Positions 1-64,000 are shown, numbered from the stretch's first letter. The stretch: 64,000 bases of DNA from an archaeon (GCA_020057295.1 JAGVGF010000002.1:160001-224000); one strand, 5' to 3'. Made by a program: numbers and translations. Notes: generated from the letters alone by a model not told the origin.

Positions 1-498
1 AATGCTTCAGGTACTGTATTATTAGGAAATTCAAACAATCAAACATTATATGATTGGAGTCAGGCTTCACCATCTGGAGAGATTTATGCTACTAGATCCG
101 TGTCTACTCCAACATGGGCCAATATTAGGTGTGCAAATGTAACAAATGTCGATGATGAAGATACTGCCTTAGGTGTTAATCAATCTACAGATCAGGACTC
201 TGTGAATAAGACATTCCTAAATACCACTACATTCCCACAATTTTATGTTGGTTCAATTAATATTAATACAACACAATCATGTTATGCTACCGCATTACGT
301 AATACAACAGGCATATCACAAAGCTTTAAGGAAGTACTTTTGCATGATAATGCCATGATGATATACACTGCATTGTTGACACAGGACTCTTTAGGTTTTG
401 ACGGTGCTACTCACGATTTCGAGATGTTAGTAGGAGAAAATGGTCATTTAGGTGACACAAATCCTACACCTTATTACTTTTATTTGGAGCTACAATAA
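1..498 (+). CDS. Secreted surface protein, family A (C-terminal YYFYxEL), 5'-truncated by window edge
   Basis: Frame is open from base 1 (NASGTVLLGNSNNQTLYDWSQASPSGEIYATRS) and aligns with the downstream paralogue (NVTGSLSLDNANSKSIYDW...GEVYVSR); shared F.E.LL.D, GFDG/GYDG and YYFY[LV]EL end. Confidence 0.85.
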   Translation, partial: NASGTVLLGNSNNQTLYDWSQASPSGEIYATRSVSTPTWANIRCANVTNVDDEDTALGVNQSTDQDSVNKTFLNTTTFPQFYVGSININTTQSCYATALRNTTGISQSFKEVLLHDNAMMIYTALLTQDSLGFDGATHDFEMLVGENGHLGDTNPTPYYFYLELQ

Positions 499-1253
499 TG
501 ATATACATAAAAGAAAAATGGATGGAGAATTTTATTAAAATATTGTTTATTATACTAATAGTTGCGTCTATAGTTAGTATATTTGGACAAGTTATCGCAT
601 TACCAAGTGGTCCAACATTAAATTATTTATCTAATACCAGTGCTCCAACAATATCTACAAATAGATCTCAAGATATTAAAGGTACAATTACAACTATTAC
701 TTTAAATCTTGCTCAACAAGATTATAAGTGGAAGGCTTACGTTGGTAATGTTACTGGTAGTTTAAGTTTAGATAATGCTAACAGCAAATCTATCTACGAT
801 TGGGCATTAACAAGTATAACTGGAGAAGTATATGTATCCAGGGCTTCAACAGTTAATTGGAATAATATATCTTGTGTAAATCAGACTGTGATAAATTCCG
901 AGCAAACAGCATTAGGAATTGCATCAAACATCCCAGACAGTATCAATGCTACTTTTAATAATTCAAAACACAAAAATTTTGTCGTGGCTACAGCCAACAT
1001 TACTAATAGTACATGCAGAGCAATAGCTACTTATCTTAATGATACTGCACAAACAGTCAATGAGACAGCATTATTCCAGGAAATTTTATTGAAAGATGAT
1101 ATAACTAATAGCATGGTTTATACTTCCATAATTGAACCAACTAAACCATTAGGATATGATGGTCTAAATAATTATAATTTTCAGTTATTAGTTGCGGAAA
1201 ATGAATCTGCAACAATACCTACAACATATTACTTTTATGTAGAGTTAGGATAA
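498..1253 (+). CDS. Secreted surface protein, family A (C-terminal YYFYVELG)
   Basis: N-terminal hydrophobic signal, Asn/Thr-rich, paralogue of the upstream ORF; TAATG stop/start overlap. Confidence 0.85.
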   Translation: MIYIKEKWMENFIKILFIILIVASIVSIFGQVIALPSGPTLNYLSNTSAPTISTNRSQDIKGTITTITLNLAQQDYKWKAYVGNVTGSLSLDNANSKSIYDWALTSITGEVYVSRASTVNWNNISCVNQTVINSEQTALGIASNIPDSINATFNNSKHKNFVVATANITNSTCRAIATYLNDTAQTVNETALFQEILLKDDITNSMVYTSIIEPTKPLGYDGLNNYNFQLLVAENESATIPTTYYFYVELG

Positions 1254-1254
1254 A

Positions 1255-2184
1255 ATGAAAAAATCGACTAATATACCAATAATCGTAGCATTGTTAATAG
1301 TAGTTGCTATATTATTTTTTGTAGTTCCTACTTCATTTGCTGCAAATATTGTTGGTACAAATTATAAAAATGTAACTGTACGTACTTCTGTAAATATTAC
1401 TAACTCTAATCCTGAAGTCTTAGCATTAGTGGCTTATGATACATCTAATGTTTCATTGAATAATATTACAGTAAATGCTGGCGCGTTGAAATCTATTAGT
1501 TGTAATGCTAGTGTTAGAGATTGGAATGGTTATAATGATATAACTTTAGTATCTGCAACTCTATATCACATTACCAATAATTCAATTGGTCCTAATAGCA
1601 ACAACACTCATTATACTAATTCATCTTGTACATTAAATGCAAGTACAGGAACATATACTGGATGGTATACTTGCACTTTTGATTTATTATACTATGCTAA
1701 CAATGGTACATGGACATGTAATGTTACTGCTAGAGATACTTATAGTAAAAATGGATCATTAACAAATACTACTTATTTGTATCCTGTTTATGCATTAAAT
1801 ATTACTGATGGCATAGATTACGGTCCTGTTGCTGTAGAAACATTTTCAAGTGATATTGGAGCAAACATTACTAACTTTGGTAATATGAATATTAATATCA
1901 CTGTAGAAGGTTATGGTGTTACTCGTGGTGATGGTTTGGCAATGAATTGTACTATTAATGGTAATATCACTGTCGGTAATGAGAAATTTGCTACAAGTGC
2001 AGGAGTAGCTTATGCTTCAAAAAATAATTTAACAAGTTCAGCAGCTCTTATTCCAGGATTGATGATGCCTAAGCAATCTAACGATACGCAAGTGATTAAT
2101 GCTACATACTGGCAATTATATATCCCTCCAAATCCTGCTGGTAACTGTACAGGATTTGTAATATTCAGTGCGGAAGCACCATAA
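1255..2184 (+). CDS. Secreted glycoprotein, family B (putative fibre/pilin subunit; C-terminal WQLYIPP..G.C.G..IFSAEAP)
   Basis: Signal peptide ending SFA, 6 conserved Cys, 22 N-x-S/T sequons counted; paralogues at 12046, 13095 and 15943. Confidence 0.85.
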   Translation: MKKSTNIPIIVALLIVVAILFFVVPTSFAANIVGTNYKNVTVRTSVNITNSNPEVLALVAYDTSNVSLNNITVNAGALKSISCNASVRDWNGYNDITLVSATLYHITNNSIGPNSNNTHYTNSSCTLNASTGTYTGWYTCTFDLLYYANNGTWTCNVTARDTYSKNGSLTNTTYLYPVYALNITDGIDYGPVAVETFSSDIGANITNFGNMNINITVEGYGVTRGDGLAMNCTINGNITVGNEKFATSAGVAYASKNNLTSSAALIPGLMMPKQSNDTQVINATYWQLYIPPNPAGNCTGFVIFSAEAP

Positions 2185-2325
2185 GTTGTAAAACTATATA
2201 CTTTTTTTTCTTATAATTCTATTTATTTTTAATCATATAATACTTTTTGTTTTTAGTGTTTATAGGTTCTATTTCTCATTTATTCTTATTTTTTTTAATT
2301 GTATCTATTAATAGAATTTAAGCAT

Positions 2326-2360
2326 AAAGTAAGTAAAAAAGTAAGTAATTTTATAAGTAA
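2326..2360 (+). promoter_or_regulatory. Direct repeats AAAGTAAGTAA upstream of the AbrB-like gene (candidate operator)
   Basis: AAAGTAAGTAA at 2326-2336 and 2338-2348, plus AAGTAA at 2355-2360, ahead of a TTTAAAAA TATA-like box. Confidence 0.35.
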
Positions 2361-2398
2361 ATAGTTAAATTTAAAAACACGTTAAACTAAGAAATAAG

Positions 2399-2584
2399 AT
2401 GGTCGTACAGTTTAAACGTAAACTTTATCCAAGAGGCGGGAGTTATGAAACAACTATTCCTATACAACTATTATTCTCTTTAGACTTATCAAAAAAACAC
2501 GACGCAATATTCGAATATGATCCTAAATCTAGTAGGTGGTACATCGTATTTAAAGAATCAAAAAAATTCAAAGATAAAAGATAA
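2399..2584 (+). CDS. AbrB/MazE/SpoVT-like DNA-binding protein
   Basis: RKL..RGGSY.TTIP..L...L.L pattern of swapped-hairpin regulators; 61 aa. Confidence 0.65.
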   Translation: MVVQFKRKLYPRGGSYETTIPIQLLFSLDLSKKHDAIFEYDPKSSRWYIVFKESKKFKDKR

Positions 2585-2615
2585 TACTAAAAATTTAATT
2601 AATTAAAAAGATAAA

Positions 2616-3290
2616 ATGAAATATTATCAAAACAAAGTGTTATTAGTATCCGTAATTTTAATAGTTTTAGCGCTATTCATATATTTTGAACGAAACAATT
2701 ATATGAGTGGATTAACAGGCAGTGCAATAACCAATACACAAGTTACAATAATACCAGCTTTGCCAGCTAACTGTTCCTTACATTTAAATCCTGGATGGAA
2801 TTTAGTTTCATTTTATTGCTTAGGTTTATTTACTGATAGGAGTGCTGTTTTAAGTTCTATTGATGGACAGTATACAAAAATATTTTCGTATAATCCCTAT
2901 GATACTAGTGATCCATGGAAAAGTTATAATCCTAATCTTCCTGCAGGTATAGTACAGCAATTGAATAATATGGATAGAATGTCTGGATATTGGATATATA
3001 TCCCTACAGGTGCAGACTTAACTTATGAAGGAGTTAATAAAACTTCATCAACCATAACTATGAAGACCGGATGGAATCTTATAGGATATCCGAGTATTAC
3101 TACTAGAAATATAAATAACACTTTAAACAATATATCTTTTACAATTATACAACGTTATAATACTACTTCAGACACGTGGTTAGTATATATTAATGGTTCA
3201 TCAAATAATACATTAAACACCTTAGATACTTACGTAGGGTATTGGATTAATGTAACTAGTGATCAAAGTTTAATAATTTATAATCCATAA
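2616..3290 (+). CDS. Membrane-anchored surface protein with two GWNL[VI] repeats
   Basis: N-terminal TM; two internal repeats (L.PGWNLVS...GYWI and MKTGWNLIG...GYWI). Confidence 0.8.
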   Translation: MKYYQNKVLLVSVILIVLALFIYFERNNYMSGLTGSAITNTQVTIIPALPANCSLHLNPGWNLVSFYCLGLFTDRSAVLSSIDGQYTKIFSYNPYDTSDPWKSYNPNLPAGIVQQLNNMDRMSGYWIYIPTGADLTYEGVNKTSSTITMKTGWNLIGYPSITTRNINNTLNNISFTIIQRYNTTSDTWLVYINGSSNNTLNTLDTYVGYWINVTSDQSLIIYNP

Positions 3291-3291
3291 A

Positions 3292-4926
3292 ATGTTTAAC
3301 AAAAATTTTGTCATCGGAATATTCTTTTTAATGTTTATGTTAGTTAGTACTGTATATGCTTATCCTTCTCTACCAACAGAGTTTTATGGTCAAATATATG
3401 ATCATAATCTAAATGCTAGTGGTGGCACAGTCACAACGTATATTAACAACACACTTTGTGGAAGTTTTACAATAATAAATTCCGGTTTTTACGGAGTATT
3501 ATCTTGTTTGGCCAAGGATACTGATAATTATAATAGTAGTGGAGGAGTAGATGGTGATAATGTAACTTTTGAGTATAAAGGAGCTCCAGTAACTATCATT
3601 GGTAATAATTCATTTGCATCTGGAGAATTTAAAAGTGTGATAATAAGATATCCTGAAGTGGTTTGTCAAGATACATTTTGTGACGCATTAGAAAATTGTT
3701 CATCATGTCCATTAGATTGTGGACAATGCGCTGGAGGCGGTTCTGGAAGTGGTGGTGGCGGTGGTTCAGGAGGAGCTGGTGGCGGTGGTGGCTCTGGAAG
3801 TTCTGGTGGTGGCGGTGGTAGTGCTGGTGGAGGCGGAGTTGTTAATGGAGGATGTACAGAAAATTGGGCTTGTAAAGATTGGAGCAACTGTTCCATTCTT
3901 GGCATACATAGTAGAAATTGTACTGATGTAGCAAGTTGTGGATCATACACTAATAAACCTAAAGAAGTTGAAGAGTGTTTGTATGAAGGTAATTGTTTTG
4001 ATAATTTAATAAATTGTCACGAAGGTGTATGTGAAGAAGGTGTTGATTGTAACGGTCCTTGTGAGAAGAAATGTGCAGAACAGCAACAACCATTAGGTAA
4101 CATTACTATAAATCTTCCAAAGATAGAATTTCCAAAAAAAGTTTGTGAGAAACATGTAGATTATAGGGATCCAGCATTATTAATATTTATCTTTATAATA
4201 TTGATTGCGATTATTATAAGATATGTTTATACTAATCATATAATTACTAAATGGCGTAAAGATGAAAAAATTACTCCTTTGCAGCGTGCTAGAAAAATTA
4301 AATCTGCTAAGAGAAAGAACTTATTATTTGTAATAACGCTATTTTTCTTAACTATAGTATCATTTCTATACAGTTATTTCTTTTTATTGTGTCCTACAGA
4401 TTTTATTAAGTATTCTTGGTTATTAATAATATTGTTAATACTTATACCTTTAGTGGTGAATACTGTTATGAAGAAGTTTGAATATAGTGCTGTAGAACAT
4501 TTAGATAAAACTAAACGTTTGGATGATATACATTATCAGAGTATATTAAACATGATTGAGTTAGAAAATAATATTTTAGCAGATGAAGAAAATGTTATTG
4601 CAAACAAATTATATGAATTATCAAAAAAGAAAGAGTTTAGAGAAATAATCGAGAGTAATCATACTTTAAAGGAAGTATATAAGAATCTAATAAAATTATA
4701 TACAGATTATAAAGATAAGAAAAACCCTTTTAATATAGAAAAAGACTTTTGTGATGAAATTAATACTTTAGACTTAGATGAACAATTTAAAAAAGATATT
4801 AGTACTCATCCAGAATTAAAACACTTATTTGATAGATTAAAGAAATTGTATGCGCAGTATGAAGAGAAACAAAAATTATACGATAAACTTGATCAAATAG
4901 AACAAGGAAATAAAAATGAAAAATAA
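3292..4926 (+). CDS. Surface protein: signal, Ig-like domain, Cys-rich module, Gly/Ser linker, TSP1-like module, 3 TM, cytoplasmic helical tail
   Basis: P.EFYG motif, CQDTFC..E.C..CP.DC, poly-Gly, CTENWAC.DWSNC..G...R.C, hydrophobic segments. Confidence 0.8.
   Translation: MFNKNFVIGIFFLMFMLVSTVYAYPSLPTEFYGQIYDHNLNASGGTVTTYINNTLCGSFTIINSGFYGVLSCLAKDTDNYNSSGGVDGDNVTFEYKGAPVTIIGNNSFASGEFKSVIIRYPEVVCQDTFCDALENCSSCPLDCGQCAGGGSGSGGGGGSGGAGGGGGSGSSGGGGGSAGGGGVVNGGCTENWACKDWSNCSILGIHSRNCTDVASCGSYTNKPKEVEECLYEGNCFDNLINCHEGVCEEGVDCNGPCEKKCAEQQQPLGNITINLPKIEFPKKVCEKHVDYRDPALLIFIFIILIAIIIRYVYTNHIITKWRKDEKITPLQRARKIKSAKRKNLLFVITLFFLTIVSFLYSYFFLLCPTDFIKYSWLLIILLILIPLVVNTVMKKFEYSAVEHLDKTKRLDDIHYQSILNMIELENNILADEENVIANKLYELSKKKEFREIIESNHTLKEVYKNLIKLYTDYKDKKNPFNIEKDFCDEINTLDLDEQFKKDISTHPELKHLFDRLKKLYAQYEEKQKLYDKLDQIEQGNKNEK
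3733..3837 (+). repeat. Low-complexity GGN codon tract encoding the Gly/Ser linker
   Basis: ggt/ggc/gga runs within the 3292-4926 CDS. Confidence 0.8.
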
Positions 4927-4946
4927 TTTAATATTATTATATCTAT

Positions 4947-6395
4947 TTATTTGATCATTTCTATCTTCATTAAATTAATGTTTCCAGCAACATTGAATGG
5001 TATTCCTGCCGTTATTATAACGAAATCTAACGATTCTACCAATCTCTTATTTTTTACTATTTCTAATGATTTTTCTATCAATTCATCCGTATTTTCCGGG
5101 TAAGATATCAGTATAGGTGTGACCCCCCAAACTAATACTAATTTTCTAAATTCTTTTTCATTAGGTGTTATAGCAATTATTGGTGTTAATGGTCTATGTC
5201 GAGATATCTGTTTTGCAGTATGTCCTGTTGATGTGCATGTTATTATTGCCGCAGCCTCTAAATCTCTTGCTGTGTGGCATACTGCCTTGCTTATGGTGTC
5301 AGTAATTGTAGGCTTATAATCTCTATCATCATCCCTTAGAACTTTTAATGATCTTAATGTATGTTCTGTTTTTCTAGCTATTTTATCCATAATATCTATT
5401 ACTCTTAATGGATGTTTTCCTGATGCTGTCTCTCCGGATAACATTATTGCATCACTGCCATCGAGTATTGCATTTGCAACATCTGTTGCTTCAGCTCTTG
5501 TTGGTCGAGGATTTTTTATCATTGATTCAAGCATTTGCGTTGCTGTAATCACCGGTTTGCCTTTTATGTTACATTTTTTGATTATGCTTTTCTGCACACT
5601 TGGAATATTTTCTATTGGTATTTGTACACCTAAATCTCCGCGTGCAACCATTATTCCATCACTTACATCTATTATTTGATCAATTAATTCTAATGCTTGG
5701 AATGATTCTATTTTAGCAATTACATGTATATGCTCTGCATCGTTATTTGCTAATATTTTTTTAACTTCTATAACATCTTCTGGAGTTTTCACAAATGATT
5801 GTGCTATGAAGTCTATTCCATTTTTTATTCCAAATTCTATATCACTAATATCTTGTTCTGATACTCCTGGTAAATCTACTATAGAACCCGGTATATTAAC
5901 ATTTTTTCTAGTTCCTACTTCTCCACCTATTGATACTATACATTGTGCTTCTGTGCCTTTTATTTCTTCGACCCTTAATTCTACTGTTCCATCAGCGATA
6001 TATATTAATGATCCTTTGCTCACTATTTTTGGTAAATTTTGATATGATACCTGTATGGTTTTTTCATCGCACCATTCAATTTCTCTGGTTGTGACTGTCA
6101 ATAATTCATTATCTTTTAGTATTACCGGCTCTTTGAATTTTCCTACTCTTATCTCCGGGCCTTTTGTGTCTAACATTATTCCTATAGGTATTTCTAGATT
6201 TTCATTTATTTCCTTAATCATATTTATTACTTTTAGATGATCTTCATGCGTACCGTGAGAAAAATTTAATCTTGCTATATTCATACCTTTTTCATACAAT
6301 TTTTCAATCATTTCTTTATTATTAGAGCTAGGTCCTATCGTGCATACAATTTTTGTTTTTCTGTTCTGAAAGTATTTATCCATATTTTCCCTCAT
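4947..6395 (-). CDS. pyk: Pyruvate kinase (start may be the Met at 6383)
   Basis: RKTKIVCTIGP, ARLNFSHG, MLDTKGPEIR, IAKIE, MVARGDLGV, ATQMLESM..NPRPTRAE, DAIMLSGETA. Confidence 0.98.
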   Translation of the reverse strand: MRENMDKYFQNRKTKIVCTIGPSSNNKEMIEKLYEKGMNIARLNFSHGTHEDHLKVINMIKEINENLEIPIGIMLDTKGPEIRVGKFKEPVILKDNELLTVTTREIEWCDEKTIQVSYQNLPKIVSKGSLIYIADGTVELRVEEIKGTEAQCIVSIGGEVGTRKNVNIPGSIVDLPGVSEQDISDIEFGIKNGIDFIAQSFVKTPEDVIEVKKILANNDAEHIHVIAKIESFQALELIDQIIDVSDGIMVARGDLGVQIPIENIPSVQKSIIKKCNIKGKPVITATQMLESMIKNPRPTRAEATDVANAILDGSDAIMLSGETASGKHPLRVIDIMDKIARKTEHTLRSLKVLRDDDRDYKPTITDTISKAVCHTARDLEAAAIITCTSTGHTAKQISRHRPLTPIIAITPNEKEFRKLVLVWGVTPILISYPENTDELIEKSLEIVKNKRLVESLDFVIITAGIPFNVAGNINLMKIEMIK

Positions 6396-6583
6396 CTTCT
6401 TTAATTCTTGTACTTTTGTTTCTCTGTTCTTATGTTTCTATTATCCTTATCTCTGTTTAAATATTTTCCTATTGTTTAGTGGTTTAATTTGCTAATCCGA
6501 AAAATATTTAAGCTTTTGAGCACGGAAAATGATAAATATCATAAAAATCAAATAACATATATACATCAGTAAACTAACTATTC

Positions 6584-6597
6584 TAACATATATGTTA
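6584..6597. promoter_or_regulatory. Perfect palindrome TAACATATATGTTA, candidate RHH operator
   Basis: 14-bp palindrome; related TAACATATAT at 6553-6562 and TAACATATTGTTA at 6698-6710. Confidence 0.45.
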
Positions 6598-6686
6598 TAA
6601 AACAGTAAAGTATTTAAATCATTAGTATCATAAATGTCAATTAGTATAGGATTTCGGATAGTGGTTTATTTCAGTGAGGAATTTTA

Positions 6687-6845
6687 ATGAAGAGAGTTAA
6701 CATATTGTTAGAAGATGAAACACACACCAAAGCCAAGGTGATTGCTGTTCTAAAAGACATGACTCTCAACGAGTACTTCGAGAAAGCTATTCGCGAAGCG
6801 GTTGAAAAAGATCAGGCAATTCTCAACAAGATAAAAACGAAATAA
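6687..6845 (+). CDS. Ribbon-helix-helix DNA-binding microprotein, 52 aa (not in ORF track)
   Basis: MKRVNILLEDETHTKAKVIAVLKDMTLNEYFEKAIREAVEKDQAILNKIKTK; GTGAGG SD; alternating strand then helix-turn-helix pattern of RHH. Confidence 0.8.
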   Translation: MKRVNILLEDETHTKAKVIAVLKDMTLNEYFEKAIREAVEKDQAILNKIKTK

Positions 6846-6913
6846 AAAATATCATAGTTTAAACTATAGAGGGTTGCAAAAAGTCAGTCAAAAGAACGGC
6901 ATACTTAGTTAAA

Positions 6914-9904
6914 ATGTTCACTAACAAAATATTTAAGGATATTGTATTGGAAAAGGTTGTATTACTAATAGTTCTAGTTATGTCGCTATTTTTAGTATCA
7001 TTATCATTTGTATTAGGTCAAGTAGCAATTCAAACAGTAGATATTCCTCCTTCGATTGATGAAAATACTATGTTGAATATTTATTTTGATGCAACAACAG
7101 ATTTAAGTACAACTATCAATTATTCAATATATGAAAATGGTATTTTAGTTTCTAACAATAACAGCTTCAGTAATTTTTTCAATTACACATCGGCTGGTTC
7201 ATATTTGTTTACACTATATGCCTCTGATGGTGTTACACTATATTCAGAGAATAACACAGTTGAAGTATTAAATATTCCTTTAACTATAGTGCTTAATAAT
7301 CCTAATAATGGTGTAGTTAATTCTAAGAATATTTTAATAAATTCTACGTTATCCACTTATGCTGATGCATGTACTTACTCGATAAACAATTCTATAACTG
7401 GAACGTTAACTAATTATAACAACAATTTATTTTACAAATATATTACTCTTAACTCTGACGGGGCATATTCTTTAATTGTTAATTGCTCAAACATTTATGA
7501 TACTATAAGTACTTCGACATCTTTTACTGTTGATACTACTAACATTGCTGTTCTATCAAAATCGTATACTATAGGCAATAATAACGTTGTTACATTTAAT
7601 CTTACTACAAATATGCCGGGTATATGTAAATACGATTCCTCAGACAAGAGTTATGATTCTATGTCTTTAACTTTTACTAGTACTAACGATGTAAAACATT
7701 CAACAGCTATTAATGGTCTATCTGATGGATCCTACATGTATTATATTAAATGTAGAAATGTTTATGATAATATTACTTTAACAAATACTGAAGGAATTTC
7801 TTTTGTAGTAGCTAATAAACCTGTGGCTAGTATTTCTTTAAGTAAGAGTCCACCATTAAAAGCCGGAACTTATGAGGTCAGACTAACAACAAGTAAATCT
7901 GTACCTATTGCTCCAAGTTTGTATTATAATTTTAATACTGACGCTTCAGCAAGATATGTGACATTAACTGGTTCTAATACTGAATGGAAAGGGTATATTA
8001 TAATTTCTGAAAGTACTAGTGGCATGATTGGTACATTTCACTACAGTTCTAATGATGGTTTTGGAAATATTGGGAACACTATTAGTAATGGAGAAATATT
8101 CTTGATTGATACAATCAAACCTATTAGTTCTAGTAGTTTACAGTCTGTAGTTCAAGATGATGGAACTATACGTTTAAAATGGTATTATGATGGTGAAGAA
8201 GTTAGTAGATATAATATTTATAGATCAACCAATAACAATGTTGATTATGTTGATTATTATGACAGTGTAAATTCGCAGCAATATGTTGATCGTGATGTCA
8301 TCAATGGAATAACATACTATTATAGAATTGCAGCTGTTGATAAAGCTGGTAACGATGGTATATTATCAGAGATAGTTTCTGAAACATCTACTAAAAATTA
8401 TGTTGTTAATACTGCAGATAATACTATAACTGTACAGAAAAGTTTAGATGGTGCATTAGTTCCTAAGATTGATCAATTAGTATCTGAATTAGAAAAATAT
8501 GTTGTAGATATCGATACACAGAAATCTTTGTTAGAAGAAACAAACGATCCTAATAAATTAAAGATTATTACTTTATTAAAACTTAACGATAAAGCAAAAA
8601 CTGCTAAAGTAACTCTTAATGCTATAATTACTCAAGTTAAAGATATTAAGAATCAGGATATTAAATCTTCAGAATTAGATGTGAGATTGAATAAGTTGAG
8701 AATGGATGCAATTAAAGCTAAATCTATGGTTGCTGAGGATATTGTTGTTAGTGAACAGTCTAATTATGATCAAGTGACTCAAGAATCTGACGTTGACGAT
8801 GCTATTAGTCAAATTGTTAATCTTAATCTTTCTAAGACTGTTTTAGAAAATTATTCTATAAGTAACAAAAAATTACAAGATTTTATTACCATAAATACTG
8901 ACATAATGATTTTCAAAATACAATATATGGGTAAGGATGATTATGATAAATATACGCTTGTGAAAAAAATCGTCAGTAGTTCTCAAGATTTAAAGGATAT
9001 AGTAATTATTGAAAATATACCTAAAAATTTTGAGACAAAAGCATCTAATATTATTTTTGATATTGATAGTCAACAAAAGCCATCAATTGTTAAGGAAGAT
9101 CCAGTATTGCAATGGAGTGTTGATGCATTTAATAAGCAGACTATATATTATATGATTAATAATCATGTTGATATTTCCTACGCTAAAAATACTAGAACTA
9201 TAGTTTTATATAAACCAACTTTTAAATTTACGCAAACGCTAAACACTGATTCTGGTAACACATTCAATGCTTTAACAGGATTTATAGAATTGGATGTTGG
9301 TGATGTCGGAAAAATATCTATGATGCAATGGTTGGTTCTTATTGGTGTAGCATTAATCATAGGATTGTCTACTTATTATGTTGCTTTAGATCGTAAGGAG
9401 AAGAAACGCAATGTTCAACGTGTTAAAGATCATAAAATAATACTTCCGAATAAGGTGTCGCAGAATAAAATTGTCGCAGTTACAAAACCTGTGGCCTTAA
9501 CTCAAGTAAATACTATAAAGTTTAATCTTAACAAGAAACTTGTAGATGCTAATACTTTAATAAATAATTTTGATTATGAAAATTCTAGAATTGTATATAA
9601 TCAATGTATGCAAGCATATAATCAAACGGTTTTTAAGGATTCTACAGAGCGTTCCGATGTCAAAAATATGTTGAACCATCTGTATATAAAATTAACCGCA
9701 TATAGACTTATTTATGAATCTAGAAAAAATGTACATTCTAGAAATTATGTTAAATTACGTCAGGATTTGAAAAACATTAACGAACTATATACTAAATTAT
9801 ATCGTTCATTAGAACATGTTGATGAAGATAATAAGGTTTCTGAACGAAAGTTTGTAGATTATGTTGCTAATTCACGAAGATATCTAGAAGGAGTGGCTTC
9901 ATAA
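6914..9904 (+). CDS. Large surface protein: Ig-like repeats, FN3-like domain, coiled coil, TM, cytoplasmic helical tail
   Basis: Signal peptide; LKW..., YNIYRST, YYYRIAAVDKAGN FN3 motifs; TM near aa 805-825. Confidence 0.8.
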   Translation: MFTNKIFKDIVLEKVVLLIVLVMSLFLVSLSFVLGQVAIQTVDIPPSIDENTMLNIYFDATTDLSTTINYSIYENGILVSNNNSFSNFFNYTSAGSYLFTLYASDGVTLYSENNTVEVLNIPLTIVLNNPNNGVVNSKNILINSTLSTYADACTYSINNSITGTLTNYNNNLFYKYITLNSDGAYSLIVNCSNIYDTISTSTSFTVDTTNIAVLSKSYTIGNNNVVTFNLTTNMPGICKYDSSDKSYDSMSLTFTSTNDVKHSTAINGLSDGSYMYYIKCRNVYDNITLTNTEGISFVVANKPVASISLSKSPPLKAGTYEVRLTTSKSVPIAPSLYYNFNTDASARYVTLTGSNTEWKGYIIISESTSGMIGTFHYSSNDGFGNIGNTISNGEIFLIDTIKPISSSSLQSVVQDDGTIRLKWYYDGEEVSRYNIYRSTNNNVDYVDYYDSVNSQQYVDRDVINGITYYYRIAAVDKAGNDGILSEIVSETSTKNYVVNTADNTITVQKSLDGALVPKIDQLVSELEKYVVDIDTQKSLLEETNDPNKLKIITLLKLNDKAKTAKVTLNAIITQVKDIKNQDIKSSELDVRLNKLRMDAIKAKSMVAEDIVVSEQSNYDQVTQESDVDDAISQIVNLNLSKTVLENYSISNKKLQDFITINTDIMIFKIQYMGKDDYDKYTLVKKIVSSSQDLKDIVIIENIPKNFETKASNIIFDIDSQQKPSIVKEDPVLQWSVDAFNKQTIYYMINNHVDISYAKNTRTIVLYKPTFKFTQTLNTDSGNTFNALTGFIELDVGDVGKISMMQWLVLIGVALIIGLSTYYVALDRKEKKRNVQRVKDHKIILPNKVSQNKIVAVTKPVALTQVNTIKFNLNKKLVDANTLINNFDYENSRIVYNQCMQAYNQTVFKDSTERSDVKNMLNHLYIKLTAYRLIYESRKNVHSRNYVKLRQDLKNINELYTKLYRSLEHVDEDNKVSERKFVDYVANSRRYLEGVAS

Positions 9905-9950
9905 AATTATTGTGCAAATTTATAGATAAATAAAAATTATTAGAAATCTC

Positions 9951-11786
9951 TTATTCTTTCTTTTCTTCAACAACAGGTGTTTCACTTTTAACTTCATGCG
10001 TGTGTTTATGTTTCCTGCTGTATAATGATTGTCCACATTTAGCGCATTTTCTTCTGAGCCTTGAATTTTTATGTCCGCAATGTGGACACTTTCTTCTGCC
10101 GAATATTATTAATAGTAATAGTATTATTATTAATATTATCAATCCGTATGTTACATAATCAAAGCTCACTAATTTGAATGCGTATTCTCCATACACTGTT
10201 TTTATTAGAGCGTTCTCTCTTTGTCCATAATATCCTTTAACTTTTACCAAAGGATTATTTTGTATATCAGCATCACTCATTACTACTTCTACAGGTATCT
10301 TTGTCTTGTCTCCTATTTTTAGTAATACTGCTTCCGGTGATGATATTGTGATATATTCTCCATTGATATATAGATCTAGTATTTCTAAACTAACATAACT
10401 ATCTACTGTGCCTATATTTTGAATTGTGATTATGAATTTACCTTTACCCTTATCATATGAGACATCTGTTATATTTATTCTGGAATCATCTAATATTTCT
10501 ACATTCTCAACCGATATATCTCCTTCTAAAACGTTTTCTAGTGATCTTTTACCTTCACCAAATAATGTATATATTTTAGCTGTAATATTTTCTCCTTCTA
10601 GAACTACATCATAAGTTATTGTTTTATACTGGTTCTTATCTATAAATATTGGATCTTGATCTCCAACAACCTTATTTTGTCCATTAGCGGTTATGGTTAT
10701 AGTTCCTTTTAAATATGCTCCCAGATTTGCCTTGTTCTTATATGTTACCCATAAAGAATTTGTGGCTTTATTATACATTATACTATATATTCCTAAGTCT
10801 ACTGCATATCTCGGCATCTGAAATTTATCTAAGTCTTCTACTGTTGCTATTGGTCCAGTAGGCGTTCTTGAACCTTGTGCAAATTTCACGAATACACTTA
10901 ATCCTAACTGTCTTCTTATAGCCGTTGCAGAATTTATTAGTTCGTTTCCTATTAATACTGCTACTTGAAAATCTGATGCTTTAATATATTCTTGTACTTG
11001 AGATGGTACTGTTCCTCTACCAATAAATAATACAGGATCATCTCCCGACATTATGCTCGATTCTATGAATTCTCCATTGCTCATTAATATTTGCTTAGAG
11101 TTTCTGACTTTTTGATATAATTTTACTATTTCTATATTATTATCAAATCTATCTCCCTTATTTATTGTTTCTGGATTATATTTTGCGAGTCTCGTTTTTA
11201 CAGCTTCATCTACCTGTCCAAGTATTATTAATTTACTAGGTTTTGCATCTGTTAAGAATGTATCTACAGCTCCTATGTTTCGTTCACTAGTAAATATTAC
11301 ATAATACTTATCTATAACAGCATATGATGCTGCTGATAATGCATTATATCCGTAAGCATCATCTACTATAATATATTTAGTTACTATTTTATCTTTGTTT
11401 AATCTTTTTGCCAGGTCTAAATTTGCCGTGTTTGTAACTATCTCTTCTACATTAGTATATCCTTGAGCATCCATTACACTTTTATAATTTATGACATAGG
11501 GTTGTGATCTTGATGATACTATTAACGTTCCGTTAGCTTCTTTTGGTATAGAATATAGTAGTATTGTTCCATGCCTAGAACTTGTTAGAAACAAGCCTGG
11601 TTTCTTATCAATCAGACTAGCATATAACGTTGCAGAGTATACATCTTTCCAATCTGCAGAATTTGAAACAACTTTTTCTAAAGCTAAACTTGATGGAATA
11701 CATATCAATATCATAAGAACTATTATAACTAATGATGTTTTGTTAATAAAACTATTTTTAGACGTATTACCAAAAGTATTATTCAT
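9951..11786 (-). CDS. Surface protein with cell-wall-binding-repeat-2-like N-terminus, Ig/CARDB-like domains, TM and cytoplasmic zinc ribbon
   Basis: LIILGQVDEAV, I.KGDRFDNN, VLIGNELIN; I.N.G motifs; TM followed by CPHCG..N....CAKCG. Confidence 0.65.
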   Translation of the reverse strand: MNNTFGNTSKNSFINKTSLVIIVLMILICIPSSLALEKVVSNSADWKDVYSATLYASLIDKKPGLFLTSSRHGTILLYSIPKEANGTLIVSSRSQPYVINYKSVMDAQGYTNVEEIVTNTANLDLAKRLNKDKIVTKYIIVDDAYGYNALSAASYAVIDKYYVIFTSERNIGAVDTFLTDAKPSKLIILGQVDEAVKTRLAKYNPETINKGDRFDNNIEIVKLYQKVRNSKQILMSNGEFIESSIMSGDDPVLFIGRGTVPSQVQEYIKASDFQVAVLIGNELINSATAIRRQLGLSVFVKFAQGSRTPTGPIATVEDLDKFQMPRYAVDLGIYSIMYNKATNSLWVTYKNKANLGAYLKGTITITANGQNKVVGDQDPIFIDKNQYKTITYDVVLEGENITAKIYTLFGEGKRSLENVLEGDISVENVEILDDSRINITDVSYDKGKGKFIITIQNIGTVDSYVSLEILDLYINGEYITISSPEAVLLKIGDKTKIPVEVVMSDADIQNNPLVKVKGYYGQRENALIKTVYGEYAFKLVSFDYVTYGLIILIIILLLLIIFGRRKCPHCGHKNSRLRRKCAKCGQSLYSRKHKHTHEVKSETPVVEEKKE

Positions 11787-11896
11787 TCACCCACCAGATT
11801 AAAATATACGCTCAATTAGTATTTAAATGTTATGTTATTTTTTGTGATTTAATAAATGATATTTTGTGCTTAAATTTGAGTTCTATGTTATGCGTA

Positions 11897-11947
11897 TTTT
11901 GTGCTTGGATGAGCACAAAAACAGAATTAATGCGAAACATTTATATA
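11897..11947 (+). promoter_or_regulatory. Inverted repeat TTTTGTGCT-N6-AGCACAAAA plus BRE/TATA (CGAAACATTTATATA) upstream of the family-B cluster
   Basis: 9-bp arms at 11897-11905 and 11912-11920; the 15-mer at 11933-11947 is identical to 54716-54730. Confidence 0.55.
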
Positions 11948-12045
11948 GCCGTATACATATTTGTATATTGATTTGGTATTTTGATACACAGGAGCGTGTA
12001 CCCATTTATGATTTCATATAAACTACAATAAATTTAAACAAAAAA

Positions 12046-12978
12046 ATGATTAAATCAAATAGTATCCTATTAGTGATATTGACATTTCTACTTGTTGGTT
12101 CTATATTAACCATTCTGCCTGTATCCTTTGCTGCAAATATTGTTGGTGGTAATTATAAGAATATTACAGTCCATACTTCTGTTAACATTAGTAATTCTAA
12201 TCCTGAAGTTTTAGCAATGATAGTATATGATACAACTAATGTTTCCTTGAACAATCTCACTCTTAATGCGGGTGCAACAAAATCTATTACATGTAATGCT
12301 AGTGTTAGAGACTGGAATGGATTTAATGATATTGTTAAAGTAAATGCAACATTGTGGCATGAAGCAACATCAACATATAATGCCAGTAATGATAATAGTT
12401 CGCATTATACTAACACTTCATGCATTCTAAATTATAGCACAGGAACGTATACTGGTGTTTATACATGTACCTTTGACACAATGTATTATTCAAACAATGG
12501 TACGTGGATATGTAATGTTACAACTACTGATAATTATAATGCTACAGGATCACTAACGAATACAACATATATTTATCCATTGTACGCTTTAAACATTACT
12601 GATGGAATTGATTATGGTAATGTTCCTGTTGAAGGAATGTCAAACGATATTCAAGCTAACATAACTAATTTTGGTAACATGGGAATCAACATTAGTGTAG
12701 AAGGATATGCTATTACTAGAGGTGATGGTCTGGCAATGAATTGCAGCATTTTTGGTAATATTCCTGTAAATTATGAAAAATTCGCTCTGGATAATAACAC
12801 TGTTTATGCTTCGAAGAATACATTAACCACTACTCCCGGAATGATTCCTGGATTGACAATGCCAAAACAAATTAATAGTACATTGATACTTAATTCAACA
12901 TATTGGCAATTATACATTCCACCAAATCCAGCAGGTAATTGTTCAGGATTCATAATATTCAGTGCAGAAGCACCATAA
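12046..12978 (+). CDS. Secreted glycoprotein, family B (putative fibre subunit)
   Basis: Close paralogue of 1255-2184 (AANIVG.NYKN.TV.TSVNI.NSNPEV ... IFSAEAP). Confidence 0.88.
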   Translation: MIKSNSILLVILTFLLVGSILTILPVSFAANIVGGNYKNITVHTSVNISNSNPEVLAMIVYDTTNVSLNNLTLNAGATKSITCNASVRDWNGFNDIVKVNATLWHEATSTYNASNDNSSHYTNTSCILNYSTGTYTGVYTCTFDTMYYSNNGTWICNVTTTDNYNATGSLTNTTYIYPLYALNITDGIDYGNVPVEGMSNDIQANITNFGNMGINISVEGYAITRGDGLAMNCSIFGNIPVNYEKFALDNNTVYASKNTLTTTPGMIPGLTMPKQINSTLILNSTYWQLYIPPNPAGNCSGFIIFSAEAP

Positions 12979-13094
12979 ACTTTTCTAAATTTTTTTATTT
13001 TTTTTAATTAATATTCTTATATTTTAGGAAACTATAAAAATAGGTATTCTCAAGTAAGTGTTATTTCAGTAGTTTGATCGCTAAGGGTGGGTGT

Positions 13095-15830
13095 TTGAAG
13101 AAATTATTTTATAAAAAAGTACTATTTATGTTGTGCTTGTTTGTATTATCATTAATTATTCTTGATACTGTTATTGCTGTAGATGGATTTGTAGCATATA
13201 GATCAAATACTGGAGTAAGTACGACTAGTTCTCCTAAAATTCGTTATTGGAATAATACTGCGAATGCAGGGAATGGTTCTTGGAGTGCTGAAATTGAACT
13301 TGCAAGTGCAGGCAGCCCTGTAAGATTTGTTGTATTAAAGCAATCACCTGTCGATTCTAAAATCGTTCTTGTAACATCAAGCGATGATGGAAATATGGAT
13401 GGATATATTTGCATGAAAAATTGTGATAATGCGAGTTATTGGGATTATACTTCTAATATCGGAACTGTCAGTTTGGTTTCTTCTCAAAGAGGATTTGACA
13501 TTGCGTTCGAATCCAATAGCGGTGATGCACTGCTCGTGTATGGAATTGTGAGTGCAAATGCCGCGCAAGATTTAGCATTCCAAGAGTTGCCTGTTTCAAC
13601 AACAAGTTTTAACGGATTAACGGAACAATATATTAATGATGGAGGACATGCTACTGATCTTGTATATATGTGGATAGGGATGGATAATAATCCATTGACA
13701 ACATCTAATGAAATAATTATTGCAGCATTCGATGATACAAATAATGATTATAATGCATGGGTATGGAGCGGTTCAGCATTTGGAGCGTTAAATGCTATCA
13801 CAACAGGAGCTACAGGAACATCAAATAGAGAGGCTCATGCTGTGAGATATGCTGCGGATGGAAGCAAAGGAATGGTTGTAAGCGGTACTGGTGGAGCTGG
13901 AGCGATAAATTCTGAGTATTGGAGTGCAGGCGCTTGGACCGTTGTTGCAGCTATAGATGAAGATGCAGGTGATGGAGCTGCAGATGTTCAATGGCTTAGT
14001 TTGAAAGCAGATCCGTCAACAGATGATTTGCAACTCGTTTTTCAGGCAAGCACTTCAGACTTGGGAACCGCGTACTGGAATGGTGGACCTACATGGGCTG
14101 TAACTTCGAACATTGACACAGGAGTTGATGTTGCAACGGCACGAACTGCAGATTTTTCATGGAATCCTACTGGAAGTACCGGACAATTAGTTTGGGATAC
14201 TGATGGTGCTGGAACAACATTAAGTCAAAGAACCTGTGCTCCGCAATGTACTGCTGCAGGATTAACTGTTTCAACATATGCTGGAACTGGTGCATGGGTA
14301 ACTTTATTTAGAAATCCCACTACTGAACTCGTAAAATTTTTAGGATTTAGATTAAACAATGCATTCGATATAGGATCGTTCTGGTATAATGGAACTGGAG
14401 CCCTTAATTATACTAATTATGCAGACAATGTGATAACAGGAGACACGACAGTTACAACATTCGAATCGTATTTCTTTGATTATAGAAGAGATGTTCGTCC
14501 ACCCGGATTAACAATTATCACGCCTAATCAGAGTAATATACTTCAATGGCAAAATTATATTTATTTTAATATGTCATCGAATGAGTATTTATCAATTGCA
14601 ATCCTTGATTTTAATGGAACAAATTATACTATGAATATGTCAACAGATATGAATTGGTATTATAATCTGACGAGCTTGAACGAAGGTTTGTATTCGTACA
14701 AAATTTATGGAATTGATCTGGCTAATAATACTAATGTTACGCCAACTTGGAATATCACTATAAATTTTCCACCGAATATAACTTTAATTAATCCTCCTAA
14801 TAATACGTTAAATATTACGACTGGGAATATTACTTTTTATTATAATGTTACTGACACTTTAAATAATGTTAGTACTTGTTCTTTAATTATTGATGGACTC
14901 TTTGGTGTCGTTAATACAACAACCAGTCCTGTTAATGAAACGACTACACTAAATTTTACGTACTTATTAACTAATGGTCAACACAATTGGAGTATATGGT
15001 GTAATGATACAAACAATTTTAACAGCACATCAGAAATGAGAAATATTACTATAGCTCTTGATCCTATTATATTATCGATGGATATAACAGATAATCTTTT
15101 ACCTTCAGGCGAAGTAATACTTAATGCTGGGTCAACTAGATTTGTGAATTGTACTATAATAGCTAGCGATCCACAAGGTACTGGAAATATTGCTAATGCC
15201 ACGGCAATGTTCTATTATTATTTAAACAAATCTAATGATCCAGATGATAATTGGGTACATTATACTAACACTTCATGCGTTGTTGCAAATATTACGTTGC
15301 AGAACAAAACTTTTAGTTGTGGTTTTTATCCATGGTATTATGCTAATAATGGTACATGGTATTGTAACGCTACTATAACAAATAATGATTCTTTATCAGC
15401 ATCTAATAATACTTCAACAATTATACAGTCTTTATATGCTTTGAACGTTACAGATGGTATTGATTTTGGTAATGTGGAATCTGAAGTTTCCTCGCTAAAT
15501 GTTACAGCAAATATTACTAACATTGGCAACATGGCAGTAAATATAACAATACAAGGATATGCTTTAGCTATTGGTGATAATACAGGAATGAACTGCAGTG
15601 ATAATACTAATATCACAATTACTCGAATAAAATTTTCTAAAATTACTACTGACGATTACACGACTAAAACCTCTTTAACTGGCAGTGTTCAAAATTTAAA
15701 TTTACAAATCCCTCGTCAAACAAATTTAACTCAAATGATTAACACTACTTATTGGCAAGTTAATCCAGATCCAGGAATATCAACAAGGATATGCACAGGA
15801 TACGTGATATTTACTGCTGAGGTTCCATAA
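13095..15830 (+). CDS. Large family-B protein with extra N-terminal beta-rich (propeller-like) domain and Ig repeats; putative tip adhesin
   Basis: C-terminal ~250 aa match family B (YANNGTW.CN, YALNVTDGIDFG, YWQV...G.C.GYVIFTAEVP); repeated W..S/G.W motifs at the N-terminus; TTG start after a GGGTGGGTG SD (ORF track start 13074). Confidence 0.8.
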   Translation: MKKLFYKKVLFMLCLFVLSLIILDTVIAVDGFVAYRSNTGVSTTSSPKIRYWNNTANAGNGSWSAEIELASAGSPVRFVVLKQSPVDSKIVLVTSSDDGNMDGYICMKNCDNASYWDYTSNIGTVSLVSSQRGFDIAFESNSGDALLVYGIVSANAAQDLAFQELPVSTTSFNGLTEQYINDGGHATDLVYMWIGMDNNPLTTSNEIIIAAFDDTNNDYNAWVWSGSAFGALNAITTGATGTSNREAHAVRYAADGSKGMVVSGTGGAGAINSEYWSAGAWTVVAAIDEDAGDGAADVQWLSLKADPSTDDLQLVFQASTSDLGTAYWNGGPTWAVTSNIDTGVDVATARTADFSWNPTGSTGQLVWDTDGAGTTLSQRTCAPQCTAAGLTVSTYAGTGAWVTLFRNPTTELVKFLGFRLNNAFDIGSFWYNGTGALNYTNYADNVITGDTTVTTFESYFFDYRRDVRPPGLTIITPNQSNILQWQNYIYFNMSSNEYLSIAILDFNGTNYTMNMSTDMNWYYNLTSLNEGLYSYKIYGIDLANNTNVTPTWNITINFPPNITLINPPNNTLNITTGNITFYYNVTDTLNNVSTCSLIIDGLFGVVNTTTSPVNETTTLNFTYLLTNGQHNWSIWCNDTNNFNSTSEMRNITIALDPIILSMDITDNLLPSGEVILNAGSTRFVNCTIIASDPQGTGNIANATAMFYYYLNKSNDPDDNWVHYTNTSCVVANITLQNKTFSCGFYPWYYANNGTWYCNATITNNDSLSASNNTSTIIQSLYALNVTDGIDFGNVESEVSSLNVTANITNIGNMAVNITIQGYALAIGDNTGMNCSDNTNITITRIKFSKITTDDYTTKTSLTGSVQNLNLQIPRQTNLTQMINTTYWQVNPDPGISTRICTGYVIFTAEVP

Positions 15831-15942
15831 GATAAGATATATTATTATAATATATTTTACCATATTTTAATTTATACAATTTGGTCGTTACAACAGAAAA
15901 TTTATAAAAGCTTAAAGTAGAGTTATATTGGTGGGTGGTATA

Positions 15943-16872
15943 TTGAAAGATACCTCACGGTATGTTTTTATGGTGTTTGTGATAGTTTTGTTGTTTATTA
16001 TAGTATTATTGCCGTCGAGTATTGCTCCAAATATTGTTGGCAGTAATTATAAAAATGTTACTGTGATGACTAAATTAAATATTAGTAATTCTAGACCAGA
16101 AATATTGTCGATGATTGTATATGATGCTACTAATTCTTCATTATTTAATATTACTGTAAATGCAGGCGCATTTAAAACTATAAGTTGTAATGCTAGCGTT
16201 AGAGACTGGAACGGATTCAGTGATATAACTAATGTTAATGCAACGTTATATCATATTACTAATAATTCCATCGGTCCCGACAATAACAATACACATTATA
16301 CTAACACTTCATGTAATCTGAATGCTAGCACAGGAACGTATACGGGATGGTATGTTTGTAATTTCGATGTTATATATTATGCTAATAATGGTACATGGAA
16401 TTGTAATGTTACTTTAAAGGATACAAAAAATTCTACAGGATCACTCTATAATTCAACTTTCTTGTATGGTGTTTATGCACTGAACATCACTGACGGTATA
16501 GATTATGGCAGTTTGTTAACTGGCGATTTTTCTAATAATCTTACAGCCAACATAACTAATTTTGGTAATATGGGAATTAATGTTAGTGTAGAAGGATACG
16601 CTTTTACTAGAGGTGATGGTCTGGCAATGAATTGTAGTACTAATGGTAATATAACTGTTGGTAACGAAAAATTCTCTACATCTCAAGTAGATTATGCTTC
16701 TAAAATTGCGCTAACTAGTTCTCCGGCACTGATTCCTGGATTGACAATCTCAAAACAAATCAACGATACAGTTGTTGTTAATACTACTTATTGGCAATTA
16801 TATGTTGATTCAACAAATGTTCCAGCAGGAATATGTACTGGATTTATAATATTTAGTGCAGAGGCACCTTAG
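15943..16872 (+). CDS. Secreted glycoprotein, family B
   Basis: Paralogue ending IFSAEAP; TTG start after a GGTGGGTGG SD (ORF track start 15928). Confidence 0.85.
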   Translation: MKDTSRYVFMVFVIVLLFIIVLLPSSIAPNIVGSNYKNVTVMTKLNISNSRPEILSMIVYDATNSSLFNITVNAGAFKTISCNASVRDWNGFSDITNVNATLYHITNNSIGPDNNNTHYTNTSCNLNASTGTYTGWYVCNFDVIYYANNGTWNCNVTLKDTKNSTGSLYNSTFLYGVYALNITDGIDYGSLLTGDFSNNLTANITNFGNMGINVSVEGYAFTRGDGLAMNCSTNGNITVGNEKFSTSQVDYASKIALTSSPALIPGLTISKQINDTVVVNTTYWQLYVDSTNVPAGICTGFIIFSAEAP

Positions 16873-16873
16873 A

Positions 16874-18088
16874 ATGAATATTATTAAAAAAAATATTTAT
16901 ATTATATTAACATTAAGTTTTGTTCTATGTCTATTATTGGTTGGTGTTGTTAATGCTGTAGGTATTTCTGTAACTAAAGGAGAAATAATTTTTGGCAATG
17001 TTTTAAAAGATGGTTATGCTGAAGATACATTTTTTGTATCTACTGATGCGCCATTTGACGTTCCTTTATCTTATGAATTAGGTGGCGATATTAAGAAATG
17101 GGTTACTATAGATCCTGATCTTAATGATCCGAACATAACAGTAACTGTTAATAATACTAAATATCAACCTATTAGAGTAGTTATTACTCCTCCAGCAGAT
17201 ACGCCTATTGGTGATTACACAGGTTTTATCAGAATAATTACTGGGGCAATAAATAAACCTGGAGGACAATATGGTACTAATCTTCAGGCAGCGTTTCTTG
17301 TTAGAATAAGAATTAGTGTTACAGGTACAGAATATCTTTCTTGCAGTGCTGGAGGTATAATTATTAGAGATACTGAAGTTGGTATGCCTCTAGAGTATTA
17401 TATGTCAGTTAGTAATAGTGGAAATATACGTGTTCGTCCGAATGCTACTGTTGATATTTGGAATCAGGATCAGACAAAATTATTAACAACAAAACAATTG
17501 TTATTTAATGATGTTGAGGTTTTACCGACAACTTCTAAAGCATTTACTAACAAATTTGGTGCAGATCTTCGTGTAGGACAATACTGGGGATACGCTACAG
17601 TATATCCTTGTGAAACTACACAATTAGTAACGTTCAATGTCTATGAAAAGGGTGGAATAGTAGATAATGGTGACTTTATTAGAATTGATAATCCTTCATG
17701 GGCAAAAATTGGTGATGTTTTACCAATAGCAGCAGTGTTCAAAAATCTTGGTACACGTACGGTTAGCGCAAAATTCAAAGGAGTCATAACTTCTGATAAT
17801 AGGATTATTGAAACTATAGACACCGAATTTTATGATGTTGCACCAGGAGAAATTAGCACTATACAAACATATTTTACACCTAAAAAATTAGGACAATACA
17901 TTATTACTGGTAGAATATTATATAATAATAAGTTAAGTTTTGAAAAAAGCTCTGTCATAACTGTTAATGAAGGTGTAGAATCACAATTTAGTTGGATATA
18001 TATTTTGATACTAATAATTATAATAATAGTTATATTACTATTGTTAATACGTATTAGAAAAAAGAAACATAAAATTAATAGATTATAA
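16874..18088 (+). CDS. Membrane-anchored multi-Ig protein, DUF916/DUF3324 (WxL-interacting)/PapD-like; putative assembly chaperone or anchor
   Basis: Signal; ITPPADTPIGDYTGFI; VSNSGNIRVRP; FKNLG; C-terminal TM plus RKKKHK; ATG 1 nt after the family-B stop. Confidence 0.65.
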   Translation: MNIIKKNIYIILTLSFVLCLLLVGVVNAVGISVTKGEIIFGNVLKDGYAEDTFFVSTDAPFDVPLSYELGGDIKKWVTIDPDLNDPNITVTVNNTKYQPIRVVITPPADTPIGDYTGFIRIITGAINKPGGQYGTNLQAAFLVRIRISVTGTEYLSCSAGGIIIRDTEVGMPLEYYMSVSNSGNIRVRPNATVDIWNQDQTKLLTTKQLLFNDVEVLPTTSKAFTNKFGADLRVGQYWGYATVYPCETTQLVTFNVYEKGGIVDNGDFIRIDNPSWAKIGDVLPIAAVFKNLGTRTVSAKFKGVITSDNRIIETIDTEFYDVAPGEISTIQTYFTPKKLGQYIITGRILYNNKLSFEKSSVITVNEGVESQFSWIYILILIIIIIVILLLLIRIRKKKHKINRL

Positions 18089-18124
18089 AATATATTCAAC
18101 ACACTATATTAATAAGGTGATGCT

Positions 18125-18916
18125 ATGTTCTGGCCGTTTCATAAAGAGGTGAAGTTAGTATGTTTCGACATAGATAATACTTTATGTGATTCTGGTTCTG
18201 CAGAGAGTGAAACAGAAGCTTACATGGCTGAAATCATAGCTAAAGATATTAAAAAATTACAATCAAAAGTTAAACGTAAAATTAAACATTCTTGTTCATC
18301 AGTTACTATATTAAAAATTTTTAATGATATAAAAAATTCACATATGCATCATGACTTAGAACCAGAAGGATTTTCTAGAAATTTATGGTTTAAAGAAACT
18401 ATCGAACATTTAGATAATGATACTAATCTAGGTATAAGTATGAATACATTAATAAAAAATTCTGACATGTATGAAAAGAAATATTGGGATTTTCTGAGTA
18501 GTAAAGCAAAACTATTTCCCAATACTTTATCGACTTTAGATAGTTTAAGGTCTAAAGGGTTAAAGTTAGCTACTATAACTGATTCTGATGGTAAGAGAGA
18601 AATTAAAATTAATCGTATAAAAACTACTGGTTTAGATAAATATTTTGATTATGTAATAACTACTGACGATACAGGATTAAATAAGCCCGCTATAGAAAAT
18701 TGGCAACATTTAGTAAAAATTTCAGGACTTAAACCGTCAGAATGTATAATGGTTGGTGATCATCCAGATATAGACTTAGTTAATGCAAAAAAATTAGGTT
18801 TTATTACAGTGTGGACTAAAGAACATTTGAACATGGATTTACACCATAAATATGTGAACTATGAAATTAAAGATATAAAAGAAGTTATTGACATAGTTGA
18901 GAAAATAAATAGATAA
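18125..18916 (+). CDS. HAD-superfamily hydrolase (YjjG-like)
   Basis: FDIDNTL, ITDS, KP, MVGDHPDID motifs. Confidence 0.92.
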   Translation: MFWPFHKEVKLVCFDIDNTLCDSGSAESETEAYMAEIIAKDIKKLQSKVKRKIKHSCSSVTILKIFNDIKNSHMHHDLEPEGFSRNLWFKETIEHLDNDTNLGISMNTLIKNSDMYEKKYWDFLSSKAKLFPNTLSTLDSLRSKGLKLATITDSDGKREIKINRIKTTGLDKYFDYVITTDDTGLNKPAIENWQHLVKISGLKPSECIMVGDHPDIDLVNAKKLGFITVWTKEHLNMDLHHKYVNYEIKDIKEVIDIVEKINR

Positions 18917-18935
18917 TTTTCATTATTTGATTGTG

Positions 18936-19337
18936 TTATATGTTTTTTATCTTGTCTAACAAGTCTTTGTATGTGTCATATTCTATGATTTTTTCAGCAT
19001 TTTTTCTAAATTCAGAAAAATCTAAGTCTTTTTTTATGATTAGTATTATTTTCTTTTTTAATTCAATAGCTTTTTCTAATTCCAATTTCATTCCATAACT
19101 TGGATCTTCGGATTTTATAAACGCTAAGAATATATCTGTGTCACATAATTTATTCGTACAAAAGCTATATATTTCCTCTGTTGTTAGTTTCTTTCTTCTG
19201 AATTCTTCCTCGAGATTTATAGAGCAAAAAACTTCATGTTCGTTCTTTTCCAATATGTTTGTGATGTTATTGAGTGTTTTCTTTAATTCAGAAATATTTT
19301 CTCCAGTGAATCTGTATGAAAGAAAAATTTGTGTCAT
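18936..19337 (-). CDS. Nucleoside 2-deoxyribosyltransferase-like protein
   Basis: IFLSYRFTG, D.FLAF, S.GM.LEL..A...KK.IIL pattern. Confidence 0.65.
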   Translation of the reverse strand: MTQIFLSYRFTGENISELKKTLNNITNILEKNEHEVFCSINLEEEFRRKKLTTEEIYSFCTNKLCDTDIFLAFIKSEDPSYGMKLELEKAIELKKKIILIIKKDLDFSEFRKNAEKIIEYDTYKDLLDKIKNI

Positions 19338-19837
19338 TAATTATTCACAACAATCAATCTCCTAGATTTGGATACGAAGTTCATCAATTTTCCATCTTTG
19401 TACTTGCCACATCCTAAGAAATCTTGTCGACCATCTGTATTAGTATATTTTGTTATAACAAAATGTCTTCCTGTATCTTCAAACTCCAAGTCCACACCTT
19501 TAATCCATTCAATCATTTGTTCATGATTTAATTCTACAACGTTTTTTGTAGACTCGGGACCAATCATTTGACTACCTTCAATACTTAATCTTAAACTTTC
19601 TTTATATAATTCTCCAAAGTACATTCCTATACTATCAATTTTTAATTTGTCATAAGGAAGTCTTTCAATGTTTCTGGATACTAAATATATCCTGTTATCT
19701 TTATTCATTAACATTATATATTCTAATTCTGTTCTTGTAGCATTATATCCGTATTGTTCTTCTAATTTTTCTAGAATATTCTTAGTCTCTCTAGAATTTA
19801 GAATTTTCATATTATTAATGAAATGTATATTATGCAT
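19337..19837 (-). CDS. NIP7/RsmF-like PUA-domain RNA-binding protein (start may be MKILNS at 19810)
   Basis: GMYFGEL...RLSIEGSQMIG...KNVVEL...W..G.D; FLGCGK. Confidence 0.8.
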   Translation of the reverse strand: MHNIHFINNMKILNSRETKNILEKLEEQYGYNATRTELEYIMLMNKDNRIYLVSRNIERLPYDKLKIDSIGMYFGELYKESLRLSIEGSQMIGPESTKNVVELNHEQMIEWIKGVDLEFEDTGRHFVITKYTNTDGRQDFLGCGKYKDGKLMNFVSKSRRLIVVNN

Positions 19838-21624
19838 TATACGCCCCAGACAGGATTATCTTTTCTCATAATCTCAGCTATTTCTTTAAGTAATGCGGTT
19901 TCCTCTTTTGATAAGTACTTTGTTAAATTTTTAATTTTTCTAAAATCTGCTTCTGGTATTGCTGAATAGTATATTTCTCCTTCATTAATTTGTCTTCCTA
20001 CTGTTAATCCTGGAAGTGATACGGCTGCCTGTTCTTTCTTTTCTAAAGTTTTGACACTTTCCTTATTTTTCTGTATTTCCTTAACAACTCCTAATACTGT
20101 GCCGTCTCCTTTCATAATATTTGTTCCCGATATTAATTTACCAGTCATCACTTCTACACCAACTATTGCAGGATTACTTGCTCTAAATGTATAATTTTCT
20201 AGATATTCTATCTTGCAAGGTCTTGTTAATCCTTCTAGTTCTTTTTGTTCTAACCTTTTATTTTCTTGTTCTTTCCAATTATCATAGTCTTCTATAAGTT
20301 TATAGATTATATTGCTTGTAAGTATTTTTACTTTATCATTCTTTATTCCAGAATCATCTATTATATTAAATCCTAATATTACCGATTCTGTAGGATCTTT
20401 TTCATAATTACTTTCTGCGTCTGTAATATCTTTTTTTGTAATATTTCCTACTGATGCTTTTCTAATCTTTATGTTTTTATCTTTTAATAATTTTATTAGC
20501 GCTTCTAAACTTCCAATAGTGTCTGCTTTAACAACAATTCCTTCTTTGTCAGTTTCCATTATTACTTCTTCTATCTCTTTTTGTATCTGTAATTTTAATT
20601 CATCAATAATTTTTTGTGGAGTTCCTTGTGGACAACTAATTAATGGCATTCCTGCTATTACTCCTTCTAGTTCTGGCGCACTAACTCTTACACCTGTAGC
20701 GGCATTTATCTCTTTTATTGATTGAAATTTTGTCTTCTTATCACGCATATCGGTTAATGCTTTAGGTTCAAATAACCCTTTAACTTTTGTGATTATTGGT
20801 TTTTCTATTCCGCCAATTATAAGTATGTCATTAACACGCATTATTCCATCGTATAATATTGCATCCATGCATATTCCCATTCCTTCAACATTCTTTATCT
20901 CGAGTATTGTTCCCTTTGCTGGACTGTTGGGTTCTAGATTGCATGTTAAAGTATTTTCTAGATATCTTTGTGTTAATCCTGTCAAAACCATTAATAATTC
21001 TGGTATTCCTAAACCTGTTTTTGCACTGCATGGAACGATTGCTAGCTGTTTCGTATAATCACATCTATCAAATCTTTCTGATTCCATCCCAAATTTTTCG
21101 CTAATGAATGCTACAACCTGATATAGTTTAGATTCTATATCTTGTGATACTTCAAAATTTTGCGCATTAAGGTTATCTAGTAATGTTTTCTGTTTAAAAT
21201 CATCATTCACTCTAAAACCGTTCATTAAATCTATCTTGTTTAATACTATAATAAATGGTGTCTTATAATTTCTTAAGATTTCAAATGCTTCAATGGTTTG
21301 TGGTTTGAATCCTTCATTAATATCAACTACAACGATTGCTATATCTGCAAGGTTTCCTCCACGTTTTCTTAAACTTGTAAATGCTTCGTGTCCTGGAGTA
21401 TCTATAAATAGAAGACCTGGAATAATAAAATCGAATTTAACATTTAGTTTGTCACAAAAATTTTTAAGAACATGTAATGGAACAATACTTGCTCCTATTG
21501 CTTGTGTTATTCCTCCAGCTTCAGTATCAATTATTGTAGTATTTCTAATTCTATCTAGAATGCTACTCTTTCCATGATCAACATGACCAAGGACTGCGAT
21601 TATAGGAGATCTACATTTACTCAT
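19837..21624 (-). CDS. infB: Translation initiation factor aIF5B (IF-2)
   Basis: RSPIIAVLGHVDHGKSS, GGITQAIGA, DTPGHEAF..LR.RGG, NKID. Confidence 0.98.
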   Translation of the reverse strand: MSKCRSPIIAVLGHVDHGKSSILDRIRNTTIIDTEAGGITQAIGASIVPLHVLKNFCDKLNVKFDFIIPGLLFIDTPGHEAFTSLRKRGGNLADIAIVVVDINEGFKPQTIEAFEILRNYKTPFIIVLNKIDLMNGFRVNDDFKQKTLLDNLNAQNFEVSQDIESKLYQVVAFISEKFGMESERFDRCDYTKQLAIVPCSAKTGLGIPELLMVLTGLTQRYLENTLTCNLEPNSPAKGTILEIKNVEGMGICMDAILYDGIMRVNDILIIGGIEKPIITKVKGLFEPKALTDMRDKKTKFQSIKEINAATGVRVSAPELEGVIAGMPLISCPQGTPQKIIDELKLQIQKEIEEVIMETDKEGIVVKADTIGSLEALIKLLKDKNIKIRKASVGNITKKDITDAESNYEKDPTESVILGFNIIDDSGIKNDKVKILTSNIIYKLIEDYDNWKEQENKRLEQKELEGLTRPCKIEYLENYTFRASNPAIVGVEVMTGKLISGTNIMKGDGTVLGVVKEIQKNKESVKTLEKKEQAAVSLPGLTVGRQINEGEIYYSAIPEADFRKIKNLTKYLSKEETALLKEIAEIMRKDNPVWGV

Positions 21625-21657
21625 ACTTGTTGGATAGAATAAGGTTTTTTAAAGGTA

Positions 21658-22827
21658 ATGGTTAAACAACTTTTTAAATCAATATACGCTACAATAATTA
21701 TGAATATACTCTCAGAAGGCAAGGCAAAGTTTTATGCTTCTCAAGATAAATCAGGAAAAATTAGTAAAGAGCTTGAAGTATTCTATAATCCTCTTATGAA
21801 ATTTAATCGTGATGTCTCTGTACTTTTGCTTAATTCAGTGTATGGATCTGGTGACATTAAAAGTATTCAAATTGCAGATATAATGGCAGGTTCTGGTGTT
21901 AGAAGTTTAAGATTTTTGCTTGAGTTAAAAAAAGGTATAATAAAAAATATAACTGTAAATGATTATGATACAAATTTCACAAAATTATTTGAAAAAAATT
22001 TGAATTTAAACAAGATAAAAATTAGTGAAGATATAATTTTAAAAAGTGAAGATGCTAACAAATTGTTATTAGACTCTGTTGGCTTTGATTATATTGATAT
22101 TGACCCTTTTGGGAGCCCTAATGATTTTCTAGAAACAAGCATAGTTAGGCTTTCAAGGAATGGAATACTTGCTGTTACTGCTACCGATACTGCTCCATTA
22201 TCTGGAACTTATCCCGATGCATGTCTAAGAAAATATTGGGCAAAGCCGCTTAGAAACTATTTAATGCACGAAGTGGGATTAAGAATATTAATAAGAAAAA
22301 TTCAACTTATAGGAGCAGATCATGATAAAGCGTTAATCCCTATATATTCCTACTTCAAAGATCATTATAATAGGATATTTTTCAAATGTATCAAGGGAAA
22401 AAAAGCGGTTGATGAAATACTTAAGATGCATAAATATATGCTTTATTGTAATCATTGTTTAAGGTACGATGTTTCAGAGTTTAATAATTATAAATGTGAA
22501 TGTGGAAGTTTGATGATATATTCCGGCCCATTATTTACTGGAACATTATGGGACAAGAATTTGGCTGAACAAATATTTAAGGCAAATAAAGAAGAGAATA
22601 ATATTAAATTTTTAGAGACTATCTATCAAGAATCTTCTTTAGGTTTAGGGTTCTATGATATTCATAACTTATGTAAAAAATTCAAAGATGAAATTCCTAG
22701 TTTTGAAAAATTGATTTCTGAAATAAGAAAGAAAAATTATGTTGCTACAAGAACGCATTTTACTCCTCTAGGTTTGAAGACAAACATGCCTGTAGATGAA
22801 TTGTTAAAATTGATAGAAAAAAGTTAA
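21658..22827 (+). CDS. trm1: tRNA (guanine26-N2)-dimethyltransferase (start may be 21700)
   Basis: VFYNP.M..NRD, AGSGVRSLR, IDIDPFGSP, VTATD, HEVGLRIL, GPL..G.L. Confidence 0.95.
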   Translation: MVKQLFKSIYATIIMNILSEGKAKFYASQDKSGKISKELEVFYNPLMKFNRDVSVLLLNSVYGSGDIKSIQIADIMAGSGVRSLRFLLELKKGIIKNITVNDYDTNFTKLFEKNLNLNKIKISEDIILKSEDANKLLLDSVGFDYIDIDPFGSPNDFLETSIVRLSRNGILAVTATDTAPLSGTYPDACLRKYWAKPLRNYLMHEVGLRILIRKIQLIGADHDKALIPIYSYFKDHYNRIFFKCIKGKKAVDEILKMHKYMLYCNHCLRYDVSEFNNYKCECGSLMIYSGPLFTGTLWDKNLAEQIFKANKEENNIKFLETIYQESSLGLGFYDIHNLCKKFKDEIPSFEKLISEIRKKNYVATRTHFTPLGLKTNMPVDELLKLIEKS

Positions 22828-22865
22828 TAATTATAAAAATTATTTTCTGATTTAGAATTCAAGAT

Positions 22866-23144
22866 TTATCCGATTATTCTTCTAATGTCTGAAAGTTCAA
22901 CTGATTGAACTCCTTCGATTCCAGAGATTTGTGCTTCTAAAGCATCTGTTCCGCCTAATTTTTCATCCATCAAGAATGTTATACTTACAGATTTTAATCC
23001 AAAAGCTACTGGTTGTACATCTACTTTTTTCTGTCTTTCATCTGAGAATGCTGTTATTAACTTTAATGCCTCATCTTCTATATGCTTCAAGTCTATATCT
23101 GGACTCTCAGGCATTATTTTTAATGTCGCTATTGCTGTACCCAT
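22866..23144 (-). CDS. ef1b: Elongation factor 1-beta
   Basis: KIMPESPDIDL, PVAFGLK, GGTD.LE. Confidence 0.95.
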   Translation of the reverse strand: MGTAIATLKIMPESPDIDLKHIEDEALKLITAFSDERQKKVDVQPVAFGLKSVSITFLMDEKLGGTDALEAQISGIEGVQSVELSDIRRIIG

Positions 23145-23185
23145 TTTTTACCTCTTAATATATGATTTTATAGAATATCAATTAT

Positions 23186-23353
23186 CTAGTTTGGTCCTTC
23201 AAATCCGCACTCTGGACACTTATATTTTGCAACTATTTCTCTGCATTTTCCACAGCGTGCTATTTCGTGTTTGCCACAATTAGGGCACATGAATTTTACT
23301 GCACCTTTATTGTTTGTTAATGATACTTTACAAGTTATACATTTATCTGCCAT
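23186..23353 (-). CDS. Zinc-ribbon microprotein (DUF1610/HVO_2753-like), 55 aa (not in ORF track)
   Basis: MADKCITC...FMCPNCG...RCGKCR....YKCPECGFEGPN; usual position upstream of aEF-1beta. Confidence 0.92.
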   Translation of the reverse strand: MADKCITCKVSLTNNKGAVKFMCPNCGKHEIARCGKCREIVAKYKCPECGFEGPN

Positions 23354-23454
23354 ATTAATCACAGTAAAAGGAATTTTAGGGTATTTATAAATCTTATTTT
23401 TTTACTGACTGCCTTATAGTTCAATATGATTTATACAAGTGTATCTTAGAATGC

Positions 23455-24279
23455 TTAAAGTTGAACGATTATAGATTTGTGTTTACCTTCGATTTCTGTT
23501 ATTTCCTTCTTAATTTTTTCAATATGTTTATTCGCTTCTATTTCTCCTTTCTTCATTAATTCTGTTAAATCGTCAAATTCCATAACTCCGTGATATTCTA
23601 TATCTGGTTTAATGAGCGTGTAGGGTACACTGCATCCTTCTAAACTTTTTTCAACTATCACGCGTTGCATTGTGAGTGATGCTTGTAATACAACATCTTT
23701 AAAATTGCTATCTTCATTAATTTTGATGTTTTGTTTAGAAACATCCACAAGTATGAGATAATCTACATCTGTTAATAGGTTGAATGGTAATGGATTAACA
23801 ACTCCTCCATCTACACATATATTGCCATTAATTTTTCTTGTCGTAAAAAATCCTGGATATGATAAAGAAGCCATTACTGCGGGAACTAATGGTCCACTGC
23901 CGAATATTATCTCTCTTTGACTAACTATGTCTGTGGCGTTTATAAAAAGTGGTATCTTTAAATCTTCAAATTTGAAAACTTTTTTTGGACTGTCGTTGAA
24001 ATATTCTGAGATATATTTTTCTAATTTTTGACCTTTAATCAGTCCTTTTGTTGAGAATGAATAATCATATATATCTTTTTTTCCTTTGATTTTTATAAGT
24101 AATTGTTCTATAGCTTCAGGATCTGGATCATGTGCATAACATGCACCTATTAATGCACCTATACTACATCCAGCAATAGTATGTACTTGAATATTATGTT
24201 TTTTTAAAACTTTTAATGCTCCAAGTTCTGCAAAACCTCTTGCTCCTCCACCGCTTAAAACCAATCCTATCTTGACCAT
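23455..24279 (-). CDS. Patatin-like phospholipase
   Basis: LSGGGARG, GCSIG, DGG motifs. Confidence 0.93.
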   Translation of the reverse strand: MVKIGLVLSGGGARGFAELGALKVLKKHNIQVHTIAGCSIGALIGACYAHDPDPEAIEQLLIKIKGKKDIYDYSFSTKGLIKGQKLEKYISEYFNDSPKKVFKFEDLKIPLFINATDIVSQREIIFGSGPLVPAVMASLSYPGFFTTRKINGNICVDGGVVNPLPFNLLTDVDYLILVDVSKQNIKINEDSNFKDVVLQASLTMQRVIVEKSLEGCSVPYTLIKPDIEYHGVMEFDDLTELMKKGEIEANKHIEKIKKEITEIEGKHKSIIVQL

Positions 24280-24328
24280 GTTACACTATCAGATATTTGT
24301 ATATATAAATTATTTGAATTATATTTTT

Positions 24329-24910
24329 TTACAATCCTATAATCTTCCATAATCCGCTAAATACTGTAAATCCATCAAACATTGGTATTGGAAGCATGTT
24401 GAATATGAACAAGAATAAGTTTATATTTTTTGTTAGCGTCCAGAATTGTATGTGTTTTATTTTCAACTTTTTATTATATTTTAATACCAGATATCCTGTT
24501 ATAAATAATATTAGATTAATTCCTGGACCTGCAAATGCTATTAGTGTCTGCTGTAATGCCGTAGCACTACCGCTTATACTTACATATGCTGGCACGAAGA
24601 ATATGAATGGAAAACTTACAAGTTTTAATATTACTGCAAGTATTAACCAGAAATATGCTGCGTTAAAAACTGCGTCGAGTCCAAAACTTAATGCAGTAAT
24701 TTTGTGTCCTATCTCGTGTATTATGATTGCTGGCGCTGTTACCATTGCTGCAAACCAGAATGCGTGCCAATCAAATCCTTTATTTTTCTTAAGATATTTT
24801 TCTAAAATGTCTTCATTAGTTTTAATAGGTTTAAATGCGTCCATGAACACAAATCCGATAGCAAAAACCATTAGTATCGCATCGAATATTTCCATTGGTG
24901 ATATGAACAT
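24329..24910 (-). CDS. Site-2 protease family (M50) membrane metalloprotease
   Basis: HEIGH, AGPGIN, FNMLPIPMFDG. Confidence 0.92.
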   Translation of the reverse strand: MFISPMEIFDAILMVFAIGFVFMDAFKPIKTNEDILEKYLKKNKGFDWHAFWFAAMVTAPAIIIHEIGHKITALSFGLDAVFNAAYFWLILAVILKLVSFPFIFFVPAYVSISGSATALQQTLIAFAGPGINLILFITGYLVLKYNKKLKIKHIQFWTLTKNINLFLFIFNMLPIPMFDGFTVFSGLWKIIGL

Positions 24911-24953
24911 AGTATGATAGAATTGTTACTCATTTTTAAATATTTCTAATGTA

Positions 24954-26258
24954 TTATTTCTTATCTACAATCTTATACACTTGATCGTTCTTTCGAACTT
25001 TTTGAGAAACTTTTAGTCCAATTGTTAGTCCTTTCTTTGTCTTGTCTACAAATCCTTTTTCATCTTTCATTTCTGTAACCGTTGATTCGTAATGTCCTGT
25101 TGTTGGTCCATGAATAATTATTGAGTCGCCTTTTGATATTGCATTATCTTCAATAAGTATTTCTGCAACATTTATTTTAGGATAATAATTTAGAATTTTA
25201 CCCACATAAATCTTTATCTTTGTGGCTTCGCCTGTTCTAGAACTTGACCATTCATTCAAAGGTTTTCCTAGATAAAATCCTTTGGAAAATCCTCTGTTAA
25301 ATACTGTTTTTAGTTTTTCTAGATTAGATTTCTTTAATTCCTCAAATTTTTGGTCCTTGCCGTTTTCTAAATAATAATCTATAACTTCTCTATATGCTTT
25401 TACCGTAGTATATACATAATCTGGTGTTCTGTTTCTTCCTTCGATTTTGAATGATACAATTCCTGAATCTATTAATTGCTCTATAAATTCTAATGTACAC
25501 ATGTCCTTTGGACTGATTACAGCATCTTCTCCTAGTAAAAATTCATTATCTTTATCTAATGAGTCTGATGATGATATTCTATACTGTTTGTTTTCATTAG
25601 GATTTTGTTCATAAACCTTGTAATTTCTTCTACATGGTTGTAAACACTCGCCACGATTTGCACTTTTACCAAATAAATGGTGGCTAAGCATGCATCTTCC
25701 TGATACTGAAACACACATTGCGCCATGAATAAATGTTTCAATTTCAACATCCAATTTATCTTTCTTAATTTTCTTGATTATTTCTTTAATATCATCAAGT
25801 GAACATTCTCTTGCGAGAACTACTCGTTTTAATGTAGGAATATTTTTCTTGAAGAATTTTATAGATTCATAATTGCTTATAGAATTTTGTGTTGAAAGAT
25901 GTGTTTCAATCTTATACTTGACGCATAATTGTATTACTGACATATCCCAACAGATTATTGCATCAACACCAGCATTCTTTGCAGCTTTTACAACTTTCTC
26001 CGTCTCTTTTAACTCTTTATCATATATTATGATATTTAACGCTAGAAACGCTTTAACGCCTGTTTTATGACATATGCTAACAATTTTTTTTAGATCTTGA
26101 AGTGTAAAATTTCTTGCAGTTGCACGCATATTAAATCCTTTAATCCCAAAATATACTTCATCGCATCCAGCATCAATTGCTGCTTGAAGTGTAGTAAAAT
26201 CATTAATTGGGGCAAGAATCTTAGGTTTAATAGATTTAATCTTATTAGTTTTAGTCAT
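24954..26258 (-). CDS. Peptidase U32 family protein (TrhP/RlhA-like Fe-S hydroxylation protein)
   Basis: G.DEVYFG, HLSTQ, RVVLARE, HGAMCVSVSGRC, NRGECLQPCR, KIEGR. Confidence 0.93.
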   Translation of the reverse strand: MTKTNKIKSIKPKILAPINDFTTLQAAIDAGCDEVYFGIKGFNMRATARNFTLQDLKKIVSICHKTGVKAFLALNIIIYDKELKETEKVVKAAKNAGVDAIICWDMSVIQLCVKYKIETHLSTQNSISNYESIKFFKKNIPTLKRVVLARECSLDDIKEIIKKIKKDKLDVEIETFIHGAMCVSVSGRCMLSHHLFGKSANRGECLQPCRRNYKVYEQNPNENKQYRISSSDSLDKDNEFLLGEDAVISPKDMCTLEFIEQLIDSGIVSFKIEGRNRTPDYVYTTVKAYREVIDYYLENGKDQKFEELKKSNLEKLKTVFNRGFSKGFYLGKPLNEWSSSRTGEATKIKIYVGKILNYYPKINVAEILIEDNAISKGDSIIIHGPTTGHYESTVTEMKDEKGFVDKTKKGLTIGLKVSQKVRKNDQVYKIVDKK

Positions 26259-26295
26259 GTTCGTAGAATTGATTTACAGAATAAAAAATTAACGT

Positions 26296-26436
26296 TTATT
26301 CAACGTCCTTTAATCCAAGTTCTTTACGAACGCAGTGTGCTATAAAGTCTTCGTGAGTCTCGAATTTCTTATCTATCTTGATTTTTTTGTCTACAGCTTT
26401 ATTCAATTCAAGATTTTCGCCTTGTTCAAACTTCAT
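26296..26436 (-). CDS. 46-aa microprotein, possibly RHH-like helices (not in ORF track)
   Basis: MKFEQGENLELNKAVDKKIKIDKKFETHEDFIAHCVRKELGLKDVE; AGGTGA SD; lies between gyrB and the U32 gene on the same strand. Confidence 0.65.
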   Translation of the reverse strand: MKFEQGENLELNKAVDKKIKIDKKFETHEDFIAHCVRKELGLKDVE

Positions 26437-26489
26437 TTTTTCACCTTTATTATTTGTATAAACTATATTTTTGAGACTTTACTATTATT

Positions 26490-28466
<1,977 letters not shown>

Positions 28467-28959
28467 TCATAAATTTTTACAATAAAATCTCGACTAAAAA
28501 TTATATAATTGAAGAAGCTATATTTGTTTATAAATGTTGTTGTTGACTTTTTTGATATCTGTCGTCGAGAAAAATTGTTGTTAAATGTTTTTAATTGTTA
28601 TTTTATTAGACAGATTTATTTATTTTTATTACTTAGTTTCAGTATTTTTATCTTATTCACATGTTATTTATTTTTTTGATTAGTGATTATTTTTATTTTA
28701 TTATTTCTGATTTTATTTTTATTTTTTTCAATAATTTTTTATATTATTTTGTAAAACAATACTAAATAATCTGTTTTTTAATTTTTTTTTAATAGACGAG
28801 AAATTTCTTTATAAATATTTTTTATGGTTTTAATTAATATTTTCAGTCGATATTTTAAATAAGAAACTATTTAAATGAGTTCCCTTATAAAGTATTTCAT
28901 AAAACATTAAAAACGTTTTTGATAACTAAAATATTTTTTTAACAAACAAAAAATCTAAA

Positions 28960-29058
28960 ATGTCTTACGATAAAAAAATTTTGCGTGATGAATCGAACGT
29001 CAAGGGAGACCCTTGGTATAATCTTAAGTCATATTTCTCCGATGGTGATGATGAGTGA
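28960..29058 (+). CDS. 32-aa peptide translationally coupled to the ATP-grasp gene (not in ORF track)
   Basis: MSYDKKILRDESNVKGDPWYNLKSYFSDGDDE; its TGA overlaps the GTG start at 29055 (GTGA). Confidence 0.5.
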   Translation: MSYDKKILRDESNVKGDPWYNLKSYFSDGDDE

Positions 29059-30194
29059 AGGTTGCAATTCTTTCTAATTTATTCAAAAAAGAATCCGACT
29101 TCAAAGAAGTTGAAGATGACTTAATGGAAGTTGGTAATGCTGTGAAAGATGCTTTAGAGAAAGCAGGTCATCAGACAGTGTTTTTTGACGTCAATGAAAC
29201 TACTTTTGAGCAATTACGTAATTCTGATGTAGAATTCGCATTTAATGTATGTGAAAGATTTAACGGCTCAAGTTTGTTTGAACCACACATTGCATCAATG
29301 CTTGAGTTATTGAATATTCCTTACACTGGTTCAGGCCCATTAACTTTAGCAACATGCATTAATAAAGTAAGAGTTAAAGAGATTCTTATGCATCATGGTA
29401 TTTTAACTCCTAACTATCAAGTATTTTATTCTAGGAACAAGAAATTAGATCCAGAATTAAAATTTCCGCTAATCGTGAAACCTGTATGTATGGACAATAG
29501 TATAGGTATAACTAATGAAGCAGTTGTTCACAATGAAGAAGATTTAAAGAGTAGAATAAGTTATATTTTAAGAACTTATGATCAACCTGCATTAGTTGAA
29601 GAATTCATCGATGGCAAAGAAATAACTGTAGGCGTTTTAGGAAATGGAAGAACTGCAACAGTTTTACCTCCAGCAGAAGTTGTTTTCAAAGATTGGCCTA
29701 CCGACGATAAAATATATAGTTACGAAGCAAAATGGCTCAAAGATACTGATGCATGGACAGGAGTTTCTGTAATGTGTCCGGCTGATCTGCAAAAATATCA
29801 AGAATATAGAATAAAGAGGATAGCACTTCAAGTTTATAGTATTTTAGGATGTAGGGACTATGGAAGAATAGATTTTAGATTAAGTAAAGAAGGTGTTCCT
29901 TATGTTTTGGAATTAAATCCTAATCCAGGAATAAGTCCTGAACTAAGCATTGAAGAACAACCAGACTTTATACCTTTATCTGCTTCCAAGAGCGGTATGA
30001 GTTATGATGAGTTAATATTAAAAATATTTAATGAAGCACTCGACAGAAACAATTTAACAATAAAAATTATGCCTATTCCAAAAACTATAAGCACTGAAAA
30101 TGGTAAAGTTAAAGTCGCTCCTGAAGTAACTGTTCAAGTTGAACAATCCAAACCTAAAGAAAGAACAAAGATTGATCCAGATATAGTGTTATAA
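29055..30194 (+). CDS. D-Ala-D-Ala-ligase-like ATP-grasp amide ligase (non-canonical subfamily)
   Basis: IPYTGS, FPLIVKP, SIGI, VEEFIDG.E, YSYEAKW, GRIDFR, LELNPNPG. Confidence 0.9.
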   Translation: MKVAILSNLFKKESDFKEVEDDLMEVGNAVKDALEKAGHQTVFFDVNETTFEQLRNSDVEFAFNVCERFNGSSLFEPHIASMLELLNIPYTGSGPLTLATCINKVRVKEILMHHGILTPNYQVFYSRNKKLDPELKFPLIVKPVCMDNSIGITNEAVVHNEEDLKSRISYILRTYDQPALVEEFIDGKEITVGVLGNGRTATVLPPAEVVFKDWPTDDKIYSYEAKWLKDTDAWTGVSVMCPADLQKYQEYRIKRIALQVYSILGCRDYGRIDFRLSKEGVPYVLELNPNPGISPELSIEEQPDFIPLSASKSGMSYDELILKIFNEALDRNNLTIKIMPIPKTISTENGKVKVAPEVTVQVEQSKPKERTKIDPDIVL

Positions 30195-30228
30195 GTATGA
30201 TAAAATTTATATTTCTACGATAGTTGGT

Positions 30229-31143
30229 GTGGGTATGCAGATAATTACTGATACAAATAATAGCAAGGATATTATTAATAGAGTAATTAGTAAGCATGGA
30301 TGTGCTGCAGAACATAATTACTATTGTTACATATATGGTATTGAACCTTGGGAAAAACCATATTCAATGATTTTTGATGATGATATAGGAATACTTGCAA
30401 AGTATGATACTTCTGACAATGACTATTATGTTTTTACGGAGATACTTGCGCCTGTTGATAAGAAAGTCGAAGTTTTAAGAAAATTTTTAGATAATGTATT
30501 TTCTCAAGAAAAAAAGCCTAGAAAAGTATGGGTTGAATTAGAAACGCCAACAAGAAAACTTGTTGTAAAATCCTTGAAAAATTCTAATTATAAGTGTAAT
30601 AAGATAAATTATACTTTAGTATGGCCTGTGTTTGAAATGGACGAATGGAATGGAGATTTAATGCAAGGTGGCGAATGGAAGGATATGCGTTATTATTGGA
30701 ATAAATTTTTTAAAGAACATAAAGTAGAATTTGTGACTGCGGACAAGGTTAGTAAAGATGAACTCAAACAATTAGTTCATAATTGGAAAAAGAATAGAAC
30801 TACTGGCGACAGGGCATATATTGATTATTATATTCATGCTATTGATACAGGTTTTGCAGGTTATGATGTTAACAGGATAATGGTTGTTGATGGTAAAGCT
30901 GCAGCGATTAGTGCAGGATTCAAGCCAAGAGAAGGTTATTATTATTCTAGCATAGGATTATATGATAAAAACATTGATCGTAGCAACGAAGTGTCTAATA
31001 TGGATGATTTAATCAATCTTAAAAAATTGGGCTATAAAATTGTAGATTTTGGTGGCGTAGAAAATAAATCTTTAGAATTTAAGAAAAAATTTAGGCCCAC
31101 AAGATTTTATAAAACTCACATATTCTCAATACAATTAAAATGA
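30229..31143 (+). CDS. DUF2156/FemAB-like double-GNAT protein (putative aminoacyl-tRNA-dependent transferase)
   Basis: G..WKDMR...NKF, VVDGK..A, GYK.VDFGG....L.FKKKFRP. Confidence 0.65.
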   Translation: MGMQIITDTNNSKDIINRVISKHGCAAEHNYYCYIYGIEPWEKPYSMIFDDDIGILAKYDTSDNDYYVFTEILAPVDKKVEVLRKFLDNVFSQEKKPRKVWVELETPTRKLVVKSLKNSNYKCNKINYTLVWPVFEMDEWNGDLMQGGEWKDMRYYWNKFFKEHKVEFVTADKVSKDELKQLVHNWKKNRTTGDRAYIDYYIHAIDTGFAGYDVNRIMVVDGKAAAISAGFKPREGYYYSSIGLYDKNIDRSNEVSNMDDLINLKKLGYKIVDFGGVENKSLEFKKKFRPTRFYKTHIFSIQLK

Positions 31144-31625
31144 TTACTATACGACGTTCTAAACCAAAAAATTTTCTTGTTATAAAAAATTCTGTTATAG
31201 CAGTAGAAAATGCATCCTTCGAGAAAGATGTAAGATTTGTATATGAAGATAAAGATTTTGATAATTTCGAATTAGAAACAGGTTTATGTTATATTATTCT
31301 TGACGGAAAGAAAATTATTGGTTATATCATGGCCGGCCCAGTTGAGAATGATTCTAGATACAAAAAGAGTAAGTATTGGAATACTAAAACAGTCCATCTC
31401 GATAGTATTGCTATTCATCCAAAATATCAAGGCAAAGGAATCGGTGTAAAGGCGATGAACAAATTACTATCTGATTCCAAAAAACGCGGTTTCAAGAGAA
31501 TTATTCTTGATGCTACTTCTTCAGGAATGTATAAACTTGCATTAAAGTATGATTTTAGTGTTGTTCGTCATTACAAGAAGTGGGAAGGCAATCGAGAAAA
31601 CTATTTTATGGAAAAAGTTTTATAA
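31140..31625 (+). CDS. GNAT acetyltransferase
   Basis: SIAIHPKYQGKGIG motif A; ATGA overlap with the previous gene. Confidence 0.9.
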   Translation: MITIRRSKPKNFLVIKNSVIAVENASFEKDVRFVYEDKDFDNFELETGLCYIILDGKKIIGYIMAGPVENDSRYKKSKYWNTKTVHLDSIAIHPKYQGKGIGVKAMNKLLSDSKKRGFKRIILDATSSGMYKLALKYDFSVVRHYKKWEGNRENYFMEKVL

Positions 31626-31673
31626 GGTTTTTAAAAGATTAAAAAATAAAAATAATATGTTACAATTCTAAAC

Positions 31674-32240
31674 TTACTGTATTGTTATCTTCTTAATAAG
31701 AATTGGTGTTGATGGTCTATCTTGTGAATTTCTTTGAACCATGCTTATCTTATCAACAATATCTTGTCCCTTAACAACTTGACCAAAGATTGCATGTTTT
31801 CCATCAAGCCATGGTGTTGGAACCGTTGTTATGAAGAATTGACTTCCACCAGTATTTGGTCCAGCATTTGCCATTGATAATCTTCCTGACTGATTATGTT
31901 TTAATCCTGGTCCGAATTCATCTTTAATCATATAACCTGGTCCACCAGTTCCATCGCCTTTAGGATCTCCTGTTTGTACCATGAAGTTTGGTATTACTCT
32001 ATGAAATGTTACGTTGTTGTAATATCCGCTTTGTGATAATTTGATAAAGTTTGCCGTGGTGTTAGGTGCTTTATCTTCGTAAAGTTCTGCTTCTACAGTT
32101 CCCATACTAGTTTCTATAATTGCATGTCTGTTCATTTTTGTTTCCTCCCCTGTATTGTTATTTTTAGAATTTACACATCCGGCAATTATAAACATGCCGG
32201 AAAACAATATTATTATCCATAAAGCATTTGTTTTTTTCAT
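31674..32240 (-). CDS. Cyclophilin-type peptidyl-prolyl isomerase with lipoprotein-like signal (IIAGC)
   Basis: [49 protein letters not shown]; ATG at 32240 after an AGGTGA SD. Confidence 0.93.
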
Positions 32241-32248
32241 TTTTTCAC

Positions 32249-33169
32249 CTATAATAAAAAGAATATTATCAGGAACCAAATAATGTATATCAACGGCACT
32301 ATAATAAATACGCTAAACTCTGTTTTTCTATGGAATTTTTCAACTTTATCAGCATGTTTTCTTTCAGTTAATTCTAGTAAGAAAACATTTAACACTATTG
32401 TTGCAAGTATTATTCCGTATGTAATTACCATAAATTGATCGGCCATTGTCATATATCCGACTGGTGGTATCTGATTGCTAATAGATATATGAAACATTAC
32501 TGAGGCAGTAAGTGCTGCTGTTGTCATTGTAAGCCTTGTTGTTATCTTGTCAGGATCTAATACAAATGTAAATAATACTATTAATATTATAAATAATATT
32601 GGTAAAAATGTCTTAATGAAAGAATTCATGAATATTTTTTCAATCTTAATATGGAATCTATATTGTGAATATTTCTCATCATAAACATCGTATGTGTGCT
32701 CTACTGCATCTGACTCCCACTTGTCAAGCTCCCATCCAGTAAATATTATGCTAGGATCAATTCCACTTTCTTTATCATTCGTCACATAATTAATTACATC
32801 GATAGTATTTCTTTTATCTTCAATAATTATCATCATATCTTGACTATCGAATGGAAATTTTCTCAAATCTACTGGTGAATTTAGTGTTGCTTGAATTCTG
32901 TAGAATTTTTCTTTTGGCGTATCAATTATTTTATCCACGCTTGTTGCTCGTCCGTTCATGAATTCAAAGCTTTCTGGACTGCAATTTTCTTCACATTGAA
33001 AATTAAGATAAAAGTCAGCTGTAAACGAACCAGTTGCTACATCGAATTTCCCTAAATTCAATATATACATAGAAACTTTGACATCTTGCGCGTGAACTTG
33101 TGGCACAATTAACAATGCAAGTAACAAGCTAAAAAATATTATAAGATTATATTTATTCATACTATTCAA
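32249..33169 (-). CDS. Prokaryotic pentameric ligand-gated ion channel (GLIC/ELIC-like, Pro-loop family)
   Basis: Signal; V.VSMYI.NL..FD.....F.ADFYL; [10 protein letters not shown]; GWEL; M1 FLP; M2 RL....[10 protein letters not shown]; PPVGYMT..D; four TM helices. Confidence 0.88.
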
Positions 33170-33300
33170 CCCCTAATTATTACTATGGAAAAAATGTTTG
33201 TTTTTAAAGTTTGTTAAAGAAGATTTTATCAATTAATTTTTCCTTCTATAGTAGTTACTGTTTCGAAATATTTATAAAATCTTTGACTTTCTTTCATTTT

Positions 33301-33903
33301 ATGGAAGAAGTGCTTGATCATGTACTTAGATCGCATCGAGGATGGATTGCTCTAGTATATGGTCCTATGTTTGCGAAAAAATCTACTGTATTAATTGATG
33401 AATTACATAGGGCAGAAACTCATGCAAAATTAAATGTTCAAGCATTTAAACCGGTTATAGATAATAGATATGGTAATAGATATATAGTTTCTCATGATGG
33501 TCTGAAATTTCCTGCTACTGAAGTAAAAGGTACTTCTGGAATAGTTGCTAAACTTGATTCTGCTGTTGAAGTTATAGGAATAAGTGAATCACAATTTTTT
33601 GATCCGGAACTTATAGATTTTTGTTTAGAACAAAGACAGTATGGAAGAAAAATAATATTAGAAGGATTACTTACGGATTTTAGAAAAAAACCATTTCCAT
33701 TTAAAGGATCAAGAAAAACTATGACTGATTTATTAGTTCATGTCGATTTCCCTATACCTAGAATTGCTTTTTGTTATTCTTGTGGAGAACCAGCAATGTA
33801 TACTATGAGAACAGTTGCTTCCAAAGCACAAGTATTAGTTGGTGGAAAAGATGCATATGTTGCCGCATGTTATAAACATCATCAAATTCCAAAATTAGAT
33901 TAA
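33301..33903 (+). CDS. tdk: Thymidine kinase (TK1 type)
   Basis: GPMFA.KST, FKP.IDNRY, SHDG, E.QFF, GL..DF...PF, C..CG, VGG...Y.A.C..H; start at MEEV. Confidence 0.9.
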   Translation: MEEVLDHVLRSHRGWIALVYGPMFAKKSTVLIDELHRAETHAKLNVQAFKPVIDNRYGNRYIVSHDGLKFPATEVKGTSGIVAKLDSAVEVIGISESQFFDPELIDFCLEQRQYGRKIILEGLLTDFRKKPFPFKGSRKTMTDLLVHVDFPIPRIAFCYSCGEPAMYTMRTVASKAQVLVGGKDAYVAACYKHHQIPKLD

Positions 33904-33973
33904 TTCTAAATAGATTTAGTTTTTTATTTACTAATTTGCTCTTATATATTTTATATTTTCTTATTAGATCTAA

Positions 33974-34096
33974 AGCCCCTGACGAGAGTTGCACTCGTGA
34001 CCTGCTGCTTACTCGGAAAATCGGAGATTTTATGAGTTCCAAAAATCCCGGATTTTTGATACGAAGCAGCCGCAATAGCTACTATGCTACAGGGGC
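33974..34096 (-). tRNA. tRNA-Thr(CGT) with a 50-nt intron at 37/38 (intron 34010-34059); CCA not encoded
   Basis: Acceptor GCCCCTG/CAGGGGC plus U73; anticodon stem GCTGC/GCAGC with loop TT-CGT-A^A; T-stem ACGAG/CTCGT; TTCG pairs with intron CGAG flanked by 3-nt bulges (BHB-like). Confidence 0.92.
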
Positions 34097-34097
34097 A

Positions 34098-34706
34098 TTA
34101 TCTTATTATTTTTTCTATCTTTCCTTTTATCAGTAACGCTTGACCGTCCTTTAATGCCACAACTTTATATTTTACTTTTTTTCTAAACTCTTCTACTTCT
34201 TTTTTTAATTTATCTTTATAGTGAGGAAATATAGCTGTATTTGTGATATTTAATCCCTTAAGGTTTTTTAATCCTATTTCGTTTTTGTCGCCTTCACTTC
34301 CCCATCCTGCTATTTCAATTGTCTTATGGATTACTATGCTTCCGGCGCTTAATCCTATATATAATTTGTTTTTCTTAATATGATTTGTTATTATTTTATC
34401 ATATCCTGTTTTTTTTATTCTGTCAAGAATATAAAATGTGTTTCCTCCACAAACGAATATTATGTCTGAATTTGTTATTTTTTTTACGTTATCATGACAT
34501 ATATTGATAGTTGTGATGTTTTTATTCTTGAATCCATTCTTTAAGAAAAAACTTCTAAAATATGCGATATAAAAGTAATGTTCTATTCTTCGAACCGTAT
34601 GAAGTATGATAACTCGCTCTTTACTTCTATCCTTTGGTATAAGGCCACAAAAAGCTTTCTCTATCTTCTTGCTACGTATACCATCAGACGTTAAGAGCAT
34701 TACCAT
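34098..34706 (-). CDS. Peptidase S51 (dipeptidase E-like)
   Basis: LLTSDG, VCGGNTF, GLSAGS, GL......FPHY. Confidence 0.88.
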   Translation of the reverse strand: MVMLLTSDGIRSKKIEKAFCGLIPKDRSKERVIILHTVRRIEHYFYIAYFRSFFLKNGFKNKNITTINICHDNVKKITNSDIIFVCGGNTFYILDRIKKTGYDKIITNHIKKNKLYIGLSAGSIVIHKTIEIAGWGSEGDKNEIGLKNLKGLNITNTAIFPHYKDKLKKEVEEFRKKVKYKVVALKDGQALLIKGKIEKIIR

Positions 34707-34880
34707 GCCTTTAGAAGAAGAACTGAATTTATAAATCTAATTTTTCTTTTATTTCTTTACTAGAAAGTTTTTTTTGACATTCGTTGCATACACCGTACTG
34801 TTTTTTTCCTTTACGGTATACTGTGCCTATTATTTTATTCATGAATGTAATTTCAATCTTTTTATTGCATATAGAACACT

Positions 34881-35258
34881 TCATTTTCTTATTATTATTC
34901 TCTTCTTATCCTTGCCTTTAATTCTTTGTTCTACTTCCTTAGATTCCATTGTTTGTAATATTTGATCTAATTGGTCGAACATCTTTTTTAAGTCTACAAG
35001 GTCTGTTTCTAATTCCCATGTTGTTTTATTATCTTTTTTCTGATTATTTATAGCCATATTCATCTTGTTGGCTAATTTTTCTAAGAATTCTAGAGATTCC
35101 TGAACGGCATCTTTAGTTTTATATGTTCCTTTCTTAAGGCATTTTTTTATTTCTTCTAAAGAATCACGTTCAAATTTTTCTAATTCGTAAGGAATATATG
35201 CTCTATCCTTTAATTGAGATTCAGATACACTCTTTAAATAATCTTCACTTAGTGGCAT
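34881..35258 (-). CDS. Hypothetical helical protein
   Basis: 125-aa ORF with normal composition filling the gap between same-strand genes. Confidence 0.7.
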   Translation of the reverse strand: MPLSEDYLKSVSESQLKDRAYIPYELEKFERDSLEEIKKCLKKGTYKTKDAVQESLEFLEKLANKMNMAINNQKKDNKTTWELETDLVDLKKMFDQLDQILQTMESKEVEQRIKGKDKKRIIIRK

Positions 35259-35290
35259 ATTATCCTATAATTATGTGTTGTTTTAATATT

Positions 35291-35851
35291 TTATGCTTTA
35301 TTAGAACTTTGTTCCTTGGCAAGTAATTCTTTCATGCGTGGCCATTCATCTTCATCTAATATGTATCCTACACATTTTTCTGAACCACATCTACATGGAT
35401 GTTTCTTAAAATCGTATATATCTTTCTCGTTAAGTTCAAAACCGTAATTATATGTTATCTCTTCGCCTTTCTTTATTTCCTTAATTGTGTCAATCCATAC
35501 TCTTCCATCGATTATATCAACTTCACAGTTTGGATCACATGAATGATTGATGTATTTACCGTCATTGTCTGGAACATCTCCATCTAAATCCCATGTATCA
35601 TCTATTTCAAAAATATATGTTCCAGCATGATTCTCAGGATCGTTAGTATGTTTTTCAAAAGTATGTCCTAATATCATATCGCCAGCTTCCTTATCTACTT
35701 TTATGCCTACATATTCCATTATTCTAGTTCCTTTTGGAATATCGGCTCGTGCAAATACTCCGTGCCTATGTATGCCTGAACCACCTACTTTTACATATGG
35801 GTGATTATCTTTAGAGTCATGTTTATGTTTTTTGTCGTTTGTTTTGTTCAT
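35291..35851 (-). CDS. SET-domain protein-lysine methyltransferase with post-SET
   Basis: SGIHRHGVFA, EYVG, YINHSCDPNC, GEEITYNY, C.CGS..C.G. Confidence 0.93.
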   Translation of the reverse strand: MNKTNDKKHKHDSKDNHPYVKVGGSGIHRHGVFARADIPKGTRIMEYVGIKVDKEAGDMILGHTFEKHTNDPENHAGTYIFEIDDTWDLDGDVPDNDGKYINHSCDPNCEVDIIDGRVWIDTIKEIKKGEEITYNYGFELNEKDIYDFKKHPCRCGSEKCVGYILDEDEWPRMKELLAKEQSSNKA

Positions 35852-35883
35852 TTTTTCTTTACTTCATCAATTCTTTCTATTGA

Positions 35884-36549
35884 TTATTTTTTTATAAAAA
35901 ATATAAATATTAGGAATGCGGACACTATTATTGTAGTATAATATATCTTTCTATTCCATGCATAAATTTTTGCACCATCAAAATTCCATAATGGAATCAT
36001 ATTAAATAATGCAAGCCACGCGTTGATTAAATATCCTGAATTAATAATTTCTACAATCAAAGTATTTGTAAATTTCATGAATAGTAATGGTAATAGTAGT
36101 ATTGCAAGTATGATATTTGTTAACGGGCCTGCCAGGCTTATTTTGCCGTTTTGTCTATAATCTATATTTCCAAAAATCATTACGGCACCAGGTGCGATGA
36201 ATACTACGCCAAGAAAACTCATTAATACTCCTAATCCTAACATTGTAGTATCTGCACGAAATTCTGCCCAACATTTATAGCGTTGTGCTATGATTTTGTG
36301 TGCCAGTTCATGTAGTAAGAATGCTAGTCCGACTGTTACTGCACTGATTAGCATAAATATTAGAAATTCTATGCTGAAGAATGATGAAAATGTTATTCCT
36401 TTATCTACTGTTCTAGCTATGGCGAATGCAAAACTTACAAAAAGCCATGCTATAAACAAGTCCTTTAGCTCTTTAGATGATGAGTGCATCTGTATTCTGC
36501 CATTTTTTGATTTAAAATCATAGTTTTTATGCATATGTTGTTGGAACAA
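35884..36549 (-). CDS. Site-2 protease family (M50) membrane metalloprotease
   Basis: HELAHK, WAEFR, AGPLTN, FNMIP...FDG.K. Confidence 0.92.
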   Translation of the reverse strand: MFQQHMHKNYDFKSKNGRIQMHSSSKELKDLFIAWLFVSFAFAIARTVDKGITFSSFFSIEFLIFMLISAVTVGLAFLLHELAHKIIAQRYKCWAEFRADTTMLGLGVLMSFLGVVFIAPGAVMIFGNIDYRQNGKISLAGPLTNIILAILLLPLLFMKFTNTLIVEIINSGYLINAWLALFNMIPLWNFDGAKIYAWNRKIYYTTIIVSAFLIFIFFIKK

Positions 36550-36687
36550 TGAGTTGTTTTTAAATTTGATGCATGTTAGAAGCCTTGTCTATTGCTGTTT
36601 TATTTATAATTTTATAGTAGTTACAACAGTAAACTTTATAAACGTGCCTTGACTATTATATTATATTATTACACGTGGGGGATATAG

Positions 36688-37911
36688 ATGAGAAACACTT
36701 ACATCTTAATGATAGTACAGGCATTATTAACACTATTATTGTTCTTTTCTGAAAGTTACATAAAATATGCTACTATAACATTATTTATTCTTTTAGATTT
36801 AATATTATTTATTTCATTACTTATGGAAAAGTGGTCTTATGAAGAATTATTAACTTTTAGTGCAATATTTTGTTCAGCAATATTTTTAGTATTTTATTTA
36901 TTCATGAAGTCAATTTTAACAACGGTTTTTGGCATTGTATTAATGTTGTTATTCCTTGTAATTGCTATGCTAGAATTTATGGGCAAGTCTACTATTAACA
37001 GTAAAGATTCTAGAAGATTTGAGTCATTACAAAGACCTGAAGATCCTTTATATTATTATGACATAGAGTCTGAATCTAGAATTAAGAGTGTTCCTGAACC
37101 TGTAATGCATGTCAAACATGAACGTAAAATTTCTAGAGAAGTTCCTCACGAACAAAAAAGTTCAGAATTCATGAAAGATAAATTAGCATCTAAAGCTGTA
37201 GCTTACGAACTTGAGAGAGAAGCTCAACAATTAAAGAATGCTGAAAAATTACTGAATGAATTAGAAGTGTATAATGCTGGTCAAGAATTACTTAAAGAAA
37301 CAAGAGCTATGCAAAATGTTCAGAAAAAAATTGATAGTGCAAAGAAGGCTCAAGCAGCTCAAGAATTACAGAGAGAAGCTGCAGAACTTATGAAAGTTCA
37401 GAAACAGGTTGATTCTGTAAGAACAGTTCAAGCAGCTAAAGAATTGAATAGAGAAGCCGCAGAGATAATGAAAGTTCAAAAACAGATTAGCAGTATTAAA
37501 AAGCTACAGCAAAAACAAGAGTTAGACAGAGAAGTTAAAACTCTGAAAAATGCTGAACAAAAAATTAAGCAAGTACAATTCTTAAATCAACAAGAAAAAA
37601 TAGTAAAACAAGCTAAAGCAATTGCTAAAGCGCAGAAAGAAGTTGATGGAATGAATAAGAAAAACAAAAAATCAATTTCTAAAACTTCAAAGAAATCTTC
37701 CGGAAAAAAAGCTAAAAAAGTTAGTAATGTGAGAACAGTACGTTCCAAAGATGAATCATTCTATTTCGCAACAGATAACGGTAACACGTTCCATGAACCA
37801 GGATGTCTTTCTATAAAGAAGGTTCCAAAGAATAAACTAACATTGTACACAAACAGGAAAGATGCTATGAGAAAAGGTTTACAACCATGCAGGGTATGCA
37901 TCCCTAAGTGA
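36688..37911 (+). CDS. Membrane protein with 26-aa helical repeats, Lys-rich linker and Ada-like metal-binding C-terminus
   Basis: Four N-terminal TMs; repeats of xELxREAxx[LI]MKVQKQ; FH.PGC...G..PC.VC.P. Confidence 0.8.
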   Translation: MRNTYILMIVQALLTLLLFFSESYIKYATITLFILLDLILFISLLMEKWSYEELLTFSAIFCSAIFLVFYLFMKSILTTVFGIVLMLLFLVIAMLEFMGKSTINSKDSRRFESLQRPEDPLYYYDIESESRIKSVPEPVMHVKHERKISREVPHEQKSSEFMKDKLASKAVAYELEREAQQLKNAEKLLNELEVYNAGQELLKETRAMQNVQKKIDSAKKAQAAQELQREAAELMKVQKQVDSVRTVQAAKELNREAAEIMKVQKQISSIKKLQQKQELDREVKTLKNAEQKIKQVQFLNQQEKIVKQAKAIAKAQKEVDGMNKKNKKSISKTSKKSSGKKAKKVSNVRTVRSKDESFYFATDNGNTFHEPGCLSIKKVPKNKLTLYTNRKDAMRKGLQPCRVCIPK

Positions 37912-37922
37912 GTTGATTATAT

Positions 37923-38318
37923 ATGACCGGTATTATTATCCCAAATAGAGATGCTATAGAAGATATTGTTCGCGGACATTACAATTGCATTGCTACTATA
38001 ACAGAAGCTGTTATGAGTGTAAATGATAATATGCCTATTCTTAATTTAACATTAGACTTTGGTAAAGGAAGAAAACCTCCGCAGATTCAAGTATCTGGAG
38101 GAATTATTACTGTTTCGGATCCACATTATATAAAATTGTTATTTGATTCGTACAAAGTAGTTCGTGCAGATGATCTTCAAGGAAAAAGTGTTAATGTATA
38201 TCTGCACGGTTCTGATATAAGATTAAATAACATATTAGGTATAGAGCCTTACCTTGGATTAGTGGAGTCTGGACAAGGTCAACCAACTCTAGCTTTTACT
38301 AGAAAAATAATGGATTAG
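37923..38318 (+). CDS. Hypothetical protein
   Basis: 131-aa ORF 11 nt after the previous stop. Confidence 0.65.
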   Translation: MTGIIIPNRDAIEDIVRGHYNCIATITEAVMSVNDNMPILNLTLDFGKGRKPPQIQVSGGIITVSDPHYIKLLFDSYKVVRADDLQGKSVNVYLHGSDIRLNNILGIEPYLGLVESGQGQPTLAFTRKIMD

Positions 38319-38325
38319 TTTATTC

Positions 38326-39519
38326 TTAGTAATCTAAAATTTTCTTTTGTGTATTCATTTGTCTTGCTAGTACGCTCTGGTTCAAGAAATGATCTAGAGA
38401 GTAACCAAATTTTTTTATATATTCAGATGCAAATCTTAACATTTCCTCTTTTGTATCAAACATAAATGGTTTGCTGCTCATTGTATTCTTTACAGCTTGC
38501 CTTACAACCCATACTCCTAATGGTGCCCAATATTCATCAGATACGAATCTTAAAGCGAGTACTGTTGTTTGTTTCTTAATAGCTTTTAATTGTTCAAGAA
38601 TACTTAATCTGGCTGCGTAATATCCTCCAACTGTTTCTGTGGCATAACCTTTACGGCCGTAATAATTTTCCCAATCATGACTAGAATCCTTATTACCAAT
38701 CATTGTTTCAAAAAGTTCGTATGACCAAACTTCAGGATAACATAAAAGGATATAATAATTGCCAAAATAACTTCCAATATATATAGTGTATTTATCTATT
38801 TGAGAATAATTTTTTACTTCTTTGATAAGGTTTTTTCCTATTGTATCATCAACGGCTGTAATGGACCAACGTGTTGGAACAAGTTTCTTGTTTGTATCCA
38901 GTCCAAGATGTCCGCTGCTAAATATTTTTGTTAAGTAATGATTTTCGTAACCTTTCCCATGAAGTATATTTAGAGATTCTGTTGATGTTAACTCGTCATT
39001 AATTATGCTGTCAACTTTTGTTGGTATATGAACATTTTCAGTAATCCTCGCTTTTTCAAGCTCCACTTTTGGACCATGAGGACTAACTTCATTATGAAAA
39101 ACTAATTTGAATTCAGGTTTCTTGTTTAAATAAATTTCAGTATCTACAGGTTTGTCTGCTAGTGCAACTTCACTAAACACATCTCTTAATCTATCATTAA
39201 ATCCTCTTATACTACTTTTGAAACTAGAATTTATGAGCATCGAACGTTTCTGAATAATCTCATTAATATCAAAACCTTGACTAACCCATTCTTTAGGATC
39301 ATCAACAGTAGAATCCTTAATAGTGTTATCTGTATTAAGTAATCCAACATTTACATTGGGATAACCGTAATGTCCTATAAATACATTATAATTTTCACCA
39401 TAAAAATCTTTCTTAGAATTTTCGTTAAATGCTTTTCTAATATGCAAATGTTCTTTTAAGATACATACTGGTCTATCGCATTTACCTTTGCCTATACATC
39501 TAAAACAAAGTTCTCCCAT
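38326..39519 (-). CDS. nreA: DNA repair protein NreA (DUF650/DUF651) with C-terminal PIP box
   Basis: C..C.G...C....C, FIG..GYP.V.VG, LVPTRWSITAVD, GGYYAARL, PLGVWVVR, terminal QKKILDY. Confidence 0.92.
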   Translation of the reverse strand: MGELCFRCIGKGKCDRPVCILKEHLHIRKAFNENSKKDFYGENYNVFIGHYGYPNVNVGLLNTDNTIKDSTVDDPKEWVSQGFDINEIIQKRSMLINSSFKSSIRGFNDRLRDVFSEVALADKPVDTEIYLNKKPEFKLVFHNEVSPHGPKVELEKARITENVHIPTKVDSIINDELTSTESLNILHGKGYENHYLTKIFSSGHLGLDTNKKLVPTRWSITAVDDTIGKNLIKEVKNYSQIDKYTIYIGSYFGNYYILLCYPEVWSYELFETMIGNKDSSHDWENYYGRKGYATETVGGYYAARLSILEQLKAIKKQTTVLALRFVSDEYWAPLGVWVVRQAVKNTMSSKPFMFDTKEEMLRFASEYIKKFGYSLDHFLNQSVLARQMNTQKKILDY

Positions 39520-39628
39520 GAATATGAAATGTTTATTGTGTTTAAAATGTTTATGAGAGGTTGTCTTGTGACACGATGTGTGATTAGTTATTCCATAATT
39601 TTATAAATAAACTTATTTTCTTTAAATT

Positions 39629-40714
39629 ATGATTACAGATTCAGAGTTAAAACAGTTAAAAGAAGAACTAGTCTCATCAAAGAAACCTATTCTTATGTTT
39701 GATGATGATACTGATGGACTTTGTTCTTACTTATTGCTTTATAGATTCTTAAAAGATTATACTGACGAAATAAAAGGTGTAATATTAAAAACAGGTCCAG
39801 AACTTGATGGAGACTTGTTTGTTCAGAAAGTTAAGGATTACGATCCTGATAAAGTGTTTATTTTAGACAAAGCAATTGTTAGTCAAGATTTTATTGATGG
39901 AGTACATAAAAAAGTAATCTGGCTTGATCATCATCCAGTTCTAGATAGAAAAAATGTGTTATATTTTAATCCAATGAAACACGAGACTCCTGGAATGAAG
40001 GAAGATAATAGACCAACAAGCTACTGGGCATATAAGGTTGTAGAAAAAGACAGGCCTCAAGATATGTGGCTTGCAGCTGCAGGAATAGTAAGTGATTGGC
40101 ACATTCCTGAATTTTTGAAAGAGTTTTCAATAAAATATCCTACACTGCTTGATTCTAAGTTTAAATATAAAAATCCTGGTGATATAATATTCAAAACACG
40201 ATTAGGATTGCTTATTAGAATCATGTTTTTTAATTTAAAATTTTCCACTAAGGATTCGATGATTTCTGCAAAAATAATATCCAGAATAAACGATCCTTTA
40301 GAAATAATTGATCAAACAACAAGTGCTGGAAAGTATATCTATAAGCAATATGATAAATTTAATAAGATATATGAACGAATAAAATCTCAAAATACTGTTG
40401 GAAAAGGAAAACTTCTTGTGTTCACTTATTCGGACAGTTATTCTATAACTTCAGAATTATGTAATGAATTAATATATACTTATCCTAAAAAATTCATAAT
40501 TATTGCAAGGTTAAAAGAAGAAAAATATATATGCTCTTTTAGATCGCCTGTTTATGACGTTCGTGCAGTGTTAGATAAAGCTTTAGTAGGAATTGATGGA
40601 TATGGTGGTGGACACGAGCATGCATGTGGTGGCGGAATAAACGCAAAAGATTGGGACAGATTCTTGGATAATATTCGTAAAGAGATATATATTTCTAAAC
40701 ATCATACCAAATAA
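39629..40714 (+). CDS. DHH/DHHA1 family phosphoesterase
   Basis: DDDTDG, ILD, LDHH, GGGHEHACG. Confidence 0.92.
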   Translation: MITDSELKQLKEELVSSKKPILMFDDDTDGLCSYLLLYRFLKDYTDEIKGVILKTGPELDGDLFVQKVKDYDPDKVFILDKAIVSQDFIDGVHKKVIWLDHHPVLDRKNVLYFNPMKHETPGMKEDNRPTSYWAYKVVEKDRPQDMWLAAAGIVSDWHIPEFLKEFSIKYPTLLDSKFKYKNPGDIIFKTRLGLLIRIMFFNLKFSTKDSMISAKIISRINDPLEIIDQTTSAGKYIYKQYDKFNKIYERIKSQNTVGKGKLLVFTYSDSYSITSELCNELIYTYPKKFIIIARLKEEKYICSFRSPVYDVRAVLDKALVGIDGYGGGHEHACGGGINAKDWDRFLDNIRKEIYISKHHTK

Positions 40715-40766
40715 GAAAAGGTATGATTTTTAAGGAAAAGCTTAGATCTTAAAATTAAATTATTAT

Positions 40767-41846
40767 TTATACAAATCTTTCCTTAAAAGTTTCAAAATAT
40801 GTTATCATCAAGGGTAACAATATTGGACCGATAAATATTCCAACAATTCCAAACATAGCAGCTCCACATATTACTCCTATAATTACGCTTACTTGACTTA
40901 CTTTTGCTCTTGCATGCACGATTTTAGCGAGTAAGAAATTATCAATTAAATTAATTATGAAAAAGCTGTATATTAATAATCCTATTCCCCTATATAACAT
41001 CCATTGATCATTAGTCAAATATCCTCCCACAATCAAAAAAAGCGAAGCAGGAAGCCATATAAGCGCTGTACCGGCTGTCGGGATTAATGTGCAGAAAGCA
41101 GTAAGAATTCCTAGAATTACTGGAAAAGGAACACCAAATGCATAATATCCTAAAGTTCCAACTAATCCTTGAATAAATGCAACAAACAATTGTGCATAAA
41201 CAACAGTATACGTTATGTCGCCAAATTCTATAATCAATCTTTTTATTGACTTTTGTTTCATCGGGAGCAAATTAAGAGTTTTTTTAAGTAAATTCTCCCA
41301 ATCTTTTAGTATAAAATAAGATATTGTCAATATAAGAATTATTTCCGCAATTATAATTGGTATAGTTAGAATAAATATAGTTATTTTTTCCTCTATAATT
41401 GGTAATAGTTTCGGTAATTGTTTATTAAAACCAAAGGTTGTCAATCTCTCTGCACTAAATGCTTCTGCCTGATTAAGTAATGCGCATACTTTGGAATCTG
41501 CACTATTACATCCAAAACCAAATACAGCTCCTTTCTCAATTTTATCTGATAATGAATGATAGAAAATATATCCTTGTTGTGTAACTTCGAATGCCAAAAA
41601 AGCGAACGGAATTAATATTATAATCATAACGATGAGAAGAGAAAGAATGATTGAAGTAAATTTATTTGATATTTTTTTGCTTATCCTTTTATAAACAGGA
41701 AAAGATACATATGCAAGGAGAATACTGCTTAGTATAATGACTATCATAGGTCTAAGAAAAATAAAAAATAAAACTAATACAGATATAAATAAAATAAAAG
41801 GAACTATTCTTTTGTATTGATGCGCGTGATTATCGAGGAGTTTCAT
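40767..41846 (-). CDS. AI-2E (PerM/UPF0118) family membrane protein
   Basis: LAY...P.Y, AFIQG, IP..GTALIWLP, IDN.L, G...FG..G...GP. Confidence 0.9.
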   Translation of the reverse strand: MKLLDNHAHQYKRIVPFILFISVLVLFFIFLRPMIVIILSSILLAYVSFPVYKRISKKISNKFTSIILSLLIVMIIILIPFAFLAFEVTQQGYIFYHSLSDKIEKGAVFGFGCNSADSKVCALLNQAEAFSAERLTTFGFNKQLPKLLPIIEEKITIFILTIPIIIAEIILILTISYFILKDWENLLKKTLNLLPMKQKSIKRLIIEFGDITYTVVYAQLFVAFIQGLVGTLGYYAFGVPFPVILGILTAFCTLIPTAGTALIWLPASLFLIVGGYLTNDQWMLYRGIGLLIYSFFIINLIDNFLLAKIVHARAKVSQVSVIIGVICGAAMFGIVGIFIGPILLPLMITYFETFKERFV

Positions 41847-41867
41847 TGTATGAAGATATTTTTATGA

Positions 41868-42137
41868 TTATGTTTTACCCCAAAATTTTGCTTCTTTTTC
41901 CATTTTTGCTAGTCGGGTGTAGTAATCCGGAAATTCTGTTAAATGTGCTAAAGCAATTTTTCCAGTCATCACAGAATTATCGTTAGAAACATTAGTGTAT
42001 AGATTTATTCTTCCATGTTCTAATTCAACATTCATTCCTTTTCTAAATTGTCCAACATCAAACTTTTCCCATGTTATTCCTAATTTAACACCTACTATTT
42101 CTGCTTCTTTTTTTGTAAATTTATTTTTTGATTTCAT
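41868..42137 (-). CDS. DUF5661-like small protein
   Basis: FDVGQFRKGMNVELEHG...TGKIALAHL.EFPDYYTRL. Confidence 0.75.
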   Translation of the reverse strand: MKSKNKFTKKEAEIVGVKLGITWEKFDVGQFRKGMNVELEHGRINLYTNVSNDNSVMTGKIALAHLTEFPDYYTRLAKMEKEAKFWGKT

Positions 42138-42248
42138 GTAGCATCACATTTTTTATTACTATTATTTAATAAGTCACTTTCTCTGTATTGAATGAAAATA
42201 ATTATATATGCACATCAATAAGCGATGTACATATATTTTTCTTTCAAT

Positions 42249-42503
42249 CTAATTATGCTTTTTCTTCAGTACAGCCGTAACTGCTGCACCAACAACTGCT
42301 CCTGTTGCAGCAGCGATTAATACTGCCTTTTCAGGGTTTTCTTTGATGTAGCCATCGACTTTTTTCTTTACTTCTACAGCTTTTTCTTTTAAGTGCGCTA
42401 TCTCTTTCTCGCCGCTTTTTTTGATGCTTTCAGCTTTATCCATTACTTTATCGACGCCATCATGCGTTTTTTGTCTTATATCAGATATTTCTTCATGCTT
42501 CAT
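42249..42503 (-). CDS. ElaB/YqjD (DUF883)-like tail-anchored stress protein
   Basis: Helical N-terminus, YIKENPEKAVLIAA..G.VVG, basic C-terminus. Confidence 0.8.
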   Translation of the reverse strand: MKHEEISDIRQKTHDGVDKVMDKAESIKKSGEKEIAHLKEKAVEVKKKVDGYIKENPEKAVLIAAATGAVVGAAVTAVLKKKHN

Positions 42504-42532
42504 TTTTTCACCTTGTTTACTTTACAATTTTT

Positions 42533-42874
42533 TTATTTATCAGATTCTGATAATTTTAATATTAACCCTACTACAAAAACAGTTATTCCTATAGAAAAGA
42601 ATGCTGTAGAATTGTTCCACATTAGATACTCTACTAAAAAAAAGAATAACGCAAAGATTAATAATAATCCTCCAAATCCTATTATTGCAAAGGATAATAT
42701 TTTTCTTAATATTCTTTTTTCTATTTGTTTTATTCTATCATCAACATTTTTCATAACTATTTCGGCTCCTTCCACTATTGGAGGAAGTATAGTTGCTGAT
42801 ATTATTTGAGGAATAAAACTTAACACATCTTTTATAGTGTCCATGAATCCGTGTTTTTTTTCTTGTTCAGTCAT
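42533..42874 (-). CDS. YqjE-like two-TM membrane protein
   Basis: Soluble N-terminal helix then two TMs; adjacent to the YqjD-like gene as in yqjDE clusters. Confidence 0.55.
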   Translation of the reverse strand: MTEQEKKHGFMDTIKDVLSFIPQIISATILPPIVEGAEIVMKNVDDRIKQIEKRILRKILSFAIIGFGGLLLIFALFFFLVEYLMWNNSTAFFSIGITVFVVGLILKLSESDK

Positions 42875-42922
42875 TTTTTTGTCCTCTTCATAATAGTTTT
42901 ACTATCATTTTGTAAAAATGCT

Positions 42923-43561
42923 CTACCACATTTTTGTTTGAATTCTATTAAACAATTTTCTAAACCATATTTGTATTCTGTCATCTGGTTCTACGTCTAC
43001 TTTCATAAATAATGTTGCATTATTATCTTTTGTATCTGTGAATGTTATAGATAAATCTGATTTACCAACAGGAGTTACAAGACCAGGATAAGGATATAAA
43101 AAATCATACTGACGTTCTATAGTATCATAACATCCTCCTATTTTGTCCTTTGTGTGTGAGGAATCACAAATTACAGGATTCCATCCATGATATTTATTCA
43201 TAGGACTTACTTTAGGTATAGCAACATCTCTAAATTGAAAAATACAAGAGCTATGTGTCATTTCACAATGTGATATTATATTATACCATGTTGTAGGATT
43301 GTAATCATTATCGCTGTCAGTAATAGATATAATTAATCGAACTGGTTTTTGTTCATTTTTTATTGTTCCTAAATCATATACATAAACTCCGTTAACATCT
43401 ATTGTTGGACTAACTGTATCAACATATTTTGTTGCATGATTATTATTAGGATCAATGGAATAATAACTTAATTTTCCAAGAATTGGTGCAGCAGCATTAA
43501 CACTTATAGTTGCCAAACTTATAGCAATACACAATATAATTATACTTGTTAATTTATTCAT
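42923..43561 (-). CDS. Secreted hypothetical protein with amphipathic aromatic C-terminus
   Basis: Signal ending VNA; four Cys in the mature part; IQIWFRKLFNRI tail; GGAG SD. Confidence 0.75.
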   Translation of the reverse strand: MNKLTSIIILCIAISLATISVNAAAPILGKLSYYSIDPNNNHATKYVDTVSPTIDVNGVYVYDLGTIKNEQKPVRLIISITDSDNDYNPTTWYNIISHCEMTHSSCIFQFRDVAIPKVSPMNKYHGWNPVICDSSHTKDKIGGCYDTIERQYDFLYPYPGLVTPVGKSDLSITFTDTKDNNATLFMKVDVEPDDRIQIWFRKLFNRIQTKMW

Positions 43562-43736
43562 TTTTTTACTCCTTTAGTTATTTGTCTTTTCATTTCTATA
43601 ATTTTATTTTTCTAATGTGCTATTATAATTCCAATCAAATTGCTCCTAGTCCAAATGCCAAGATAAATTCAATCTGATCTTCTCTTAATTTTTGTTCTTT
43701 TTCAACCATTGTATAGTTTATATTGTACTTTGTTAT

Positions 43737-43853
43737 CTATATTTCGTTGATGTTTCTGCTGTCCCAAAGATCTATTGTTTCTTCAGGTATATCATTGGAT
43801 TCATATAATTCATCCGTTATTTTTAATGCTCCAAATTTATTTACGTACATCAT
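43737..43853 (-). CDS. 38-aa acidic microprotein (not in ORF track)
   Basis: MMYVNKFGALKITDELYESNDIPEETIDLWDSRNINEI after a GGGGTGA SD. Confidence 0.45.
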   Translation of the reverse strand: MMYVNKFGALKITDELYESNDIPEETIDLWDSRNINEI

Positions 43854-43910
43854 TTGTTCACCCCTACATTTATGTATAATTTAAGTATTATTTATCATTT
43901 AAAGTCAAAT

Positions 43911-46900
43911 CTAACCGAATATGTGTGTGATCCAGTAAGCGAATTGATTCCACCAATTACCTATAGTTGACCATATACCTGTAGGTGAAGATTCCAATGC
44001 AACATTACCTGTAATTAGGTTTCCACTATTACTTGTATTTCCATTATTATTTTGATTTGTTGCTACAGTATTTTGTTCATTATTATTTTGATTTGTTGTT
44101 GGTACTATTGGTGTGGTCGTATTTTGTTTTGGAACTGTTGCTTGTCCTGGTGTACATGATTTTGTTCTTGTCAATGTTGTATTGCTATTGTCTGTGTAAC
44201 ATATTTGTGAACTTACGCCTTCTGAATTACATGTTGACCATGTTTCACATTGCAATGGTATTCCTCCTGATGAGCCTCCACTACTACCTCCTCCACTCGA
44301 AGATGTGACAACTGGTGCAGCAGCTTCTGAATATGTTACAAATTGTGTAAAATGTTTTGTCCAAATAATTAAATCGTTTCCAACATCTATTTTACAATCG
44401 CTTTCAATAGGCAGTAAGTCATTAGCAACTTGAGTATCATTCAAACAAACATTAAGTATTTTTGTAAATACTCCTGCTCTCGAATAACCCGTAAGTTTTC
44501 CTGCCTGACCAGATATTACAAGTCGAGCTGCATTATCAAATGTCAATTTAGTATCACCATAGCCCACTTCAACAACTGATAAAACAGTGTTAGTCATTCC
44601 ATTATTTACTGTTGGCGTTACGCTTGTTAGAACATTAACTGTTGGAACATTCATTATGCCATTCCAATCCTCAGGACCAGAAATGGTTGTTCCTGAAGGC
44701 AATGTTACACTATAATCAGTTCCTAATGTATCTCTTGAAAGTGTTAAATCATTTGATAAATTAACAGATGTAAAATTTGTTGTTACATTTGTTATATTAT
44801 TAGTTACTGAATTAGTCGTTGTTAAAAGAGACAAATCTAATGTTACTTGTTTTGTATCTTCTATGGTGTTTGGTACATTAATATTCGTTAAAGGCGAACC
44901 AACCGGAACAAGTATATCTGTTGAATTTTCAGTTACGTTCATAACTTCAGAATCTGCTAATGTTTGATTTTCTGTTGGAATGTCTGTCATGTTAGTTGTC
45001 AATGCAGAGGTAGTATACCATGGTGCATAACTTACATTGCCAGAAATAACGGCTGTAAAATTAGGATTAGCACTGCCCCAATAATTATACGTTGCGTTAA
45101 CAAATGGGTGAGTAGAACTTATACTAATATCATTATTAACAAATCTATTTTCGTGTGCAACTACAACAGTGTTATCTATATCTGAATATCCAACTGCTAT
45201 AGCTTCAGTACAGTTTGAAATCGTATTACCTGTTATAGTAGCACGAGTTCCTGTTCCGTAATAGTCCGTTACTAAAATTCCTGCCGATGTCGAACCGTCA
45301 TTTGTTGTAACGCCCTTGCAATTTGATATAGCATTGTTAGATATTATTGCTGATGCTCCCGCACCTACTTCTATTCCATAATCTAAAAAATCACCTGATC
45401 CTTTTCCGACATAAGTATTGCCAGTAATCAAAGCGTTACCAATCGCTGGTCCACTATACGCTCCACGAACATGAACTCCTATACGTTCAATGTTGCTGAA
45501 TGTGTTGTTGCTGACTGTTATATTGCCAAACACTACGATTCCGCGGCCAGAGTACGTGCCTGCTTTAATGTTCTTTATAATATTATTGTTAATCGTTCCA
45601 TCACCATAAGATGCTATTGCCCAATTAATTAATCGTGTTGGTGCATCACCATCTAGTGTTACATTACTTAAATTGAAATTCACACCGGTGTTAATCAGGA
45701 ACCATGCTGCGCTATCAGCATTGTTGCCTGCAGTATCGGTTGATGGCTTTATGATTGTCGTTAGTTTATTAACTCCGACGATAGATACATTTTTGCTAAT
45801 GACTATTTGTCCAGTTTCAGTATACGTTCCTGGTCCTACTTTAATCGTGTCGCCGCTCTGAGCAACTCTATCAATCGGATATCGTTTTATTGCAGTGTAA
45901 ATACCAGCAATATTAACAATATCTCCTGTTGAACCACAGCCGATGCAATCCCATGTACGCATTTCATTTGCTGGAGTCCAAACAGTTACAGATTTATCGA
46001 ATGTGTTTGCAGTAAGAATAGCGTTCCAATCCAATGAACTATAACCTACATTTCCTTTGTAATTTCCCCAAGCAATAACATGTCTACGATCTGCTGTTGT
46101 AAATTCATTATTAGTAATTGTTGCTGCTCCAACAGGATACACATCCCATAGATCTGCTTGTGGACCAACAAATTCAATTCCATCCATAACGTTCTCAAAC
46201 TTATTACCTATAATTACACGATTAGCAACATCTCCACTCCAACCTGCACCGCTGCTAAAACGGATGCCAGAACCATATAAGCCTGCTCCGCCACCATCTA
46301 GTAAGTTTCCTTCAATTCTATAAGATTGTAAATGAGAACTGTCTGTTCCCGAATCATACTTTGGATCGTACATATAGATTGAAGAAACTCCATCCATTGC
46401 ATTTATTACAGAATTTTTTATTACAACATTGTTCCCAATCACTTCAACTGTTTTAGTGTTCTCTCCACCGTTCCATCCCAAAATTGTGAAACCAGAAATT
46501 ACTACATTATCAGCTTGAACAAATATTGTGTCCTCATGCCCAGAGTTTAACAATTGTCTTTTTGGACTGATTGTTGCAAGGACATTATCATAATTTGTTA
46601 TTACATTTCCATTATTATCAACACCTTGTATAGTGACTGATTTATCTACAAAGATATTGAAATCACTAGAACCTGCTCCGCCATCAACTTGATTACGGGA
46701 ATTCGCTTCATCCTGGTTATATGTTCCAGGTGTGACATCAATTATATCGCCACTAGTGGCTGCATCAATCGCAGCCTGAATAGTATAAAAAGATTGCTCT
46801 CCTGAATCAAGAATGTTATTTACATTCGTATCAATGAAAACTGGACCTGAAAAATTCGTAGCGTTAGAAGTATAAATAGATATGTTGTTAGAATCTAATG

Positions 46901-47663
46901 TTACTGCTGTTTGTGCTAATGCTCTTCCGTTTAATGTTGCTCCAGTTAGCATTGCAATATTTGTAGCATCTAAAATATTTCCACTTAATACTGATGTTGT
47001 TCCAAGTGTTGTTGTGCTAGCGACTTGCCAGAAGATATTTTTTGACTGGCAACTTCCATTTAATATAACTTGCTTTGAAGAAGCAATATTTAGAGTATTT
47101 GCTATTTGAAATATAAACACACCATTCGAGTCTCCTTGACAATCAAGAACAACATTGTTATTTATCAATACCGAAGTACTTGGACCCCATTTGTAAATTC
47201 CTGGTGTTAAAGTCATTCCGCTAATGTCTCCTGCTCCAAGTTCGATATAATCTGCGGATCCTGTGCCATTAACTCTTCCAGCTGCATCATTGTAAGCAGT
47301 TGTCATATCATTTGTTGCAGTATTAATTTTAGCTGGGGTTGGAACAGCATAGTTATATGCATATATTTTTCCATTCACTAAAGTTGATGTAGAAAATTGA
47401 TTAGAACTATCTAGAGTTAACGCGAAATTTCCTGTTATTGCTGTAGAAGTTACTGCAGGGCCGACACCAATATCTCCAACAATAGATGTTGTACCAGTAG
47501 AAGATATTCCGGAACCAGATAATATAACAAAGTCTGCAGTTGATCCGAGATTTACAATCGCGGGACTTGATGCATTAACAAAGTATACCATAAATAAGAA
47601 AATTATGAGAATAAATACTATTGAATATACAACGATTTTTGATAATATCTTTTTCTGTTTCAT
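43911..47663 (-). CDS. Ice-binding-like (DUF3494) multidomain surface protein with beta-helix repeats, HFT-motif domain, TSP1-like module and amphipathic tail
   Basis: VNLGS...FVILSGSGIS.TG.T.I.GDIG; TLTPGIYKW; VFIFQI; NIFWQVA; GATLNGRALAQTAVTLD; TIQAAIDAA..GD.I.V.PGTY; WTKHFTQF. Confidence 0.92.
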   Translation of the reverse strand: MKQKKILSKIVVYSIVFILIIFLFMVYFVNASSPAIVNLGSTADFVILSGSGISSTGTTSIVGDIGVGPAVTSTAITGNFALTLDSSNQFSTSTLVNGKIYAYNYAVPTPAKINTATNDMTTAYNDAAGRVNGTGSADYIELGAGDISGMTLTPGIYKWGPSTSVLINNNVVLDCQGDSNGVFIFQIANTLNIASSKQVILNGSCQSKNIFWQVASTTTLGTTSVLSGNILDATNIAMLTGATLNGRALAQTAVTLDSNNISIYTSNATNFSGPVFIDTNVNNILDSGEQSFYTIQAAIDAATSGDIIDVTPGTYNQDEANSRNQVDGGAGSSDFNIFVDKSVTIQGVDNNGNVITNYDNVLATISPKRQLLNSGHEDTIFVQADNVVISGFTILGWNGGENTKTVEVIGNNVVIKNSVINAMDGVSSIYMYDPKYDSGTDSSHLQSYRIEGNLLDGGGAGLYGSGIRFSSGAGWSGDVANRVIIGNKFENVMDGIEFVGPQADLWDVYPVGAATITNNEFTTADRRHVIAWGNYKGNVGYSSLDWNAILTANTFDKSVTVWTPANEMRTWDCIGCGSTGDIVNIAGIYTAIKRYPIDRVAQSGDTIKVGPGTYTETGQIVISKNVSIVGVNKLTTIIKPSTDTAGNNADSAAWFLINTGVNFNLSNVTLDGDAPTRLINWAIASYGDGTINNNIIKNIKAGTYSGRGIVVFGNITVSNNTFSNIERIGVHVRGAYSGPAIGNALITGNTYVGKGSGDFLDYGIEVGAGASAIISNNAISNCKGVTTNDGSTSAGILVTDYYGTGTRATITGNTISNCTEAIAVGYSDIDNTVVVAHENRFVNNDISISSTHPFVNATYNYWGSANPNFTAVISGNVSYAPWYTTSALTTNMTDIPTENQTLADSEVMNVTENSTDILVPVGSPLTNINVPNTIEDTKQVTLDLSLLTTTNSVTNNITNVTTNFTSVNLSNDLTLSRDTLGTDYSVTLPSGTTISGPEDWNGIMNVPTVNVLTSVTPTVNNGMTNTVLSVVEVGYGDTKLTFDNAARLVISGQAGKLTGYSRAGVFTKILNVCLNDTQVANDLLPIESDCKIDVGNDLIIWTKHFTQFVTYSEAAAPVVTSSSGGGSSGGSSGGIPLQCETWSTCNSEGVSSQICYTDNSNTTLTRTKSCTPGQATVPKQNTTTPIVPTTNQNNNEQNTVATNQNNNGNTSNSGNLITGNVALESSPTGIWSTIGNWWNQFAYWITHIFG
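44122..44280. repeat. 159-bp direct repeat, copy 1 (copy 2 at 49605-49763)
   Basis: Six mismatches, all transitions, on manual alignment; encodes the shared Cys module. Confidence 0.9.
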
Positions 47664-47687
47664 TTTTAATCCGCCTCTCCCCTTGTA

Positions 47688-47707
47688 AACATATTAAATA
47701 ATATGTT
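47688..47707. promoter_or_regulatory. Inverted repeat AACATATTA-AA-TAATATGTT upstream of the largest ice-binding gene
   Basis: 9-bp arms just 5' of the GGGGAGAGG SD. Confidence 0.35.
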
Positions 47708-47742
47708 CTTAAACAATATTTTTTTATTTTTTTATACAAAAT

Positions 47743-48228
47743 TTATCTAGCCTTGACTTCTCCTGGAGATGCTGAAATAGTATCTTCTGTATTCTCTACA
47801 TCTCCTTCGGAAAATCTGTAGTGTCTTGTAATTTTAATTCTTGCAGTATCTTCGATCACATCTCCTGTTTTGTCAGGCAGTAATCGCATATTATGAATAT
47901 CAATTCCTTGAATTTCTATCTCTACTTTTCTTATACTTGAATGGTTTGGTGTGAGTACAATGGTTTTGTGATCAGGTCCCCATTTTTTCTCGAATGTTCC
48001 AGATGTATAATTAAATTTAGATAAAGGAATATTTGGAAGGGTTAAGCAATTCGCTTTCAAAAAAACAATATACTCGCCATAAGTCATTATAGGAATTATG
48101 CCTTTGCCCTCTTTCTTGCTTTGATTTTCAAAACGTATAGTGTCTTTTCTTTGTATATAGTGCAAACTATTCTTTTGATTTATGTTACTTTTAATTTCGT
48201 CTAATTTATCTTCTTTTGATTTTTCCAT
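47743..48228 (-). CDS. Hypothetical protein (161 aa from MEKSKED)
   Basis: The ORF-track N-terminal extension overlaps the upstream gene; ATG at 48228 avoids the overlap. Confidence 0.65.
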   Translation of the reverse strand: MEKSKEDKLDEIKSNINQKNSLHYIQRKDTIRFENQSKKEGKGIIPIMTYGEYIVFLKANCLTLPNIPLSKFNYTSGTFEKKWGPDHKTIVLTPNHSSIRKVEIEIQGIDIHNMRLLPDKTGDVIEDTARIKITRHYRFSEGDVENTEDTISASPGEVKAR

Positions 48229-48266
48229 TGTAATAATGCTCCATTTTTTAAAATGATATTTTTTTC

Positions 48267-48596
48267 TTAAAGTGGCCCAGCAATTGTTGGTAATATTAAA
48301 CTGACAATAATTGCAAAAATCCATATAACTACAGCTATAACAAAAGATTTTATCCAACCAATCTTATATAAACTACCTAGAGCGATAAGCCAAGCTATTC
48401 CACCAATTAATGCAGCAACCCAACCTATTCCTATAAAATAAGAAGTGAGTGAAAATATTATTGCACCGACAAGTGCAGTTAATATAGCTGTACCAAATCC
48501 TTCTTTTTCTCCAAATAATTTTGCAGCTATATAAATAATAATTGATGATATGATTAAACTTATCAAAAATCCTATTAATGCTTCTAATACTATCAT
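48267..48596 (-). CDS. Small four-TM membrane protein
   Basis: Hydrophobic throughout; GAGG SD. Confidence 0.8.
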   Translation of the reverse strand: MIVLEALIGFLISLIISSIIIYIAAKLFGEKEGFGTAILTALVGAIIFSLTSYFIGIGWVAALIGGIAWLIALGSLYKIGWIKSFVIAVVIWIFAIIVSLILPTIAGPL

Positions 48597-48682
48597 AATA
48601 AACCTCTATTTCTTGACCGTGTCATTACACAATTTTGTGATAATGATTCCTAATATAGAACCTAAATATTTTTTGTTAACAT

Positions 48683-48802
48683 TTACGTTTTCATTATTTT
48701 TTTTCCTGCAGGTCTGTTTTTTACCATTCCTTTTCCACCTGCGCTCTTTGCAGCTCTTTTCTTTGCTGCTGTCATTCTTCCGCCTCTGCTTGATTTTGCC
48801 AT
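48683..48802 (-). CDS. 39-aa Lys/Gly/Ala-rich basic microprotein (not in ORF track)
   Basis: MAKSSRGGRMTAAKKRAAKSAGGKGMVKNRPAGKKIMKT; GGAGG SD inside the upstream gene end; ATG 1 nt after its stop. Confidence 0.6.
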   Translation of the reverse strand: MAKSSRGGRMTAAKKRAAKSAGGKGMVKNRPAGKKIMKT

Positions 48803-48803
48803 T

Positions 48804-49034
48804 TTATTTCCTCCGTTTGTTATAGTCTATGTTTTTAATTAGCCAATAAATTCCTACAATTATTAGAATAATTACTAAGATGCTGAAAATCCAGCCGAGC
48901 GACATAAATCCATAACTATATCCGCTCATCATTCCATAACTTCTAAAACCGAATCCGAAAAATTCTAAGAGGATTAGAATTGCTATAACAACAACTATTC
49001 CTATAATAAAATTTTTATTATCTTTCTTTGTCAT
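48804..49034 (-). CDS. Small two-TM protein with YGMMSG loop
   Basis: Two hydrophobic helices joined by a Gly/Met/Tyr-rich loop. Confidence 0.75.
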   Translation of the reverse strand: MTKKDNKNFIIGIVVVIAILILLEFFGFGFRSYGMMSGYSYGFMSLGWIFSILVIILIIVGIYWLIKNIDYNKRRK

Positions 49035-49080
49035 TTTTATTTTCCCAAATTTAATTTACTAATATAAATCTGATAATTAT

Positions 49081-49269
49081 TTAAGCTTGTTTGATCACGT
49101 GAGCTATTACTGAAATTGCAAATAATATTACAAAAATTATAGCTAACCATTTAGCGATTGTAAATGATGTTCCTGAGATGAATCCAAATCCTAATATTCC
49201 AGCAATTACTGCTACTACCAAAAATATTATCGCTAAAAACAACCAGCCTCCTAAACCTTTTTTATTCAT
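49081..49269 (-). CDS. DUF1328 (YtjA/UPF0391) small membrane protein
   Basis: AIIFLVVAVIAGILGFG.I.G....IAK.L..IF. Confidence 0.85.
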   Translation of the reverse strand: MNKKGLGGWLFLAIIFLVVAVIAGILGFGFISGTSFTIAKWLAIIFVILFAISVIAHVIKQA

Positions 49270-49384
49270 TTTTGTCTCCGTTATAATTATGTATTCTTCA
49301 CAGTAAGTTTATATCACATTTGAATCAAATGTTCTAATTAAAAAAATAAAAAAATGTATTACGCAACTTTACGTTGATAAGCTT

Positions 49385-51490
49385 TTAACCAAATATGTGT
49401 GTGATCCAGTAGATGAACTGGCTCCACCATCGACCTATAGTTGACCATATTCCTGTAGGTGATGATTCTAATGCAACGTTACCTGTAATTTGGTTTCCAT
49501 CATTTGGTGTATTTCCATTATTATCTTGAACTACTGGTGTAGTCTGATTTACTGCCCAAGTGTTTTGTCCATTGTTACCTGTGTCTGTTACTGGTGTAGT
49601 TACGTTTTGTTTTGGAACTGTTGTTTGTCCTGGTGTACATGATTTTGTTCTTGTCAATGTTGTGTTGCTATTGTCCGTGTAACATATTTGTGAACTTACG
49701 CCTTCTGAATTACATGTTGACCATGTTTCACATTGTAATGGTGTTCCTCCTGATGAACCTCCACCGCCTCCTCCTGTGCTTGCTGGTGGTTGTACAACAG
49801 CAGCATCAGTTGTAAAGCTTGTAGTATTACTTACAGAATATCCTGCTTTATCATAACATGTAATATTTACTGTATAAGCTGTACTAGAACTTAGACCGCT
49901 TAAACTAGCTGTGTATACTCCATTACTTAAAATTAAATTGCCGCTTCCCGCGCCTGTATAAGTACAATTATTTATTCCAGAATACATATCACTAGCATTA
50001 ATAGTAATGGTTGCACCACTACTAGTTACACTACCGCTGGATACACTGTTTGTTACTGGTGCAGTTTGATCTACATAAACTGTAAACGAAGTCGTGTTTA
50101 TGTTTGTAGCATTATCTCTTACAGTTAAGTTTACATAGTACGTACCATTTGTAGTAACAGTATATGTTTCTATTGCTGAAAGATTAATTGTGGTTGCTGT
50201 CCAATTCTGTAACAATCCTCCTGTAGAATTGTATACTGATAATGTCCAATTTATTAAGTTAGTATCATTAGCAGTAAAGTTAATACTTAATGTTGTGTCA
50301 TTAGTACCGTAACCATTACTTACATTGTTGATACTATTAATTAATGATGTTGGCATAATTGTATCTATAAAAACCATTCTATTACTAGAGTTAGTTACAA
50401 CAGATCCGTCATCACAACTCATATACCAACTATTGTTACCTTCGCTTAATTGTGCATTAGCAGTAATAGCAGTATTAGTATTATTAACAACTGAACTATT
50501 TGTTCCTACAGAAACATTGTTTGCATACAAAGTACAAGATGCTGTTGAAGCACCAACATACTTGAAAGTAAATGCTGGCATATTACTAGTATTCCATGTA
50601 TTAGTTGTAGGATTTACTAAAGTTACTACTGGTGAACTTGTGCCAGTTGGCGATGTAACTATATTGGATTGCAATGTAACTTGATCAGTTGATGCAAATA
50701 ATTTACCAGTTATATTAGCACCAGTAAGTGCGTTTACTTCTGTCCATGCGAATACATTTCCATAAAAAACAGTGTTAGTTCCAATAACTGTTTTACCTGC
50801 TGTTCTCCAATAAACATTTTTTGCTTGTGCACCGTTTGCTAAAATTATATTACCTCCTGGGGCTCCAGTAATAAGAGTGCCTGTACCGACTATATTAAAA
50901 ATCCACACGGAATTAGGATTACCTTCTGCATCTAGAGTTAAATTTCCTTGTTGTATTATTACATTGGAAGCAGTCTTATAGACTCCACGAGTAAGTGTTA
51001 AATTGCCTAATTCTGTTGGGCAAGATATTGTTGGTGCGTCAGGATTTGGGTCTGCAGCTAAATATGTGAATGCAATTCCTAAATCAGTTTTTGCTTGAGT
51101 TATCATTGCACCGCTAGTTGTCCATGTTGCTCCAACAGGTAATGTTGAATAATGTAATGGATAAGGAAATGGTGCCGGATTAGAATCATCGGATGCGTAT
51201 GATGTTCCGCCTGTAAGTTCAGTAAAATCTCCTGCAGGTCCAGTTGATGTGAATCCTGTAATGAACGTACGAGCTTGATCTTCTACACCAATATCTCCAC
51301 CTGTAATATTACTGCCTACTGTTGTTGTGACTGTTTGACTAGCTAAAATTACGAATCTGCCTGCTTCTCCTAAATCTGGAGCAGTTGGATTTTCTCCTAC
51401 TGCATTAACGTTAATTGCACTAATTAATAATATAGTTGCAAAAATTGCAATATACATAAAGATGTTTGATGATGTGTTTTTTTGTTTCAT
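49385..51490 (-). CDS. Ice-binding-like (DUF3494) surface protein with Ig/FN3-like stalk, TSP1-like module and amphipathic tail
   Basis: DLGEAGRFVILA; LTLTRGVYK; LTLDAEG.PNSVWIF; GAQAKNVYW; GANITGKLFA...VTL; LSGLSSSTAY. Confidence 0.9.
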   Translation of the reverse strand: MKQKNTSSNIFMYIAIFATILLISAINVNAVGENPTAPDLGEAGRFVILASQTVTTTVGSNITGGDIGVEDQARTFITGFTSTGPAGDFTELTGGTSYASDDSNPAPFPYPLHYSTLPVGATWTTSGAMITQAKTDLGIAFTYLAADPNPDAPTISCPTELGNLTLTRGVYKTASNVIIQQGNLTLDAEGNPNSVWIFNIVGTGTLITGAPGGNIILANGAQAKNVYWRTAGKTVIGTNTVFYGNVFAWTEVNALTGANITGKLFASTDQVTLQSNIVTSPTGTSSPVVTLVNPTTNTWNTSNMPAFTFKYVGASTASCTLYANNVSVGTNSSVVNNTNTAITANAQLSEGNNSWYMSCDDGSVVTNSSNRMVFIDTIMPTSLINSINNVSNGYGTNDTTLSINFTANDTNLINWTLSVYNSTGGLLQNWTATTINLSAIETYTVTTNGTYYVNLTVRDNATNINTTSFTVYVDQTAPVTNSVSSGSVTSSGATITINASDMYSGINNCTYTGAGSGNLILSNGVYTASLSGLSSSTAYTVNITCYDKAGYSVSNTTSFTTDAAVVQPPASTGGGGGGSSGGTPLQCETWSTCNSEGVSSQICYTDNSNTTLTRTKSCTPGQTTVPKQNVTTPVTDTGNNGQNTWAVNQTTPVVQDNNGNTPNDGNQITGNVALESSPTGIWSTIGRWWSQFIYWITHIFG
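49605..49763. repeat. 159-bp direct repeat, copy 2
   Basis: Matches 44122-44280. Confidence 0.9.
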
Positions 51491-51600
51491 TTTTGTTTCT
51501 CCCTTATCGTAAATTTTTTGTTTTTTTTTATTCTATAATTTTTTCAAATCTGATTTTGATTTTCTTTTATTTATTGTATATTCTTATCGTAAAATTTTTA

Positions 51601-52821
51601 TTACTTTCCTCCAAAGAGTCTTGAGACCCATGCAAGGAAATTTTCCCACCACGAATTTTTACTTCCACTTTGTGTTGTTCCGCCAGCTTGTGTATTTTCA
51701 TTATTGTTTGTATTATTTTGACTTGCTGGTGTACTTTGATTTACAGTCCAAGTGTTTTGTCCATTATTACTCGTATTTGTTACTGGTGTAGTTACGTTTT
51801 GTTTTGGAGCTGTTGTTTGATTTAATGTACATGCTTGTGTCTTTGTTAATACTGTATCTCCAGTAGTATACTTGCATGTTCTTGTACTGATATTTTTTGA
51901 ATTACATGCTGACCATTCTGTACATTCAAGAGTATTTGAGCTTCCGCTAGTACTTCCTCCTGAACTTGAACTTCCGCTTCCACTACTTGTTCCTCCTGAA
52001 CTTCCACTGCCTGTTCCAGGAGTAGGAGTTGGTGTAGGTGTTGGATTTGGTGTTGATGATCCTGATGGTATTGTGACAGCATTTGCATCTAATGTTACTG
52101 CTGTTTGTGCTAGTGCTCTTCCATTTAATGTTGCTCCGGTATTTAGTACGATTGCTGTTTGACCTAGAATATTTCCTTTAAAGTCTGATGTTGTTCCAAG
52201 TGTTGCTTGACCTGCGACTTGCCAGAATATGTTCTTTGCTTGTGCACCGCCACTTAGAATAACTTTTTTACCATTTGCTATATCAAGTGTTTGCGCTATT
52301 TGGAATATCCATACATCTGTTGAACTTCCTGATAATGTAACATCTGTTGGTATTGTAACTCCAGTTCCCCATTTGTAAAGTCCAGGTGTTAATGTCATTC
52401 CGCCTATATTTCCAGCGCCTAATTCAGTATAATCTGGTAATGTTCTTCCAGCTGCATCAGTGTATGCTATTTCCATATCGCCTATAGCTACACCCATAGC
52501 AGTTGGTGTTGGTGGGGTATAATCTGCTGCATATATTTTTCCTGTTACTAAAGATGATGTTGCGAAAGTATTTGATGCATCAGAAATTAATCCGAATCCT
52601 GTTATGAAAGTTGCAGCTGCTGGACTTAATCCAATATCCCCAACTATTGAAGTGGTTCCAGTAGTTGAAACCCCTGATTTTGATAGAATAACGAAATTGC
52701 CTGCTGTTCCAAGATTTACAGCTGATTGTGCTGCGTTGACATTAAATGCGCTCATTAATAATATAGTCGCAAAGATTGCAATATACATGAAAATATTTGA
52801 TGTTGTGTTTTTTTGTTTCAT
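51601..52821 (-). CDS. Ice-binding protein (DUF3494) with PT/GS linker, TSP1-like module and amphipathic tail
   Basis: VNLGTAGNFVILSKSGVS; AADYTPPTP; TLTPGLYKW; DVWIFQIA; GGAQAKNIFWQVAG; LNGRALAQTAVTLD. Confidence 0.95.
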   Translation of the reverse strand: MKQKNTTSNIFMYIAIFATILLMSAFNVNAAQSAVNLGTAGNFVILSKSGVSTTGTTSIVGDIGLSPAAATFITGFGLISDASNTFATSSLVTGKIYAADYTPPTPTAMGVAIGDMEIAYTDAAGRTLPDYTELGAGNIGGMTLTPGLYKWGTGVTIPTDVTLSGSSTDVWIFQIAQTLDIANGKKVILSGGAQAKNIFWQVAGQATLGTTSDFKGNILGQTAIVLNTGATLNGRALAQTAVTLDANAVTIPSGSSTPNPTPTPTPTPGTGSGSSGGTSSGSGSSSSGGSTSGSSNTLECTEWSACNSKNISTRTCKYTTGDTVLTKTQACTLNQTTAPKQNVTTPVTNTSNNGQNTWTVNQSTPASQNNTNNNENTQAGGTTQSGSKNSWWENFLAWVSRLFGGK

Positions 52822-52962
52822 TTTGGTTTCTCCCTTAAATTTATTTTAAATTTTTATTTTGATTGTAAATTATTTTTCTGAATAGCAGCGCAGCAGCTAA
52901 TAAATTAAAATATTCTCTCGTCTAATATGTTTAATACAGATGTCCTTTATTTTTATTTATCC

Positions 52963-53136
52963 TTATTTTTTGTGATGTGGTACACCATTTTGTGGTTTTC
53001 CGCATAATGGACAAATCAATGAAAAACCAACCAATTTAGTTTGATCTATTGACTTTTTACAGTATTTACATATAATCTTATTTTTAAGATTATCACGAAC
53101 GTTGTTGCTTTTTGTTGTTTTGTTGCTTTGTTTCAT
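52963..53136 (-). CDS. 57-aa CPxCG zinc-finger microprotein (not in ORF track)
   Basis: MKQSNKTTKS...ICKYCKK...LICPLCGKPQNGVPHHKK. Confidence 0.65.
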   Translation of the reverse strand: MKQSNKTTKSNNVRDNLKNKIICKYCKKSIDQTKLVGFSLICPLCGKPQNGVPHHKK

Positions 53137-53364
53137 TTTAATCTTTTCATCGAAGATTATTATAGTTCAAAAAATCAAGCATGTTATTGTTCGGGATTTT
53201 AAACCTGTAACAATTCCCCAATAATATAGATAAGTAGATGAAGTATAAGGATGCTTGGTTGGGATAAACAACAAGAAAAGACTTATTTGTTGGAACTTCA
53301 GAAATGATTTAAGCACAACTTAAGTCGTTGAAAGAAATTTTGGACATTTAACCTCTATATTCAT

Positions 53365-53934
53365 TTACAATCGTTTTTTTGTATCTAGAGGGAATAATTC
53401 ATATTCAGAAATATCTTTCTTATCAATGATTTCCATTAACAAACCAAGAGGACTTTGTGTGATAATTTTATCAACTGAGAATGTGTAAACTTCTTTTATC
53501 TCAATATAATTTTGATATTTGGTTTGAATATTAGAGATATACTCCTCTTTTTGTGATGTGTCTCTAAATCCTATTAATAGAATATGAGATGCTTGTGCAT
53601 CAGCTACTCTGTACGCTGCGATTACGTATGGTATTTTTGAGATACGCTCAGCAATTGAACTATCAGAATATTTATCCCACACTGCAGGTTTTATGCGGAT
53701 GACAAGTAATGCCATGGCGTGAATGCCTATTTTTTTAAAATCTATTATCGGCATATATCCTTCTATGATTCCTAATTGTTCAAGTTTTTCTCTTATCTTA
53801 AAAACTGCCTGAGGAGAAATACCCATGTCTGTTGCTATTTTGCTGTCTAGAATTCTTGAATGTTCTATAATCTTACGTAATACATCTTTATCATTCTCCG
53901 TTAACTTTGGAGAATTTGGATCTGCTTTAAGCAT
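53365..53934 (-). CDS. Lrp/AsnC family transcriptional regulator
   Basis: LTE.DK.VL, IA...GISPQAV..IREKLE..GII.GY.PIIDF.KIG. Confidence 0.9.
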   Translation of the reverse strand: MLKADPNSPKLTENDKDVLRKIIEHSRILDSKIATDMGISPQAVFKIREKLEQLGIIEGYMPIIDFKKIGIHAMALLVIRIKPAVWDKYSDSSIAERISKIPYVIAAYRVADAQASHILLIGFRDTSQKEEYISNIQTKYQNYIEIKEVYTFSVDKIITQSPLGLLMEIIDKKDISEYELFPLDTKKRL

Positions 53935-54009
53935 AAAGTTGAAAAGACTATCAAGATTATAAAGCTGCGTTAAAAATCTCTCTAAGAAATTTTTTAACTT
54001 GAGTAATAT

Positions 54010-54573
54010 TTAATTTTTCTTGTTTATTGGAAATAATTCATATGTAGAAAAATCATTCTTATCTATAACTTCATTTAGTAAGCTAATCGGATTCTGAATT
54101 ATTATTTGATCCACTGAGAAAGAATATGCTTCTCTTATTTCAATTTCGTTTGCATACTTAGTTTGCATTTGAGAGACAAATTGTTCTTTTTGTGCTATGT
54201 CTCTAAATCCTATTAATAGAATGTGTGATGCTTGTACATCTGTAACTCTATACGCTGAGATGATGTACGGGATTTTTGAAATACGTTCGGAAACTTCAAA
54301 GTCTTTGTATTTATCCCATACTTCAGATTTAACGCGAATGATAATTATTGCTAGAGCGTTGATTCCTATTTTTTTAAAGTCTATTATCGGCATATATCCT
54401 TTTATAATTCCTTGTGATTCAAGTTTTTCTCTTATTTTAAATACTGCTTGAGGAGAAATACCGATTTCTTGTGCTATTTTGCTATCTGGGACTTTAGAAT
54501 TTTCTATAATTTTACGTAAAACTTCTTTATCGTGTTCTGTCAATTTTGGAGAATCGGAGTCCGCTTTGAGCAT
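54010..54573 (-). CDS. Lrp/AsnC family transcriptional regulator (tandem paralogue)
   Basis: Colinear and highly similar to 53365-53934. Confidence 0.9.
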   Translation of the reverse strand: MLKADSDSPKLTEHDKEVLRKIIENSKVPDSKIAQEIGISPQAVFKIREKLESQGIIKGYMPIIDFKKIGINALAIIIIRVKSEVWDKYKDFEVSERISKIPYIISAYRVTDVQASHILLIGFRDIAQKEQFVSQMQTKYANEIEIREAYSFSVDQIIIQNPISLLNEVIDKNDFSTYELFPINKKN

Positions 54574-54701
54574 AACTTCTTTAAAGCATTCAAATATAAA
54601 AATTTTCTTTAATTTCTCGATATATATTTTTCTACTTTTATGTTTTATTGTCGCTATAGCCTAAATATTTCTATTTATTTTAAAACTATCAGTCTCTCTT
54701 G

Positions 54702-54730
54702 TTTTGTGCTTAAATCGAAACATTTATATA
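54702..54730 (+). promoter_or_regulatory. TTTTGTGCTTAAAT motif abutting BRE/TATA CGAAACATTTATATA
   Basis: Both elements recur upstream of 12046. Confidence 0.55.
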
Positions 54731-54788
54731 TAAGTTAGAGTAAATACTACTACTAATAAGTAACAACTTATTTCGTTGGGGGATTTAT

Positions 54789-54938
54789 ATGATCAATCGA
54801 TTATACAATGATATAACTGTTTCAGACTTGACATTATCTCAAGTTGAAGCGTTAATAAAAGACGACGATATTGAATACTCTGGAGACTACGGTTTCAAAG
54901 TTCAAGATAATGTTAAACTAATATTTAGTATGAATTAA
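54789..54938 (+). CDS. 49-aa acidic microprotein (not in ORF track)
   Basis: MINRLYNDITVSDLTLSQVEALIKDDDIEYSGDYGFKVQDNVKLIFSMN; own TATA box and GGGGGA SD. Confidence 0.65.
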   Translation: MINRLYNDITVSDLTLSQVEALIKDDDIEYSGDYGFKVQDNVKLIFSMN

Positions 54939-54964
54939 TTATACAAAGAAATAATACTCAAAAA

Positions 54965-55043
54965 CACCTCACCTTTTTTGCACGAAGGACACCAATCACC
55001 TCACCCACTAATTTTCTGATTTGTTCTTCGTGCACTTTTTTTT
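54965..55043 (+). terminator. 13-bp stem-loop plus T-run with two CACCTCACC motifs (terminator and/or small structured RNA)
   Basis: TGCACGAAGGACA (54979-54991) pairs with TGTTCTTCGTGCA (55022-55034), followed by T8. Confidence 0.55.
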
Positions 55044-55049
55044 ATTCAG

Positions 55050-56261
55050 TTAGCTATTTTTTATACTGGCATAATCTTCTAAAACTATTTTATCTACATT
55101 ATCTAAATCTGTAACCTTGTAAAGTTTTCCTTCACCAATTTCTACAATTTTTTTAGCTAGTTCTAAACCTTTATTATCTAAATTTATTCCAACCATTGAA
55201 ATAGTTATACGATTATTTCTAGCCTGACTGACAGCTTGTAGCGTTTCATTTTCTGGAATTGTTCCTTTCGTTGGCAGCGCATCAGTCAACAATATAAGAT
55301 GTTTAGTATCATTTTTTGGAAATAATTCTATTGCTTTACCAATAGATTTAGCTATATCTGTTTCCATCGATGCCTTAATTTCTGAAAGTTTTCTTAACAA
55401 TTCCATAAAATCTAATGTTGGCGGAACACACTCTTTTATTTCAGAACCAAAAACCACTAGTCCTACACGATTTTTCTCTTGGATTGCTTTAAATGCTAAT
55501 GCTATCCCTGCCTTCTTTGCAATCTTTAATTTTTCACCTTTCATACTTCCAGAAGCATCAATACCATAAATTATAGAAATTTTACCTTCAGTTTTTCTGT
55601 CATATGCTTTCAAGTCTTCTTTAGAAATTTCCGAATGTCCACGACGTAGAGATGTTTTGATGGTTTGTTTAATTGCCAAATCTCTATATCTATTATTTTT
55701 ATATGATCTATAATCTTCTTTGTCACCATGAATATTTTGCTTCTTACTTTTTTTCTCACCAAAACCTTTTGGTATTAAATGATCTAATTCTTCAACATAT
55801 AATACTAATGCGCTAAGCGTTAAGCCTTTATCTGTTATTGTTCCATCCTTATTTAGAAAACCGTCTTCTTTCAAATCATCAATTTTATCATTAATTTTTT
55901 TCTGTAATTCTCTTTTGAATTCAGGAATATTAATATTTTTTTCAATATAATTAGGACTGTAACCAGTTAGTTCTCTAATAATAACTTCGCCATACAATTT
56001 TTTTGCTAGTTTGTAATCTTTAATTAAGTTTTGAAATATCATATCAGGAGTTAAACTACCAATACCTTGTGTAACACTTTCAGAAATTAATCTGCCATCA
56101 CTAATATTTTCTTTATCATCTTCTAGAATAGAATGCATTAATTTTTCTTCATCAGTCTGACTTTTTAATTTACCTTTCTGTTCTTCAACTTCTTCAAGTT
56201 TTGGTATAATTCTTTCTACATCCTGTGAATCATGTGTCGTTTCTAGGCTAGGTATAACCAC
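55050..56261 (-). CDS. vWA-domain protein (ChlD C-terminus-like)
   Basis: DLAI..TI....RRG; IDASGSM MIDAS; TDI; LLTDALPT. Confidence 0.88.
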   Translation of the reverse strand: MVIPSLETTHDSQDVERIIPKLEEVEEQKGKLKSQTDEEKLMHSILEDDKENISDGRLISESVTQGIGSLTPDMIFQNLIKDYKLAKKLYGEVIIRELTGYSPNYIEKNINIPEFKRELQKKINDKIDDLKEDGFLNKDGTITDKGLTLSALVLYVEELDHLIPKGFGEKKSKKQNIHGDKEDYRSYKNNRYRDLAIKQTIKTSLRRGHSEISKEDLKAYDRKTEGKISIIYGIDASGSMKGEKLKIAKKAGIALAFKAIQEKNRVGLVVFGSEIKECVPPTLDFMELLRKLSEIKASMETDIAKSIGKAIELFPKNDTKHLILLTDALPTKGTIPENETLQAVSQARNNRITISMVGINLDNKGLELAKKIVEIGEGKLYKVTDLDNVDKIVLEDYASIKNS

Positions 56262-57267
56262 TCTTTCTGCCCTTAAATTTTTTGAATTCTTCAGCTAAAT
56301 ATTTTTCTGGAGTTTCAAGATATTTTATTGAGGGCTTTAATCTTATTCTGTGTGATATTACTGATAACATAACTTCTTTTATATGTTCGCTATTTACTGT
56401 TTTGTCTTTAGATAAGTATGCTACAGCCTGTGCTCTTTCATATATTCCGAGGCTTGCTCTCACTGATGGTTTTTTATCGATGTTAGGATCGTTACGTAAA
56501 CTTCTAATGAAGTCTATTGTATGATTTAGTAAATCTTCAGGGAATGTTACCTCATCAATTCTCTTACCTTTCATAGAAACTATTTTTCTCTCTATTTCTA
56601 AAGTTTCAGGATATCCCATATATATCATATCAAATCTATCCAGGAATACATCACTTAAAGTTTCTGTACTCGTATCTTCAGGATTCATTGTACCAATAAA
56701 TACGAATTCTGCTGGGAAATCAATATTATAACTACCAATAGTTACTTTTTTCTCCTCTAAAACTTGTAATAATGCATTCTGTAACTTTTCACTACATCTA
56801 TTTATCTCATCAAAAAATAATATTCCATTATTTGCCCTAAATATTTTACCAGGAGTGAATGCTTCAATACTTAATGGACCATACTTCATAGCTTTTATTG
56901 GATCAATATCTCCAAGTAAATCTTCAGCCGTCAAATCTGGACTACCCTGTATTCTAATAAATCTATCTTCACCACTGACATTTTTGTGTTTTATCTTATC
57001 TTTATTGTTTAAACACTCAGGGCATATTGCACGTTCAGGAGTGCAGTTGAAGCCACAATTATTAACTTTCATGTCAGGCAATATTTTAGCAATATTTTTT
57101 GCAAGAGTTGTTTTACCAATACCAGGATTACCAATAAGAATTACGTGTCTATCCATTAACAGTGCAGATTTTAAGTCACGCTTAACATTTTCTTGACCCA
57201 GTATATCTTCAAATTGTTCATCAATAATTTTTCGACGTAAAACGTCACTAATAAGTATATTATTCAT
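56248..57267 (-). CDS. ChlI/MoxR-like AAA+ ATPase
   Basis: ILGQE, GNPGIGKT, ANNGILFFDEINR, QNALLQ.LEE, TMNPE, DRF. Confidence 0.92.
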   Translation of the reverse strand: MNNILISDVLRRKIIDEQFEDILGQENVKRDLKSALLMDRHVILIGNPGIGKTTLAKNIAKILPDMKVNNCGFNCTPERAICPECLNNKDKIKHKNVSGEDRFIRIQGSPDLTAEDLLGDIDPIKAMKYGPLSIEAFTPGKIFRANNGILFFDEINRCSEKLQNALLQVLEEKKVTIGSYNIDFPAEFVFIGTMNPEDTSTETLSDVFLDRFDMIYMGYPETLEIERKIVSMKGKRIDEVTFPEDLLNHTIDFIRSLRNDPNIDKKPSVRASLGIYERAQAVAYLSKDKTVNSEHIKEVMLSVISHRIRLKPSIKYLETPEKYLAEEFKKFKGRKSGYT

Positions 57268-57356
57268 AGTACCACCTAGGGCCGTTAATGACGATACTAT
57301 TTATAAATGTTTGTCTAGAATAATGCAATATTTTCTACTATATTTATACATTTTGA

Positions 57357-57953
57357 TTAGAATAATAAACAGAAATATATTATACATGCACTAATTACAG
57401 GAACTAAAAAATTATCATCGATAGTATCATTATAAAATCTTATATCTAAAGATTCGACACTCATTGCGATAATTGCTGCAATAGTTGCAAAGATCCAATT
57501 TACAAATAGGCTTGCCGCTATACTTGCAAATATTATTCCTACAATTGTTCCTTCAATAAGTCTAGTATCGTTTAATGGATGTTTAATTTTACCATAATGT
57601 TTACCAATCATTGCAGATATACTATCTCCAAAAGTCCAAATCATAAGTGATGCTAACACAATATTTTTATCAAAAAATACGGTTATTAATAATACTCCTG
57701 CGAATAAGTATATTACTCCTTTGCCTGGAGCCTTTTTACGTAACTTTTCTCTCTCAAAAATTTTTAAAAACCAATGAATTATCGGAATATCAAAATGTTG
57801 ATATATTAGAGATATAACAAGTCCTATAATTATTATACTTATAGTCATCCAAGGTTTAAGAAAGTCAAAATAAATTAATACAGATAATACTAACCCAAGT
57901 GTTATATGAAAAAATTTTCTTCTAAGTTCTAACCAATCAATATTTCCACGCAT
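57357..57953 (-). CDS. Dolichol/phytol kinase-like (SEC59/DGK1) membrane CTP-dependent kinase
   Basis: E..RK.FH, FGDS.SA..GK..G, EGT, DDNF.VP; ATG at 57953. Confidence 0.88.
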   Translation of the reverse strand: MRGNIDWLELRRKFFHITLGLVLSVLIYFDFLKPWMTISIIIIGLVISLIYQHFDIPIIHWFLKIFEREKLRKKAPGKGVIYLFAGVLLITVFFDKNIVLASLMIWTFGDSISAMIGKHYGKIKHPLNDTRLIEGTIVGIIFASIAASLFVNWIFATIAAIIAMSVESLDIRFYNDTIDDNFLVPVISACIIYFCLLF

Positions 57954-58542
57954 ACTTCTCACCAATTTTAAGGAATATCCATCCTATACTGTATCCGATT
58001 ATCGCTCCGCCAATTACATCACTTAAATAGTGTACTCCAAGATATATTCTGCTGAAACCAACAAGTATCGCAAACGTCCAGAATATCCATTTAATTTTCG
58101 GAAAATTTTTACTCATTACAGGAATAATGCTAAAGAACATCATTGTGTGTCCTGAAGGAAATGAGCTCATACTTGTTTGTATGCTGCTGTTTATGTTTAA
58201 TGCTTCAAAAGGTCTTGGTCTATTAATCAAAGTTTTTAGAATGTAGATCATTAATGGATCTATAATAACAGTTAATCCTAGTGCTAAAAATTTCCTCTGA
58301 TTAATTATTAACACAGCTAAAAGTATTAACGCAATCCAAGCAAATATATACATTTCTCCAAATAATGTTATTAGATAAAAAATCGTTAACAATAACGGAT
58401 ATTGAATATTATCTATAAACAGGATGATAACTTTATCCAATAGAAAACTTACTAAAAATATTATTAATGATATTATGTAAGTAGGAATATTTACATCAAG
58501 TAAAATGTTTTTTGTATTATTTTTGTTAAGGATTTTTTTCAT
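57937..58542 (-). CDS. PAP2 family lipid phosphatase
   Basis: K....RPRP, SFPSGH, SRIYLGVHY.SDV. Confidence 0.93.
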   Translation of the reverse strand: MKKILNKNNTKNILLDVNIPTYIISLIIFLVSFLLDKVIILFIDNIQYPLLLTIFYLITLFGEMYIFAWIALILLAVLIINQRKFLALGLTVIIDPLMIYILKTLINRPRPFEALNINSSIQTSMSSFPSGHTMMFFSIIPVMSKNFPKIKWIFWTFAILVGFSRIYLGVHYLSDVIGGAIIGYSIGWIFLKIGEKYAWKY

Positions 58543-59888
58543 ATTATCTTAATATTTTTTGTTCTTCTACTAATAAATTCTTGTTTGCATAAATCTTGTA
58601 AAAATATTTTTGGATCGACATACTTTCTTGGCATTACAGCATATATTCTGTTTCCTTTGATGCATGTTTTATGTTTCAATTCGGTATGTTTTTTCAAAAA
58701 TTTTTCATAATCTATTTTTGCGCTTATTGGTGGACCTTCTTGTTCAACTTCTTTACTCATGTTTTTATCGACTATAAAATACATTTCAGCAAATCTTTTG
58801 TCAAAGATGAAATTCCAGTTACTAGCTAAAACCTTAAAATCATTTAACTGCATTTGTTCAATTAATGTTTCATAAACTTTTAAAACTTTTGTACCTACAA
58901 CGTCTTTACTGCCATCGAGAGTTTCGATATTTGCCTGTACTATGTTTATTTGAGAAATTGTTTTTGAATAGTTTACTTTAACGTTTTTTGTTTTTTCTGA
59001 AATATCTTTTTTTATTTCAAATTTTTTTATTTCAAAAAAATCTTTAGAAGGTTTTTCTAAAAATCTTTTCGCAGCATCAATAAATATTATTAGTTTTTCC
59101 CTACTTAAAGCTGCAGCACTATTACGTTCAGTTTGTATGGGATCAATAATTATTAATGGTGAAATTTTACTTTGATTTAAATCTTTCAATGGATTTTTTT
59201 GATGTTTTTCTGGATCAATGATTATTGGTTTGTTAACACTAATATCTTCATATTTACTAAATGCCTTTAATAGGTTGATAAATGATCCGTAGTATATTAT
59301 TAGTATGTCTAGTATGTGTCCACTAAATCCATTAACATAACTTTCTGCACCATAAACTCCATTAGTTTTGCAAAATTGTTTAGCTAATCTTATCTCGTCC
59401 GTGAGTTTTGAGTTTTTATCTGTATACTTTTTAACCCATGTCACATGTTCTGGACTCAGATCTGTGATATTTAGTGCTTCGTTATGATTTTGTGCATGCA
59501 CTAATATAACTGGTATTACTTCAAAATTTAATATTTTGTTTTTCTTTTTTTGTTCAAACTGAAAATAATCTCTACTACCGTGTATTCTGTCCAATTTTTT
59601 GACTTTTAATTCTTTACACAAAATTTTCAATATTTTTTCAGTTAATTCAGAAATATCATATTCTATATACGATTGATTATATCTTACAAATAAATCTATA
59701 TCATAATCATTTTTTAAGAATGTTCCTTTAGCTATACTTCCACCTTTAACACATTCAGCTACTAACTTAGATTTTTTAAGTAATTTATTTATTCTATCTA
59801 CAACGCTATCTACATCTACTAGTATGCTATTATCTGGTCTAATTTTGTCTTTTACAGATTCTAAAATTTTGACGTATTTATCCACCAT
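58539..59888 (-). CDS. cca: Archaeal class I CCA-adding enzyme
   Basis: GGSIAKGTFL..DYDIDLF, YGAE....GFSG, IIDP....RN.AAALS. Confidence 0.93.
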   Translation of the reverse strand: MVDKYVKILESVKDKIRPDNSILVDVDSVVDRINKLLKKSKLVAECVKGGSIAKGTFLKNDYDIDLFVRYNQSYIEYDISELTEKILKILCKELKVKKLDRIHGSRDYFQFEQKKKNKILNFEVIPVILVHAQNHNEALNITDLSPEHVTWVKKYTDKNSKLTDEIRLAKQFCKTNGVYGAESYVNGFSGHILDILIIYYGSFINLLKAFSKYEDISVNKPIIIDPEKHQKNPLKDLNQSKISPLIIIDPIQTERNSAAALSREKLIIFIDAAKRFLEKPSKDFFEIKKFEIKKDISEKTKNVKVNYSKTISQINIVQANIETLDGSKDVVGTKVLKVYETLIEQMQLNDFKVLASNWNFIFDKRFAEMYFIVDKNMSKEVEQEGPPISAKIDYEKFLKKHTELKHKTCIKGNRIYAVMPRKYVDPKIFLQDLCKQEFISRRTKNIKII

Positions 59889-59975
59889 GGCATATTTTAG
59901 TATGATGTGTTTTAAAATTTTCCCACTTTTAACGTAAACTTAATAAATCTTGATTACGATTATTGCGTTAAAGAG

Positions 59976-61181
59976 GTGTTTATGCTACTGGAACAATTAA
60001 TCTATATAGCAGTTATAGTCCTTATTGGCACTGTAATTCTATTGCTTCGTAGAAAAGCAGAAGGCAGCAGATCAGGATATAAATTAGCATTAATACTATT
60101 AGGATTATTATTAGGTTTATCTACTATTGGTAATAGTCCTGTTTTTTCATTCGATAAATATTTTTTAAAAAGTTTTAGTGTATTCTTGCTAATAGTTTTA
60201 TTGTTTGAATTAAGCATCAGATTAAATTCTGAAAACATTAAAATAACTCCTAAGAATATTAAACTATTTTTTAGTATGTTATTAATAAATATAATATTTT
60301 TAAGTTTATTCACAGCGCTCATATTAAAAATAAATTTTCTTAACGGAATATTATTTGCACTCATAATGTCGTCTATAGAATATTTTTTAGTTGATCAATT
60401 AAAAGAAGAAGGAGATTTAGCAAATCCGTTAATAATATTTTTTGGATTTAGCATAATGGTTTTTTACAGTTTGCAAGGATTAATGTTTGACAATGTTTTA
60501 TATTTCTTAAAATATCTCTTAATAGGTTTGGGAACTGGTGTAATTATTGGTATATTAGTTTTCAAGAGCATGAAAAATAATTATATAGATCAAGTACACG
60601 AACTAGGTCTTGTTGCCGTTGCTGTAAGCACTTACATTATTACAGAACAATTAGCTGGTTCAGGACTTTTTGCTGTAATGATATTGGGTGTATTTTTCGG
60701 AAACAGTTATGTCAGAAAAACATCTTCACTATACAGTTTTTCACCTTTTATATTCAAAAGTTTAGAAATGTTAATATATTTAATGATAGGATTTGTTGTG
60801 GCTTTAAATTTTAATGACGGAATATTGTGGAAAGCTCTAGCTATATTTGCATTATATATACTTTTACGATTACTAATTATACATTACAATTATAAGCATC
60901 ATTCTATGCAAAATAAGTTGTTATTAACATTTGCACCTAAGGGAATGATTGTTGGTGTGATGATTCTTGTACTTGGAGTGTATGTTACTGTTGAAGATGT
61001 TCTAATACATGCTATGCTGCTTGTACTAATTTATAGTTTAATAGCAGGAATATGCATAGAATATTTAGAACATAAAAAATTATTACGGCTAGATAAGTTA
61101 TTCAATATTCTAATTAATATACGATTTGGACGTAAGAGAGATCTTCCAAACAAGAAAAGGTTTCATACATACTACAAATAA
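59976..61181 (+). CDS. Cation/proton antiporter (NhaP/CPA1-like)
   Basis: Polytopic membrane protein; EQLAGSGLFAV..LG..FGN; APKG. Confidence 0.75.
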   Translation: MFMLLEQLIYIAVIVLIGTVILLLRRKAEGSRSGYKLALILLGLLLGLSTIGNSPVFSFDKYFLKSFSVFLLIVLLFELSIRLNSENIKITPKNIKLFFSMLLINIIFLSLFTALILKINFLNGILFALIMSSIEYFLVDQLKEEGDLANPLIIFFGFSIMVFYSLQGLMFDNVLYFLKYLLIGLGTGVIIGILVFKSMKNNYIDQVHELGLVAVAVSTYIITEQLAGSGLFAVMILGVFFGNSYVRKTSSLYSFSPFIFKSLEMLIYLMIGFVVALNFNDGILWKALAIFALYILLRLLIIHYNYKHHSMQNKLLLTFAPKGMIVGVMILVLGVYVTVEDVLIHAMLLVLIYSLIAGICIEYLEHKKLLRLDKLFNILINIRFGRKRDLPNKKRFHTYYK

Positions 61182-61284
61182 ACTCTAAAACGGAAACTTA
61201 AGTTATAGATTGCCAGGAAATATGCTTCTAGCGAGGATACGGTTTATAAATACCTTTATAAATTGCCTGGCATTTCTCGTGTAT

Positions 61285-61674
61285 ATGATTAGAATTATAC
61301 TTGATACGAATTTTTTGATGATTCCATCACAATTCAAAGTTGACATATTTTCAGAATTCAAAAGATTAATGACTGAGCAATCTTCCTTATATGTTTTAGA
61401 AGCTTCAATAGACGAGTTAACAACAATCTCTTTAGGTAAAACTAAAGATAATGTACATGCAAAAGTGGCTCTTAAGCTTATAAAACAAAAAAACTTAAAA
61501 ACCCTTCCAAATTCCACTAATGAAAAGTATGCTGATAATCTTATCTTAGAGGGTGTTACAAATAAGGATATAGTCTGTACGCAAGACCAAGCCTTAAAAA
61601 GACTCCTTAAAAATAAGCATAAAGGTATACGCTTGATAACTTTAAAATCAAAAAAATATCTCGATTTCGAGTGA
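61285..61674 (+). CDS. PIN-domain protein (Fcf1/Utp24-like)
   Basis: IILDTNFL.IP.QF.VDIF, AD..I, V.TQD..L; usual position before rpoE1. Confidence 0.9.
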   Translation: MIRIILDTNFLMIPSQFKVDIFSEFKRLMTEQSSLYVLEASIDELTTISLGKTKDNVHAKVALKLIKQKNLKTLPNSTNEKYADNLILEGVTNKDIVCTQDQALKRLLKNKHKGIRLITLKSKKYLDFE

Positions 61675-61683
61675 GGCAAAAAA

Positions 61684-62256
61684 ATGTACTATAAAACAAA
61701 AGTTAAGGATTACGTCAGATTACCACCATCATCTTTTAGCGAAGATTTGGAATTATCACTCACTCAAGAAATAAAAAAGAAATATAGTGGTTTTATAAGT
61801 CAAGAGTTAGGATTTGTTATTGATGTAACTGGTGTAGATACAGTAGGTCAAGGAATAATATTACCTGGTGATGGTTCAGCACATTACAATGTAGAATTTA
61901 CATTATTAACTTTTAAACCAGAAATGCAAGAGATAGTTTTAGGAAAAATAACTAACGTTGCAGATTTCGGTGCATTCATCAACATAGGACCAGTTGAAGG
62001 CATGATTCATATAAGTCAGACTATGAATGACTTTGTATCATTTGGTAAAGATGGCGTTTTAAGTGGTAAGAACAGTAAACGAGCATTAAAAGCTGGCGAT
62101 ATATGTCGAGCAAAAATAATCGCTGTATCATACAAGGATTTAACAAACCCGAAAATAGGTTTAACAATGAGACAGATAGGACTTGGCAAGGAAGACTGGG
62201 TAGATGAACCAGCAGAAGCTGCTAAAGAGTCTAAAGAAGAGAAGAAGGCTAAATAA
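61684..62256 (+). CDS. rpoE1: RNA polymerase subunit Rpo7 (E')
   Basis: VRLPP, G.I.PGDG, FKP...EIV.G, FGAF..IGP.EG.IHISQ, KIGLTMRQ.GLGK. Confidence 0.96.
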   Translation: MYYKTKVKDYVRLPPSSFSEDLELSLTQEIKKKYSGFISQELGFVIDVTGVDTVGQGIILPGDGSAHYNVEFTLLTFKPEMQEIVLGKITNVADFGAFINIGPVEGMIHISQTMNDFVSFGKDGVLSGKNSKRALKAGDICRAKIIAVSYKDLTNPKIGLTMRQIGLGKEDWVDEPAEAAKESKEEKKAK

Positions 62257-62267
62257 TTGAGGTTCAA

Positions 62268-62453
62268 ATGAAAAAAAAGGTATGCAAGAAATGTAAAATC
62301 TTTGTTGATGGTGAAACTTGTCCATTATGTAAGAAGAATAATTTCTCTAACAATTGGCAAGGTAGAATAAATTTCATTGATGTACAAAATAGTACGATTG
62401 CTAAAAAGATTAATGTTGAAGTCAAAGGCGAATACGCTATTAAGGTAAAGTGA
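62268..62453 (+). CDS. spt4: Transcription elongation factor Spt4 (RpoE'')
   Basis: CKKC......CPLC....S.NW.G, S.IAK......G.YAIKV. Confidence 0.95.
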   Translation: MKKKVCKKCKIFVDGETCPLCKKNNFSNNWQGRINFIDVQNSTIAKKINVEVKGEYAIKVK

Positions 62454-62460
62454 GGTTAAA

Positions 62461-62826
62461 ATGGATGTTGAAGTATTAAAAAAGAATAATGAACCATTGA
62501 TGCATCGATCATATTTCGAGGCAAAGATAGTTTTTGAAGGTAAAACTCCTTCAAGACCAGAGTTAATGAAAGATTTATGTCATAAATTATCATCAAAAGA
62601 AAATATGACTATAATTAGGAAGATTAATACAGATTATGGTTCTGAAAGAGCTTTACTAAACGGTTATGTTTATGATGACGAAACTGTAATGAATAAATTA
62701 GAAACAAAATTTGTTAAATTAAGACATTTAGCAAAAGCTGAACAGAAAGCAGAGAAAGAAAAATTCAAAGCAGCAAAACAAGCAGCAGCTGCAGCAGCAG
62801 CTCCAGCAAAGGGCAAGAAAAAGTAA
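62461..62826 (+). CDS. rps24e: 30S ribosomal protein S24e
   Basis: N.PL..R, TPSR, I.T.YG; operon context. Confidence 0.9.
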   Translation: MDVEVLKKNNEPLMHRSYFEAKIVFEGKTPSRPELMKDLCHKLSSKENMTIIRKINTDYGSERALLNGYVYDDETVMNKLETKFVKLRHLAKAEQKAEKEKFKAAKQAAAAAAAPAKGKKK

Positions 62827-62873
62827 CTCAAAAATTGAGTTGCAATTAAAATAATAATCAAAGGTGAATAATA

Positions 62874-63080
62874 ATGGCAGCAAAACCAGCAGCAAAAGGT
62901 GGAGAAAAGAAAGGCGGACCAGTAAAGAAAGGTAAACAGTATCATATGTATAAGGTCTACGAAGTAACAGGCAATTCAGTAAAGAGAAAAAATAAGACTT
63001 GCCCAAAATGTTCTGTATTAATGGCAAACCACAAGGACAGATGGACATGTGGCAAATGCGGATACATGGAAAAGAAATAA
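62874..63080 (+). CDS. rps27ae: 30S ribosomal protein S27ae
   Basis: Y.V.G..V.RKNK.CPKC...MA.H.DRW.CGKCGY. Confidence 0.95.
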
Positions 63081-63199
63081 TTTCTTTTATTTTATTCTTA
63101 ATTCTTTTAGAAAACAAAAATTCTTAATATGTTTTTATTACTCTTTAGTGATTAAATAATAGAAAAATTTATAAATCTGTTATTTTCTTATATCATTAT

Positions 63200-63634
63200 A
63201 TGGAATCTCACTTATTTTATCTTCCACAAAAAGTTGATGAACAACAAGTCTCTAGATTAGCTTTAGGACCGTTGATGCCTTCTGAATATCGTAGAACTTT
63301 TCCCGTATTTGTAAATAGTCCAGAACTAGGAACAAAAACTGGAACAGTAGGATTTATGGATTTCATAGATCGAAGAGTAACTTTACCTCAATCTATAAGC
63401 AATCGAGGCATTGTTGATGTAATCAGTGTTATGACTGTCGGAATAGAACCAGGATATCAAGGCAAAGAATATTTTCGTGTAATGCATGATGAACTAGTAC
63501 GATTAGCGTTAGAAGAACATAAAGACGGTTTAATGTTTGTAAGTCTAGGAAATAAAGACTTAAAACGTAAACTTATAGTAAAATATGACTATGTTCCATT
63601 ATCAGAAAAAGAAGTTGTAAAAATGTTAAAGTAG
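63200..63634 (+). CDS. GNAT-fold protein
   Basis: VGIEPGYQGK motif-A-like segment. Confidence 0.55.
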   Translation: MESHLFYLPQKVDEQQVSRLALGPLMPSEYRRTFPVFVNSPELGTKTGTVGFMDFIDRRVTLPQSISNRGIVDVISVMTVGIEPGYQGKEYFRVMHDELVRLALEEHKDGLMFVSLGNKDLKRKLIVKYDYVPLSEKEVVKMLK

Positions 63635-63659
63635 AATTCTAATGTGATGCTGTTTTTTA

Positions 63660-64000
63660 TTAGTTTGTTTTTCTTTTAAGCTCAAAAGCGTAAAATACTC
63701 TATTCTCATCTACTTTATTTTCACCTATTAACTTTACTTTAAATCCTGCTTTTTCAGCTTTCCGCTTCATTTCTTCTACAGCTCCAAATTTAGCCTGGCT
63801 AATATATATTCTTCCATTTTTCTTTAAATGATTATGTACTTGCTCAAAAAATGTGTTTTGCACATTCAAATTATCATCCCAAACAGTTCGTTCGGCATAA
63901 TCTGAAACTGAATGTGGTGTAAATGGAGGGTTCATTGTTATAACATCAAATTTTTCTTCAGGTTTTATTGCACTAAACATGTCGGAAAGTCTTACTTCTA
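63660..64000 (-). CDS. HemK-like SAM methyltransferase, 5'-truncated by window edge
   Basis: SDMF, FDVITMNPPF, HLK.NG.I. Confidence 0.85.
   Translation of the reverse strand, partial: EVRLSDMFSAIKPEEKFDVITMNPPFTPHSVSDYAERTVWDDNLNVQNTFFEQVHNHLKKNGRIYISQAKFGAVEEMKRKAEKAGFKVKLIGENKVDENRVFYAFELKRKTN

Follow-up and report, generated by a model that had tools for sequence, protein, structure and literature searches.

Little is known about the means by which DPANN archaea cling to their hosts, and Woesearchaeota are uncultured. TasA/CalY, archaeal bundling pili, and chaperone-usher pilins polymerize when an N-terminal strand completes the beta-sandwich of a neighboring subunit, and the 64,000-nucleotide stretch of archaeal DNA analyzed here (the window) raises the question of whether its cluster of secreted proteins could build a fiber in a comparable way. 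The original prediction, made from the DNA alone, proposed a fiber with a shaft, a tip, and a membrane partner. Insertion of a strand in trans, a strand-less candidate for the tip, and a conserved membrane-anchored partner all emerged from our analysis, but the proposed kinship to TasA and to DUF916 proteins did not. With a probability of roughly 0.55, drawn from structure models and comparative genomics, the secreted family B and the membrane-anchored family C form a head-to-tail strand-exchange fiber bearing a tip adhesin.

We found that the four predicted family B paralogues share a 260-residue module, with open reading frames called from 1255, 12046, 13074, and 15928 (Table 1). The 1255 paralogue is 68, 68, and 39% identical to the other three, and E-values between paralogues of this genome range from 5e-137 to 6e-49, a similarity far above chance. 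Two of the originally given starts needed revision although the genes themselves stood: 13095 is a later in-frame start within the frame 13074-15830, and the frame placed at 15943 begins at 15928, the former position fitting the 309-aa database call P0006. Six cysteines are invariant in all four paralogues and in a 51-sequence alignment (C83, C126, C141, C156, C233, and C299), the motifs of the C-terminal domain were recovered as quoted (YALNITDGIDYG, ANITNFGNMGINISVEGY, and YWQLYIPPNPAGNCSGFIIFSAEAP), and the three short forms carry the strands NVTVRTSVNIT, NITVHTSVNIS, and NVTVMTKLNIS near their N-termini.

Table 1. Coordinates of the family A, B, and C genes, conserved neighbors, and predicted interface segments, counted from the first letter of the window.
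Feature	Coordinates	Strand	Description
Family A gene, 3' part	1..498	+	Start upstream of window, L005:14782
Family A paralogue, 251 aa	498..1253	+	Second gene of A-A-B cassette
Family B short subunit B1, 309 aa	1255..2184	+	Signal, N-terminal strand, two Ig-like domains
B1 N-terminal strand	1360..1401	+	Residues 36-49
Conserved neighbor, 224 aa	2616..3290	+	N-terminal hydrophobic segment, beta-rich body
Conserved neighbor, 544 aa	3292..4926	+	Signal, Cys-/Gly-rich exported part, hydrophobic segments, charged C-terminal tail
Conserved neighbor, 996 aa	6914..9904	+	Large exported beta-rich part, hydrophobic segment around residue 800, tail of roughly 180 aa
Conserved neighbor, 611 aa	9951..11786	-	Exported part, hydrophobic segment, weak zinc-ribbon match
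Family B short subunit B2, 310 aa	12046..12978	+	Protein used for modeling
Predicted donor strand of B2	12151..12192	+	Residues 36-49, NYKNITVHTSVNIS
Predicted acceptor edge 1 of B2	12580..12624	+	Residues 179-193, LYALNITDGIDYGNV, first strand of C-terminal domain
Predicted acceptor edge 2 of B2	12937..12966	+	Residues 298-307, NCSGFIIFSA, C-terminal strand
Family B long paralogue, 918 aa	13074..15830	+	Candidate tip adhesin; signal, payload, C-terminal B module
Family B short subunit B3, 314 aa	15928..16872	+	Strand at residues 40-53
Family C, 410 aa	16856..18088	+	Probable start 16874; candidate membrane-anchored chaperone or base

As originally read from the sequence, the family B proteins bear Sec-type signals and lack a membrane anchor, their C-termini being a beta-strand with no hydrophobic segment there. 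The sequence does not read as a type IV pilin or archaeal class III signal, which is cut ahead of a hydrophobic helix retained in the mature pilin: an ordinary n-h-c signal is followed by the conserved strand, and residues 2-23 form the only helix in the model of B2. Proline occupies position 30 in 53% of aligned family B sequences, which leaves the signal cleavage site, and hence the mature N-terminus, uncertain. Sequons are dense in family B (7.0-7.1 per 100 aa versus 0.7 in family C), as would fit an exposed fiber subunit and a membrane-proximal helper, respectively. In our best explanation, family B consists of subunits that leave the cell through Sec, fold into two Ig-like beta-sandwiches in tandem, and, judging by sequon density, are heavily N-glycosylated. 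None of the four paralogues matched Pfam, neither family B nor family C had a significant match in NCBIfam, and all database matches of the two families with a source name were called "hypothetical protein".

The AF2 model of the B2 monomer (pLDDT 89.9) contains two beta-sandwich domains (residues 54-176 and 180-310) that look complete, and residues 27-52 are of low confidence and without secondary structure, so that the strand was not placed in cis. When three copies of residues 30-310 were predicted as a complex, using a self-built alignment and a set-up that differs from the tool's calibration, the ipSAE values were 0.46, 0.60, and 0.59 (median 0.59, versus 0.00 for the best of three unrelated control partners); in that calibration, 20 of 30 proteins with a solved homo-pair structure attain the score mark, as does 1 of 23 solved as a single chain. 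Contact agreement between runs was at least 66% and partner pLDDT at least 86. The expected insertion of the N-terminal strand in trans was thus reproduced in the multi-copy model, where one copy's strand sits between the first and last strands of its neighbor's C-terminal domain, antiparallel to the last, with a register running from residue 307 paired with 37-39 through 302 paired with 41-42. The modeled interface involves residues 30-31 and 36-47 on the donor side and 72, 74-76, 179-193, 199, 202, 204, 209-210, 230-231, 244, 287, 289, and 298-307 on the acceptor side. The scored copy's own groove is not among the occupied sites, which fits an open chain.

Conservation across the family follows this predicted interface. 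Mean column entropy was 0.56 for acceptor and 0.86 for donor positions, compared to 1.28 for the remainder, and 0 of 280 circular shifts of the mask gave an interface entropy as low, although a single alignment fed both the complex model and this test and the two lines are not fully independent. No motifs of the protein are better conserved than the two acceptor edges. Within the donor strand, the alignment shows positions 40, 42, 44, 46, and 48, which are predicted to point inward in B2, to be conserved and 43 and 45 to be variable, and the B2 sequons N39-x-T41 and N47-x-S49 lie on the opposite face. In silico, these models and comparisons support the donor-strand reading of family B.

We then considered the 918-aa paralogue, whose N-terminal payload of about 620 aa consists of Ig-like repeats plus another region and has a weak Big_7 match. 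It was correctly described as lacking the strand: its match begins at query residue 52 and the strand pattern is absent. Searches returned 1494 family B representatives (50% identity) at E<=1e-3, and among the best 150 of these, 76 are at least 400 aa long, the longest reaching 4139 aa. In this same subset the module lies within 10 residues of the C-terminus in all 76 long forms, and the strand pattern was recognized in 44 of the 53 short forms that have a signal, versus 4 of 76 long forms. By sequence, the proposed role of the long paralogue as a tip subunit fits this pattern, with a C-terminal module and a missing strand. Genomes usually carry two or three short B genes.

The membrane-anchored gene begins, as predicted, 1 nt past the last subunit, with its probable ATG at 16874 and the preceding stop ending at 16872; the database call P0121 gives a protein of 404 aa. 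The family C protein comprises a signal, three Ig-like domains, a C-terminal transmembrane helix (residues 380-409), and a basic tail, with three N-glycosylation sequons. This architecture agrees with the label "DUF916-like", but the sequence does not: PF06030 (DUF916) and PF11797 (DUF3324) matched neither this protein nor any of 51 members nor anything genome-wide. The best Foldseek matches of family C are Hydin/ASH-type strings of Ig domains rather than FimC or PapD, and its 50 best include no chaperone of a chaperone-usher system. A cluster from CPR bacteria ranks eighth among its language-model look-alikes (score 0.95). By analogy with known pili, family C may act as a chaperone or anchor for family B.

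Of 121 genomes sampled from the archaeon's order, 26 gave a family B match, as did 41 of 301 in a larger sample. Its pairing with the anchored gene held across genomes, with family C matched at E<1e-19 in 24 of the 26 genomes having family B, usually adjacent to it; in 12 genomes, including this one, the C gene immediately follows a B gene of the same orientation. Five genomes carry family C at this threshold with no B match. The gene cluster exceeds its earlier frame, extending 15 kb or more beyond the window's upstream edge, and families of the order share a conserved cluster of 30-50 kb that encodes exported and membrane proteins, the 611-aa neighbor being the best conserved (42-48% identity across families). 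A-A-B cassettes recur within it; family A, likewise secreted, is a further set of paralogues (238-261 aa, ending YYFYLEL) whose module is also found at the C-terminus of a protein longer than 2400 aa. Beside the B and C genes, no component resembling an usher or an ATPase was recognized.

Searches for relatives among known fibers gave resemblances of fold. For family B, Foldseek ranks pilins from the tips and shafts of chaperone-usher pili highest (CfaE 6k73_C, E 7.6e-6; FimH 1qun_B; the CfaB fusions 3f83 and 3f84), at TM values of 0.24-0.38; the Foldseek matches of B as a whole (TM 0.2-0.38) are weak and generic for tandem Ig domains. Fim, Pap, and CFA/I pili likewise combine shaft pilins that have an N-terminal extension with a tip adhesin that lacks one. 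Archaea, however, have no outer membrane to hold an usher, and PapD_N (PF00345) had no match in this genome at E<=1. The suggested kinship to TasA, CalY, and AbpA found no backing in Pfam or PDB sequences: a family B profile against PDB chains returned one chance match (E 4.4) and nothing relevant, and the 50 best Foldseek matches include no chain from TasA, Abp, or a cannula. TasA/CalY, AbpA/AbpX, and cannulae do share strand donation between beta-sandwich subunits, but the TasA-superfamily filaments are described as chaperone-free and without tip adhesins.

Among known systems, the B/C cluster comes closest to the Elr and Pam pili, both described in 2026 preprints, and to archaeal threads. 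[quoted passage not shown] The operon also encodes a helper that is built of Ig-like domains and ends in a membrane helix, but no usher; the system is reported in Bacillota only (Sleutel et al., bioRxiv 10.64898/2026.10.17.759780). The predicted B/C fiber would share each of these features. Unlike Elr as there described, the system has an archaeal host, no LPxTG or sortase base, two Ig-like domains in B, and three rather than two in the helper; sequence kinship is lacking, since the WxL (PF13731, unmatched genome-wide at E<=10), DUF916, and DUF3324 models fail, and only a language-model look-alike of family C, at rank 30 (score 0.90), hints at a relationship. Pam pili of the ultrasmall, episymbiont-type CPR bacterium Ca. 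Mycosynbacter amalyticus have pilins of two Ig-like-fold domains, with cysteines in pairs and an exchanged strand that enters the C-terminal domain; they also have chaperones anchored by a C-terminal helix and a membrane tether, and no trans-envelope machine (Troman et al., PMC13278184). Genes and models of B and C suggest the same subunit plan and anchored partner, but in Pam the donated strand is by description the inter-domain linker, whereas in B it precedes both domains. The thread protein Saci_0406 of Sulfolobus acidocaldarius is Sec-exported, cleaved by signal peptidase I, heavily N-glycosylated, and chained head to tail by N-terminal donor-strand complementation (Gaines et al., PMC9715654). 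Family B resembles it in export, N-glycosylation potential, archaeal host, and, in the model, N-terminal donation; payload-bearing long forms and a conserved membrane-anchored neighbor are specific to the B/C cluster, and the accessible account describes no chaperone-like partner for threads. Our PDB-chain profile search, which we assume covered the thread structure, found no likeness to Saci_0406.

Three other readings of these data must be weighed. The N-terminal segment could be a conserved linker, glycosylation site, or sorting signal and its insertion in trans an artefact of modeling, as predictors of structure readily lay an unpaired strand along the edge of a sheet, the segment holds two conserved sequons, and strand-groove covariation gave no clear support. 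This is improbable given that all three unrelated controls scored 0.00 against 0.59, that conservation alternates between inward and outward positions and peaks at the acceptor edges, and that, among the best 150 of 1494 representatives, 72 of 76 long forms lack the segment.

Alternatively, B proteins may be surface adhesins or coat proteins that do not polymerize, with the strand docking B onto B or C in short oligomers and C serving as a stalk, as in the SlaA/SlaB pair of Sulfolobales. Three rigid Ig-like domains and a C-terminal anchor in a protein tightly linked to B would suit a stalk, as would the few short B genes per genome and the lack of a recognized usher-like or ATPase gene nearby. 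We nonetheless consider this reading unlikely, because the model gives each subunit one donor and one acceptor in an open head-to-tail chain, and because strand-bearing short and strand-less long forms are what a capped polymer predicts and docking alone does not need. Least of all would we expect, alongside the modeling artefact, that families A and B and the neighboring membrane proteins build an S-layer or other two-dimensional envelope lattice in which the strand swap is a lattice contact. The conserved 30-50 kb cluster, recurrent A-A-B cassettes, high glycosylation potential, and an S-layer chain (7ptp_A, rank 32) among the 50 best Foldseek matches of C agree with a lattice, but family B is too patchily distributed among the sampled genomes for an essential wall, long forms of up to 4139 aa are ill-suited as tiles, the B2 model has a single linear contact, and two nearly complete genomes (G019, 96%; G032, 99%) carry B and C with no family A match.

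We therefore return to the strand-exchange fiber. B subunits would probably assemble head to tail, giving a thin fiber without branches, the donor strand of one B (residues 36-48) entering the next B's C-terminal domain between the YALNITDG and GFIIFSA strands and running antiparallel to the latter, which is the topology of donor-strand exchange. Having an acceptor module and no strand, the 918-aa paralogue could occupy a chain end only, where it may display its 620-aa payload as a tip adhesin. We infer that C holds the empty groove of the cell-proximal subunit, which would make it a membrane-anchored chaperone, a base anchor, or both, like ElrE or PamC/PamD/PamR. Attachment to other cells is a plausible use of such a fiber, and its target may be a host.

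A more ambitious and distinctly tentative version makes the system an archaeal counterpart of chaperone-guided donor-strand exchange. Here C would be a fold-completing chaperone as well as an anchor, possibly a very distant relative of DUF916/DUF3324 proteins and Pam chaperones, that primes B; interchangeable adhesins of up to 4139 aa would dock via the universal C-terminal module, family A would form a second, parallel fiber, and the glycosylated fiber would be a host-attachment organelle of Woesearchaeales.

If the strand-exchange fiber is real, its combination with an anchored helper and swappable giant tips would give Woesearchaeota a concrete, testable attachment apparatus. A pilus logic described, to our knowledge, only in 2026 and in Gram-positive and CPR bacteria would then reach archaea, and the archaeal case would suggest that assembly by chaperone and strand exchange, with no usher, is a solution that cells with simple envelopes reach time and again. 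The C-terminal B module would also serve as a practical marker for DPANN adhesins in metagenomes.

Across the entire 1.2-Mb genome, a search returned exactly four members of family B (E 5e-137 to 6e-49), with identities to the 1255-2184 paralogue of 68, 68 and 39% for the other three in gene order. All four carry an ordinary n-h-c signal, six invariant cysteines and a C-terminal end of the form ...G(F/Y)(I/V)IF(S/T)AE(A/V)P without a hydrophobic tail, and open reading frames, alignment and genome search thus agree with the original prediction of four paralogues with Sec-type signals, six cysteines and no membrane anchor. About 10 residues past the signal, the three short forms share an alternating strand (NVTVRTSVNIT, NITVHTSVNIS and NVTVMTKLNIS); the long form aligns with them only from their residue 52 onward, confirming that it lacks this strand, as had been proposed. 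Scanning ten proteins of the region against Pfam and NCBIfam assigned families A, B and C to no significant family, their profiles gave only chance matches to PDB chain sequences, and the named database matches of B and C were all "hypothetical proteins" of Candidatus Woesearchaeota or Nanoarchaeota. Directly after the signal, residues 29-34 of B2 (window 12130-12147) form a conserved A-(P/A)-N-I-V-G motif. Cleavage after A29 is unlikely because position 30 is a proline in 53% of family B sequences; cleavage after G34 is possible, and the mature N-terminus is uncertain.

Features of the surface-protein cluster (L005, the stretch upstream of the window; all other positions refer to the window)
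Feature	Position	Strand	Description
Family B short paralogue (B1)	1255-2184	+	309 aa, reference for identities
Family B short paralogue (B2)	12046-12978	+	310 aa
Family B long paralogue	13074-15830	+	918 aa
Family B short paralogue (B3)	15928-16872	+	314 aa
Family C gene	16856-18088, likely ATG 16874	+	signal, C-terminal hydrophobic helix with basic tail
Family A, six paralogues	L005:9001-16253 and window 1-1253		238-261 aa
Giant protein, Ig-like repeats	L005:1-7356		>2400 aa, open frame 2818 aa
Conserved neighbours	2616-3290, 3292-4926, 6914-9904, 9951-11786(-)		exported or membrane, no known family
Helix-turn-helix genes, small	L005:10964-11500, L005:14148-14780		sigma-70 region 4 / HTH_23-like, and ArsR-like
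Pyruvate kinase	4947-6395	-	PF00224, E 4.5e-127

The AF2 model of the 310-aa B2 (51 homologues in the alignment) was confident (pLDDT 89.9), with a signal helix at residues 2-23 and two beta-sandwich domains, spanning 54-176 and 180-310. The segment 27-52, including the alternating strand, was of low confidence and had no secondary structure, and folding of the strand back into its own subunit was not seen in this monomer model. In the 51-sequence alignment, mean entropy of segment 29-53 was 0.93, versus 1.33 and 1.05 for the folded domains. At positions 40 (V), 42 (V), 44 (T), 46 (V) and 48 (I), the residue is conserved in 84-100% of the aligned sequences; positions 43 and 45 are variable, and the sequons N39-x-T41 and N47-x-T49 lie on the face opposite the conserved positions. 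Judged from the alignment, this alternating conservation is the signature of one buried face.

Three runs of a three-copy prediction of B2 (residues 30-310, own alignment) gave ipSAE values of 0.46, 0.60 and 0.59 (median 0.59, versus 0.00 for the best of three unrelated control partners), exceeding a mark that 20 of 30 proteins with solved homo-pair structures attain, as does 1 of 23 with solved single-chain structures. This prediction differs from that calibration in alignment and copy number. At least 66% of contacts agreed between runs, with a partner pLDDT of at least 86. The N-terminal strand is thereby predicted to insert into a neighbouring subunit, as originally proposed, with residues 30-31 and 36-47 of one copy on the donor side and residues 72, 74-76, 179-193, 199, 202, 204, 209-210, 230-231, 244, 287, 289 and 298-307 on the acceptor side. 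Pairing of 179-183 with 36-40 places the donor strand beside the first strand of the neighbour's C-terminal domain, and the acceptor edges coincide with YALNITDGIDYG and CSGFIIFSA, motifs named in the original prediction. The scored copy's own groove is not among the occupied sites, which makes the model an open chain rather than a closed ring. Column entropy was 0.56 for the acceptor and 0.86 for the donor, compared to 1.28 for the rest of the protein, and none of 280 circular shifts of the interface mask had entropy as low; the interface residues are the most conserved part of the family B protein. The strand is too conserved for mutual-information covariation among 170 short forms (Neff 152), in which the pairs fitting the modelled interface (36 with 75, 76 and 183; 34 with 209; 37 with 185) ranked 110th or lower.

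The membrane-anchored family C gene was found where it had been described, its likely start 1 nt past the stop of the last family B subunit, and its product is modelled as three Ig-like domains followed by a transmembrane helix at 380-409 (pLDDT 93.7). Its earlier label "DUF916-like" is rejected as a statement of homology, given that none of 51 family C members matches DUF916 or DUF3324 and that the DUF916, DUF3324, WxL and PapD_N models match nothing in the genome. Foldseek most closely likened family C to Hydin/ASH-type Ig strings, with generic tandem-Ig matches of low TM-score and no chaperone-usher chaperone among the best 50. The sole hint linking family C to DUF916/DUF3324 is a language-model look-alike at rank 30 (score 0.90), a Bacillota cluster with PF06030 and PF11797 in 98% of its members, which we treat as a lead and not a test; a CPR-bacterial cluster stands at rank 8. 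Queried as a whole two-domain model, B2 likewise found weak, generic tandem-Ig matches with low TM-scores in the PDB, the leading ones being CfaE (the tip adhesin of CFA/I, E 7.6e-6), RbmA, FimH and CfaB fusions. Its best 50 matches included no TasA, Abp or cannula chain. With neither a sequence match in Pfam or the PDB nor a fold match among those 50, the suggested kinship to TasA is not supported and we reject membership of that superfamily; type IV pilin identity is rejected for want of a class III signal.

With a one-protein query, family B was found in 26 of the order's 121 sampled genomes (27 with the profile); across the phylum, 41 of 301 sampled genomes had it (39 of the same order, 2 of the same class). 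Typically there are two or three short genes plus one long. Family C (E<1e-19) occurs in 29 of the 121, including 24 of the 26 family B genomes; G014 (89% complete, partial B only) and G029 (both matches weak) lack it at this threshold, and five genomes (G016, G057, G068, G082 and G120) have it with no family B match. It lies directly 3' of a same-strand family B gene in 12 genomes, the window's included (among them G003, G005 (twice), G019, G032, G042, G047, G061, G084 (twice), G085 and G113), often after the long form. The anticipated co-occurrence of the two families in other genomes therefore holds. G019 (96% complete) and G032 (99% complete) have both B and C with no family A match, and B and C thus look like a self-contained module. 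A stretch of G019 (L028, G019:C4:1841-8120) carries five tandem short family B genes and then family C, a minimal, divergent version of the system.

Upstream of the window, the cluster extends through six family A paralogues, two helix-turn-helix genes, a DUF5752-like gene and the giant protein. In family A paralogues the signal precedes a conserved A-[ILV]-P-x-G-P motif; the proteins end in YYFYLEL and fall into two subtypes alternating in A-A-B cassettes, between which the two helix-turn-helix genes sit, here and at the same positions in other genomes. We found no relative of family A in Pfam, the PDB or named atlas clusters, the language-model atlas giving only archaeal clusters without names. 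It is commoner than B (51 of 121 genomes) and is present in 23 of the 26 genomes with B. The giant protein closes with 190 residues that are a family A module (BLASTP E 3e-4) without an A-type N-terminus. This mirrors the long family B form, so payload-carrying versions may exist in both module families. Comparison by tblastn of 18 cluster proteins with 12 stretches of seven genomes that belong to different families recovered the giant protein, the A-A-B cassettes with regulators, and long B then C as shared parts, along with four membrane or exported neighbours (224, 544, 996 and 611 aa). Two to four of these neighbours lie beside B and C in each of six of the seven genomes, and together they could form an assembly or anchoring platform. 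Sequence identity of the 611-aa neighbour across families is 42-48%, and past a hydrophobic segment this protein shows a zinc-ribbon match too weak for the Pfam cut-off. The pyruvate kinase gene lies mid-cluster on the opposite strand. Sequon density, counted per 100 aa, separates the roles of these proteins: B has 7.0-7.1, the long form 5.0, A 4.8, C 0.7 and the cytoplasmic pyruvate kinase 0.2. A search of sequencing runs yielded one DNA run, whose share of words was 0.20, and no RNA run among the matches listed.

In function, the nearest analogue is the Elr pilus of E. faecalis, described in a preprint as WxL pilins with N-terminal donor strands, tip adhesins whose WxL domain is C-terminal, and ElrE, a DUF916/DUF3324 chaperone anchored in the membrane; the same preprint reports the system as confined to Bacillota (bioRxiv 10.64898/2026.10.17.759780). 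The Pam pili of CPR bacteria rank second; they are reported to combine two-domain Ig-like pilins with chaperones and a tether, both of which carry C-terminal membrane helices (PMC13278184). Archaeal threads are described as Sec-dependent, glycosylated chains joined by N-terminal strand complementation (PMC9715654). Judged by Pfam and NCBIfam models and PDB chain sequences, families A, B and C have no detectable sequence in common with Elr or thread proteins; the B/C system would work like all three kinds of fibre, and we assign it to none of them. Searches of the main-text literature on archaeal, DPANN and Woesearchaeota donor strands, pili and surface proteins turned up no description of the family or of a DPANN donor-strand fibre.

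Models, conservation and family architecture support the predicted donor-strand fibre. Its DUF916 and TasA homologies are not supported. We give the whole scheme a probability of roughly 0.55, placing strand exchange between B subunits above that figure and the role of C below it. Subunits would be exported via Sec with signal cleavage at an uncertain site and N-glycosylated outside the cell. [quoted passage not shown] The B-B contact is the only step with model support; the others we infer from architecture, gene order and two 2026 precedents.

Searching 1.84 billion representatives with the family B profile returned 1494 proteins at E<=1e-3, and 76 of the best 150 were at least 400 aa long (median 647, maximum 4139). 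In all 76 of these long forms, no more than 10 residues separate the end of the module from the C-terminus. A strand pattern composed after data inspection was present in 44 of 53 signal-bearing short forms (the other nine being mostly near variants by eye). It also occurred in 1 of 11 signal-less short entries, probably fragments, and, immediately before the module, in 4 of the 76 long forms. These four proteins (P0228, P0231, P0276 and P0296), with a strand-like motif directly before the C-terminal module, could be integrated into the fibre instead of capping it, a placement proposed in the Elr preprint for one adhesin of E. faecium (bioRxiv 10.64898/2026.10.17.759780). By their sequence architecture, short forms would act as both donor and acceptor and long forms, as a rule, as acceptor only, beneath a variable payload, a division that is exactly what a capped strand-exchange polymer predicts.
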